From: Haliotis rufescens
Lineage: Eukaryota
Assembly (NCBI RefSeq): GCF_023055435.1
Contig: NW_025963813.1
Span: forward strand, 5,456,001 to 5,520,000
Direction of reading: 5' to 3'
DNA: 64,000 bases
In this document: positions 1 through 64,000 of the stretch, one piece after another
Position numbering within the stretch: the first letter of the stretch is position 1
Layout of the letters: every line of letters starts with the position of its first letter
Program-made: the position numbers and the translations under genes
Notes under the pieces: generated by a model
Told to the model about the DNA's origin: nothing
What the model saw: the letters and a program-made list of their open reading frames with translations, nothing else
The model's database searches: none

Positions 1-771
1 CTGGTGTCAACGATACGGGATATGTTCAAATAAATGAGAAATATAACCATGTTTTGTTTTAATGACAACACTTATTGATTTTTAAGGCCAATTGTATCGA
101 AAAGGTTGGTTTTAGAAGTTTTTCAGGCAGCAGTTTTTTAATATTGGTTATATTCTAAATATATGGTAAAAACTCAGCTCATGTCGCTGACTTGCTCTTA
201 GTTCTCTCCTGACGTTTTGTTTTTTCTCACGGTAGCCATTGTTGTGTCCTTGAACATGCCGGAAGTAAACAAGTGTACGATAGAAAAAAGGCTGTTGTCA
301 AACATTTAAACATGTCTGATAATTCTCGTAGAAATATAACAAAGTTTCCCGAAAGTTTTGACGTCTCCGTTGAGGAGAACATACATTTGACAGTCAGTTC
401 GCGGGACAGTTACCTGTATGTTCTCTAACATGATATATATATATATAATTATGTTTATCAGTTTCTTAGTTTTTCTCATGAACGGTTTATCTGATTACTT
501 TAACATGACTATCGTTAAAGGTACCATACACATAAAGGTTGCATCACAACATATACATAGTATTACTATTTTCTAAGCATTTGTGGATTCTACAAATATT
601 TAAACATAGTTAATTAGTAATTCCTCACCGTTGTGTGCCAAGACAACCCGACACGGCATGGGCCGAATATATTCTTTCTGTGTGACCAGTACCACAATGA
701 GAGGACACTATGTTTGAGCACAAATTGTATAAAAATCTATATATTAATATTTCTCTGTTGACAGCATCAAA

Positions 772-2253
772 ATGAGAGGGCAGTGTGTCGTGTTGCTGTG
801 TGTGGTGGGCGTGGCCTTTGTCATGGGCGGAAGTGAAATGGCACCACCGCCGCCACCATTTGGAGGACTACTGGAAGACTTGTCGGTAGGCAACAGTGTT
901 TCGCTTGACATATTCATCCACAAACATACTTTCATTTTTACACTGTTTAATTTGTTGCTATATGGTTGATTCGATGCCGACTCACGCCCAGCCACAACCA
1001 CTACCACACTCATATTAACACTCACACTAACGCACAGACTCCCACTCACTCCCACTCTAGCTCTCACTCTCACGCACAACCACAATCACAGACACAGACA
1101 CACTCACACTAAAATTTACACTCACACTCACGAACACACTCACACTCCCACTCACTCCCACACTCACTCACTCTCACGGACAACCACAATCACAGGCACA
1201 GATACACTCACATTTACACTCACACTCACGCACACACTCACACTCCCACTCACTCCCACACTCACTCACTCTCACGGACAACCAGAATCTCCAGGCACAG
1301 ATACACTCACATTTACACTCACACTCACGCACACGCACACGCACACACTCACACTCGCACTCACACACTCGCACTCGCACTCACACACTCACATTCACAA
1401 CCACACTCACAGTCACATACATACTCACAGTCACACTCGCTCGCACACACACGCTCGCACTCGCACTCACGCTCGCACTCACACTCACAGTCGCACTCAC
1501 AGTCATATTCACACTCACACTCACACTCACTCTCACGCACTACCACAATCGCAGTCACAGACACATCCATATTCATATTCATATTCACTCTCACGCACAC
1601 GCACACGCACACGCACACCCACACCCACAATTGTAACACGCCGAACTCAGCAATATTCATGTGGCAACTTATCGAGATCCAAATGCACGACCACTGACAT
1701 AATTTCTCACGCCCATGACTGCAGTTTTTTTGGACGCCTATTTTAGCGTCGTGTCATTCGAATCAGTCGAATTACGAAACTATGGTATCAAATGATTCCG
1801 GGTTAATTATCATGCTATAATACCCTGGATAACCGAGGATGAGGCAGGGGGCAGCGGATGATGGTGCATGTATGCAGACCCACTTTTATACATGCTATTA
1901 ATGACATCCTTAGTTCACAAAGACAATGCCTTAATTCCACACTTGGCATGTATGTAAACGTAGACTTGAATTTGACATCAGAATATGCAGCACAGTCACC
2001 CATTTGACACGTTGTCCATCTACTCCAGGCTCCTCTGACACTGCGGGACATCGTGGCGCTAGGCTGCCTCCGAGCTCTCCGAGAAAACGATCTGCTGGAG
2101 GAAGCACTCAACCCAAGGGAACAAACACCAATGAAACGCGAAGAGCTGGCCACCATTCTAGGTCGCGTTCTGTCCCGAAATAGGCGTTCCCCACATCAGC
2201 TCGTGAGAACCTGCCGACCCATTCTGCTAGGGCCCCCTGAACCAGCGCCTTAA
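772..2253 (+). CDS. Predicted spliced gene for a ~112-aa secreted precursor-like protein; coding exons 772-885 and 2029-2253
   Basis: Acceptor ttctctgttgacag ends at 764, just before CATCAAA-ATG(772). Hydrophobic N-terminus MRGQCVVLLCVVGVAFVMG. Donor TCG|gtaggc at 885/886 (phase 0) matches acceptor catctactccag|GCT at 2028/2029 (phase 0), which reads in frame into track ORF 2053-2253. Stop TAA is followed by a strong donor G|gtaagg at 2254/2255. Confidence 0.62.
983..1630. repeat. CA-rich low-complexity micro/minisatellite (CACACT-type hexamers), intronic
   Basis: Degenerate cacact/cactcg/cacgca runs. A ~100-bp block (acaaccacaatcacag...atttacactcacactcacg) recurs near 1075, 1180 and 1278. 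Confidence 0.9.
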
Positions 2254-2279
2254 GGTAAGGGAGTTCTTCTTTTTTAGCA

Positions 2280-2622
2280 GACCGCCGACGATTTCTTGTG
2301 GACAGAGCGCCTGTCCTGAGAACGGAAGATCGGTGGTTCGGTCCCCGGCCGCGTTATACCAGAAGACATTAAAAGATGATACTTATTGGTATCATTGCTG
2401 TCACTCGGCATTAGGTAGTTCAAACAAGGATTGTTTGGCCCGGAGTCAGTATGCTGTGTGTGGGTAGGGTATAGATTTTAAACCAGGCATGTTTCCTCGT
2501 TGGACTGGCACTACTAAACCGGATCTTGCCTGGAATAGGCACACAAACACACGTGCATTCACGTCGTTATATAAGTGCAATAATCTTGAACGTGACTTTA
2601 AACCCTTTTTCACCTCACCTCA
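2280..2622 (+). mobile_element. Degenerate tRNA-derived SINE
   Basis: A-box-like gtggacagagcg (2298-2309) and B-box-like ggttcggtccc (2335-2345) with tRNA-like spacing, no tRNA 3' stem, a ~260-bp body, and a tail ttaaaccc...cacctcacctca. The layout resembles molluscan SINEs from memory; family not confirmed. Confidence 0.65.
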
Positions 2623-2957
2623 TTCCTACCTTGTTTGTGTGATTCAATCAAAGAATAGATGTTTTTTCTAATACGTCATTTACCTCATCAGAAAAAGAAT
2701 GAATGATTAACTGTATTGGGTATTCGGAGATATCTTAACAACCTGTTGATGTTACGATATTGTTCATAGCAGCTGTGCGTGTACTCGCACTTAAGATGGC
2801 AAACTGAGTTTTTGTCGTCACAAACTGTCTTTAGAATTATCTGCAGAAACACCATGGTTCCATAATATCTGAAACAGTGTTATGTGAAACTGTGATGTGT
2901 GTCTAACGTGAAACTGTTTTATGTGAAAGTAAGTAATGTGAAACTATTTGATTACAG

Positions 2958-3270
2958 ATGAGAGCCCGAGGACAAGCTAATAAAACATCTGAGAGTATCA
3001 ATGACCGAAACGATACAATAATGAAACATATACTAAAGACACAGCCTCCCCCAAGTACAGAAAAAGGACACTGACAACAGCATACTTATTATTAAGAGTT
3101 TTTTTCCGAATAAATGAAACCTATTCACTGATTTCATTTTTCTTTATCCGTCATGAAACTAACGTATACATGCCAGAACTGACATTGGTGGTACTGGTGG
3201 TACTATTCGTCAATCACACACATTTCAATCTCTTGCTCGTAATACGTCAATAAATGCTGAAATAAATTCT
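2958..3270 (+). other. Candidate non-coding last exon (3' UTR) of the plus-strand gene
   Basis: Acceptor tatttgattacag ends at 2957. AATAAA at 2979, 3109, 3249 and 3261. Confidence 0.35.
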
Positions 3271-3290
3271 GTTGTCACGCGCGTGTCTGT

Positions 3291-3420
3291 NNNNNNNNNN
3301 NNNNNNNNNNNNNNNNNNNNNNNNNNNNNNNNNNNNNNNNNNNNNNNNNNNNNNNNNNNNNNNNNNNNNNNNNNNNNNNNNNNNNNNNNNNNNNNNNNNN
3401 NNNNNNNNNNNNNNNNNNNN
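3291..3420. other. Assembly gap (130 N)
   Basis: Run of N. Confidence 1.
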
Positions 3421-3554
3421 AAACTCAAACCTTTTCTTGTTTTCTGAAGAACTGTTACACATCCATCGGCCAATATTACGTACATATTTTGTGTTATTAG
3501 AAATTATCACAACTGACAACAAAAATACCTGTCCCAGAGTAAAGAACCCTTACA

Positions 3555-3851
3555 AACAGGGTACTATATTCTCCTATTTACCTTCCGGGTCATGGTAAAA
3601 CTTAGGGGACGTAACTGTGTCTGAGGCCATCTGAGAGGGAATCTGCTTCCTTGAAGATTCATATTGCGCTGGCCTCTTGAAAAGAACAAACAGATTTGGA
3701 CTTGTTTTTGTGGATTTTTTTTCTAGAAATCTTGTTGTATTATTGGACATCTGCTCTACCTTATAAGGCCTTAATGTTATCATCACCCCATGGGTGCATT
3801 GAGTCACATGTGTCACTTTTTTAGTTTGAACATTCGCACGGCTGTAATTAT
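3555..3851. repeat. Diverged partial copy of the array spacer (homologous to ~4290-4587) at the left edge of the array
   Basis: Aligns by eye to 4290-4587 with more mismatches than array units show to each other, then joins at 'tat' (3849-3851) to sequence matching 6942 onward. Confidence 0.85.
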
Positions 3852-4780
3852 GTCCCATGTATGACCCCCTTCCAGCCTTACCTGCCCACACCCACCAACA
3901 AAACTCCACCACCGGAGTTGAACATTCATCTGGCCTCAAAGCACAATGATTTTCCTTCTTTGCTATCTGCAGTGACATGTCAACCCACATTAATTAATAT
4001 CGTTCATAGGCTGTTCTTCTGTTGCATGACTAACCTGTCACTTACAACTTACACCGCAAACTACCAGCCTGGGTCCAGCAGCTCGATTTCCAAATAACCA
4101 CTGTCAACAATGGTCAGTGGAAGTATCGAGCCTAAACACACAGATCGACCTTTAAACTGGGGGTCAAATCATGGAAAGCTGGAGTCAATATCATGTACTC
4201 ATTTGGGATCAAAACAAATTATCAAGAAAATACAATGTCGAATCTCATGTCAAGCAAAACATATCTGGCCCAGACTCAACAAACCATCGAACAGAGCACT
4301 ACATTCTCCTCTTTACCTTCCGGATCATGGTAAAACTTAAGGGCCGTAACTGTGGTCTGAGGCCATCTGAGAGGGAATCTGCTTCCTTGAAGATTCATAT
4401 TGCGCTGGATTCTTGAAAAGAACAAACAAATTTGGACTTGTTTTTTGTGTGGGCTTTTCTAGAAATCTTGTTGTTTTATTGGACATCTGCTCTACCTTAT
4501 AAGGCCTTAATGTTATCGTCACCCCATGGGTGCATTGAGTCACACGTGTCACTTTTTCAGTTTGAACTTTCGCACGGCTGTAATTATAAAGTAGGTGGGC
4601 GTTTAGAGGCCGTAATGACAGTATGATACTAAAAGGGGACTCCGTGCATTTTCGGACAGAAATTGTCCACTTGCTTGGTTCAACATGTTTATAGGTTTAC
4701 TCATCTGCCTTCGAGCTTCAGGACCTTTGTGGACAATGATTCTAATGTGACAATCACTGTGCAGGACATTGAAAAGTAAG

Positions 4781-4965
4781 CAGTGGAACTACAATTAACT
4801 ACTTTTATAACAAACACGCTTATAACGAACTGACGGATATAAAGTATTGCCCTTAGGTCCCGGACTTTTGCTACATATATCCTGTATATGTGCTTATAAT
4901 GAACTACGGTTATAACGAACTAAAATATGTGGTCTCTTTGAGTTCGTTATGACCGTGGTTTACTG
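4781..4965. mobile_element. Degenerate MITE-like non-autonomous DNA transposon (CAGT...ACTG ends, Tc1/mariner-pogo-like), one per array unit
   Basis: Left end cagtggaact, right end gaccgtggtttactg. Internal direct repeats ttataac(g/a)aa and an inverted copy ttcgttatgaccgt. TA target duplication not intact. Confidence 0.5.
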
Positions 4966-5041
4966 TGGCTGATACTATCTTGAATTTGGTTGTACTTGAA
5001 GAAAATATAAGCCAAGAGAAAATTACAATATACATGGCAGT

Positions 5042-5047
5042 TTTATT
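5042..5047 (-). terminator. Polyadenylation signal AATAAA of Gly/His gene copy 1 (present in all units except copy 18)
   Basis: Plus-strand tttatt, 112 nt past the stop codon, followed on the minus strand by T-rich sequence. Confidence 0.7.
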
Positions 5048-5158
5048 TGTGCGCGTTGAGGAATATACAGCTTTGGTCGATGCAGCATGGCGAGTGGAAT
5101 CGACAAACATGATATCAAATGTCCAGCATTTGATGTGAATATGATGATACTTGAATGT

Positions 5159-5799
5159 TTAACCGTGGTGTCCGCCTCCATGACCACCACCTCCATGGCC
5201 ACCTCCGTGACCGCCACCGTGGCCTCCTCCATGACCTCCACCGTGACCTCCTCCATGACCTCCTCCATGGCCGCCACCTCCGTGTCCTCCGCCATGACCT
5301 CCTTTGCCGCCACCGTGGCCGCCACCTCCATGGCCGCCTCCTCCGTGTCCTTTGCCACCTCCTCCGTGGCCACCTCCTCCGTGTCCTTTGCCACCTCCGT
5401 GACCACCTCCATGACCACCTCCGTGACCACCACCATGACCTCCTCCATGGCCGCCGCCTCCATGACCACCACCGTGGCCTCCACCTCCATGACCACCACC
5501 ACCATGGCCACCAAGGACGGAGCCAAGGAAGACTGTAAAGAATGTGAAGAAAAAACAATGCATAAGTGGTCATAGATGACAGGATGCATACATACAAAAT
5601 CCGTCTACCAATTTTAATAAATGTTTACATCATGGTAGAAACAATCCTGATCATAACGTTGTCAGTATTATCGTAAAGCCATTTAAAACTCAGCAATAGC
5701 TCATAAAGTTGATTATTAGAAAGCTTGGGAATGCGAATTCGCATCAGATAAGGCAAACGTACCCAAGACTACAACAACTGCAACATTAAGAAGGCGCAT
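5159..5799 (-). CDS. Secreted Gly/His-rich repeat protein, copy 1 (136 aa, one extra Gly); exons 5799-5763 and 5532-5159
   Basis: ATG CGC CTT CTT AAT GTT GCA GTT GTT GTA GTC TTG G|gtacgt ... ttttttcttcacattctttacag|TC TTC CTT GGC. The phase-1 splice gives signal peptide MRLLNVAVVVVLVFLGSVLG followed by (GGGH/GGGGH)n. Confidence 0.9.
5533..5762 (-). other. 230-nt phase-1 GT-AG intron within the signal-peptide coding sequence (same length in all 19 copies)
   Basis: Donor G|gtacgt, polypyrimidine tract and cag acceptor. The offset between flanking track ORFs is 259 bp in every unit. Confidence 0.85.
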
Positions 5800-5838
5800 C
5801 CTGCCAGTTACGTTTATCCACTTGAGAATAAACGATTT

Positions 5839-5873
5839 GAATGTCGCTATTGTGATTCACCACACCTTATATA
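5839..5873 (-). promoter_or_regulatory. Core promoter: TATATAA (5873-5867) and initiator-like CATTC with predicted TSS ~5842; repeated in each unit
   Basis: The TATA box starts 31 nt upstream of the A of CATTC, giving a ~43-nt 5' UTR with no upstream ATG. Confidence 0.7.
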
Positions 5874-8249
5874 CTTGTGGTTCAGGAAATCAGGATGTTG
5901 AATGTAAATGCCCTCATTGGAAGATTTTCGAAAAGAAAATTCCAAGCGACTTTTTACACCCTGAGAGCGTGAAGAGTGAATCTTTATTATGTAATATCAC
6001 ATGGGACGGTGTCACCTGCCTCTCTATTTTATGCATATCTTCCTGCATAATTATAAAAATCAAGCTGTGTATTTGTGACCTAACCTGGCACCCAGTGGCT
6101 AGCTCACTGCTGGGAAGCATGATAGATTTAACTGTTCATCCAATGCAATTTCAAGCTACAGATGATTAGTGAGAAAAAAAATGAATGGAGAGAGAATTTA
6201 TAAATGAATGACAAATGTTGAACTCCAGTATTTCGTTGAGTGCATGTATTGAGTCTAGTAGGCTGCCATTACTATGGGTCCAGGAGGTTTATCAACCTAT
6301 GTCAAATGCGTGTTTTAAAGCAAAATGTTATGGGAAGGTCATTATTCCTTTCTTCATAATGAAACTTGATGTGAAGAGGGAAATGTTCAAGTTTGAGATA
6401 TATTTTCAAAGTTTGAATTCCTACTTTTATAATCTCAAAGCCACATTATCTTCTATAATAAAACAAACTTCTTCTTTTTCTGTAACTAGCAAATCTTAAA
6501 TTGCCGTTCAGGTAGCGCAACAATTACCAAAAATATCCAAACTGCTTTAATGAAAACGAACTTCATCTTATTTTCAAAAGAACTGATAATATCAATATTT
6601 ATCATGATATGAACCCGGAAGTAGACACAGCTTTGTCTTGGCTAAGCCGTCCTTAGTAGGCGTACGGATAAAAAACAAACGAGCAGGGTGTAACTGTGAG
6701 TTAGTGTTAGAGTGTGTGTCTGCGTTGTGGTCTGGAACTGGATCTGTGTTTGAGTGTGAAAGTCCGGGCCACATTTAACTTGGTAACTGGCCCAAACCAT
6801 ATTTTTATAGATTGTCGTAAAATCTCAGCTCTCCACATCACATGTGGACATGATATACTAATCCATCAGACGAATACCTGATGTAACCACTATTTCCGCA
6901 GGAACATGTATGCGGTGGTGGTGGTACAACTAACGATCTATGACCCATGTATGACCCCCTTCCAGCCTTACCTGCCCACACCCATCAACAAAACTCCACC
7001 ACCGGAGTTGAACATTCATCTGGCCTCAAAGCACAATGATTTTCCTTCTTTGCTATCTGCAGTGACATGTCAACCCACATTAATTAATATCGTTCATAGG
7101 CTGTTCTTCTGTTGCATGACTAACCTGTCACTTACAACTTACACCGCAAACTACCAGCCTGGGTCCAGCAGCTCGATTTCCAAATAACCACTGTCAACAA
7201 TGGTCAGTGGAAGTATCGAGCCTAAACACACAGATCGACCTTTAAACTGGGGGTCAAATCATGGAAAGCTGGAGTCAATATCATGTACTCATTTGGGATC
7301 AAAACAAATTATCAAGAAAATACAATGTCGAATCTCATGTCAAGCAAAACATATCTGGCCCAGACTCAACAAACCATCGAACAGAGCACTACATTCTCCT
7401 CTTTACCTTCCGGGTCATGGTAAAACTTAAGGGACGTAACTGTGGTCTGAGGCCATCTGAGAGGGAATCTGCTTCCTTGAAGATTCATATTGCGCTGGAT
7501 TCTTGAAAAGAACAAACAAATTTGGACTTGTTTTTTTGTGTAGGCTTTTCTAGAAATCTTGTTGTTTTATTGGACATCTGCTCTACCTTATAAGGCCTTA
7601 ATGTTATCGTCACCCCATGGGTGCATTGAGTCACACGTGTCACTTTTTCAGTTTGAACTTTCGCACGGCTGTAATTATAAAGTAGGTGGGCGTTTAGAGG
7701 CCGTAATGACAGTATGATACTAAAAGGGGACTCCGTGCATTTTCGGACAGAAATTGTCCACTTGCTTGGTTCAACATGTTTATAGGTTTACTCATCTGCC
7801 TTCGAGCTTCAGGACCTTTGTGGACAATGATTCTAATGTGACAATCACTGTGCAGGACATTGAAAAGTAAGCAGTGGAACTACAATTAACTACTTTTATA
7901 ACAAACACGCTTATAACGAACTGACGGATATAAAGTATTGCCCTTAGGTCCCGGGCTTTTGCTACATATATCCTATATATGTGCTTATAATGAACTACGG
8001 TTATAACGAACTAAAATATGTGGTCTCTTTGAGTTCGTTATGACCGTGGTTTACTGTGGCTGATACTATCTTGAATTTGGTTGTACTTGAAGAAAATATA
8101 AGCCAAGAGAAAATTACAATATACATGGCAGTTTTATTTGTGCTCGTTGAGGAATATACAGCTTTGGTCGATGCAGCATGGCGAGTGGAATCGACAAAAA
8201 TGATATCAAATGTCCAGCATTTGATGTGAATATGATGATACTTGAATGT

Positions 8250-8887
8250 TTAACCGTGGTGTCCGCCTCCATGACCACCACCTCCATGGCCACCTCCGTG
8301 ACCGCCACCGTGGCCTCCTCCATGACCTCCACCGTGACCTCCTCCATGACCTCCTCCATGGCCGCCACCTCCGTGTCCTCCGCCATGACCTTCTTTGCCG
8401 CCACCGTGGCCGCCACCTCCATGGCCGCCTCCTCCGTGTCCTTTGCCACCTCCGTGGCCACCTCCTCCGTGTCCTTTGCCACCTCCGTGACCACCTCCAT
8501 GACCACCTCCGTGACCACCACCATGACCTCCTCCATGGCCGCCGCCTCCATGACCACCACCGTGGCCTCCACCTCCATGACCACCACCACCATGGCCACC
8601 AAGGACGGAGCCAAGGAAGACTGTAAAGAATGTGAAGAAAAAACAATGCATAAGTGGTCATAGATGACAGGATGCATACATACAAAATCCGTCTACCAAT
8701 CCTAATAAATGTTTACATCATGGTAGAAACTATCCTGATCATAACGTTGTCAGTATTATCGTAAAGCCATTTAAAACTCAGCAATAGCTCATAAAGTTGA
8801 TTATTAGAAAGCTTGGGAATGCGAATTCGCATCAGATAAGGCAAACGTACCCAAGACTACAACAACTGCAACATTAAGAAGGCGCAT
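8250..8887 (-). CDS. Gly/His-rich secreted protein copy 2 (135 aa, G>E in KEGH); exons 8887-8851, 8620-8250
   Basis: Same splice sites and open frame as copy 1. Confidence 0.9.
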
Positions 8888-11337
8888 CCTGCCAGTTACG
8901 TTTATCCACTTGAGAATAAACGATTTGAATGTCGCTATTGTGATTCACCACACCTTATATACTTGTGGTTCAGGAAATCAGGATGTTGAATGTAAATGCC
9001 CTCATTGGAAGATTTTCGAAAAGAAAATTCCAAGCGACTTTTTACACCCTGAGAGCGTGAAGAGTGAATCTTTATTATGTAATATCACATGGGACGGTGT
9101 CACCTGCCTCTCTATTTTATGCATATCTTCCTGCATAATTATAAAAATCAAGCTGTGTATTTGTGACCTAACCTGGCACCCAGTGGCTAGCTCACTGCTG
9201 GGAAGCATGATAGATTTAACTGTTCATCCAATGCAATTTCAAGCTACAGATGATTAGTGAGAAAAAAAATGAATGGAGAGAGAATTTATAAATGAATGAC
9301 AAATGTTGAACTCCAGTATTTCGTTGAGTGCATGTATTGAGTCTAGTAGGCTACCATTACTATGGGTCCAGGAGGTTTATCAACCTATGTCAAATGCGTG
9401 TTTTAAAGCAAAATGTTATGGGAAGGTTATTATTCCTTTCTTCATAATGAAACTTGATGTGAAGAGGGAAATGTTCAAGTTTGAGATATATTTTCAAAGT
9501 TTGAATTCCTACTTTTATAATCTCAAAGCCACATTATCTTCTATAATAAAACAAACTTCTTCTTTTTCTGTAACTAGCAAATCTTAAATTGCCGTTCAGG
9601 TAGCGCAACAATTACCAAAAATATCCAAACTGCTTTAATGAAAACGAACTTCATCATATTTTCAAAAGAACTGATAATATCAATATTTATCATGATATGA
9701 ACCCGGAAGTAGACACAGCTTTGTCTTGGCTAAACCGTCCTTAGTAGGCGTACGGATAAAAAACAAACGAGCAGGGTGTAACTGTGAGTTAGTGTTAGAG
9801 TGTGTGTCTGCGTTGTGGTCTGGAACTGGGTCTGTGTTTGAGTGTGAAAGTCCGGGCCACATTTAACTTGGTAACTGGCCCAAACCATATTTTTATAGAT
9901 TGTCGTAAAATCTCAGCTCTCCACATCACATGTGGACATGATATACTAATCCATCAGACGAATACCTGATGTAACCACTATTTCCCCAGGAACATGTATG
10001 CGGTGGTGGTGGTACAACTAACGATCTATGACCCATGTATGACCCCCTTCCAGCCTTACCTGCCCACACCCATCAACAAAACTCCACCACCGGAGTTGAA
10101 CATTCATCTGGCCTCAAAGCACAATGATTTTCCTTCTTTGCTATCTGCAGTGACATGTCAACCCACATTAATTAATATCGTTCATAGGCTGTTCTTCTGT
10201 TGCATGACTAACCTGTCACTTACAACTTACACCGCAAACTACCAGCCTGGGTCCAGCAGCTCGATTTCCAAATAACCACTGTCAACAATGGTCAGTGGAA
10301 GTATCGAGCCTAAACACACAGATCGACCTTTAAACTGGGGGTCAAATCATGGAAAGCTGGAGTCAATATCATGTACTCATTTGGGATCAAAACAAATTAT
10401 CAAGAGAATACAATGTCGAATCTCATGTCAAGCAAAACATATCTGGCCCAGACTCAACAAACCATCGAACAGAGCACCACGTTCTCCTCTTTACCTTCCG
10501 GGTCATGGTAAAACTTAAGGGACGTAACTGTGGTCTGAGGCCATCTGAGAGGGAATCTGCTTCCTTGAAGATTCATATTGCGCTGGATTCTTGAAAAGAA
10601 CAAACAAATTTGGACTTGTTTTTTTGTGTGGGCTTTTCTAGAAATCTTGTTGTTTTATTGGACATCTGCTCTACCTTATAAGGCCTTAATGTTATCATCA
10701 CCCCATGGGTGCACTGAGTCACACGTGTCACTTTTTTAGTTTGAACTTTCGCACGGCTGTAATTATAAAGTAGGTGGGCGTTCAGAGGCCGTAATGACAG
10801 TATGATACTAAAAGGGGACTCCGTGCATTTTCGGACAGAAATTGTCCACTTGCTTGGTTCAACATGTTTATAGGTTTACTCATCTGCCTTCGAGCTTCAG
10901 GACCTTTGTGGACAATGATTCTAATGTGACAATCACTGTGAAGGACATTGAAACGTAAGCAGTGGAACTACAATTAACTACTTTTATAACGAACACGCTT
11001 ATAACGAACTGACGGATATAAAGTATTGCCCTTAGGTCCCGGACTTTTGCTACATATATCCTGTATATGTGCTTATAATGAACTACGGTTATAACGAACT
11101 AAAATATGTGGTCTCTTTGAGTTCGTTATGACCGTGGTTTACTGTGGCTGATACTATCTTGAATTTGGTTGTACTTGAAGAAAATATAAGCCAAGAGAAA
11201 AGTACAATATACATGGCAGTTTTATTTTTGCTCGTTGAGGAATATACAGCTTTGGTCGATGCAGCATGGCGAGTGGAATCGACAAACATGATATCAAATG
11301 TCCAGCATTTGATGTGAATATGATGATACTTGAATGT

Positions 11338-11975
11338 TTAACCGTGGTGTCCGCCTCCATGACCACCACCTCCATGGCCACCTCCGTGACCGCCACCGTG
11401 GCCTCCTCCATGACCTCCACCGTGACCTCCTCCATGACCTCCTCCATGGCCGCCACCTCCGTGTCCTCCGCCATGACCTCCTTTGCCGCCACCGTGGCCG
11501 CCACCTCCATGGCCGCCTCCTCCGTGTCCTTTGCCACCTCCGTGGCCACCTCCTCCGTGTCCTTTGCCACCTCCGTGACCACCTCCATGACCACCTCCGT
11601 GACCACCACCATGACCTCCTCCATGGCCGCCGCCTCCATGACCACCACCGTGGCCTCCACCTCCATGACCACCACCACCATGGCCACCAAGGACGGAGCC
11701 AAGGAAGACTGTAAAGAATGTGAAGAAAAAACAATGCATAAGTGGTCATAGATGACAGGATGCATACATACAAAATCCGTCTACCAATCCTAATAAATGT
11801 TTACATCATGGTAGAAACTATCCTGATCATAACGTTGTCAGTATTATCGTAAAGCCATTTAAAACTCAGCAATAGCTCATAAAGTTGATTATTAGAAAGC
11901 TTGGGAATGCGAATTCGCATCAGATAAGGCAAACGTACCCAAGACTACAACAACTGCAACATTAAGAAGGCGCAT
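11338..11975 (-). CDS. Gly/His-rich secreted protein copy 3 (135 aa); exons 11975-11939, 11708-11338
   Basis: Same splice sites and open frame as copy 1. Confidence 0.9.
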
Positions 11976-14425
11976 CCTGCCAGTTACGTTTATCCACTTG
12001 AGAATAAACGATTTGAATGTCGCTATTGTGATTCACCACACCTTATATACTTGTGGTTCAGGAAATCAGGATGTTGAATGTAAATGCCCTCATTGGAAGA
12101 TTTTCGAAAAGAAAATTCCAAGCGACTTTTTACACCCTGAGAGCGTGAAGAGTGAATCTTTATTATGTAATATCACATGGGACGGTGTCACCTGCCTCTC
12201 TATTTTATGCATATCTTCCTGCATAATTATAAAAATCAAGCTGAGTATTTGTGACCTAACCTGGCACCCAGGGGCTAGCTCACTGCTGGGAAGCATGATA
12301 GATTTAACTGTTCATCCAATGCAATTTCAAGCTACAGATGAATAGTGAGAAAAAAAATGAATGGAGAGAGAATTTATAAATGAATGACAAATGTTGAACT
12401 CCAGTATTTCGTTGAGTGCATGTATTGAGTCTAGTAGGCTACCATTACTATGGGTCCAGGAGGTTTATCAACCTATGTCAAATGCGTGTTTTAAAGCAAA
12501 ATGTTATGGGAAGGTCATTATTCTTTTCTTCATAATGAAACTTGATGTGAAGAGGGAAATGTTCAAGTTTGAGATATATTTTCAAAGTTTGAATTCCTAC
12601 TTTTATAATCTCAAAGCCACATTATCTTCTATAATAAAACAAACTTCTTCTTTTTCTGTAACTAGCAAATCTTAAATTGCCGTTCAGGTAGCGCAACAAT
12701 TACCAAAAATATCCAAACTGCTTTAATGAAAACGAACTTCATCTTATTTTCAAAAGAACTGATAATATCAATATTTATCATGATATGAACCCGGAAGTAG
12801 ACACAGCTTTGTCTTGGCTAAGCCGTCCTTAGTAGGCGTACGGATAAAAAACAAACGAGCAGGGTGTAACTGTGAGTTAGTGTTAGAGTGTGTGTCTGCG
12901 TTGTGGTCTGGAACTGGGTCTGTGTTTGAGTGTGAAAGTCCGGGCCACATTTAACTTGGTAACTGGCCCAAACCATATTTTTATAGATTGTCGTAAAATC
13001 TCAGCTCTCCACATCACATGTGGACATGATATACTAATCCATCAGACGAATACCTGATGTAACCACTATTTCCCCAGGAACATGTATGCGGTGGTGGTGG
13101 TACAACTAACGATCTATGACCCATGTATGACCCCCTTCCAGCCTTACCTGCCCACACCCATCAACAAAACTCCACCACCGGAGTTGAACATTCATCTGGC
13201 CTCAAAGCACAATGATTTTCCTTCTTTGCTATCTGCAGTGACATGTCAACCCACATTAATTAATATCGTTCATAGGCTGTTCTTCTGTTGCATGACTAAC
13301 CTGTCACTTATAACTTACACCGCAAACTACCAGCCTGGGTCCAGCAGCTCGATTTCCAAGTAACCACTGTCAACAATGGTCAGTAGAAGTATCGAGCCTA
13401 AACACACAGATCGACCTTTAAACTGGGGGTCAAATCATGGAAAGCTGGAGTCAATATCATGTACTCATTTGGGATCAAAACAAATTATCAAGAAAATACA
13501 ATGTCGAATTTCATGTCAAGCAAAACATATCTGGCCCAGACTCAACAAACCATCGAACAGAGCACTACATTCTCCTCTTTACCTTCCGGATCATGGTAAA
13601 ACTTAAGGGACGTAACTGTGGTCTGAGGCCATCTGAGAGGGAATCTGCTTCCTTGAAGATTCATATTGCGCTGGATTCTTGAAAAGAACAAACAAATTTG
13701 GACTTGTTTTTTTGTGTGGGCTTTTCTAGAAATCTTGTTGTTTTATTGGACATCTGCTCTACCTTATAAGGCCTTAATGTTATCATCACCCCATGGGTGC
13801 ACTGAGTCACACGTGTCACTTTTTTAGTTTGAACTTTCGCACGGCTGTAATTATAAAGTAGGTGGGCGTTTAGAGGCCGTAATGACAGTATGATACTAAA
13901 AGGGGACTCCGTGCATTTTCGGACAGAAATTGTCCACTTGCTTGGTTCAACATGTTTATAGGTTTACTCATCTGCCTTCGAGCTTCAGGACCTTTGTGGA
14001 CAATGATTCTAATGTGACAATCACTGTGAAGGACATTGAAACGTAAGCAGTGGAACTACAATTAACTACTTTTATAACGAACACGCTTATAACGAACTGA
14101 CGGATATAAAGTATTGCCCTTAGGTCCCGGACTTTTGCTACATATATCCTGTATATGTGCTTATAATGAACTACGGTTATAACGAACTAAAATATGTGGT
14201 CTCTTTGAGTTCGTTATGACCGTGGTTTACTGTGGCTGATACTATCTTGAATTTGGTTGTACTTGAAGAAAATATAAGCCAAGAGAAAAGTACAATATAC
14301 ATGGCAGTTTTATTTTTGCTCGTTGAGGAATATACAGCTTTGGTCGATGCAGCATGGCGAGTGGAATCGACAAACATGATATCAAATGTCCAGCATTTGA
14401 TGTGAATATGATGATACTTGAATGT

Positions 14426-15063
14426 TTAACCGTGGTGTCCGCCTCCATGACCACCACCTCCATGGCCACCTCCGTGACCGCCACCGTGGCCTCCTCCATG
14501 ACCTCCACCGTGACCTCCTCCATGACCTCCTCCATGGCCGCCACCTCCGTGTCCTCCGCCATGACCTCCTTTGCCGCCACCGTGGCCGCCACCTCCATGG
14601 CCGCCTCCTCCGTGTCCTTTGCCACCACCGTGGCCACCTCCTCCGTGTCCTTTGCCACCTCCGTGACCACCTCCATGACCACCTCCGTGACCACCACCAT
14701 GACCTCCTCCATGGCCGCCGCCTCCATGACCACCACCGTGGCCTCCACCTCCATGACCACCACCACCATGGCCACCAAGGACGGAGCCAAGGAAGACTGT
14801 AAAGAATGTGAAGAAAAAACAATGCATAAGTGGTCATAGATGACAGGATGCATACATACAAAATCCGTCTACCAATCCTAATAAATGTTTACATCATGGT
14901 AGAAACTATCCTGATCATAACGTTGTCAGTATTATCGTAAAGCCATTTAAAACTCAGCAATAGCTCATAAAGTTGATTATTAGAAAGCTTGGGAATGCGA
15001 ATTCGCATCAGATAAGGCAAACGTACCCAAGACTACAACAACTGCAACATTAAGAAGGCGCAT
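14426..15063 (-). CDS. Gly/His-rich secreted protein copy 4 (135 aa); exons 15063-15027, 14796-14426
   Basis: Same structure; synonymous Gly change shared with copy 5. Confidence 0.9.
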
Positions 15064-17513
15064 CCTGCCAGTTACGTTTATCCACTTGAGAATAAACGAT
15101 TTGAATGTCGCTATTGTGATTCACCACACCTTATATACTTGTGGTTCAGGAAATCAGGATGTTGAATGTAAATGCCCTCATTGGAAGATTTTCGAAAAGA
15201 AAATTCCAAGCGACTTTTTACACCCTGAGAGCGTGAAGAGTGAATCTTTATTATGTAATATCACATGGGACGGTGTCACCTGCCTCTCTATTTTATGCAT
15301 ATCTTCCTGCATAATTATAAAAATCAAGCTGTGTATTTGTGACCTAACCTGGCACCCAGTGGCTAGCTCACTGCTGGGAAGCATGATAGATTTAACTGTT
15401 CATCCAATGCAATTTCAAGCTACAGATGAATAGTGAGAAAAAAAATGAATGGAGAGAGAATTTATAAATGAATGACAAATGTTGAACTCCAGTATTTCGT
15501 TGAGTGCATGTATTGAGTCTAGTAGGCTACCATTACTATGGGTCCAGGAGGTTTATCAACCTATGTCAAATGCGTGTTTTAAAGCAAAATGTTATGGGAA
15601 GGTCATTATTCCTTTCTTCATAATGAAACTTGATGTGAAGAGGGAAATGTTCAAGTTTGAGATATATTTTCAAAGTTTGCATTCCTACTTTTATAATCTC
15701 AAAGCCACATTATCTTCTATAATAAAACAAACTTCTTCTTTTTCTGTAACTAGCAAATCTTAAATTGCCGTTCAGGTAGCGCAACAATTACCAAAAATAT
15801 CCAAACTGCTTTAATGAAAACGAACTTCATCTTATTTTCAAAAGAACTGATAATATCAATATTTATCATGATATGAACCCGGAAGTAGACACAGCTTTGT
15901 CTTGGCTAAACCGTCCTTAGTAGGCGTACGGATAAAAAACAAACGAGCAGGGTGTAACTGTGAGTTAGTGTTAGAGTGTGTGTCTGCGTTGTGGTCTGGA
16001 ACTGGGTCTGTGTTTGAGTGTGAAAGTCCGGGCCACATTTAACTTGGTAACTGGCCCAAACCATATTTTTATAGATTGTCGTAAAATCTCAGCTCTCCAC
16101 ATCACATGTGGACATGATATACTAATCCATCAGACGAATACCTGATGTAACCACTATTTCCCCAGGAACATGTATGCGGTGGTGGTGGTACAACTAACGA
16201 TCTATGACCCATGTATGACCCCCTTCCAGCCTTACCTGCCCACACCCATCAACAAAACTCCACCACCGGAGTTGAACATTCATCTGGCCTCAAAGCACAA
16301 TGATTTTCCTTCTTTGCTATCTGCAGTGACATGTCAACCCACATTAATTAATATCGTTCATAGGCTGTTCTTCTGTTGCATGACTAACCTGTCACTTACA
16401 ACTTACACCGCAAACTACCAGCCTGGGTCCAGCAGCTCGATTTCCAAATAACCACTGTCAACAATGGTCAGTGGAAGTATCGAGCCTAAACACACAGATC
16501 GACCTTTAAACTGGGGGTCAAATCATGGAAAGCTGGAGTCAATATCATGTACTCATTTGGGATCAAAACAAATTATCAAGAGAATACAATGTCGAATCTC
16601 ATGTCAAGCAAAACATATCTGGCCCAGACTCAACAAACCACCGAACAGAGCACTACATTCTCCTCTTTACCTTCCGGGTCATGGTAAAACTTAAGGGACG
16701 TAACTGTGGTCTGAGGCCATCTGAGAGGGAATCTGCTTCCTTGAAGATTCATATTGCGCTGGATTCTTGAAAAGAACAAACAAATTTGGACTTGTTTTTT
16801 TGTGTGGGCTTTTCTAGAAATCTTGTTGTTTTATTGGACATCTGCTCTACCTTATAAGGCCTTAATGTTATCATCACCCCATGGGTGCACTGAGTCACAC
16901 GTGTCACTTTTTTAGTTTGAACTTTCGCACGGCTGTAATTATAAAGTAGGTGGGCGTTTAGAGGCCGTAATGACAGTATGATACTAAAAGGGGACTCCGT
17001 GCATTTTCGGACAGAAATTGTCCACTTGCTTGGTTCAACATGTTTATAGGTTTACTCATCTGCCTTCGAGCTTCAGGACCTTTGTGGACAATGATTCTAA
17101 TGTGACAATCACTGTGAAGGACATTGAAACGTAAGCAGTGGAACTACAATTAACTACTTTTATAACGAACACGCTTATAACGAACTGACGGATATAAAGT
17201 ATTGCCCTTAGGTCCCGGACTTTTGCTACATATATCCTGTATATGTGCTTATAATGAACTACGGTTATAACGAACTAAAATATGTGGTCTCTTTGAGTTC
17301 GTTATGACCGTGGTTTACTGTGGCTGATACTATCTTGAATTTGGTTGTACTTGAAGAAAATATAAGCCAAGAGAAAAGTACAATATACATGGCAGTTTTA
17401 TTTTTGCTCGTTGAGGAATATACAGCTTTGGTCGATGCAGCATGGCGAGTGGAATCGACAAACATGATATCAAATGTCCAGCATTTGATGTGAATATGAT
17501 GATACTTGAATGT

Positions 17514-18151
17514 TTAACCGTGGTGTCCGCCTCCATGACCACCACCTCCATGGCCACCTCCGTGACCGCCACCGTGGCCTCCTCCATGACCTCCACCGTG
17601 ACCTCCTCCATGACCTCCTCCATGGCCGCCACCTCCGTGTCCTCCGCCATGACCTCCTTTGCCGCCACCGTGGCCGCCACCTCCATGGCCGCCTCCTCCG
17701 TGTCCTTTGCCACCACCGTGGCCACCTCCTCCGTGTCCTTTGCCACCTCCGTGACCACCTCCATGACCACCTCCGTGACCACCACCATGACCTCCTCCAT
17801 GGCCGCCGCCTCCATGACCACCACCGTGGCCTCCACCTCCATGACCACCACCACCATGGCCACCAAGGACGGAGCCAAGGAAGACTGTAAAGAATGTGAA
17901 GAAAAAACAATGCATAAGTGGTCATAGATGACAGGATGCATACATACAAAATCCGTCTACCAATCCTAATAAATGTTTACATCATGGTAGAAACTATCCT
18001 GATCATAACGTTGTCAGTATTATCGTAAAGCCATTTAAAACTCAGCAATAGCTCATAAAGTTGATTATTAGAAAGCTTGGGAATGCGAATTCGCATCAGA
18101 TAAGGCAAACGTACCCAAGACTACAACAACTGCAACATTAAGAAGGCGCAT
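17514..18151 (-). CDS. Gly/His-rich secreted protein copy 5 (135 aa); exons 18151-18115, 17884-17514
   Basis: Same splice sites and open frame. Confidence 0.9.
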
Positions 18152-20601
18152 CCTGCCAGTTACGTTTATCCACTTGAGAATAAACGATTTGAATGTCGCT
18201 ATTGTGATTCACCACACCTTATATACTTGTGGTTCAGGAAATCAGGATGTTGAATGTAAATGCCCTCATTGGAAGATTTTCGAAAAGAAAATTCCAAGCG
18301 ACTTTTTACACCCTGAGAGCGTGAAGAGTGAATCTTTATTATGTAATATCACATGGGACGGTGTCACCTGCCTCTCTATTTTATGCATATCTTCCTGCAT
18401 AATTATAAAAATCAAGCTGTGTATTTGTGACCTAACCTGGCACCCAGTGGCTAGCTCACTGCTGGGAAGCATGATAGATTTAACTGTTCATCCAATGCAA
18501 TTTCAAGCTACAGATGAATAGTGAGAAAAAAAATGAATGGAGAGAGAATTTATAAATGAATGACAAATGTTGAACTCCAGTATTTCGTTGAGTGCATGTA
18601 TTGAGTCTAGTAGGCTACCATTACTATGGGTCCAGGAGGTTTATCAACCTATGTCAAATGCGTGTTTTAAAGCAAAATGTTATGGGAAGGTCATTATTCC
18701 TTTCTTCATAATGAAACTTGATGTGAAGAGGGAAATGTTCAAGTTTGAGATATATTTTCAAAGTTTGAATTCCTACTTTTATAATCTCAAAGCCACATTA
18801 TCTTCTATAATAAAACAAACTTCTTCTTTTTCTGTAACTAGCAAATCTTAAATTGCCGTTCAGGTAGCGCAACAATTACCAAAAATATCCAAACTGCTTT
18901 AATGAAAACGAACTTCATCTTATTTTCAAAAGAACTGATAATATCAATATTTATCATGATATGAACCCGGAAGTAGACACAGCTTTGTCTTGGCTAAACC
19001 GTCCTTAGTAGGCGTACGGATAAAAAACAAACGAGCAGGGTGTAACTGTGAGTTAGTGTTAGAGTGTGTGTCTGCGTTGTGGTCTGGAACTGGGTCTGTG
19101 TTTGAGTGTGAAAGTCCGGGCCACATTTAACTTGGTAACTGGCCCAAACCATATTTTTATAGATTGTCGTAAAATCTCAGCTCTCCACATCACATGTGGA
19201 CATGATATACTAATCCATCAGACGAATACCTGATGTAACCACTATTTCCCCAGGAACATGTATGCGGTGGTGGTGGTACAACTAACGATCTATGACCCAT
19301 GTATGACCCCCTTCCAGCCTTACCTGCCCACACCCATCAACAAAACTCCACCACCGGAGTTGAACATTCATCTGGCCTCAAAGCACAATGATTTTCCTTC
19401 TTTGCTATCTGCAGTGACATGTCAACCCACATTAATTAATATCGTTCATAGGCTGTTCTTCTGTTGCATGACTAACCTGTCACTTACAACTTACACCGCA
19501 AACTACCAGCCTGGGTCCAGCAGCTCGATTTCCAAATAACCACTGTCAACAATGGTCAGTGGAAGTATCGAGCCTAAACACACAGATCGACCTTTAAACT
19601 GGGGGTCAAATCATGGAAAGCTGGAGTCAATATCATGTACTCATTTGGGATCAAAACAAATTATCAAGAGAATACAATGTCGAATCTCATGTCAAGCAAA
19701 ACATATCTGGCCCAGACTCAACAAACCACCGAACAGAGCACTACATTCTCCTCTTTACCTTCCGGGTCATGGTAAAACTTAAGGGACGTAACTGTGGTCT
19801 GAGGCCATCTGAGAGGGAATCTGCTTCCTTGAAGATTCATATTGCGCTGGATTCTTGAAAAGAACAAACAAATTTGGACTTGTTTTTTTGTGTGGGCTTT
19901 TCTAGAAATCTTGTTGTTTTATTGGACATCTGCTCTACCTTATAAGGCCTTAATGTTATCATCACCCCATGGGTGCACTGAGTCACACGTGTCACTTTTT
20001 TAGTTTGAACTTTCGCACGGCTGTAATTATAAAGTAGGTGGGCGTTTAGAGGCCGTAATGACAGTATGATACTAAAAGGGGACTCCGTGCATTTTCGGAC
20101 AGAAATTGTCCACTTGCTTGGTTCAACATGTTTATAGGTTTACTCATCTGCCTTCGAGCTTCAGGACCTTTGTGGACAATGATTCTAATGTGACAATCAC
20201 TGTGAAGGACATTGAAACGTAAGCAGTGGAACTACAATTAACTACTTTTATAACGAACACGCTTATAACGAACTGACGGATATAAAGTATTGCCCTTAGG
20301 TCCCGGACTTTTGCTACATATATCCTGTATATGTGCTTATAATGAACTACGGTTATAACAAACTAAAATATGTGGTCCCTTTGAGTTCGTTATGACCGTG
20401 GTTTACTGTGGCTGATACTATCTTGAATTTGGTTGTACTTGAAGAAAATATAAGCCAAGAGAAAAGTACAATATACATGGCAGTTTTATTTGTGCTCGTT
20501 GAGGAATATACAGCTTTGGTCGATGCAGCATGGCGAGTGGAATCGACAAACATGATATCAAATGTCCAGCATTTGATGTGAATATGATGATACTTGAATG
20601 T

Positions 20602-21239
20602 TTAACCGTGGTGTCCGCCTCCATGACCACCACCTCCATGGCCACCTCCGTGACCGCCACCGTGGCCTCCTCCATGACCTCCACCGTGACCTCCTCCATG
20701 ACCTCCTCCATGGCCGCCACCTCCGTGTCCTCCGCCATGACCTCCTTTGCCGCCACCGTGGCCGCCACCTCCATGGCCGCCTCCTCCGTGTCCTTTGCCA
20801 CCTCCGTGGCCACCTCCTCCGTGTCCTTTGCCACCTCCGTGACCACCTCCATGACCACCTCCGTGACCACCACCATGACCTCCTCCATGGCCGCCGCCTC
20901 CATGACCACCACCGTGGCCTCCACCTCCATGACCACCACCACCATGGCCACCAAGGACGGAGCCAAGGAAGACTGTAAAGAATGTGAAGAAAAAACAATG
21001 CATAAGTGGTCATAGATGACAGGATGCATACATACAAAATCCGTCTACCAATCCTAATAAATGTTTACATCATGGTAGAAACTATCCTGATCATAACGTT
21101 GTCAGTATTATCGTAAAGCCATTTAAAACTCAGCAATAGCTCATAAAGTTGATTATTAGAAAGCTTGGGAATGCGAATTCGCATCAGATAAGGCAAACGT
21201 ACCCAAGACTACAACAACTGCAACATTAAGAAGGCGCAT
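20602..21239 (-). CDS. Gly/His-rich secreted protein copy 6 (135 aa); exons 21239-21203, 20972-20602
   Basis: Same splice sites and open frame. Confidence 0.9.
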
Positions 21240-23689
21240 CCTGCCAGTTACGTTTATCCACTTGAGAATAAACGATTTGAATGTCGCTATTGTGATTCAC
21301 CACACCTTATATACTTGTGGTTCAGGAAATCAGGATGTTGAATGTAAATGCCCTCATTGGAAGATTTTCGAAAAGAAAATTCCAAGCGACTTTTTACACC
21401 CTGAGAGCGTGAAGAGTGAATCTTTATTATGTAATATCACATGGGACGGTGTCACCTGCCTCTCTATTTTATGCATATCTTCCTGCATAATTATAAAAAT
21501 CAAGCTGAGTATTTGTGACCTAACCTGGCACCCAGTGGCTAGCTCACTGCTGGGAAGCATGATAGATTTAACTGTTCATCCAATGCAATTTCAAGCTACA
21601 GATGAATAGTGAGAGAAAAAATGAATGGAGAGAGAATTTATAAATGAATGACAAATGTTGAACTCCAGTATTTCGTTGAGTGCATGTATTGAGTCTAGTA
21701 GGCTACCATTACTATGGGTCCAGGAGGTTTATCAACCTATGTCAAATGCGTGTTTTAAAGCAAAATGTTATGGGAAGGTCATTATTCTTTTCTTCATAAT
21801 GAAACTTGATGTGAAGAGGGAAATGTTCAAGTTTGAGATATATTTTCAAAGTTTGAATTCCTACTTTTATAATCTCAAAGCCACATTATCTTCTTTAATA
21901 AAACAAACTTCTTCTTTTTCTGTAACTAGCAAATCTTAAATTGCCGTTCAGGTAGCGCAACAATTACCAAAAATATCCAAACTGCTTTAATGAAAACGAA
22001 CTTCATCTTATTTTCAAAAGAACTGATAATATCAATATTTATCATGATATGAACCCGGAAGTAGACACAGCTTTGTCTTGGCTAAACCGTCCTTAGTAGG
22101 CGTACGGATAAAAAACAAACGAGCAGGGTGTAACTGTGAGTTAGTGTTAGAGTGTGTGTCTGCGTTGTGGTCTGGAACTGGGTCTGTGTTTGAGTGTGAA
22201 AGTCCGGGCCACATTTAACTTGGTAACTGGCCCAAACCATATTTTTATAGATTGTCGTAAAATCTCAGCTCTCCACATCACATGTGGACATGATATACTA
22301 ATCCATCAGACGAATACCTGATGTAACCACTATTTCCCCAGGAACATGTATGCGGTGGTGGTGGTACAACTAACGATCTATGACCCATGTATGACCCCCT
22401 TCCAGCCTTACCTGCCCACACCCATCAACAAAACTCCACCACCGGAGTTGAACATTCATCTGGCCTCAAAGCACAATGATTTTCCTTCTTTGCTATCTGC
22501 AGTGACATGTCAACCCACATTAATTAATATCGTTCATAGGCTGTTCTTCTGTTGCATGACTAACCTGTCACTTATAACTTACACCGCAAACTACCAGCCT
22601 GGGTCCAGCAGCTCGATTTCCAAATAACCACTGTCAACAATGGTCAGTGGAAGTATCGAGCCTAAACACACAGATCGACCTTTAAACTGGGGGTCAAATC
22701 ATGGAAAGCTGGAGTCAATATCATGTACTCATTTGGGATCAAAACAAATTATCAAGAAAATACAATGTCGAATCTCATGTCAAGCAAAACATATCTGGCC
22801 CAGACTCAACAAACCATCGAACAGAGCACTACATTCTCCTCTTTACCTTCCGGATCATGGTAAAACTTAAGGGACGTAACTGTGGTCTGAGGCCATCTGA
22901 GAGGGAATCTGCTTCCTTGAAGATTCATATTGCGCTGGATTCTTGAAAAGAACAAACAAATTTGGACTTGTTTTTTTGTGTGGGCTTTTCTAGAAATCTT
23001 GTTGTTTTATTGGACATCTGCTCTACCTTATAAGGCCTTAATGTTATCATCACCCCATGGGTGCACTGAGTCACACGTGTCACTTTTTTAGTTTGAACTT
23101 TCGCACGGCTGTAATTATAAAGTAGGTGGGCGTTTAGAGGCCGTAATGACAGTATGATACTAAAAGGGGACTCCGTGCATTTTCGGACAGAAATTGTCCA
23201 CTTGCTTGGTTCAACATGTTTATAGGTTTACTCATCTGCCTTCGAGCTTCAGGACCTTTGTGGACAATGATTCTAATGTGACAATCACTGTGAAGGACAT
23301 TGAAACGTAAGCAGTGGAACTACAATTAACTACTTTTATAACGAACACGCTTATAACGAACTGACGGATATAAAGTATTGCCCTTAGGTCCCGGACTTTT
23401 GCTACATATATCCTGTATATGTGCTTATAATGAACTACGGTTATAACGAACTAAAATATGTGGTCCCTTTGAGTTCGTTATGACCGTGGTTTACTGTGGC
23501 TGATACTATCTTGAATTTGGTTGTACTTGAAGAAAATATAAGCCAAGAGAAAATTACAATATACATGGCAGTTTTATTTGTGCTCGTTGAGGAATATACA
23601 GCTTTGGTCGATGCAGCATGGCGAGTGGAATCGACAAACATGATATCAAATGTCCAGCATTTGATGTGAATATGATGATACTTGAATGT

Positions 23690-24327
23690 TTAACCGTGGT
23701 GTCCGCCTCCATGACCACCACCTCCATGGCCACCTCCGTGACCGCCACCGTGGCCTCCTCCATGACCTCCACCGTGACCTCCTCCATGACCTCCTCCATG
23801 GCCGCCACCTCCGTGTCCTCCGCCATGACCTCCTTTGCCGCCACCGTGGCCGCCACCTCCATGGCCGCCTCCTCCGTGTCCTTTGCCACCTCCGTGGCCA
23901 CCTCCTCCGTGTCCTTTGCCACCTCCGTGACCACCTCCATGACCACCTCCGTGACCACCACCATGACCTCCTCCATGGCCGCCGCCTCCATGACCACCAC
24001 CGTGGCCTCCACCTCCATGACCACCACCACCATGGCCACCAAGGACGGAGCCAAGGAAGACTGTAAAGAATGTGAAGAAAAAACAATGCATAAGTGGTCA
24101 TAGATGACAGGATGCATACATACAAAATCCGTCTACCAATCCTAATAAATGTTTACATCATGGTAGAAACTATCCTGATCATAACGTTGTCAGTATTATC
24201 GTAAAGCCATTTAAAACTCAGCAATAGCTCATAAAGTTGATTATTAGAAAGCTTGGGAATGCGAATTCGCATCAGATAAGGCAAACGTACCCAAGACTAC
24301 AACAACTGCAACATTAAGAAGGCGCAT
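23690..24327 (-). CDS. Gly/His-rich secreted protein copy 7 (135 aa); exons 24327-24291, 24060-23690
   Basis: Same splice sites and open frame. Confidence 0.9.
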
Positions 24328-26777
24328 CCTGCCAGTTACGTTTATCCACTTGAGAATAAACGATTTGAATGTCGCTATTGTGATTCACCACACCTTATAT
24401 ACTTGTGGTTCAGGAAATCAGGATGTTGAATGTAAATGCCCTCATTGGAAGATTTTCGAAAAGAAAATTCCAAGCGACTTTTTACACCCTGAGAGCGTGA
24501 AGAGTGAATCTTTATTATGTAATATCACATGGGACGGTGTCACCTGCCTCTCTATTTTATGCATATCTTCCTGCATAATTATAAAAATCAAGCTGAGTAT
24601 TTGTGACCTAACCTGGCACCCAGTGGCTAGCTCACTGCTGGGAAGCATGATAGATTTAACTGTTCATCCAATGCAATTTCAAGCTACAGATGAATAGTGA
24701 GAAAAAAAATGAATGGAGAGAGAATTTATAAATGAATGACAAATGTTGAACTCCAGTATTTCGTTGAGTGCATGTATTGAGTCTAGTAGGCTACCATTAC
24801 TATGGGTCCAGGAGATTTATCAACCTATGTCAAATGCGTGTTTTAAAGCAAAATGTTATGGGAAGGTCATTATTCTTTTCTTCATAATGAAACTTGATGT
24901 GAAGAGGGAAATGTTCAAGTTTGAGATATATTTTCAAAGTTTGAATTCCTACTTTTATAATCTCAAAGCCACATTATCTTCTTTAATAAAACAAACTTCT
25001 TCTTTTTCTGTAACTAGCAAATCTTAAATTGCCGTTCAGGTAGCGCAACAATTACCAAAAATATCCAAACTGCTTTAATGAAAACGAACTTCATCTTATT
25101 TTCAAAAGAACTGATAATATCAATATTTATCATGATATGAACCCGGAAGTAGACACAGCTTTGTCTTGGCTAAACCGTCCTTAGTAGGCGTACGGATAAA
25201 AAACAAACGAGCAGGGTGTAACTGTGAGTTAGTGTTAGAGTGTGTGTCTGCGTTGTGGTCTGGAACTGGGTCTGTGTTTGAGTGTGAAAGTCCGGGCCAC
25301 ATTTAACTTGGTAACTGGCCCAAACCATATTTTTATAGATTGTCGTAAAATCTCAGCTCTCCACATCACATGTGGACATGATATACTAATCCATCAGACG
25401 AATACCTGATGTAACCACTATTTCCCCAGGAACATGTATGCGGTGGTGGTGGTACAACTAACGATCTATGACCCATGTATGACCCCCTTCCAGCCTTACC
25501 TGCCCACACCCATCAACAAAACTCCACCACCGGAGTTGAACATTCATCTGGCCTCAAAGCACAATGATTTTCCTTCTTTGCTATCTGCAGTGACATGTCA
25601 ACCCACATTAATTAATATCGTTCATAGGCTGTTCTTCTGTTGCATGACTAACCTGTCACTTATAACTTACACCGCAAACTACCAGCCTGGGTCCAGCAGC
25701 TCGATTTCCAAGTAACCACTGTCAACAATGGTCAGTGGAAGTATCGAGCCTAAACACACAGATCGACCTTTAAACTGGGGGTCAAATCATGGAAAGCTGG
25801 AGTCAATATCATGTACTCATTTGGGATCAAAACAAATTATCAAGAAAATACAATGTCGAATCTCATGTCAAGCAAAACATATCTGGCCCAGACTCAACAA
25901 ACCATCGAACAGAGCACTACATTCTCCTCTTTACCTTCCGGATCATGGTAAAACTTAAGGGACGTAACTGTGGTCTGAGGCCATCTGAGAGGGAATCTGC
26001 TTCCTTGAAGATTCATATTGCGCTGGATTCTTGAAAAGAACAAACAAATTTGGACTTGTTTTTTTGTGTGGGCTTTTCTAGAAATCTTGTTGTTTTATTG
26101 GACATCTGCTCTACCTTATAAGGCCTTAATGTTATCATCACCCCATGGGTGCACTGAGTCACACGTGTCACTTTTTTAGTTTGAACTTTCGCACGGCTGT
26201 AATTATAAAGTAGGTGGGCGTTTAGAGGCCGTAATGACAGTATGATACTAAAAGGGGACTCCGTGCATTTTCGGACAGAAATTGTCCACTTGCTTGGTTC
26301 AACATGTTTATAGGTTTACTCATCTGCCTTCGAGCTTCAGGACCTTTGTGGACAATGATTCTAATGTGACAATCACTGTGAAGGACATTGAAAAGTAAGC
26401 AGTGGAACTACAATTAACTACTTTTATAACGAACACGCTTATAACGAACTGACGGATATAAAGTATTGCCCTTAGGTCCCGGACTTTTGCTACATATATC
26501 CTGTATATGTGCTTATAATGAACTACGGTTATAACGAACTAAAATATGTGGTCCCTTTGAGTTCGTTATGACCGTGGTTTACTGTGGCTGATACTATCTT
26601 GAATTTGGTTGTACTTGAAGAAAATATAAGCCAAGAGAAAATTACAATATACATGGCAGTTTTATTTGTGCCCGTTGAGGAATATACAGCTTTGGTCGAT
26701 GCAGCATGGCGAGTGGAATCGACAAACATGATATCAAATGTCCAGCATTTGATGTGAATATGATGATACTTGAATGT

Positions 26778-27415
26778 TTAACCGTGGTGTCCGCCTCCAT
26801 GACCACCACCTCCATGGCCACCTCCGTGACCGCCACCGTGGCCTCCTCCATGACCTCCACCGTGACCTCCTCCATGACCTCCTCCATGGCCGCCACCTCC
26901 GTGTCCTCCGCCATGACCTCCTTTGCCGCCACCGTGGCCGCCACCTCCATGGCCGCCTCCTCCGTGTCCTTTGCCACCTCCGTGGCCACCTCCTCCGTGT
27001 CCTTTGCCACCTCCGTGACCACCTCCATGACCACCTCCGTGACCACCACCATGACCTCCTCCATGGCCGCCGCCTCCATGACCACCACCGTGGCCTCCAC
27101 CTCCATGACCACCACCACCATGGCCACCAAGGACGGAGCCAAGGAAGACTGTAAAGAATGTGAAGAAAAAACAATGCATAAGTGGTCATAGATGACAGGA
27201 TGCATACATACAAAATCCGTCTACCAATCCTAATAAATGTTTACATCATGGTAGAAACTATCCTGATCATAACGTTGTCAGTATTATCGTAAAGCCATTT
27301 AAAACTCAGCAATAGCTCATAAAGTTGATTATTAGAAAGCTTGGGAATGCGAATTCGCATCAGATAAGGCAAACGTACCCAAGACTACAACAACTGCAAC
27401 ATTAAGAAGGCGCAT
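26778..27415 (-). CDS. Gly/His-rich secreted protein copy 8 (135 aa); exons 27415-27379, 27148-26778
   Basis: Same splice sites and open frame. Confidence 0.9.
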
Positions 27416-29896
27416 CCTGCCAGTTACGTTTATCCACTTGAGAATAAACGATTTGAATGTCGCTATTGTGATTCACCACACCTTATATACTTGTGGTTCA
27501 GGAAATCAGGATGTTGAATGTAAATGCCCTCATTGGAAGATTTTCGAAAAGAAAATTCCAAGCGACTTTTTACACCCTGAGAGCGTGAAGAGTGAATCTT
27601 TATTATGTAATATCACATGGGACGGTGTCACCTGCCTCTCTATTTTATGCATATCTTCCTGCATAATTATAAAAATCAAGCTGTGTATTTGTGACCTAAC
27701 CTGGCACCCAGTGGCTAGCTCACTGCTGGGAAGCACGATAGATTTAACTGTTCATCCAATGCAATTTCAAGCTACAGATGATTAGTGAGAAAAAAAATGA
27801 ATGGAGAGAGAATTTATAAATGAATGACAAATGTTGAACTCCAGTATTTCGTTGAGTGCATGTATTGAGTCTAGTAGGCTACCATTACTATGGGTCCAGG
27901 AGGTTTATCAACCTATGTCAAATGCGTGTTTTAAAGCAAAATGTTATGGGAAGGTCATTATTCCTTTCTTCATAATGAAACTTGATGTGAAGAGGGAAAT
28001 GTTCAAGTTTGAGATATATTTTCAAAGTTTGAATTCCTACTTTTATAATCTCAAAGCCACATTATCTTCTATAATAAAACAAACTTCTTCTTTTTCTGTA
28101 ACTAGCAAATCTTAAATTGCCGTTCAGGTAGCGCAACAATTACCAAAAATATCCAAACTGCTTTAATGAAAACGAACTTCATCTTATTTTCAAAAGAACT
28201 GATAATATCAATATTTATCATGATATGAACCCGGAAGTAGACACAGCTTTGTCTTGGCTAAACCGTCCTTAGTAGGCGTACGGATAAAAAACAAACGAGC
28301 AGGGTGTAACTGTGAGTTAGTGTTAGAGTGTGTGTCTGCGTTGTGGTCTGGAACTGGGTCTGTGTTTGAGTGTGAAAGTCCGGGCCACATTTAACTTGGT
28401 AACTGGCCCAAACCATATTTTTATAGATTGTCGTAAAATCTCAGCTCTCCACATCACATGTGGACATGATATACTAATCCATCAGACGAATACCTGATGT
28501 AACCACTATTTCCCCAGGAACATGTATGCGGTGGTGGTGGTACAACTAACGATCTATGACCCATGTATGACCCCCTTCCAGCCCTACCTGCCCACACCCA
28601 TCAACAAAACTCCACCACCGGAGTTGAACATTCATCTGGCCTCAAAGCACAATGATTTTCCTTCTTTGCTATCTGCAGTGACATGTCAACCCACATTAAT
28701 TAATATCGTTCATAGGCTGTTCTTCTGTTGCATGACTAACCTGTCACTTACAACTTACACCGCAAACTACCAGCCTGGGTCCAGCAGCTCGATTTCCAAA
28801 TAACCACTGTCAACAATGGTCAGTGGAAGTATCGAGCCTAAACACACAGATCGACCTTTAAACTGGGGGTCAAATCATGGAAAGCTGGAGTCAATATCAT
28901 GTACTCATTTGGGATCAAAACAAATTATCAAGAGAATACAATGTCGAATCTCATGTCAAGCAAAACATATCTGGCCCAGACTCAACAAACCATCGAACAG
29001 AGCACTACGTTCTCCTCTTTACCTTCCGGGTCATGGTAAAACTTAAGGGACGTAACTGTGGTCTGAGGCCATCTGAGAGGGAATCTGCTTCCTTGAAGAT
29101 TCATATTGCGCTGGATTCTTGAAAAGAACAAACAAATTTGGACTTGTTTTTTTGTGTAGGCTTTTCTAGAAATCTTGTTGTTTTCTTAGACATCTTCTCT
29201 ACCTTATAAGGCCTTAATGTTATCATCACCCCATGGGTGCATTGAGTCACACGTGTCACTGTTTTAGTTTGAACATTCGCACGGCTGTAATTATAAAGTA
29301 GGTGGGCGTTTAGAGGCCGTAATGACAGTATGATACTAAAAGGGGACTCCGTGCATTTTCGGACAGAAATTGTCCACTTTCCGCATTTTCGGACAGAAAT
29401 TGTCCACTTGCTTGGTTCAACATGTTTATAGGTTTACTCATCTGCCTTCGAGCTTCAGGACCTTTGTGGACAATGATTCTAATGTGACAATCACTGTGAA
29501 GGACATTGAAACGTAAGCAGTGGAACTACAATTAACTACTTTTATAACGAACACGCTTATAACGAACTGACGGATATAAAGTATTGCCCTTAGGTCCCGG
29601 ACTTTTGCTACATATATCCTGTATATGTGCTTATAATGAACTACGGTTATAACGAACTAAAATATGTGGTCCCTTTGAGTTCGTTATGACCGTGGTTTAC
29701 TGTGGCTGATACTATCTTGAATTTGGTTGTACTTGAAGAAAATATAAGCCAAGAGAAAATTACAATATACATGGCAGTTTTATTTGTGCTCGTTGAGGAA
29801 TATACAGCTTTGGTCGATGCAGCATGGCGAGTGGAATCGACAAACATGATATCAAATGTCCAGCATTTGATGTGAATATGATGATACTTGAATGTT

Positions 29897-30567
29897 TTAA
29901 CCGTGGTGTCCGCCTCCATGACCACCACCTCCATGGCCACCTCCGTGACCGCCACCGTGGCCTCCTCCATGACCTCCACCGTGACCTCCTCCATGACCTC
30001 CTCCATGGCCGCCACCTCCGTGTCCTCCGCCATGACCTCCTTTGCCGCCACCGTGGCCGCCACCTCCATGGCCGCCTCCTCCGTGTCCTTTGCCACCTCC
30101 GTGGCCACCTCCTCCGTGTCCTTTGCCACCTCCGTGGCCACCTCCTCCGTGTCCTTTGCCACCTCCGTGACCACCTCCATGACCACCTCCGTGACCACCA
30201 CCATGACCTCCTCCATGGCCGCCGCCTCCATGACCACCACCGTGGCCTCCACCTCCATGACCACCACCACCATGGCCACCAAGGACGGAGCCAAGGAAGA
30301 CTGTAAAGAATGTGAAGAAAAAACAATGCATAAGTGGTCATAGATGACAGGATGCATACATACAAAATCCGTCTACCAATCCTAATAAATGTTTACATCA
30401 TGGTAGAAACTATCCTGATCATAACGTTGTCAGTATTATCGTAAAGCCATTTAAAACTCAGCAATAGCTCATAAAGTTGATTATTAGAAAGCTTGGGAAT
30501 GCGAATTCGGATAAGATAAGGCAAACGTACCCAAGACTACAACAACTGCAACATTAAGAAGGCGCAT
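29897..30567 (-). CDS. Gly/His-rich secreted protein copy 9, long variant (146 aa, extra 11-aa Lys-containing module); exons 30567-30531, 30300-29897
   Basis: In-frame 33-bp duplication; splice sites intact. Confidence 0.9.
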
Positions 30568-33017
30568 CCTGCCAGTTACGTTTATCCACTTGAGAATAAA
30601 CGATTTGAATGTCGCTATTGTGATTCACCACACCTTATATACTTGTGGTTCAGGAAATCAGGATGTTGAATGTAAATGCCCTCATTGGAAGATTTTCGAA
30701 AAGAAAATTCCAAGCGACTTTTTACACCCTGAGAGCGTGAAGAGTGAATCTTTATTATGTAATATCACATGGGACGGTGTCACCTGCCTCTCTATTTTAT
30801 GCATATCTTCCTGCATAATTATAAAAATCAAGCTGTGTATTTGTGACCTAACCTGGCACCCAGTGGCTAGCTCACTGCTGGGAAGCATGATAGATTTAAC
30901 TGTTCATCCAATGCAATTTCAAGCTACAGATGATTAGTGAGAAAAAAAATGAATGGAGAGAGAATTTATAAATGAATGACAAATGTTGAACTCCAGTATT
31001 TCGTTGAGTGCATGTATTGAGTCTAGTAGGCTGCCATTACTATGGGTCCAGGAGGTTTATCAACCTATGTCAAATGCGTGTTTTAAAGCAAAATGTTATG
31101 GGAAGGTCATTATTCCTTTCTTCATAATGAAACTTGATGTGAAGAGGGAAATGTTCAAGTTTGAGATATATTTTCAAAGTTTGAATTCCTACTTTTATAA
31201 TCTCAAAGCCACATTATCTTCTATAATAAAACAAACTTCTTCTTTTTCTGTAACTAGCAAATCTTAAATTGCCGTTCAGGTAGCGCAACAATTACCAAAA
31301 ATATCCAAACTGCTTTAATGAAAACGAACTTCATCTTATTTTCAAAAGAACTGATAATATCAATATTTATCATGATAGGAACCCGGAAGTAGACACAGCT
31401 TTGTCTTGGCTAAACCGTCCTTAGTAGGCGTACGGATAAAAAACAAACGAGCAGGGTGTAACTGTGAGTTAGTGTTAGTGTGTGTGTCTGCGTTTTGGTC
31501 TGGAACTGGGTCTGTGTTTGAGTGTGAAAGTCCGGGCCACATTTAACTTGGTAACTGGCCCAAACCATATTTTTATAGATTGTCGTAAAATCTCAGCTCT
31601 CCACATCACATGTGGACATGATATACTAATCCATCAGACGAATACCTGATGTAACCACTATTTCCCCAGGAACATGTATGCGGTGGTGGTGGTACAACTA
31701 ACGATCTATGACCCATGTATGACCCCCTTCCAGCCTTACCTGCCCACACCCATCAACAAAACTCCACCACCGGAGTTGAACATTCATCTGGCCTCAAAGC
31801 ACAATGATTTTCCTTCTTTGCTATCTGCAGTGACATGTCAACCCACATTAATTAATATCGTTCATAGGCTGTTCTTCTGTTGCACGACTAACCTGTCACT
31901 TATAACTTACACCGCAAACTACCAGCCTGGGTCCAGCAGCTCGATTTCCAAGTAACCACTGTCAACAATGGTCAGTGGAAGTATCGAGCCTAAACACACA
32001 GATCGACCTTTAAACTGGGGGTAAATCATGGAAAGCTGGAGTCAATATCATGTACTCATTTGGGATCAAAACAAATTATCAAGAAAATACAATGTCGAAT
32101 CTCATGTCAAGCAAAACATATCTGGCCCAGACTCAACAAACCATCGAACAGAGCACTACATTCTCCTCTTTACCTTCCGGATCATGGTAAAACTTAAGGG
32201 ACGTAACTGTGGTCTGAGGCCATCTGAGAGGGAATCTGCTTCCTTGAAGATTCATATTGCGCTGGATTCTTGAAAAGAACAAACAAATTTGGACTTGTTT
32301 TTTTGTGTGGGCTTTTCTAGAAATCTTGTTGTTTTATTGGACATCTGCTCTACCTTATAAGGCCTTAATGTTATCATCACCCCATGGGTGCACTGAGTCA
32401 CACGTGTCACTTTTTTAGTTTGAACTTTCGCACGGCTGTAATTATAAAGTAGGTGGGCGTTTAGAGGCCGTAATGACAGTATGATACTAAAAGGGGACTC
32501 CGTGCATTTTCGGACAGAAATTGTCCACTTGCTTGGTTCAACATGTTTATAGGTTTACTCATCTGCCTTCGAGCTTCAGGACCTTTGTGGACAATGATTC
32601 TAATGTGACAATCACTGTGAAGGACATTGAAACGTAAGCAGTGGAACTACAATTAACTACTTTTATAACAAACACGCTTATAACGAACTGACGGATATAA
32701 AGTATTGCCCTTAGGTCCCGGACTTTTGCTACATATATCCTGTATATGTGCTTATAATGAACTACGGTTATAACGAACTAAAATATGTGGTCCCTTTGAG
32801 TTCGTTATGACCGTGGTTTACTGTGGCTGATACTATCTTGAATTTGGTTGTACTTGAAGAAAATATAAGCCAAGAGAAAATTACAATATACATGGCAGTT
32901 TTATTTGTGCCCGTTGAGGAATATACAGCTTTGGTCGATGCAGCATGGCGAGTGGAATCGACAAACATGATATCAAATGTCCAGCATTTGATGTGAATAT
33001 GATGATACTTGAATGTT

Positions 33018-33655
33018 TTAACCGTGGTGTCCGCCTCCATGACCACCACCTCCATGGCCACCTCCGTGACCGCCACCGTGGCCTCCTCCATGACCTCCAC
33101 CGTGACCTCCTCCATGACCTCCTCCATGGCCGCCACCTCCGTGTCCTTCGCCATGACCTCCTTTGCCGCCACCGTGGCCGCCACCTCCATGGCCGCCTCC
33201 TCCGTGTCCTTTGCCACCTCCGTGGCCACCTCCTCCGTGTCCTTTGCCACCTCCGTGACCACCTCCATGACCACCTCCGTGACCACCACCATGACCTCCT
33301 CCATGGCCGCCGCCTCCATGACCACCACCGTGGCCTCCACCTCCATGACCACCACCACCATGGCCACCAAGGACGGAGCCAAGGAAGACTGTAAAGAATG
33401 TGAAGAAAAAACAATGCATAAGTGGTCATAGATGACAGGATGCATACATACAAAATCCGTCTACCAATCCTAATAAATGTTTACATCATGGTAGAAACTA
33501 TCCTGATCATAACGTTGTCAGTATTATCGTAAAGCCATTTAAAACTCAGCAATAGCTCATAAAGTTGATTATTAGAAAGCTTGGGAATGCGAATTCGCAT
33601 CAGATAAGGCAAACGTACCCAAGACTACAACAACTGCAACATTAAGAAGGCGCAT
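33018..33655 (-). CDS. Gly/His-rich secreted protein copy 10 (135 aa, G>E in HGEGH); exons 33655-33619, 33388-33018
   Basis: Same splice sites and open frame. Confidence 0.9.
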
Positions 33656-36104
33656 CCTGCCAGTTACGTTTATCCACTTGAGAATAAACGATTTGAATGT
33701 CGCTATTGTGATTCACCACACCTTATATACTTGTGGTTCAGGAAATCAGGATGTTGAATGTAAATGCCCTCATTGGAAGATTTTCGAAAAGAAAATTCCA
33801 AGCGACTTTTTACACCCTGAGAGCGTGAAGAGTGAATCTTTATTATGTAATATCACATGGGACGGTGTCACCTGCCTCTCTATTTTATGCATATCTTCCT
33901 GCATAATTATAAAAATCAAGCTGTGTATTTGTGACCTAACCTGGCACCCAGTGGCTAGCTCACTGCTGGGAAGCATGATAGATTTAACTGTTCATCCAAT
34001 GCAATTTCAAGCTACAGATGATTAGTGAGAAAAAAAATGAATGGAGAGAGAATTTATAAATGAATGACAAATGTTGAACTCCAGTATTTCGTTGAGTGCA
34101 TGTATTGAGTCTAGTAGGCTACCATTACTATGGGTCCAGGAGGTTTATCAACCTATGTCAAATGCGTGTTTTAAAGCAAAATGTTATGGGAAGGTCATTA
34201 TTCCTTTCTTCATAATGAAACTTGATGTGAAGAGGGAAATGTTCAAGTTTGAGATATATTTTCAAAGTTTGAATTCCTACTTTTATAATCTCAAAGCCAC
34301 ATTATCTTCTATAATAAAACAAACTTCTTCTTTTTCTGTAACTAGCACATCTTAAATTGCCGTTCAGGTAGCGCAACAATTACCAAAAATATCCAAACTG
34401 CTTTAATGAAAACGAACTTCATCTTATTTTCAAAAGAACTGATAATTTCAATATTTATCATGATATGAACCCGGAAGTAGACACAGCTTTGTCTTGGCTA
34501 AACCGTCCTTAGTAGGCGTACGGATAAAAAACAAACGAGCAGGGTGTAACTGTGAGTTAGTGTTAGAGTGTGTGTCTGCGTTGTGGTCTGGAACTGGGTC
34601 TGTGTTTGAGTGTGAAAGTCCGGGCCACATTTAACTTGGTAACTGGCCCAAACCATATTTTTATAGATTGTCGTAAAATCTCAGCTCTCCACATCACATG
34701 TGGACATGATATACTAATCCATCAGACGAATACCTGATGTAACCACTATTTCCCCAGGAACATGTATGCGGTGGTGGTGGTACAACTAACGATCTATGAC
34801 CCATGTATGACCCCCTTCCAGCCTTACCTGCCCACACCCATCAACAAAACTCCACCACCGGAGTTGAACATTCATCTGGCCTCAAAGCACAATGATTTTC
34901 CTTCTTTGCTATCTGCAGTGACATGTCAACCCACATTAATTAATATCGTTCATAGGCTGTTCTTCTGTTGCATGACTAACCTGTCACTTATAACTTACAC
35001 CGCAAACTACCAGCCTGGGTCCAGCAGCTCGATTTCCAAATAACCACTGTCAACAATGGTCAGTGGAAGTATCGAGCCTAAACACACAGATCGACCTTTA
35101 AACTGGGGGTAAATCATGGAAAGCTGGAGTCAATATCATGTACTCATTTGGGATCAAAACAAATTATCAAGAAAATACAATGTCGAATCTCATGTCAAGC
35201 AAAACATATCTGGCCCAGACTCAACAAACCATCGAACAGAGCACTACATTCTCCTCTTTACCTTCCGGATCATGGTAAAACTTAAGGGACGTAACTGTGG
35301 TCTGAGGCCATCTGAGAGGGAATCTGCTTCCTTGAAGATTCATATTGCGCTGGATTCTTGAAAAGAACAAACAAATTTGGACTTGTTTTTTTGTGTGGGC
35401 TTTTCTAGAAATCTTGTTGTTTTATTGGACATCTGCTCTACCTTATAAGGCCTTAATGTTATCATCACCCCATGGGTGCATTGAGTCACACGTGTCACTT
35501 TTTTAGTTTGACCATTCGCACGGCTGTAATTATAAAGTAGGTGGGCGTTTAGAGGCCGTAATGACAGTATGATACTAAAAGGGGACTCCGTGCATTTTCG
35601 GACAGAAATTGTCCACTTGCTTGGTTCAACATGTTTATAGGTTTACTCATCTGCCTTCGAGCTTCAGGACCTTTGTGGACAATGATTCTAATGTGACAAT
35701 CACTGTGAAGGACATTGAAACGTAAGCAGTGGAACTACAATTAACTACTTTTATAACAAACACGCTTATAACGAACTGACGGATATAAAGTATTGCCCTT
35801 AGGTCCCGGACTTTTGCTACATATATCCTGTATATGTGCTTATAATGAACTACGGTTATAACGAACTAAAATATGTGGTCCCTTTGAGTTCGTTATGACC
35901 GTGGTTTACTGTGGCTGATACTATCTTGAATTTGGTTGTACTTGAAGAAAATATAAGCCAAGAGAAAATTACAATATACATGGCAGTTTTATTTGTGCCC
36001 GTTGAGGAATATACAGCTTTGGTCGATGCAGCATGGCGAGTGGAATCGACAAACATGATATCAAATGTCCAGCATTTGATGTGAATATGATGATACTTGA
36101 ATGT

Positions 36105-36742
36105 TTAACCGTGGTGTCCGCCTCCATGACCACCACCTCCATGGCCACCTCCGTGACCGCCACCGTGGCCTCCTCCATGACCTCCACCGTGACCTCCTCC
36201 ATGACCTCCTCCATGGCCGCCACCTCCGTGTCCTCCGCCATGACCTCCTTTGCCGCCACCGTGGCCGCCACCTCCATGGCCGCCTCCTCCGTGTCCTTTG
36301 CCACCTCCGTGGCCACCTCCTCCGTGTCCTTTGCCACCTCCGTGACCACCTCCATGACCACCTCCGTGACCACCACCATGACCTCCTCCATGGCCGCCGC
36401 CTCCATGACCACCACCGTGGCCTCCACCTCCATGACCACCACCACCATGGCCACCAAGGACGGAGCCAAGGAAGACTGTAAAGAATGTGAAGAAAAAACA
36501 ATGCATAAGTGGTCATAGATGACAGGATGCATACATACAAAATCCGTCTACCAATCCTAATAAATGTTTACATCATGGTAGAAACTATCCTGATCATAAC
36601 GTTGTCAGTATTATCGTAAAGCCATTTAAAACTCAGCAATAGCTCATAAAGTTGATTATTAGAAAGCTTGGGAATGCGAATTCGCATCAGATAAGGCAAA
36701 CGTACCCAAGACTACAACAACTGCAACATTAAGAAGGCGCAT
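36105..36742 (-). CDS. Gly/His-rich secreted protein copy 11 (135 aa); exons 36742-36706, 36475-36105
   Basis: Same splice sites and open frame. Confidence 0.9.
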
Positions 36743-39223
36743 CCTGCCAGTTACGTTTATCCACTTGAGAATAAACGATTTGAATGTCGCTATTGTGATT
36801 CACCACACCTTATATACTTGTGGTTCAGGAAATCAGGATGTTGAATGTAAATGCCCTCATTGGAAGATTTTCGAAAAGAAAATTCCAAGCGACTTTTTAC
36901 ACCCTGAGAGCGTGAAGAGTGAATCTTTATTATGTAATATCACATGGGACGGTGTCACCTGCCTCTCTATTTTATGCATATCTTCCTGCATAATTATAAA
37001 AATCAAGCTGTGTATTTGTGACCTAACCTGGCACCCAGTGGCTAGCTCACTGCTGGGAAGCACGATAGATTTAACTGTTCATCCAATGCAATTTCAAGCT
37101 ACAGATGATTAGTGAGAGAAAAAATGAATGGAGAGAGAATTTATAAATGAATGACAAATGTTGAACTCCAGTATTTCGTTGAGTGCATGTATTGAGTCTA
37201 GTAGGCTACCATTACTATGGGTCCAGGAGGTTTATCAACCTATGTCAAATGCGTGTTTTAAAGCAAAATGTTATGGGAAGGTCATTATTCCTTTCTTCAT
37301 AATGAAACTTGATGTGAAGAGGGAAATGTTCAAGTTTGAGATATATTTTCAAAGTTTGAATTCCTACTTTTATAATCTCAAAGCCACATTATCTTCTATA
37401 ATAAAACAAACTTCTTCTTTTTCTGTAACTAGCAAATCTTAAATTGCCGTTCAGGTAGCGCAACAATTACCAAAAATATCCAAACTGCTTTAATGAAAAC
37501 GAACTTCATCTTATTTTCAAAAGAACTGATAATATCAATATTTATCATGATATGAACCCGGAAGTAGACACAGCTTTGTCTTGGCTAAACCGTCCTTAGT
37601 AGGCGTACGGATAAAAAACAAACGAGCAGGGTGTAACTGTGAGTTAGTGTTAGAGTGTGTGTCTGCGTTGTGGTCTGGAACTGGGTCTGTGTTTGAGTGT
37701 GAAAGTCCGGGCCACATTTAACTTGGTAACTGGCCCAAACCATATTTTTATAGATTGTCGTAAAATCTCAGCTCTCCACATCACATGTGGACATGATATA
37801 CTAATCCATCAGACGAATACCTGATGTAACCACTATTTCCCCAGGAACATGTATGCGGTGGTGGTGGTACAACTAACGATCTATGACCCATGTATGACCC
37901 CCTTCCAGCCCTACCTGCCCACACCCATCAACAAAACTCCACCACCGGAGTTGAACATTCATCTGGCCTCAAAGCACAATGATTTTCCTTCTTTGCTATC
38001 TGCAGTGACATGTCAACCCACATTAATTAATATCGTTCATAGGCTGTTCTTCTGTTGCATGACTAACCTGTCACTTACAACTTACACCGCAAACTACCAG
38101 CCTGGGTCCAGCAGCTCGATTTCCAAATAACCACTGTCAACAATGGTCAGTGGAAGTATCGAGCCTAAACACACAGATCGACCTTTAAACTGGGGGTCAA
38201 ATCATGGAAAGCTGGAGTCAATATCATGTACTCATTTGGGATCAAAACAAATTATCAAGAGAATACAATGTCGAATCTCATGTCAAGCAAAACATATCTG
38301 GCCCAGACTCAACAAACCATCGAACAGAGCACTACATTCTCCTCTTTACCTTCCGGATCATGGTAAAACTTAAGGGACGTAACTGTGGTCTGAGGCCATC
38401 TGAGAGGGAATCTGCTTCCTTGAAGATTCATATTGCGCTGGATTCTTGAAAAGAACAAACAAATTTGGACTTGTTTTTTTGTGTGGGCTTTTCTAGAAAT
38501 CTTGTTGTTTTCTTAGACATCTTCTCTACCTTATAAGGCCTTAATGTTATCATCACCCCATGGGTGCATTGAGTCACACGTGTCACTGTTTTAGTTTGAA
38601 CATTCGCACGGCTGTAATTATAAAGTAGGTGGGCGTTTAGAGGCCGTAATGACAGTATGATACTAAAAGGGGACTCCGTGCATTTTCGGACAGAAATTGT
38701 CCACTTTCCGTATTTTCGGACAGAAATTGTCCACTTGCTTGGTTCAACATGTTTATAGGTTTACTCATCTGCCTTCGAGCTTCAGGACCTTTGTGGACAA
38801 TGATTCTAATGTGACAATCACTGTGAAGGACATTGAAACGTAAGCAGTGGAACTACAATTAACTACTTTTATAACAAACACGCTTATAACGAACTGACGG
38901 ATATAAAGTATTGCCCTTAGGTCCCGGACTTTTGCTACATATATCCTGTATATGTGCTTATAATGAACTACGGTTATAACGAACTAAAATATGTGGTCCC
39001 TTTGAGTTCGTTATGACCGTGGTTTACTGTGGCTGATACTATCTTGAATTTGGTTGTACTTGAAGAAAATATAAGCCAAGAGAAAATTACAATATACATG
39101 GCAGTTTTATTTGTGCTCGTTGAGGAATATACAGCTTTGGTCGATGCAGCATGGCGAGTGGAATCGACAAACATGATATCAAATGTCCAGCATTTGATGT
39201 GAATATGATGATACTTGAATGTT

Positions 39224-39894
39224 TTAACCGTGGTGTCCGCCTCCATGACCACCACCTCCATGGCCACCTCCGTGACCGCCACCGTGGCCTCCTCCATGAC
39301 CTCCACCGTGACCTCCTCCATGACCTCCTCCATGGCCGCCACCTCCGTGTCCTCCGCCATGACCTCCTTTGCCGCCACCGTGGCCGCCACCTCCATGGCC
39401 GCCTCCTCCGTGTCCTTTGCCACCTCCGTGGCCACCTCCTCCGTGTCCTTTGCCACCTCCGTGGCCACCTCCTCCGTGTCCTTTGCCACCTCCGTGACCA
39501 CCTCCATGACCACCTCCGTGACCACCACCATGACCTCCTCCATGGCCGCCGCCTCCATGACCACCACCGTGGCCTCCACCTCCATGACCACCACCACCAT
39601 GGCCACCAAGGACGGAGCCAAGGAAGACTGTAAAGAATGTGAAGAAAAAACAATGCATAAGTGGTCATAGATGACAGGATGCATACATACAAAATCCGTC
39701 TACCAATCCTAATAAATGTTTACATCATGGTAGAAACTATCCTGATCATAACGTTGTCAGTATTATCGTAAAGCCATTTAAAACTCAGCAATAGCTCATA
39801 AAGTTGATTATTAGAAAGCTTGGGAATGCGAATTCGGATAAGATAAGGCAAACGTACCCAAGACTACAACAACTGCAACATTAAGAAGGCGCAT
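39224..39894 (-). CDS. Gly/His-rich secreted protein copy 12, long variant (146 aa); exons 39894-39858, 39627-39224
   Basis: Same 33-bp duplication as copy 9. Confidence 0.9.
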
Positions 39895-42344
39895 CCTGCC
39901 AGTTACGTTTATCCACTTGAGAATAAACGATTTGAATGTCGCTATTGTGATTCACCACACCTTATATACTTGTGGTTCAGGAAATCAGGATGTTGAATGT
40001 AAATGCCCTCATTGGAAGATTTTCGAAAAGAAAATTCCAAGCGACTTTTTACACCCTGAGAGCGTGAAGAGTGAATCTTTATTATGTAATATCACATGGG
40101 ACGGTGTCACCTGCCTCTCTATTTTATGCATATCTTCCTGCATAATTATAAAAATCAAGCTGTGTATTTGTGACCTAACCTGGCACCCAGTGGCTAGCTC
40201 ACTGCTGGGAAGCATGATAGATTTAACTGTTCATCCAATGCAATTTCAAGCTACAGATGATTAGTGAGAAAAAAAATAAATGGAGAGAGAATTTATAAAT
40301 GAATGACAAATGTTGAACTCCAGTATTTCGTTGAGTGCATGTATTGAGTCTAGTAGGCTGCCATTACTATGGGTCCAGGAGGTTTATCAACCTATGTCAA
40401 ATGCGTGTTTTAAAGCAAAATGTTATGGGAAGGTCATTATTCCTTTCTTCATAATGAAACTTGATGTGAAGAGGGAAATGTTCAAGTTTGAGATATATTT
40501 TCAAAGTTTGAATTCCTACTTTTATAATCTCAAAGCCACATTATCTTCTATAATAAAACAAACTTCTTCTTTTTCTGTAACTAGCAAATCTTAAATTGCC
40601 GTTCAGGTAGCGCAACAATTACCAAAAATATCCAAACTGCTTTAATGAAAACGAACTTCATCTTATTTTCAAAAGAACTGATAATATCAATATTTATCAT
40701 GATAGGAACCCGGAAGTAGACACAGCTTTGTCTTGGCTAAACCGTCCTTAGTAGGCGTACGGATAAAAAACAAACGAGCAGGGTGTAACTGTGAGTTAGT
40801 GTTAGTGTGTGTGTCTGCGTTTTGGTCTGGAACTGGGTCTGTGTTTGAGTGTGAAAGTCCGGGCCACATTTAACTTGGTAACTGGCCCAAACCATATTTT
40901 TATAGATTGTCGTAAAATCTCAGCTCTCCACATCACATGTGGACATGATATACTAATCCATCAGACGAATACCTGATGTAACCACTATTTCCCCAGGAAC
41001 ATGTATGCGATGGTGGTGGTACAACTAACGATCTATGACCCATGTATGACCCCCTTCCAGCCTTACCTGCCCACACCCATCAACAAAACTCCACCACCGG
41101 AGTTGAACATTCATCTGGCCTCAAAGCACAATGATTTTCCTTCTTTGCTATCTGCAGTGACATGTCAACCCACATTAATTAATATCGTTCATAGGCTGTT
41201 CTTCTGTTGCACGACTAACCTGTCACTTATAACTTACACCGCAAACTACCAGCCTGGGTCCAGCAGCTCGATTTCCAAGTAACCACTGTCAACAATGGTC
41301 AGTGGAAGTATCGAGCCTAAACACACAGATCGACCTTTAAACTGGGGGTAAATCATGGAAAGCTGGAGTCAATATCATGTACTCATTTGGGATCAAAACA
41401 AATTATCAAGAAAATACAATGTCGAATCTCATGTCAAGCAAAACATATCTGGCCCAGACTCAACAAACCATCGAACAGAGCACTACATTCTCCTCTTTAC
41501 CTTCCGGATCATGGTAAAACTTAAGGGACGTAACTGTGGTCTGAGGCCATCTGAGAGGGAATCTGCTTCCTTGAAGATTCATATTGCGCTGGATTCTTGA
41601 AAAGAACAAACAAATTTGGACTTGTTTTTTTGTGTGGGCTTTTCTAGAAATCTTGTTGTTTTATTGGACATCTGCTCTACCTTATAAGGCCTTAATGTTA
41701 TCATCACCCCATGGGTGCACTGAGTCACACGTGTCACTTTTTTAGTTTGAACTTTCGCACGGCTGTAATTATAAAGTAGGTGGGCGTTTAGAGGCCGTAA
41801 TGACAGTATGATACTAAAAGGGGACTCCGTGCATTTTCGGACAGAAATTGTCCACTTGCTTGGTTCAACATGTTTATAGGTTTACTCATCTGCCTTCGAG
41901 CTTCAGGACCTTTGTGGACAATGATTCTAATGTGACAATCACTGTGAAGGACATTGAAACGTAAGCAGTGGAACTACAATTAACTACTTTTATAACAAAC
42001 ACGCTTATAACGAACTGACGGATATAAAGTATTGCCCTTAGGTCCCGGACTTTTGCTACATATATCCTGTATATGTGCTTATAATGAACTACGGTTATAA
42101 CGAACTAAAATATGTGGTCCCTTTGAGTTCGTTATGACCGTGGTTTACTGTGGCTGATACTATCTTGAATTTGGTTGTACTTGAAGAAAATATAAGCCAA
42201 GAGAAAATTACAATATACATGGCAGTTTTATTTGTGCCCGTTGAGGAATATACAGCTTTGGTCGATGCAGCATGGCGAGTGGAATCGACAAACATGATAT
42301 CAAATGTCCAGCATTTGATGTGAATATGATGATACTTGAATGTT

Positions 42345-42982
42345 TTAACCGTGGTGTCCGCCTCCATGACCACCACCTCCATGGCCACCTCCGTGACCGC
42401 CACCGTGGCCTCCTCCATGACCTCCACCGTGACCTCCTCCATGACCTCCTCCATGGCCGCCACCTCCGTGTCCTTCGCCATGACCTCCTTTGCCGCCACC
42501 GTGGCCGCCACCTCCATGGCCGCCTCCTCCGTGTCCTTTGCCACCTCCGTGGCCACCTCCTCCGTGTCCTTTGCCACCTCCGTGACCACCTCCATGACCA
42601 CCTCCGTGACCACCACCATGACCTCCTCCATGGCCGCCGCCTCCATGACCACCACCGTGGCCTCCACCTCCATGACCACCACCACCATGGCCACCAAGGA
42701 CGGAGCCAAGGAAGACTGTAAAGAATGTGAAGAAAAAACAATGCATAAGTGGTCATAGATGACAGGATGCATACATACAAAATCCGTCTACCAATCCTAA
42801 TAAATGTTTACATCATGGTAGAAACTATCCTGATCATAACGTTGTCAGTATTATCGTAAAGCCATTTAAAACTCAGCAATAGCTCATAAAGTTGATTATT
42901 AGAAAGCTTGGGAATGCGAATTCGCATCAGATAAGGCAAACGTACCCAAGACTACAACAACTGCAACATTAAGAAGGCGCAT
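42345..42982 (-). CDS. Gly/His-rich secreted protein copy 13 (135 aa, HGEGH); exons 42982-42946, 42715-42345
   Basis: Same G>E change as copy 10. Confidence 0.9.
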
Positions 42983-45432
42983 CCTGCCAGTTACGTTTAT
43001 CCACTTGAGAATAAACGATTTGAATGTCGCTATTGTGATTCACCACACCTTATATACTTGTGGTTCAGGAAATCAGGATGTTGAATGTAAATGCCCTCAT
43101 TGGAAGATTTTCGAAAAGAAAATTCCAAGCGACTTTTTACACCCTGAGAGCGTGAAGAGTGAATCTTTATTATGTAATATCACATGGGACGGTGTCACCT
43201 GCCTCTCTATTTTATGCATATCTTCCTGCATAATTATAAAAATCAAGCTGTGTATTTGTGACCTAACCTGGCACCCAGTGGCTAGCTCACTGCTGGGAAG
43301 CATGATAGATTTAACTGTTCATCCAATGCAATTTCAAGCTACAGATGATTAGTGAGAAAAAAAATGAATGGAGAGAGAATTTATAAATGAATGACAAATG
43401 TTGAACTCCAGTATTTCGTTGAGTGCATGTATTGAGTCTAGTAGGCTACCATTACTATGGGTCCAGGAGGTTTATCAACCTATGTCAAATGCGTGTTTTA
43501 AAGCAAAATGTTATGGGAAGGTCATTATTCCTTTCTTCATAATGAAACTTGATGTGAAGAGGGAAATGTTCAAGTTTGAGATATATTTTCAAAGTTTGAA
43601 TTCCTACTTTTATAATCTCAAAGCCACATTATCTTCTATAATAAAACAAACTTCTTCTTTTTCTGTAACTAGCACATCTTAAATTGCCGTTCAGGTAGCG
43701 CAACAATTACCAAAAATATCCAAACTGCTTTAATGAAAACGAACTTCATCTTATTTTCAAAAGAACTGATAATTTCAATATTTATCATGATATGAACCCG
43801 GAAGTAGACACAGCTTTGTCTTGGCTACACCGTCCTTAGTAGGCGTACGGATAAAAAACAAACGAGCAGGGTGTAACTGTGAGTTAGTGTTAGAGTGTGT
43901 GTCTGCGTTGTGGTCTGGAACTGGGTCTGTGTTTGAGTGTGAAAGTCCGGGCCACATTTAACTTGGTAACTGGCCCAAACCATATTTTTATAGATTGTCG
44001 TAAAATCTCAGCTCTCCACATCACATGTGGACATGATATACTAATCCATCAGACGAATACCTGATGTAACCACTATTTCCCCAGGAACATGTATGCGGTG
44101 GTGGTGGTACAACTAACGATCTATGACCCATGTATGACCCCCTTCCAGCCTTACCTGCCCACACCCATCAACAAAACTCCACCACCGGAGTTGAACATTC
44201 ATCTGGCCTCAAAGCACAATGATTTTCCTTCTTTGCTATCTGCAGTGACATGTCAACCCACATTAATTAATATCGTTCATAGGCTGTTCTTCTGTTGCAT
44301 GACTAACCTGTCACTTATAACTTACACCGCAAACTACCAGCCTGGGTCCAGCAGCTCGATTTCCAAGTAACCACTGTCAACAATGGTCAGTGGAAGTATC
44401 GAGCCTAAACACACAGATCGACCTTTAAACTGGGGGTAAATCATGGAAAGCTGGAGTCAATATCATGTACTCATTTGGGATCAAAACAAATTATCAAGAA
44501 AATACAATGTCGAATCTCATGTCAAGCAAAACATATCTGGCCCAGACTCAACAAACCATCGAACAGAGCACTACATTCTCCTCTTTACCTTCCGGATCAT
44601 GGTAAAACTTAAGGGACGTAACTGTGGTCTGAGGCCATCTGAGAGGGAATCTGCTTCCTTGAAGATTCATATTGCGCTGGATTCTTGAAAAGAACAAACA
44701 AATTTGGACTTGTTTTTTTGTGTGGGCTTTTCTAGAAATCTTGTTGTTTTATTGGACATCTGCTCTACCTTATAAGGCCTTAATGTTATCATCACCCCAT
44801 GGGTGCACTGAGTCACACGTGTCACTTTTTTAGTTTGACCATTCGCACGGCTGTAATTATAAAGTAGGTGGGCGTTTAGAGGCCGTAATGACAGTATGAT
44901 ACTAAAAGGGGACTCCGTGCATTTTCGGACAGAAATTGTCCACTTGCTTGGTTCAACATGTTTATAGGTTTACTCATCTGCCTTCGAGCTTCAGGACCTT
45001 TGTGGACAATGATTCTAATGTGACAATCACTGTGAAGGACATTGAAACGTAAGCAGTGGAACTACAATTAACTACTTTTATAACAAACACGCTTATAACG
45101 AACTGACGGATATAAAGTATTGCCCTTAGGTCCCGGACTTTTGCTACATATATCCTGTATATGTGCTTATAATGAACTACGGTTATAACGAACTAAAATA
45201 TGTGGTCCCTTTGAGTTCGTTATGACCGTGGTTTACTGTGGCTGATACTATCTTGAATTAGGTTGTACTTGAAGAAAATATAAGCCAAGAGAAAATTACA
45301 ATATACATGGCAGTTTTATTTGTGCCCGTTGAGGAATATACAGCTTTGGTCGATGCAGCATGGCGAGTGGAATCGACAAACATGATATCAAATGTCCAGC
45401 ATTTGATGTGAATATGATGATACTTGAATGTT

Positions 45433-46070
45433 TTAACCGTGGTGTCCGCCTCCATGACCACCACCTCCATGGCCACCTCCGTGACCGCCACCGTGGCCTC
45501 CTCCATGACCTCCACCGTGACCTCCTCCATGACCTCCTCCATGGCCGCCACCTCCGTGTCCTCCGCCATGACCTCCTTTGCCGCCACCGTGGCCGCCACC
45601 TCCATGGCCGCCTCCTCCGTGTCCTTTGCCACCTCCGTGGCCACCTCCTCCGTGTCCTTTGCCACCTCCGTGACCACCTCCATGACCACCTCCGTGACCA
45701 CCACCATGACCTCCTCCATGGCCGCCGCCTCCATGACCACCACCGTGGCCTCCACCTCCATGACCACCACCACCATGGCCACCAAGGACGGAGCCAAGGA
45801 AGACTGTAAAGAATGTGAAGAAAAAACAATGCATAAGTGGTCATAGATGACAGGATGCATACATACAAAATCCGTCTACCAATCCTAATAAATGTTTACA
45901 TCATGGTAGAAACTATCCTGATCATAACGTTGTCAGTATTATCGTAAAGCCATTTAAAACTCAGCAATAGCTCATAAAGTTGATTATTAGAAAGCTTGGG
46001 AATGCGAATTCGCATCAGATAAGGCAAACGTACCCAAGACTACAACAACTGCAACATTAAGAAGGCGCAT
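45433..46070 (-). CDS. Gly/His-rich secreted protein copy 14 (135 aa); exons 46070-46034, 45803-45433
   Basis: Same splice sites and open frame. Confidence 0.9.
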
Positions 46071-48519
46071 CCTGCCAGTTACGTTTATCCACTTGAGAAT
46101 AAACGATTTGAATGTCGCTATTGTGATTCACCACACCTTATATACTTGTGGTTCAGGAAATCAGGATGTTGAATGTAAATGCCCTCATTGGAAGATTTTC
46201 GAAAAGAAAATTCCAAGCGACTTTTTACACCCTGAGAGCGTGAAGAGTGAATCTTTATTATGTAATATCACATGGGACGGTGTCACCTGCCTCTCTATTT
46301 TATGCATATCTTCCTGCATAATTATAAAAATCAAGCTGTGTATTTGTGACCTAACCTGGCACCCAGTGGCTAGCTCACTGCTGGGAAGCATGATAGATTT
46401 AACTGTTCATCCAATGCAATTTCAAGCTACAGATGATTAGTGAGAAAAAAAATGAATGGAGAGAGAATTTATAAATGAATGACAAATGTTGAACTCCAGT
46501 ATTTCGTTGAGTGCATGTATTGAGTCTAGTAGGCTACCATTACTATGGGTCCAGGAGGTTTATCAACCTATGTCAAATGCGTGTTTTAAAGCAAAATGTT
46601 ATGGGAAGGTCATTATTCCTTTCTTCATAATGAAACTTGATGTGAAGAGGGAAATGTTCAAGTTTGAGATATATTTTCAAAGTTTGAATTCCTACTTTTA
46701 TAATCTCAAAGCCACATTATCTTCTATAATAAAACAAACTTCTTCTTTTTCTGTAACTAGCACATCTTAAATTGCCGTTCAGGTAGCGCAACAATTACCA
46801 AAAATATCCAAACTGCTTTAATGAAAACGAACTTCATCTTATTTTCAAAAGAACTGATAATTTCAATATTTATCATGATATGAACCCGGAAGTAGACACA
46901 GCTTTGTCTTGGCTAAACCGTCCTTAGTAGGCGTACGGATAAAAAACAAACGAGCAGGGTGTAACTGTGAGTTAGTGTTAGAGTGTGTGTCTGCGTTGTG
47001 GTCTGGAACTGGGTCTGTGTTTGAGTGTGAAAGTCCGGGCCACATTTAACTTGGTAACTGGCCCAAACCATATTTTTATAGATTGTCGTAGATCTCAGCT
47101 CTCCACATCACATGTAGACATGATATACTAATCCATCAGACGAATACCTGATGTAACCACTATTTCCCCAGGAACATGTATGCGGTGGTGGTGGTACAAC
47201 TAACGATCTATGACCCATGTATGACCCCCTTCCAGCCTTACCTGCCCACACCCATCAACAAAACTCCACCACCGGAGTTGAACATTCATCTGGCCTCAAA
47301 GCACAATGATTTTCCTTCTTTGCTATCTGCAGTGACATGTCAACCCACATTAATTAATATCGTTCATAGGCTGTTCTTCTGTTGCATGACTAACCTGTCA
47401 CTTATAACTTACACCGCAAACTACCAGCCTGGGTCCAGCAGCTCGATTTCCAAATAACCACTGTCAACAATGGTCAGTGGAAGTATCGAGCCTAAACACA
47501 CAGATCGACCTTTAAACTGGGGGTCAAATCATGGAAAGCTGGAGTCAATATCATGTACTCATTTGGGATCAAAACAAATTATCAAGAAAATACAATGTCG
47601 AATCTCATGTCAAGCAAAACATATCTGGCCCAGACTCAACAAACCATCGAACAGAGCACTACGTTCTCCTCTTTACCTTCCGGGTCATGGTAAAACTTAA
47701 GGGACGTAACTGTGGTCTGAGGCCATCTGAGAGGGAATCTGCTTCCTTGAAGATTCATATTGCGCTGGATTCTTGAAAAGAACAAACAAATTTGGACTTG
47801 TTTTTTTGTGTAGGCTTTTCTAGAAATCTTGTTGTTTTATTAGACATCTGCTCTACCTTATAAGGCCTTAATGTTATCATCACCCAATGGGTGCATTGAG
47901 ACACACGTGTCACTTTTTTAGTTTGAACATTCGCACGGCTGTAATTATAAAGTAGGTGGGCGTTTAGAGGCCGTAATGACAGTATGATACTAAAAGGGGA
48001 CTCCGTGCATTTTCGGACAGAAATTGTCCACTTGCTTGGTTCAACATGTTTATAGGTTTACTCATCTGCCTTCGAGCTTCCGGACCTTTGTGGACAATGA
48101 TTCTAATGTGACAATCACTGTGAAGGACATTGAAAAGTAAGCAGTGGAACTACAATTAACTACTTTTATAACAAACACGCTTATAACGAACTGACGGATA
48201 TAAAATATTGCCCTTAGGTCCCGGACTTTTGCTACATATATCCTGTATATGTGCTTATAATGAACTACGGTTATAACGAACTAAAATATGTGGTCTCTTT
48301 GAGTTCGTTATGACCGTGGTTTACTGTGGCTGATACTATCTTGAATTTGGTTGTACTTGAAGAAAATATAAGCCAAGAGAAAATTACAATATACATGGCA
48401 GTTTTATTTGTGCTCGTTGAGGAATATACAGCTTTGGTCGATGCAGCATGGCGAGTGGAATCGACAAACATGATATCAAATGTCCAGCATTTGATGTGAA
48501 TATGATGATACTTGAATGT

Positions 48520-49157
48520 TTAACCGTGGTGTCCGCCTCCATGACCACCACCTCCATGGCCACCTCCGTGACCGCCACCGTGGCCTCCTCCATGACCTCC
48601 ACCGTGACCTCCTCCATGACCTCCTCCATGGCCGCCACCTCCGTGTCCTCCGCCATGACCTCCTTTGCCGCCACCGTGGCCGCCACCTCCATGGCCGCCT
48701 CCTCCGTGTCCTTTGCCACCTCCGTGGCCACCTCCTCCGTGTCCTTTGCCACCTCCGTGACCACCTCCATGACCACCTCCGTGACCACCACCATGACCTC
48801 CTCCATGGCCGCCGCCTCCATGACCACCACCGTGGCCTCCACCTCCATGACCACCACCACCATGGCCACCAAGGACGGAGCCAAGGAAGACTGTAAAGAA
48901 TGTGAAGAAAAAACAATGCATAAGTGGTCATGGATGACAGGATGCATACATACAAAATCCGTCTACCAATCCTAATAAATGTTTACATCATGGTAGAAAC
49001 TATCCTGATCATAACGTTGTCAGTATTATCGTAAAGCCATTTAAAACTCAGCAATAGCTCATAAAGTTGATTATTAGAAAGCTTGGGAATGCGAATTCGC
49101 ATCAGATAAGGCAAACGTACCCAAGACTACAACAACTGCAACATTAAGAAGGCGCAT
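48520..49157 (-). CDS. Gly/His-rich secreted protein copy 15 (135 aa); exons 49157-49121, 48890-48520
   Basis: Same splice sites and open frame. Confidence 0.9.
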
Positions 49158-51607
49158 CCTGCCAGTTACGTTTATCCACTTGAGAATAAACGATTTGAAT
49201 GTCGCTATTGTGATTCACCACACCTTATATACTTGTGGTTCAGGAAATCAGGATGTTGAATGTAAATGCCCTCATTGGAAGATTTTCGAAAAGAAAATTC
49301 CAAGCGACTTTTTACACCCTGAGAGCGTGAAGAGTGAATCTTTATTATGTAATATCACATGGGACGGTGTCACCTGCCTCTCTATTTTATGCATATCTTC
49401 CTGCATAATTATAAAAATCAAGCTGTGTATTTGTGACCTAACCTGGCACCCAGTGGCTAGCTCACTGCTGGGAAGCATGATAGATTTAACTGTTCATCCA
49501 ATGCAATTTCAAGCTACAGATGATTAGTGAGAAAAAAAATGAATGGAGAGAGAATTTATAAATGAATGACAAATGTTGAACTCCAGTATTTCGTTGAGTG
49601 CATGTATTGAGTCTAGTAGGCTGCCATTACTATGGGTCCAGGAGGTTTATCAACCTATGTCAAATGCGTGTTTTAAAGCAAAATGTTATGGGTAGGTCAC
49701 TATTCCTTTCTTCATAATGAAACTTGATGTGAAGAGGGAAATGTTCAAGTTTGAGATATATTTTCAAAGTTTGAATTCCTACTTTTATAATCTCAAAGCC
49801 ACATTATCTTCTATAATAAAACAAACTTCTTCTTTTTCTGTAACTAGCAAATCTTAAATTGCCGTTCAGGTAGCGCAACAATTACCAAAAATATCCAAAC
49901 TGCTTTAATGAAAACGAACTTCATCTTATTTTCAAAAGAACTGATAATATCAATATTTATCATGATATGAACCCGGAAGTAGACACAGCTTTGTCTTGGC
50001 TAAACCGTCCTTAGTAGGCGTACGGATAAAAAACAAACGAGCAGGGTGTAACTGTGAGTTAGTGTTAGAGTGTGTGTCTGCGTTTTGGTCTGGAACTGGG
50101 TCTGTGTTTGAGTGTGAAAGTCCGGGCTACATTTAACTTGGTAACTGGCCCAAACCATATTTTTATAGATTGTCGTAAAATCTCAGCTCTCCACATCACA
50201 TGTGGACATGATATACTAATCCATCAGACGAATACCTGATGTAACCACTATTTCCGCAGGAACATGTATGCGGTGGTGGTGGTACAACTAACGATCTATG
50301 ACCCATGTATGACCCCCTTCCAGCCTTACCTGCCCACACCCACCAACAAAACTCCACCACCGGAGTTGAACATTCATCTGGCCTCAAAGCACAATGATTT
50401 TCCTTCTTTGCTATCTGCAGTGACATGTCAACCCACATTAATTAATATCGTTCATAGGCTGTTCTTCTGTTGCATGACTAACCTGTCACTTATAACTTAC
50501 ACCGCAAACTACCAGCCTGGGTCCAGCAGCTCGATTTCCAAATAACCACTGTCAACAATGGTCAGTGGAAGTATCGAGCCTAAACACACAGATCGACCTT
50601 TAAACTGGGGGTCAAATCATGGAAAGCTGGAGTCAATATCATGTACTCATTTGGGATCAAAACAAATTATCAAGAAAATACAATGTCGAATCTCATGTCA
50701 AGCAAAACATATCTGGCCCAGACTCAACAAACCATCGAACAGAGCACTACGTTCTCCTCTTTACCTTCCGGGTCATGGTAAAACTTAAGGGACGTAACTG
50801 TGGTCTGAGGCCATCTGAGAGGGAATCTGCTTCCTTGAAGATTCATATTGCGCTGGATTCTTGAAAAGAACAAACAAATTTGGACTTGTTTTTTTGTGTA
50901 GGCTTTTCTAGAAATCTTGTTGTTTTATTAGACATCTGCTCTACCTTATAAGGCCTTAATGTTATCATCACCCAATGGGTGCATTGAGACACACGTGTCA
51001 CTTTTTTAGTTTGAACATTCGCACGGCTGTAATTATAAAGTAGGTGGGCGTTTAGAGGCCGTAATGACAGTATGATACTAAAAGGGGACTCCGTGCATTT
51101 TCGGACAGAAATTGTCCACTTGCTTGGTTCAACATGTTTATAGGTTTACTCATCTGCCTTCGAGCTTCCGGACCTTTGTGGACAATGATTCTAATGTGAC
51201 AATCACTGTGAAGGACATTGAAAAGTAAGCAGTGGAACTACAATTAACTACTTTTATAACAAACACGCTTATAACGAACTGACGGATATAAAGTATTGCC
51301 CTTAGGTCCCGGACTTTTGCTACATATATCCTGTATATGTGCTTATAATGAACTACGGTTATAACGAACTAAAATATGTGGTCTCTTTGAGTTCGTTATG
51401 ACCGTGGTTTACTGTGGCTGATACTATCTTGAATTTGGTTGTACTTGAAGAAAATATAAGCCAAGAGAAAATTACAATATACATGGCAGTTTTATTTGTG
51501 CTCGTTGAGGAATATACAGCTTTGGTCGATGCAGCATGGCGAGTGGAATCGACAAACATGATATCAAATGTCCAGCATTTGATGTGAATATGATGATACT
51601 TGAATGT

Positions 51608-52245
51608 TTAACCGTGGTGTCCGCCTCCATGACCACCACCTCCATGGCCACCTCCGTGACCGCCACCGTGGCCTCCTCCATGACCTCCACCGTGACCTCC
51701 TCCATGACCTCCTCCATGGCCGCCACCTCCGTGTCCTCCGCCATGACCTCCTTTGCCGCCACCGTGGCCGCCACCTCCATGGCCGCCTCCTCCGTGTCCT
51801 TTGCCACCTCCGTGGCCACCTCCTCCGTGTCCTTTGCCACCTCCGTGACCACCTCCATGACCACCTCCGTGACCACCACCATGACCTCCTCCATGGCCGC
51901 CGCCTCCATGACCACCACCGTGGCCTCCACCTCCATGACCACCACCACCATGGCCACCAAGGACGGAGCCAAGGAAGACTGTAAAGAATGTGAAGAAAAA
52001 ACAATGCATAAGTGGTCATGGATGACAGGATGCATACATACAAAATCCGTCTACCAATCCTAATAAATGTTTACATCATGGTAGAAACTATCCTGATCAT
52101 AACGTTGTCAGTATTATCGTAAAGCCATTTAAAACTCAGCAATAGCTCATAAAGTTGATTATTAGAAAGCTTGGGAATGCGAATTCGCATCAGATAAGGC
52201 AAACGTACCCAAGACTACAACAACTGCAACATTAAGAAGGCGCAT
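51608..52245 (-). CDS. Gly/His-rich secreted protein copy 16 (135 aa); exons 52245-52209, 51978-51608
   Basis: Same splice sites and open frame. Confidence 0.9.
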
Positions 52246-54695
52246 CCTGCCAGTTACGTTTATCCACTTGAGAATAAACGATTTGAATGTCGCTATTGTG
52301 ATTCACCACACCTTATATACTTGTGGTTCAGGAAATCAGGATGTTGAATGTAAATGCCCTCATTGGAAGATTTTCGAAAAGAAAATTCCAAGCGACTTTT
52401 TACACCCTGAGAGCGTGAAGAGTGAATCTTTATTATGTAATATCACATGGGACGGTGTCACCTGCCTCTCTATTTTATGCATATCTTCCTGCATAATTAT
52501 AAAAATCAAGCTGTGTATTTGTGACCTAACCTGGCACCCAGTGGCTAGCTCACTGCTGGGAAGCATGATAGATTTAACTGTTCATCCAATGCAATTTCAA
52601 GCTACAGATGATTAGTGAGAAAAAAAATGAATGGAGAGAGAATTTATAAATGAATGACAAATGTTGAACTCCAGTATTTCGTTGAGTGCATGTATTGAGT
52701 CTAGTAGGCTGCCATTACTATGGGTCCAGGAGGTTTATCAACCTATGTCAAATGCGTGTTTTAAAGCAAAATGTTATGGGTAGGTCACTATTCCTTTCTT
52801 CATAATGAAACTTGATGTGAAGAGGGAAATGTTCAAGTTTGAGATATATTTTCAAAGTTTGAATTCCTACTTTTATAATCTCAAAGCCACATTATCTTCT
52901 ATAATAAAACAAACTTCTTCTTTTTCTGTAACTAGCAAATCTTAAATTGCCGTTCAGGTAGCGCAACAATTACCAAAAATATCCAAACTGCTTTAATGAA
53001 AACGAACTTCATCTTATTTTCAAAAGAACTGATAATATCAATATTTATCATGATATGAACCCGGAAGTAGACACAGCTTTGTCTTGGCTAAACCGTCCTT
53101 AGTAGGCGTACGGATAAAAAACAAACGAGCAGGGTGTAACTGTGAGTTAGTGTTAGAGTGTGTGTCTGCGTTTTGGTCTGGAACTGGGTCTGTGTTTGAG
53201 TGTGAAAGTCCGGGCTACATTTAACTTGGTAACTGGCCCAAACCATATTTTTATAGATTGTCGTAAAATCTCAGCTCTCCACATCACATGTGGACATGAT
53301 ATACTAATCCATCAGACGAATACCTGATGTAACCACTATTTCCGCAGGAACATGTATGCGGTGGTGGTGGTACAACTAACGATCTATGACCCATGTATGA
53401 CCCCCTTCCAGCCTTACCTGCCCACACCCACCAACAAAACTCCACCACCGGAGTTGAACATTCATCTGGCCTCAAAGCACAATGATTTTCCTTCTTTGCT
53501 ATCTGCAGTGACATGTCAACCCACATTAATTAATATCGTTCATAGGCTGTTCTTCTGTTGCATGACTAACCTGTCACTTATAACTTACACCGCAAACTAC
53601 CAGCCTGGGTCCAGCAGCTCGATTTCCAAGTAACCACTGTCAACAATGGTCAGTGGAAGTATCGAGCCTAAACACACAGATCGACCTTTAAACTGGGGGT
53701 CAAATCATGGAAAGCTGGAGTCAATATCATGTACTCATTTGGGATCAAAACAAATTATCAAGAAAATACAATGTCGAATCTCATGTCAAGCAAAACATAT
53801 CTGGCCCAGACTCAACAAACCATCGAACAGAGCACTACATTCTCCTCTTTACCTTCCGGCTCATGGTAAAACTTAAGGGACGTAACTGTGGTCTGAGGCC
53901 ATCTGAGAGGGAATCTGCTTCCTTGAAGATTCATATTGCGCTGGATTCTTGAAAAGAACAAACAAATTTGGACTTGTTTTTGTGTGTGGGCTTTTCTAGA
54001 AATCTTGTTGTTTTATCGGACATCTGCTCTACCTTATAAGGCCTTAATGTTATCATCACCCCATGGGTGCACTGAGTCACACGTGTCACTTTTTTAGTTT
54101 GAACTTTCGCACGGCTGTAATTATAAAGTAGGTGGGCGTTTAGAGGCCGTAATGACAGTATGATACTAAAAGGGGACTCCGTGCATTTTCGGACAGAAAT
54201 TGTCCACTTGCTTGGTTCAACATGTTTATAGGTTTACTCATCTGCCTTCGAGCTTCAGGACCTTTGTGGCCAATGATTCTAATGTGACAATCACTGTGCA
54301 GGACATTGAAACGTAAGCAGTGGAACTACAATTAACTACTTTTATAACGAACACGCTTATAACGAACTGACGGATATAAAGTATTGCCCTTAGGTCCCGG
54401 ACTTTTGCTACATATATCCTGTATATGTGCTTATAATGAACTACGGTTATAACGAACTAAAATATGTGGTCTCTTTGAGTTCGTTATGACCGTGGTTTAC
54501 TGTGGCTGATACTATCTTGAATTTGGTTGTACTTGAAGAAAATATAAGCCAAGAGAAAATTACAATATACATGGCAGTTTTATTTGTGCTCGTTGAGGAA
54601 TATACAGCTTTGGTCGATGCAGCATGGCGAGTGGAATCGACAAACATGATATCAAATGTCCAGCATTTGATGTGAATATGATGATACTTGAATGT

Positions 54696-55333
54696 TTAAC
54701 CGTGGTGTCCGCCTCCATGACCACCACCTCCATGGCCACCTCCGTGACCGCCACCGTGGCCTCCTCCATGACCTCCACCGTGACCTCCTCCATGACCTCC
54801 TCCATGGCCGCCACCTCCGTGTCCTCCGCCATGACCTCCTTTGCCGCCACCGTGGCCGCCACCTCCATGGCCGCCTCCTCCGTGTCCTTTGCCACCTCCG
54901 TGGCCACCTCCTCCGTGTCCTTTGCCACCTCCGTGACCACCTCCATGACCACCTCCGTGACCACCACCATGACCTCCTCCATGGCCGCCGCCTCCATGAC
55001 CACCACCGTGGCCTCCACCTCCATGACCACCACCACCATGGCCACCAAGGACGGAGCCAAGGAAGACTGTAAAGAATGTGAAGAAAAAACAATGCATAAG
55101 TGGTCATAGATGACAGGATGCATACATACAAAATCCGTCTACCAATCCTAATAAATGTTTACATCATGGTAGAAACTATCCTGATCATAACGTTGTCAGT
55201 ATTATCGTAAAGCCATTTAAAACTCAGCAATAGCTCATAAAGTTGATTATTAGAAAGCTTGGGAATGCGAATTCGCATCAGATAAGGCAAACGTACCCAA
55301 GACTACAACAACTGCAACATTAAAAAGGCGCAT
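54696..55333 (-). CDS. Gly/His-rich secreted protein copy 17 (135 aa, L4F in the signal peptide); exons 55333-55297, 55066-54696
   Basis: Plus-strand taaaaaggcgcat instead of taagaaggcgcat changes CTT to TTT; otherwise the same structure. Confidence 0.88.
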
Positions 55334-57766
55334 CCTGCCAGTTACGTTTATCCACTTGAGAATAAACGATTTGAATGTCGCTATTGTGATTCACCACACC
55401 TTATATACTTGTGGTTCAGGAAATCAGGATGTTGAATGTAAATGCCCTCATTGGAAGATTTTCGAAAAGAAAATTCCAAGCGACTTTTTACACCCTGAGA
55501 GCGTGAAGAGTGAATCTTTATTATGTAATATCACATGGGACGGTGTCACCTGCCTCTCTATTTTATGCATATCTTCCTGCATAATTATAAAAATCAAGCT
55601 GTGTATTTGTGACCTAACCTGGCACCCAGTGGCTAGCTCACTGCTGGGAAGCATGATAGATTTAACTGTTCATCCAATGCAATTTCAAGCTACAGATGAT
55701 TAGTGAGAAAAAAAATGAATGGAGAGAGAATTTATAAATGAATGACAAATGTTGAACTCCAGTATTTCGTTGAGTGCATGTATTGAGTCTAGTAGGCTGC
55801 CATTACTATGGGTCCAGGAGGTTTATCAACCTATGTCAAATGCGTGTTTTAAAGCAAAATGTTATGGGAAGGTCATTATTCCTTTCTTCATAATGAAACT
55901 TGATGTGAAGAGGGAAATGTTCAAGTTTGAGATATATTTTCAAAGTTTGAATTCCTACTTTTATAATCTCAAAGCCACATTATCTTCTATAATAAAACAA
56001 ACTTCTTCTTTTTCTGTAACTAGCAAATCTTAAATTGCCGTTCAGGTAGCGCAACAATTACCAAAAATATCCAAACTGCTTTAATGAAAACGAACTTCAT
56101 CTTATTTTCAAAAGAACTGATAATATCAATATTTATCATGATATGAACCCGGAAGTAGACACAGCTTTGTCTTGGCTAAACCGTCCTTAGTAGGCGTACG
56201 GATAAAAAACAAACGAGCAGGGTGTAACTGTGAGTTAGTGTTAGTGTGTGTGTCTGCGTTGTGGTCTGGAACTGGGTCTGTGTTTGAGTGTGAAAGTCCG
56301 GGCCACATTTAACTTGGTAACTGGCCCAAACCATATTTTTATAGATTGTCGTAAAATCTCAGCTTTCCACATCACATGTGGACATGATATACTAATCCAT
56401 CAGACGAATACCTGATGTAACCACTATTTCCGCAGGAACATGTATGCGGTGGTGGTGGTACAACTAACGATCTATGACCCATGTATGACCCCCTTCCAGC
56501 CTTACCTGCCCACACCCATCAACAAAACTCCACCACCGGAGTTGAACATTCATCTGGCCTCAAAGCACAATGATTTTCCTTCTTTGCTATCTGCAGTGAC
56601 ATGTCAACCCACATTAATTAATATCGTTCATAGGCTGTTCTTCTGTTGCATGACTAACCTGTCACTTATAACTTACACCGCAAACTACCAGCCTGGGTCC
56701 AGCAGCTCGATTTCCAAGTAACCACTGTCAACAATGGTCAGTGGAAGTATCGAGCCTAAACACACAGATCGACCTTTAAACTGGGGGTCAAATCATGGAA
56801 AGCTGGAGTCAATATCATGTACTCATTTGGGATCAAAGCAAATTATCAAGAAAATACAATGTCGAATCTCATGTCAAGCAAAACACATCTGGCCCAGACT
56901 CAACAAACCATCGAACAGAGCACTACATTCTCCTCTTTACCTTCCGGATCATGGTAAAACTTAAGGGACGTAACTGTGGTCTGGGGCCATCTGAGAGGGA
57001 ATCTGCTTCCTTGAAGATTCATATTGCGCTGGATTCTTGAAAAGAACAAACAAATTTGGACTTGTTTTTTTGTGTGGGCTTTTCTAGAAATCTTGTTGTT
57101 TTATTGGACATCTGCTCTACCTTATAAGGCCTTAATGTTATCATCACCCCATGGGTGCACTTTTTTAGTTTGAACTTTCGCACGGCTGTAATTATAAAGT
57201 AGGTGGGCGTTTAGAGGCCGTAATGACAGTATGATACTAAAAGGGCACTCCGTGCATTTTCGGACAGAAATTGTCCACTTGCTTGGTTCAACATGTTTAT
57301 AGGTTTACTCATCTGCCTTCGAGCTTCAGGACCTTTGTGGACAATGATTCTAATGTGACAATCACTGTGCAGGACATTGAAACGTAAGCAGTGGACCTAC
57401 AATTAACTACTTTTATAACGAACACGCTTATAACGAACTGACGGATATAAAGTATTGCCCTTAGGTCCCGGACTTTTGCTACATATATCCTGTATATGTG
57501 CTTATAATGAACTACGGTTATAACGAACTAAAATATGTGGTCTCTTTGAGTTCGTTATGACCGTGGTTTACTGTGGCTGATACTATCTTGAATTTGGTTG
57601 TACTTGAAGAAAATATAAGCCAAGAGAAAATTACAATATACATGGCAGTTGAATTTGTGCTCGTTGAGGAATATACAGCTTTGGTCGATGCAGCATGGCG
57701 AGTGGAATCGACAAACATGATATCAAATGTCCAGCATTTGATGTGAATATGATGATACTTGAATGT

Positions 57767-58404
57767 TTAACCGTGGTGTCCGCCTCCATGACCACCACCT
57801 CCATGGCCACCTCCGTGACCGCCACCGTGGCCTCCTCCATGACCTCCACCGTGACCTCCTCCATGACCTCCTCCATGGCCGCCACCTCCGTGTCCTCCGC
57901 CATGACCTCCTTTGCCGCCACCGTGGCCGCCACCTCCATGGCCACCTCCTCCGTGTCCTTTGCCACCTCCGTGGCCACCTCCTCCGTGTCCTTTGCCACC
58001 TCCGTGACCACCTCCATGACCACCTCCGTGACCACCACCATGACCTCCTCCATGGCCGCCGCCTCCATGACCACTACCGTGGCCTCCACCTCCATGACCA
58101 CCACCACCATGGCCACCAAGGACGGAGCCAAGGAAGACTGTAAAGAATGTGAAGAAAAAACAATGCATAAGTGGTCATAGATGACAGGATGCATACATAC
58201 AAAATCCGTCTACCAATCCTAATAAATGTTTACATCATGGTAGAAACTATCCTGATCATAACGTTGTCAGAATTATCATAAAGCCATTTAAAACTCAGCA
58301 ATGGCTCATAAAGTTGATTATTAGAAAGCTTGGGAATGCGAGTTCGCATCAGATAAGGCAAACGTACCCAAGACTACAACAACTGCAACATTAAGAAGGC
58401 GCAT
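57767..58404 (-). CDS. Gly/His-rich secreted protein copy 18 (135 aa, G>S; polyA signal mutated); exons 58404-58368, 58137-57767
   Basis: Open frame and intact splice sites; AATAAA changed to AATTCA near 57650. Confidence 0.8.
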
Positions 58405-60855
58405 CCTGCCAGTTACGTTTATCCACTTGAGAATAAACGATTTGAATGTCGCTATTGTGATTCACCACACCTTATATACTTGTGGTTCAGGAAATCAGGA
58501 TGTTGAATGTAAATGCCCTCATTGGAAGATTTTCGAAAAGAAAATTCCAAGCGACTTTTTACACCCTGAGAGCGTGAAGAGTGAATCTTTATTATGTAAT
58601 ATCACATGGGACGGTGTCACCTGCCTCTCTATTTTATGCATATCTTCCTGCATAATTATAAAAATCAAGCTGTGTATTTGTGACCTAACCTGGCACCCAG
58701 TGGCTAGCTCACTGCTGGGAAGCATGATAGATTTAACTGTTCATCCAATGCAATTTCAAGCTACAGATGATTAGTGAGAAAAAAAATGAATGGAGAGGGA
58801 ATTTATAAATGAATGACAAATGTTGAACTCCAGTATTTCGTTGAGTGCATGTATTGAGTCTAGTAGGCTGCCATTACTATGGGTCCAGGAGGTTTATCAA
58901 CCTATGTCAAATGCGTGTTTTAAAGCAAAATGTTATGGGAAGGTCATTATTCCTTTCTTCATAATGAAACTTGATGTGAAGAGGGAAATGTTCAAGTTTG
59001 AGATATATTTTCAAAGTTTGAATTCCTACTTTTATAATCTCAAAGCCACATTATCTTCTATAATAAAACAAACTTCTTCTTTTTCTGTAACTAGCAAATC
59101 TTAAATTGCCGTTCAGGTAGCGCAACAATTACCAAAAATATCCAAACTGCTTTAATGAAAACGAACTTCATCTTATTTTCAAAAGAACTGATAATATCAA
59201 TATTTATCATGATATGAACCCGGAAGTAGACACAGCTTTGTCTTGGCTAAACCGTCCTTAGTAGGCGTATGGATAAAAAACAAACGAGCAGGGTGTAACT
59301 GTGAGTTAGTGTTAGAGTGTGTGTCTGCGTTTTGGTCTGGAACTGGGTCTGTGTTTGAGTGTGAAAGTCCGGGCCACATTTAACTTGGTAACTGGCCCAA
59401 ACCATATTTTTATAGATTGTCGTAAAATCTCAGCTCTCCACATCACATGTGGACATGATATACTAATCCATCAGACGAATACCTGATGTAACCACTATTT
59501 CCGCAGGAACATGTATGCGGTGGTGGTGGTACAACTAACGATCTATGACCCATGTATGACCCCCTTCCAGCCTTACCTGCCCACACCCACCAACAAAACT
59601 CCACCACCGGAGTTGAACATTCATCTGGCCTCAAAGCACAATGATTTTCCTTCTTTGCTATCTGCAGTGACATGTCAACCCACATTAATTAATATCGTTC
59701 ATAGGCTGTTCTTCTGTTGCATGACTAACCTGTCACTTACAACTTACACCGCAAACTACCAGCCTGGGTCCAGCAGCTCGATTTCCAAATAACCACTGTC
59801 AACAATGGTCAGTGGAAGTATCGAGCCTAAACACACAGATCGACCTTTAAACTGGGGGTCAAATCATGGAAAGCTGGAGTCAATATCATGTACTCATTTG
59901 GGATCAAAACAAATTATCAAGAAAATACAATGTCGAATCTCATGTCAAGCAAAACATATCTGGCCCAGACTCAACAAACCATCGAACAGAGCACTACGTT
60001 CTCCTCTTTACCTTCCGGGTCATGGTAAAACTTAAGGGACGTAACTGTGGTCTGAGGCCTTCTGAGAGGGAATCTGCTTCCTTGAAGATTCATATTGCGC
60101 TGGATTCTTGAAAAGAACAAACAAATTTGGACTTGTTTTTTTTGTGTAGGCTTTCTAGAAATCTTGTTGTTTTATTAGACATCTGCTCTACCTTATAAGG
60201 CCTTAATGTTATCGTCACCCCATGGGTGCATTGAGTCACACGTGTCACTTTTTTAGTTTGACCATTCGCACGGCTGTAATTATAAAGTAGGTGGGCGTTT
60301 AGAGGCCGTAATGATAGTATGATACTAAAAGGGGACTCCGTGCATTTTCGGACAGAAATTGTCCACTTGCTTGGTTCAACATGTTTATAGGTTTACTCAT
60401 CTGCCTTCGAGCTTCAGGACCTTTGTGGACAATGATTCTAATGTGACAATCACTGTGCAGGACATTGAAAAGTAAGCAGTGGAACTACAATTAACTACTT
60501 TTATAACAAACACGCTTATAACGAACTGACGGATATAAAGTATTGCCCTTAGGTCCCGGACTTTTGCTACATATATCCTGTATATGTGCTTATAATGAAC
60601 TACGGTTATAACGAACTAAAATATGTGGTCTCTTTGAGTTCGTTATGACCGTGGTTTATTGTGGCTGATACTATCTTGAATTTGGTTGTACTTGAAGGAA
60701 ATATAAGCCAAGAGAAAATTACAATATACATGGCAGTTTTATTTGTGCTCGTTGAGGAATATACAGCTTTGGTCGATGCAGCATGGCGAGTGGAATCGAC
60801 AAAATTTGATATCAAATGTCCAGCATTTGATGTGAATATGATGATACTTGAATGT

Positions 60856-61493
60856 TTAACCGTGGTGTCCGCCTCCATGACCACCACCTCCATGGCCACC
60901 TCCGTGACCGCCACCGTGGCCTCCTCCATGACCTCCACCGTGACCTCCTCCATGACCTCCTCCATGGCCGCCACCTCCGTGTCCTCCGCCATGACCTCCT
61001 TTGCCGCCACCGTGGCCGCCACCTCCATGGCCGCCTCCTCCGTGTCCTTTGCCACCTCCGTGGCCACCTCCTCCGTGTCCTTTGCCACCTCCGTGACCAC
61101 CTCCATGACCACCTCCGTGACCACCACCATGACCTCCTCCATGGCCGCCGCCTCCATGACCACCACCGTGGCCTCCACCTCCATGACCACCACCACCATG
61201 GCCACCAAGGACGGAGCCAAGGAAGACTGTAAAGAATGTGAAGAAAAAACAATGCATAAGTGGTCATAGATGACAGGATGCATACATACAAAATCCGTCT
61301 ACCAATCCTAATAAATGTTTACATCATGGTAGAAACTATCCTGATCATAACGTTGTCAGTATTATCGTAAAGCCATTTAAAACTCAGCAATAGCTCATAA
61401 AGTTGATTATTAGAAAGCTTGGGAATGCGAATTCGCATCAGATAAGGCAAACGTACCCAAGACTACAACAACTGCAACATTAAGAAGGCGCAT
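60856..61493 (-). CDS. Gly/His-rich secreted protein copy 19 (135 aa); exons 61493-61457, 61226-60856
   Basis: Same splice sites and open frame. Confidence 0.9.
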
Positions 61494-63906
61494 CCTGCCA
61501 GTTACGTTTATCCACTTGAGAATAAACGATTTGAATGTCGCTATTGTGATTCACCACACCTTATATACTTGTGGTTCAGGAAATCAGGATGTTGAATGTA
61601 AATGCCCTCATTGGAAGATTTTCGAAAAGAAAATTCCAAGCGACTTTTTACACCCTGAGAGCGTGAAGAGTGAATCTTTATTATGTAATATCACATGGGA
61701 CGGTGTCACCTGCCTCTCTATTTTATGCATATCTTCCTGCATAATTATAAAAATCAAGCTGTGTATTTGTGACCTAACCTGGCACCCAGTGGCTAGCTCA
61801 CTGCTGGGAAGCATGATAGATTTAACTGTTCATCCAATGCAATTTCAAGCTACAGATGATTAGTGAGAAAAAAAATGAATGGAGAGAGAATTTATAAATG
61901 AATGACAAATGTTGAACTCCAGTATTTCGTTGAGTGCATGTATTGAGTCTAGTAGGCTACCATTACTATGGGACCAGGAGGTTTATCAACCTATGTCAAA
62001 TGCGTGTTTTAAAGCAAAATGTTATGGGAAGGTCATTATTCCTTTCTTTAAATGAAACTTGATGTGAAGAGGGAAATGTTCAAGTTTGAATTCCTACTTT
62101 TATAATCTCAAAGCCACATTATCTTCTATAATAAAACAAACTTCTTCTTTTTCTGTAACTAGCAAATCTTAAATTGCCGTTCAGGTAGCGCAACAATTAC
62201 CAAAAATATCCAAACTGCTTTAATGAAAACGAACTTCATCTTATTTTCAAAAGAACTGATAATATCAATATTTATCATGATATGAACCCGGAAGTAGACA
62301 CAGCTTTGTCTTGGCTAAACCGTCCTTAGTAGGCGTACGGATAAAAAACAAACGAGCAGGGTGTAACTGTGAGTTAGTGTTAGTGTGTGTGTCTGCGTTG
62401 TGGTCTGGAACTGGGTCTGTGTTTGAGTGTGAAAGTCCGGGCCACATTTAACTTGGTAACTGGCCCAAACCATATTTTTATAGATTGTCGTAAAATCTCA
62501 GCTTTCCACATCACATGTGGACATGATATACTAATCCATCAGACGAATACCTGATGTAACCACTATTTCCGCAGGAACATGTATGCGGTGGTGGTGGTAC
62601 AACTAACGATCTATGACCCATGTATGACCCCCTTCCAGCCTTACCTGCCCACACCCACCAACAAAACTCCACCACCGGAGTTGAACATTCATCTGGCCTC
62701 AAAGCACAATGATTTTCCTTCTTTGCTATCTGCAGTGACATGTCAACCCACATTAATTAATATCGTTCATAGGCTGTTCTTCTGTTGCATGACTAACCTG
62801 TCACTTATAACTTACACCGCAAACTACCAGCCTGGGTCCAGCAGCTCGATTTCCAAGTAACCACTGTCAACAATGGTCAGTGGAAGTATCGAGCCTAAAC
62901 ACACAGATCGACCTTTAAACTGGGGGTCAAATCATTGAAAGCTGGAGTCAATATCATGTACTCATTTGGGATCAAAGCAAATTATCAAGAAAATACAATG
63001 TCGAATCTCATGTCAAGCAAAACATATCTGGCCCAGACTCAACAAACCATCGAACAGAGCACTACATTCTCCTCTTTACCTTCCGGATCATGGTAAAACT
63101 TAAGGGACGTAACTGTGGTCTGAGGCCATCTGAGAGGGAATCTGCTTCCTTGAAGATTCATATTGCGCTGGATTCTTGAAAAGAACAAACAAATTTGGAC
63201 TTGTTTTTTTGTGTGGGCTTTTCTAGAAATCTTGTTGTTTTATTGGACATCTGCTCTACCTTATAAGGCCTTAATGTTATCATCACCCCATGGGTGCACT
63301 TTTTTAGTTTGAACTTTCGCACGGCTGTAATTATAAAGTAGGTGGGCGTTTAGAGGCCGTAATGACAGTATGATACTAAAAGGGCACTCCGTGCATTTTC
63401 GGACAGAAATTGTCCACTTGCTTGGTTCAACATGTTTATAGGTTTACTCATCTGCCTTCGAGCTTCCGGACCTTTGTGGACAATGATTCTAATGTGACAA
63501 TCACTGTGCAGGACATTGAAACGTAAGCAGTGGAACTACAATTAACTACTTTTATAACAAACACGCTTATAACGAACTGACGGATATAAAGTATTGCCCT
63601 TAGGTCCCGGACTTTTGCTACATATATCCTGTATATGTGCTTATAATGAACTACGGTTATAACGAACTAAAATATGTGGTCTCTTTGAGTTCGTTATGAC
63701 CGTGGTTTACTGTGGCTGATACTATCTTGAATTTGGTTGTACTTGAAGGAAATATAAGCCAAGAGAAAATTACAATATACATGGCAGTTTTATTTGTGCT
63801 CGTTGAGGAATATACAGCTTTGGTCGATGCAGCATGGCGAGTGGAATCGACAAACATGATATCAAATGTCCAGCATTTGATGTGAATATGATGATACTTG
63901 AATGTT

Positions 63907-64000
63907 TTAACCGTGGTGTCCGCCTCCATGACCACCACCTCCATGGCCACCTCCGTGACCGCCACCGTGGCCTCCTCCATGACCTCCACCGTGACCTCCT
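63907..64000 (-). CDS. Gly/His-rich secreted protein copy 20, C-terminal part only (cut by the window edge)
   Basis: Matches the ...GGGHGGGGHGGGHHG-stop end of the other copies. Confidence 0.85.
   Translation of the reverse strand, partial: GGHGGGHGGGHGGGHGGGHGGGGHGGGHHG

What the first reader, a model, noticed from the sequence alone, without database searches (positions are those of the whole stretch)
3852..64000. rDNA/histone-style tandem amplification (20 or more copies) of a complete gene for a secreted poly-Gly/His protein
Seen: each ~3088-bp unit has its own TATA promoter, two exons, intron and polyA site, and all 19 complete copies keep an open frame and intact splice sites. Known: homogenised arrays of whole genes typically serve products needed in bulk, such as histones and rRNA. 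Inference: this is a dosage-amplified locus for a mass-secreted His-rich polymer. One candidate role is a metal-coordinated or sclerotised biomaterial, by compositional analogy with the Glycera jaw multi-tasking protein, Nereis Nvjp-1 and squid-beak His-rich proteins. Another is an inducible antimicrobial or metal-sequestering effector, by analogy with shepherins, holotricin-3 and tenecin-3. These are analogies, not shown homology. I do not recognise the gene.
Basis: partly seen in the sequence, partly recalled or inferred. Interest (0 to 1): 0.9.

Follow-up and report, generated by a model that had tools for sequence, protein, structure and literature searches.

The report
Amplified abalone poly-Gly/His secreted-protein genes
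An abalone genome carries about 130 near-identical, intact copies, in three kinds of tandem array, of a tiny gene for a secreted, unstructured chain made only of glycine, histidine and a few lysines; it is probably a bulk metal-binding or cross-linkable polymer, but no paper I could find describes it and its tissue and role remain untested.

Summary
The window holds 20 unit starts of about 3088 bp, 98.5-100% identical. There are 19 complete minus-strand genes, all with an open frame and GT-AG splice sites.

The array runs past the window. It spans about 91 kb and holds 29 intact genes. Two sister array types exist in the same genome. One encodes (G4H)n without Lys: at least 75 copies on two contigs that look like the two ends of one broken array. 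The other encodes (G4K)n(G4H)n: about 27 copies, 1.6 Mb upstream. Family-specific promoter and 3'UTR motifs occur 130 and 131 times, only in these arrays, against 0 for reversed controls.

Several features point to a real, maintained, concertedly evolving gene family rather than an artefact. Core promoter and coding parts vary 4-5 times less than intron and spacer. Edge copies decay. The GGG codon is avoided.

The type A product is an 8.9 kDa chain of 86 Gly, 26 His and 3 Lys, with no predicted fold. No homologue or paper was found. Holotricin 3 shares only the HGGG motif.

Function is inferred. A pH-switched, metal-coordinating matrix polymer is my favoured reading, and an antimicrobial peptide is the main rival. 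The scan had already noted the sister arrays on other DNA of this genome.

The parts
3514..64000 (-). Type A tandem array, part inside the window. It holds one degenerate partial unit, 19 complete genes and the start of a 20th unit. The whole array is C35:5459514-5550386 with 29 genes.
   Evidence: Anchor spacing, unit identity, blastn of one unit against the contig, exon-1 census.
3291..3420 (.). 130-N gap 94 bp left of the array. The left junction is therefore not fully assembled, and copy number is a lower bound.
3514..3851 (.). Degenerate partial unit at the left edge, matching unit positions 389-729 at 90% identity.
10038..13125 (-). Representative 3088-bp unit (copy 3, major protein allele).
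12041..12071 (-). Family-specific core promoter: a TCCTGATTTCCT motif, 10 nt, then a TATATAAGG box. An Inr-like CATTC lies about 31 nt downstream, and the inferred 5'UTR is about 43 nt.
   Evidence: The pattern occurs 130 times in the genome, only in these arrays, with 0 in the reversed control. It is invariant in all 29 type A copies (0 of 74 variable sites). Coordinates were checked.
11939..11975 (-). Exon 1. It encodes the first 12 residues of the signal peptide plus one base of codon 13 (phase-1 split).
   Evidence: It is 97% identical between types A and B, against 86% for the intron.
11709..11938 (-). 230-nt intron, GTACGT to TTTACAG.
   Evidence: canonical sites in 29 of 29 copies.
11338..11708 (-). 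Exon 2 coding part: the end of the signal peptide (predicted cleavage after Gly20), 115 residues of Gly/His/Lys repeats, then the HHG-stop.
   Evidence: AF2 predicts no fold, mean pLDDT 44.8.
11293..11313 (-). 21-nt palindromic element in the 3'UTR (ATCAAATG-CTGGA-CATTTGAT), conserved in all three array types.
   Evidence: 131 genomic matches with at most 1 mismatch, all in the arrays, and 0 in the control. It is not a stable predicted hairpin in context, and its role is unknown.
11221..11226 (-). AATAAA polyadenylation signal, 111 nt after the stop codon. Its position is conserved in types A, B and C.
10971..11146 (.). MITE-like dispersed repeat of about 175 bp inside every type A spacer. It is absent from type B and accounts for part of the 3088 versus 2780 bp unit length.
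   Evidence: (gap in the A-B match, 2443 first-look candidates genome-wide).
28566..31717 (-). 3152-bp unit variant with an extra 33-nt coding repeat (146-aa product) and a spacer duplication of about 31 bp. It opens a three-unit block (units 9-11) that is repeated as units 12-14, starting at 37893.
   Evidence: (u9/u12 99.8%, u10/u13 100%, u11/u14 99.7%).
37893..41044 (-). Second 3152-bp unit variant, twin of 28566-31717.

Best explanation
This is a real, selectively maintained, dosage-amplified gene family of an abalone. About 130 autonomous Pol II genes lie in three kinds of head-to-tail array, and unequal exchange keeps each array homogeneous.

Each gene has a TATA box, an Inr-like start, a 37-nt leader exon, a phase-1 intron, a repeat exon and an AATAAA signal. 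It makes a pre-protein of about 110-150 aa. Signal peptidase most likely cuts after Gly20. That releases a fold-less chain of Gly3-4-His repeats of about 8.9 kDa in type A. Lys content is 0 in type B, 3 in type A and 11 in a separate block in type C.

The only chemistry such a chain has is imidazole, plus some amine. I infer that it works outside the cell as a pH-switched polymer. It would be strongly cationic and self-repelling in acidic secretory vesicles, at about +23 to +28. It would be nearly uncharged in sea water, at about +3. His could then coordinate Cu or Zn, or be cross-linked by quinones.

Its most likely use is as a bulk ingredient of a secreted, chitin- or protein-based matrix such as radula, jaw, periostracum, shell organic layers or adhesive. 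The many copies would supply a large output from few cells or in a short time.

Shown: gene anatomy, copy number in the assembly, conservation pattern, composition and lack of predicted fold. Inferred: transcription, secretion, cleavage site, metal binding, material role and tissue.
For: Anatomy and integrity: 29 of 29 type A copies have canonical splice sites and the Gly/His frame ending in HHG-stop.

Family size: exon-1 motif 105 hits, 3'UTR motif 131 and promoter motif 130. All lie in the arrays, and the reversed controls give 0.

Selection: within array A the core promoter, 5'UTR and coding sequence have 8 variable sites in 482 nt. The remaining 2606 nt have 179 (Fisher p = 1e-6). Synonymous variants reach 5-6 copies, while nonsynonymous ones stay at 1-2 copies.

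Between types A and B, noncoding DNA is 84-88% identical. Exon 1 and the start of exon 2 are 97% identical, and the last 30 coding nt are 100%.

The GGG codon is used in 0 of 161 Gly codons in A plus B, against 3 of 36 in neighbouring genes.

Concerted evolution shows in three ways. Divergence is below 1% within arrays but 14-25% between them. Edge copies decay: copies 27-29 fall to 98.4%, and the edge copy of type B has lost its acceptor AG. Neighbouring copies are more alike than distant ones.

Product: 86 Gly, 26 His and 3 Lys, 8.87 kDa, with the pH-dependent charge given above. AF2 gives mean pLDDT 44.8 and no secondary structure.

Chemistry by precedent: each HGGG(W) unit of the prion octarepeat binds one Cu2+ through His and the next two Gly amides, and four His together bind with a Kd near 1e-10 M (PMC2663819). 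Gly/His-rich jaw and beak proteins use metal- or pH-triggered condensation (PMC9999432).

Identical products in most copies (19 of 29) point to a need for quantity, not diversity.
Against: There is no expression, secretion or read-depth evidence of any kind. The tissue is unknown.

No Gly/His-rich protein is reported in the abalone shell proteome paper I could read. This is weak evidence, because type B has no Lys or Arg and would escape trypsin-based proteomics.

The chain lacks Tyr and Phe, which help known His-rich structural proteins to condense.

The nearest motif match is an insect antifungal peptide of similar size. The C-terminal Gly is typical of amidated bioactive peptides.

Reduced variation affects synonymous sites too, so part of it may reflect more efficient gene conversion rather than selection. 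In-frame length changes are expected from slippage of trinucleotide-like repeats.
Confidence: 0.45

Rival explanations
1. Host-defence effector. The chains would be Gly/His-rich antimicrobial, especially antifungal, peptides in the manner of holotricin 3, tenecin 3, Sarcophaga AFP, shepherins or histatins. They would be released into haemolymph or mucus, become cationic at acidic pH, and act through cell-wall or membrane binding or metal (Cu/Zn) chemistry. Gene amplification would allow a fast, massive response.
For: In 8.4 million papers, the only printed sequences that contain the (HGGG)3H motif are holotricin 3. The size is similar (115 versus 84 residues). Other shared features are a signal peptide, no Cys, a C-terminal Gly that could serve as an amidation donor, and a TATA-type promoter, which is typical of inducible genes. 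Type C adds a permanently cationic Lys block.
Against: Immune effector families usually diversify. Here 19 of 29 products are identical and arrays are homogenised. About 130 copies is far beyond the antimicrobial gene clusters I know of (own knowledge). The peptide is almost uncharged at sea-water and haemolymph pH. There is no homology to the insect peptides, only a compositional likeness. No expression or activity data exist.
Confidence: 0.25
2. Soluble extracellular metal buffer or carrier. The chains would act as a high-capacity Cu/Zn (or Ni) sponge in haemolymph, gut or mucus, for detoxification or for supplying copper to copper proteins such as haemocyanin.
For: There are 26 His, each followed by at least two or three Gly. 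This is the minimal Cu2+ site of the prion octarepeat, and multi-His binding would also be possible. A Gly-His start after the predicted cleavage resembles the copper-binding tripeptide GHK (own knowledge). Copper-dependent LPMO genes lie in the same 2-Mb region, one of them 12.8 kb from the array. That may be coincidence.
Against: Metal buffering rarely needs more than 100 gene copies. Known mollusc metal handling uses metallothioneins and His-rich glycoproteins of quite different make-up (own knowledge). No binding data exist. The Lys-block type C has no obvious role in this reading.
Confidence: 0.12
3. No organismal function. The units would be a satellite-like amplification that happens to carry a gene, silent or barely transcribed, or the copy number would be inflated by assembly error.
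For: No transcript or depth evidence could be obtained. Array A abuts an N gap, and both type B arrays end at contig ends. Open frames are automatic in GGN repeats. In-frame indels are expected from slippage.
Against: Every copy is distinguishable: there are 12 coding variants, and the 19 complete window units differ at 208 alignment columns. The array shows isolation by distance, an edge-decay gradient and a three-unit higher-order duplication. A collapsed or invented repeat would not show these. Promoter, leader exon, splice sites and C-terminus are conserved across paralog types that differ by 14-25% elsewhere. The only dead copies are at array edges or are a truncated relic. GGG codons are avoided.
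Confidence: 0.08

Closest known systems
Holotricin 3 (Holotrichia diomphalia), with tenecin 3 and Sarcophaga AFP: insect Gly/His-rich antifungal peptides
   Same: Secreted, Cys-free, Gly-dominated chain of 80-115 residues with His every fourth residue. The exact motif (HGGG)3H is shared.
   Different: The insect peptides also contain Pro, Gln, Tyr, Phe, Arg, Ser, Asn and Asp and are not pure repeats. They come from a different phylum, and no alignment-based homology was found. To my knowledge they are single or few-copy genes, not 130-copy arrays.
Glycera multi-tasking protein (MTP) and Nereis Nvjp-1: His/Gly-rich jaw proteins of polychaetes
   Same: Secreted, disordered, Gly- and His-dominated, with short tri- or tetrapeptide repeats. 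They are metal-binding (Cu, Zn) bulk polymers of a hard unmineralised tissue (PMC9999432).
   Different: MTP is 30 kDa with 49% Gly and 40% His, never has more than two Gly in a row, and contains Asp, Glu, Lys and Ala. Nvjp-1 has 27% His and 36% Gly plus Asp, Glu and Tyr. The abalone chains are 9 kDa with 75% Gly and 23% His, have Gly runs of 3-8, and lack acidic and aromatic residues.
Prion protein octarepeat (PHGGGWGQ)n copper site
   Same: His is followed by three Gly, and the site is repeated in tandem in a disordered extracellular segment. Both coordination modes need only His plus Gly amides, or several His (PMC2663819).
   Different: There is no Pro, Trp or Gln and there are 26 rather than 4 sites. 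The abalone protein is free and secreted, not the tail of a folded GPI-anchored protein. This is a chemical analogy only.
Homogenised tandem gene arrays, such as sea-urchin early histone repeats and rDNA
   Same: Head-to-tail units of a few kb, each with a complete gene and spacer. Divergence is below 1% within an array and much more between arrays. Edge copies decay and higher-order duplications occur.
   Different: The product is a lineage-restricted secreted low-complexity polypeptide, not a universal housekeeping molecule. One gene per unit. Three diverged array types encode products with different Lys content.
Shepherins (Capsella), GGH-repeat antimicrobial peptides
   Same: Almost pure Gly/His composition.
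   Different: They come from a plant. The peptides are 28-38 residues long and are cut from one glycine-rich precursor, with a GGH rather than a GGGH or GGGGH period (own knowledge; not tested here).

Membership tests
Insect Gly/His-rich antifungal peptides (holotricin 3 / tenecin 3 type) | Secreted precursor with a cleavable signal peptide | tested here: met
   The leader has a basic start, a run of hydrophobic residues and a small-X-Gly end, split over exons 1 and 2. No signal-peptide predictor was available, so this was judged by rule.
Insect Gly/His-rich antifungal peptides (holotricin 3 / tenecin 3 type) | Gly-dominated mature chain with regularly spaced His (GGGH units) | tested here: met
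   86 Gly and 26 His in 115 residues. The (HGGG)3H motif is shared with holotricin 3.
Insect Gly/His-rich antifungal peptides (holotricin 3 / tenecin 3 type) | Detectable common ancestry (alignable non-repeat parts) | tested here: not met
   No hit at E <= 0.001 among 8000 scored candidates. The atlas search was blank. The hosts belong to different phyla. Low complexity limits what such searches can show.
Insect Gly/His-rich antifungal peptides (holotricin 3 / tenecin 3 type) | Infection-inducible expression and antifungal activity | not testable with these tools
Polychaete jaw His/Gly proteins (Glycera MTP, Nereis Nvjp-1) | His about 27-40 mol%, Gly about 36-49 mol%, GGH/GHG/GGHH grammar with no long Gly runs (MTP), plus acidic residues and Tyr or Ala | tested here: not met
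   His is 23% and Gly 75%. Gly runs are 3-4 residues in type A and 4-8 in type B. There is no Asp, Glu, Ala or Tyr in the major allele (compared with PMC9999432).
Polychaete jaw His/Gly proteins (Glycera MTP, Nereis Nvjp-1) | Made by the tissue that secretes a metal-hardened structure and present in that structure | not testable with these tools
   No expression or proteome data could be reached.
Octarepeat-type Cu2+ site | His followed by at least two Gly whose amides can deprotonate, in tandem copies | tested here: met
   Every one of the 26 His except the penultimate pair is followed by GGG or GGGG. The coordination rule comes from PMC2663819.
Octarepeat-type Cu2+ site | Measured Cu2+ binding | not testable with these tools
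   This needs EPR, ITC or a competition assay.
Concertedly evolving tandem gene array | Head-to-tail units, each a complete gene with its spacer | tested here: met
Concertedly evolving tandem gene array | Copies within an array far more alike than copies between paralogous arrays | tested here: met
   Mean divergence is 0.88% within array A. Noncoding divergence is 12-16% between A and B and 19-27% between A and C.
Concertedly evolving tandem gene array | Less homogenisation at array edges | tested here: met
   Copies 27-29 fall to 99.25, 98.93 and 98.41%. There is a 90% partial unit at the left edge. The type B edge copy has a dead acceptor site.
Concertedly evolving tandem gene array | Copy number confirmed by read depth or spanning reads | not testable with these tools

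The most novel reading that the evidence does not exclude
Abalone, a textbook model of biomineralisation, may also make a so far unnoticed protein material or coating from almost pure poly(Gly3-4-His) chains. It would be hardened or gelled by Cu or Zn coordination, or by His/Lys-quinone cross-links, in convergence with bloodworm and clam-worm jaws. About 130 homogenised genes would supply it. The three array types (no Lys, a few Lys, a Lys block) would act as a built-in set of co-polymers that tune cross-link chemistry. The chains would have escaped proteomics because they have few or no tryptic sites.
Probability: 0.3. Interest if true: 0.8.

Novelty: new variant of a known kind. Interest (0 to 1): 0.62.

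Why it matters
If expressed as inferred, this would be one of the largest tandem amplifications I know of for a protein-coding gene outside the histones. It would also be the simplest natural His polymer so far, using three residue types. It gives a clean natural system for three questions. How does imidazole spacing (every 4th or 5th residue) and an added Lys block set metal binding, pH switching and condensation? How do cells reach very high output of one small secreted protein by gene dosage? How does concerted evolution act on coding arrays? For abalone biology and aquaculture, it would point either to an unknown matrix component or to an unknown high-capacity defence or copper-handling molecule in a copper-sensitive animal. 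If it proved silent, it would be a warning that intact-looking amplified genes need transcript evidence.

Tried and rejected
- **Protein homology (exon 2 by reference):** The search for homologous proteins gave nothing at E <= 0.001. The ESM Atlas gave no usable hit. Exact cluster look-up of the genomic ORFs of types A, B and C found none in the collection. These blanks say little for a low-complexity query.
- **Joined model:**, the joined (spliced) protein was not sent to any search. Only exon-wise references were used.
- **Reads and contigs:** For that reason, type C and the middle of type B were censused by motif positions only, and I did not try to fetch them another way.
- **RNA families:** the first 10.1 kb gave only a chance-level hit.
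- **3'UTR folding:** no stable structure (z = +1.8), so the conserved palindrome is not supported as an RNA hairpin. A perfect 21-mer in a UTR that is 77% identical between types is only weakly significant by itself.
- **Structure prediction:** no fold.
- **Shared promoter test:** I asked whether other amplified secreted-protein families of this genome use the same promoter. The promoter pattern occurs only in this family.
- **Extra copies and arrays:** the lone exon-1 match at C47:215900 is a truncated relic with promoter, exon 1 and half an intron. The region just right of the type C array (L030) holds no further Gly-rich gene.
- **Haplotig reading of C47 and C246:** rejected. Their unique flanks lie at opposite ends of the array relative to gene direction.
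- **Literature:** ten searches found no description of this family. The abalone shell proteome and silk-like-protein papers do not mention it.


Full report
**1. The observation**

A 41-nt anchor from the start of a unit recurs 20 times between window positions 3860 and 62623. Spacing is 3088 bp for most units, 3152 bp for two, and 3068-3090 bp for some. A multiple alignment gives 98.5-100% pairwise identity.

The minus strand carries 19 complete genes. Each has the following parts:
- a TATATAAGG box 74 nt upstream of the ATG;
- a 37-nt first exon;
- a GTACGT donor, a 230-nt intron and a TTTACAG acceptor;
- a second exon of about 371 coding nt;
- an AATAAA 111 nt after the stop.

All 19 copies translate into 135-146 residues. 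The product is a hydrophobic leader followed by Gly, His and three Lys only, ending in HHG-stop.

One caution applies. All six frames are open across GGN repeats. The informative fact is that every copy keeps the frame that links the leader exon to the common stop.

**2. The array is larger than the window, and it has sisters**

The window is G000:C35:5456001-5520000 of a 1.33-Gb genome in 615 contigs. The array runs from 5459514 to 5550386, about 91 kb, with 29 genes, all intact. Its left end lies 94 bp from a 130-N gap, so the count is a lower bound.

I call this array type A. Two further types exist.
- **Type B.** The unit is about 2780 bp and the product is 108-115 aa of (G4-8H)n without Lys. 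It forms 38 copies that run into the right end of contig C47, and 37 copies that run into the right end of C246. The unique flanks lie at opposite ends of the array relative to gene direction. These are therefore the two ends of one array of at least 75 copies that the assembler could not close. They are not haplotigs.
- **Type C.** The unit is about 2490 bp and the product is 147 aa, with a (G4K) block followed by a (G4H) block. It forms 26-27 copies at C35:3816062-3879095, 1.6 Mb upstream.

Three independent family-specific strings give the census:

| Motif | Genomic matches |
|---|---|
| Leader exon plus donor | 105 (types A and B only) |
| 21-nt palindrome in the 3'UTR | 131 |
| Promoter pattern TCCTGATTTCCT-N10-TATAWAAGG | 130 |

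All listed matches lie in these arrays or in one truncated relic at C47:215900. The reversed-pattern controls gave 0. About 360 kb of the genome is thus devoted to about 130 genes of this family. The scan's first-stage readers had already noted the type C arrays and the continuation of type A on other windows. I checked part of type C directly.

**3. Homology of the three types**

An alignment of one gene of each type shows shared blocks:
- upstream blocks, the TATA box and an Inr-like CATTC about 31 nt downstream;
- the 5'UTR, the leader exon, the splice sites and the first residues of the mature chain (GGHGGGG);
- the last residues (GHHG-stop), the 3'UTR palindrome and the AATAAA.

Types A and B are 84-88% identical in noncoding parts. 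They are 97% identical in exon 1 and in the first 38 nt of exon 2, and 100% in the last 30 coding nt. Types A and C are 73-81% identical in noncoding parts. The spacer is also homologous between A and B, at 77%. The exception is a MITE-like dispersed element of about 175 bp present only in A. The whole unit is therefore ancestral.

**4. Real genes under constraint, or satellite or artefact?**

*Variation within array A.* The core promoter plus 5'UTR has 0 variable sites in 74 nt. Exon 1 has 1 in 37 and exon 2 has 7 in 371. By contrast, 7.0% of intron sites vary, 5.5-9.4% of spacer sites and 9.9% of 3'UTR sites. Pooled, this is 8 of 482 against 179 of 2606, Fisher p = 1e-6.

*Coding variants.* The 29 copies carry 12 distinct coding sequences.
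- Three synonymous sites occur in up to 6 copies.
- Five nonsynonymous changes occur in 1-2 copies each.
- Length variants are +33 (twice), +12, -33 and +3 nt.

*Codon use.* Gly is encoded by GGA, GGT and GGC. GGG is used in 0 of 86 Gly codons in type A, 0 of 75 in B and 3 of 101 in C. Neighbouring genes use it in 3 of 36. Such bias is what one sees in very highly expressed repetitive genes, though I could not calibrate it on a genome-wide table.

*Pattern along the array.* Copies 27-29 at the right edge fall to 99.25, 98.93 and 98.41% identity to the array majority, against 99.4-99.7% inside. Neighbours differ by 0.68%, against 0.88% overall. Units 9-11 and 12-14 are a duplicated three-unit block.

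*Dead members.* I found only two: the edge copy of type B, whose acceptor AG has become AT, and the truncated relic.

A collapsed or invented repeat would not show this ordered variation, so an assembly artefact is unlikely.

Two caveats remain. Synonymous variation is also low, so stronger gene conversion in the GC-rich exon may contribute. And in-frame indels are expected from slippage of GGT-type triplets. The type B intron, by contrast, carries a (TG)n tract that varies in 2-nt steps.

**5. The product**

By the small-X-small rule, signal peptidase should cut after Gly20 (V/A-X-G, then GH) in all three types. No predictor was available, so this is inference.

Mature type A has 115 residues: 86 Gly, 26 His and 3 Lys, for 8.87 kDa. 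Calculated net charge is about +28 at pH 5, +23 at pH 6 and +3 at pH 8.1. There are no sites for N- or O-glycosylation and no Cys.

AlphaFold2 on the exon-2 product gives mean pLDDT 44.8 and no secondary structure. This is consistent with an intrinsically disordered chain.

**6. Organism**

Exons of the Egg_lysin family (PF01303) score above the curated cut-off on contig C556, with no hit in the control genomes. To my knowledge this family is specific to abalone and related vetigastropods. Earlier follow-up notes of this scan call the genome red abalone. I treat 'an abalone' as supported and the species as reported by others.

**7. What it most likely does**

Nothing could be measured, so this section is inference from chemistry and architecture.

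The chain offers only imidazoles, spaced every 4-5 residues on a maximally flexible backbone, with or without Lys amines. Two precedents are relevant.
- **Prion octarepeat.** Each HGGG(W) binds one Cu2+ through His and the next two Gly amides at high occupancy. About four His wrap one Cu2+ with a Kd near 1e-10 M at low occupancy (PMC2663819).
- **Jaw and beak proteins.** Gly/His-rich proteins of worm jaws and squid beak are stored soluble. They condense or harden on a pH rise, on metal addition or on quinone cross-linking (PMC9999432).

The charge switch between vesicle pH and sea-water pH fits such a mechanism. The homogenised production of one identical product from about 130 genes suggests demand for mass rather than variety. 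This would suit a small secretory cell population or a short developmental window.

I therefore favour a bulk, metal-coordinating or cross-linkable matrix polymer, at 0.45. The main rival is an antimicrobial peptide of the holotricin type, at 0.25. Its support is the shared (HGGG)3H motif, similar size and C-terminal Gly. Against it stand the lack of diversification, the extreme copy number and the near-neutral charge at physiological pH. A soluble Cu/Zn buffer (0.12) and a silent amplification or artefact (0.08) remain possible.

**8. Comparison with the known**

No sequence relative and no paper describing this family were found. These searches are weak for low-complexity queries. The joined protein was not searched.

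The family works like the His/Gly-rich proteins named above but is not a member of any of them.
- It fails the compositional grammar of the Glycera and Nereis proteins.
- It shows no ancestry with the insect peptides.
- It lacks the Pro, Trp and Gln of the octarepeat.

Its genomic organisation meets every testable criterion of a concertedly evolving tandem array. I class it as a new variant of known kinds.

**9. Limits**

Expression, true copy number and distribution in other species are therefore open. They are the decisive next steps.

Noticed in passing
window 772-885 and 2029-2253 (+): A two-exon gene just left of the array encodes a 112-aa secreted-looking protein. It has a hydrophobic leader, a PPPPP stretch, two Cys, and KR and RNRR sites that bracket a 12-residue peptide. 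It could be a small prohormone-like precursor. It was not searched against any database.
   Followed up: no
window 1005-1640: The intron of that flanking gene holds an imperfect CACACT/CACGCA-type microsatellite of about 600 bp (TRF: period 6, 87 copies, 68% matches).
   Followed up: no
window 2290-2480: A stretch with a tRNA-like box B (GGTTCGGTCCCCGG) looks like a tRNA-derived SINE. This was judged by eye only.
   Followed up: no
L020:3168-3740 (-) = C35:5563168-5563740: An exon of a copper-dependent lytic polysaccharide monooxygenase (Pfam LPMO_10, E = 4.7e-11) lies 12.8 kb beyond the right end of the array, on the same strand. Of 19 LPMO loci in the genome, three lie in the 2-Mb interval that holds arrays A and C (C35 at 3.53, 5.31 and 5.56 Mb). 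This may hint at a chitin and copper context, or it may be coincidence.
   Followed up: partly
window 10971-11146 and the same place in every type A unit: A MITE-like element of about 175 bp with inverted TTATAACGAAC / GTTCGTTAT ends sits about 75 nt downstream of the poly(A) signal. It is absent from type B units. The genome-wide first look gave 2443 candidates.
   Followed up: partly
L011 and other type B units (C47, C246), intron: The type B intron contains a (TG)n tract whose length varies in 2-nt steps between copies, giving introns of 236-262 nt. This is a handy internal marker for telling copies apart.
   Followed up: partly
L031:4790-5150 (-) = C47:215790-216150: A solitary relic carries the type B promoter, exon 1 and the first half of the intron, then unrelated sequence. 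It lies 156 kb from the type B array on the same contig, in the opposite orientation.
   Followed up: yes
L015:953-1756 (-) and L030:5022-6005 (-): Tc1/mariner-like transposase remnants flank the type B and type C arrays. This was judged from the ORF text only.
   Followed up: no
L030:7218-8780 and L032:75-1500: Long minisatellites with open frames on both strands lie next to the type C and type B arrays. The one in L032 reads as a 10-residue repeat of the kind HNICYRVTDAG.
   Followed up: no
other contigs of the same genome (earlier notes s1-808087, s1-816346, s1-811105, s1-806691, s1-811074): First-stage readers report further homogenised arrays for secreted Gly/Tyr-rich, Gly/Leu/Tyr-rich and GHG-repeat proteins. 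If real, gene amplification of low-complexity secreted proteins is a general habit of this genome. They do not share this family's promoter pattern.
   Followed up: partly
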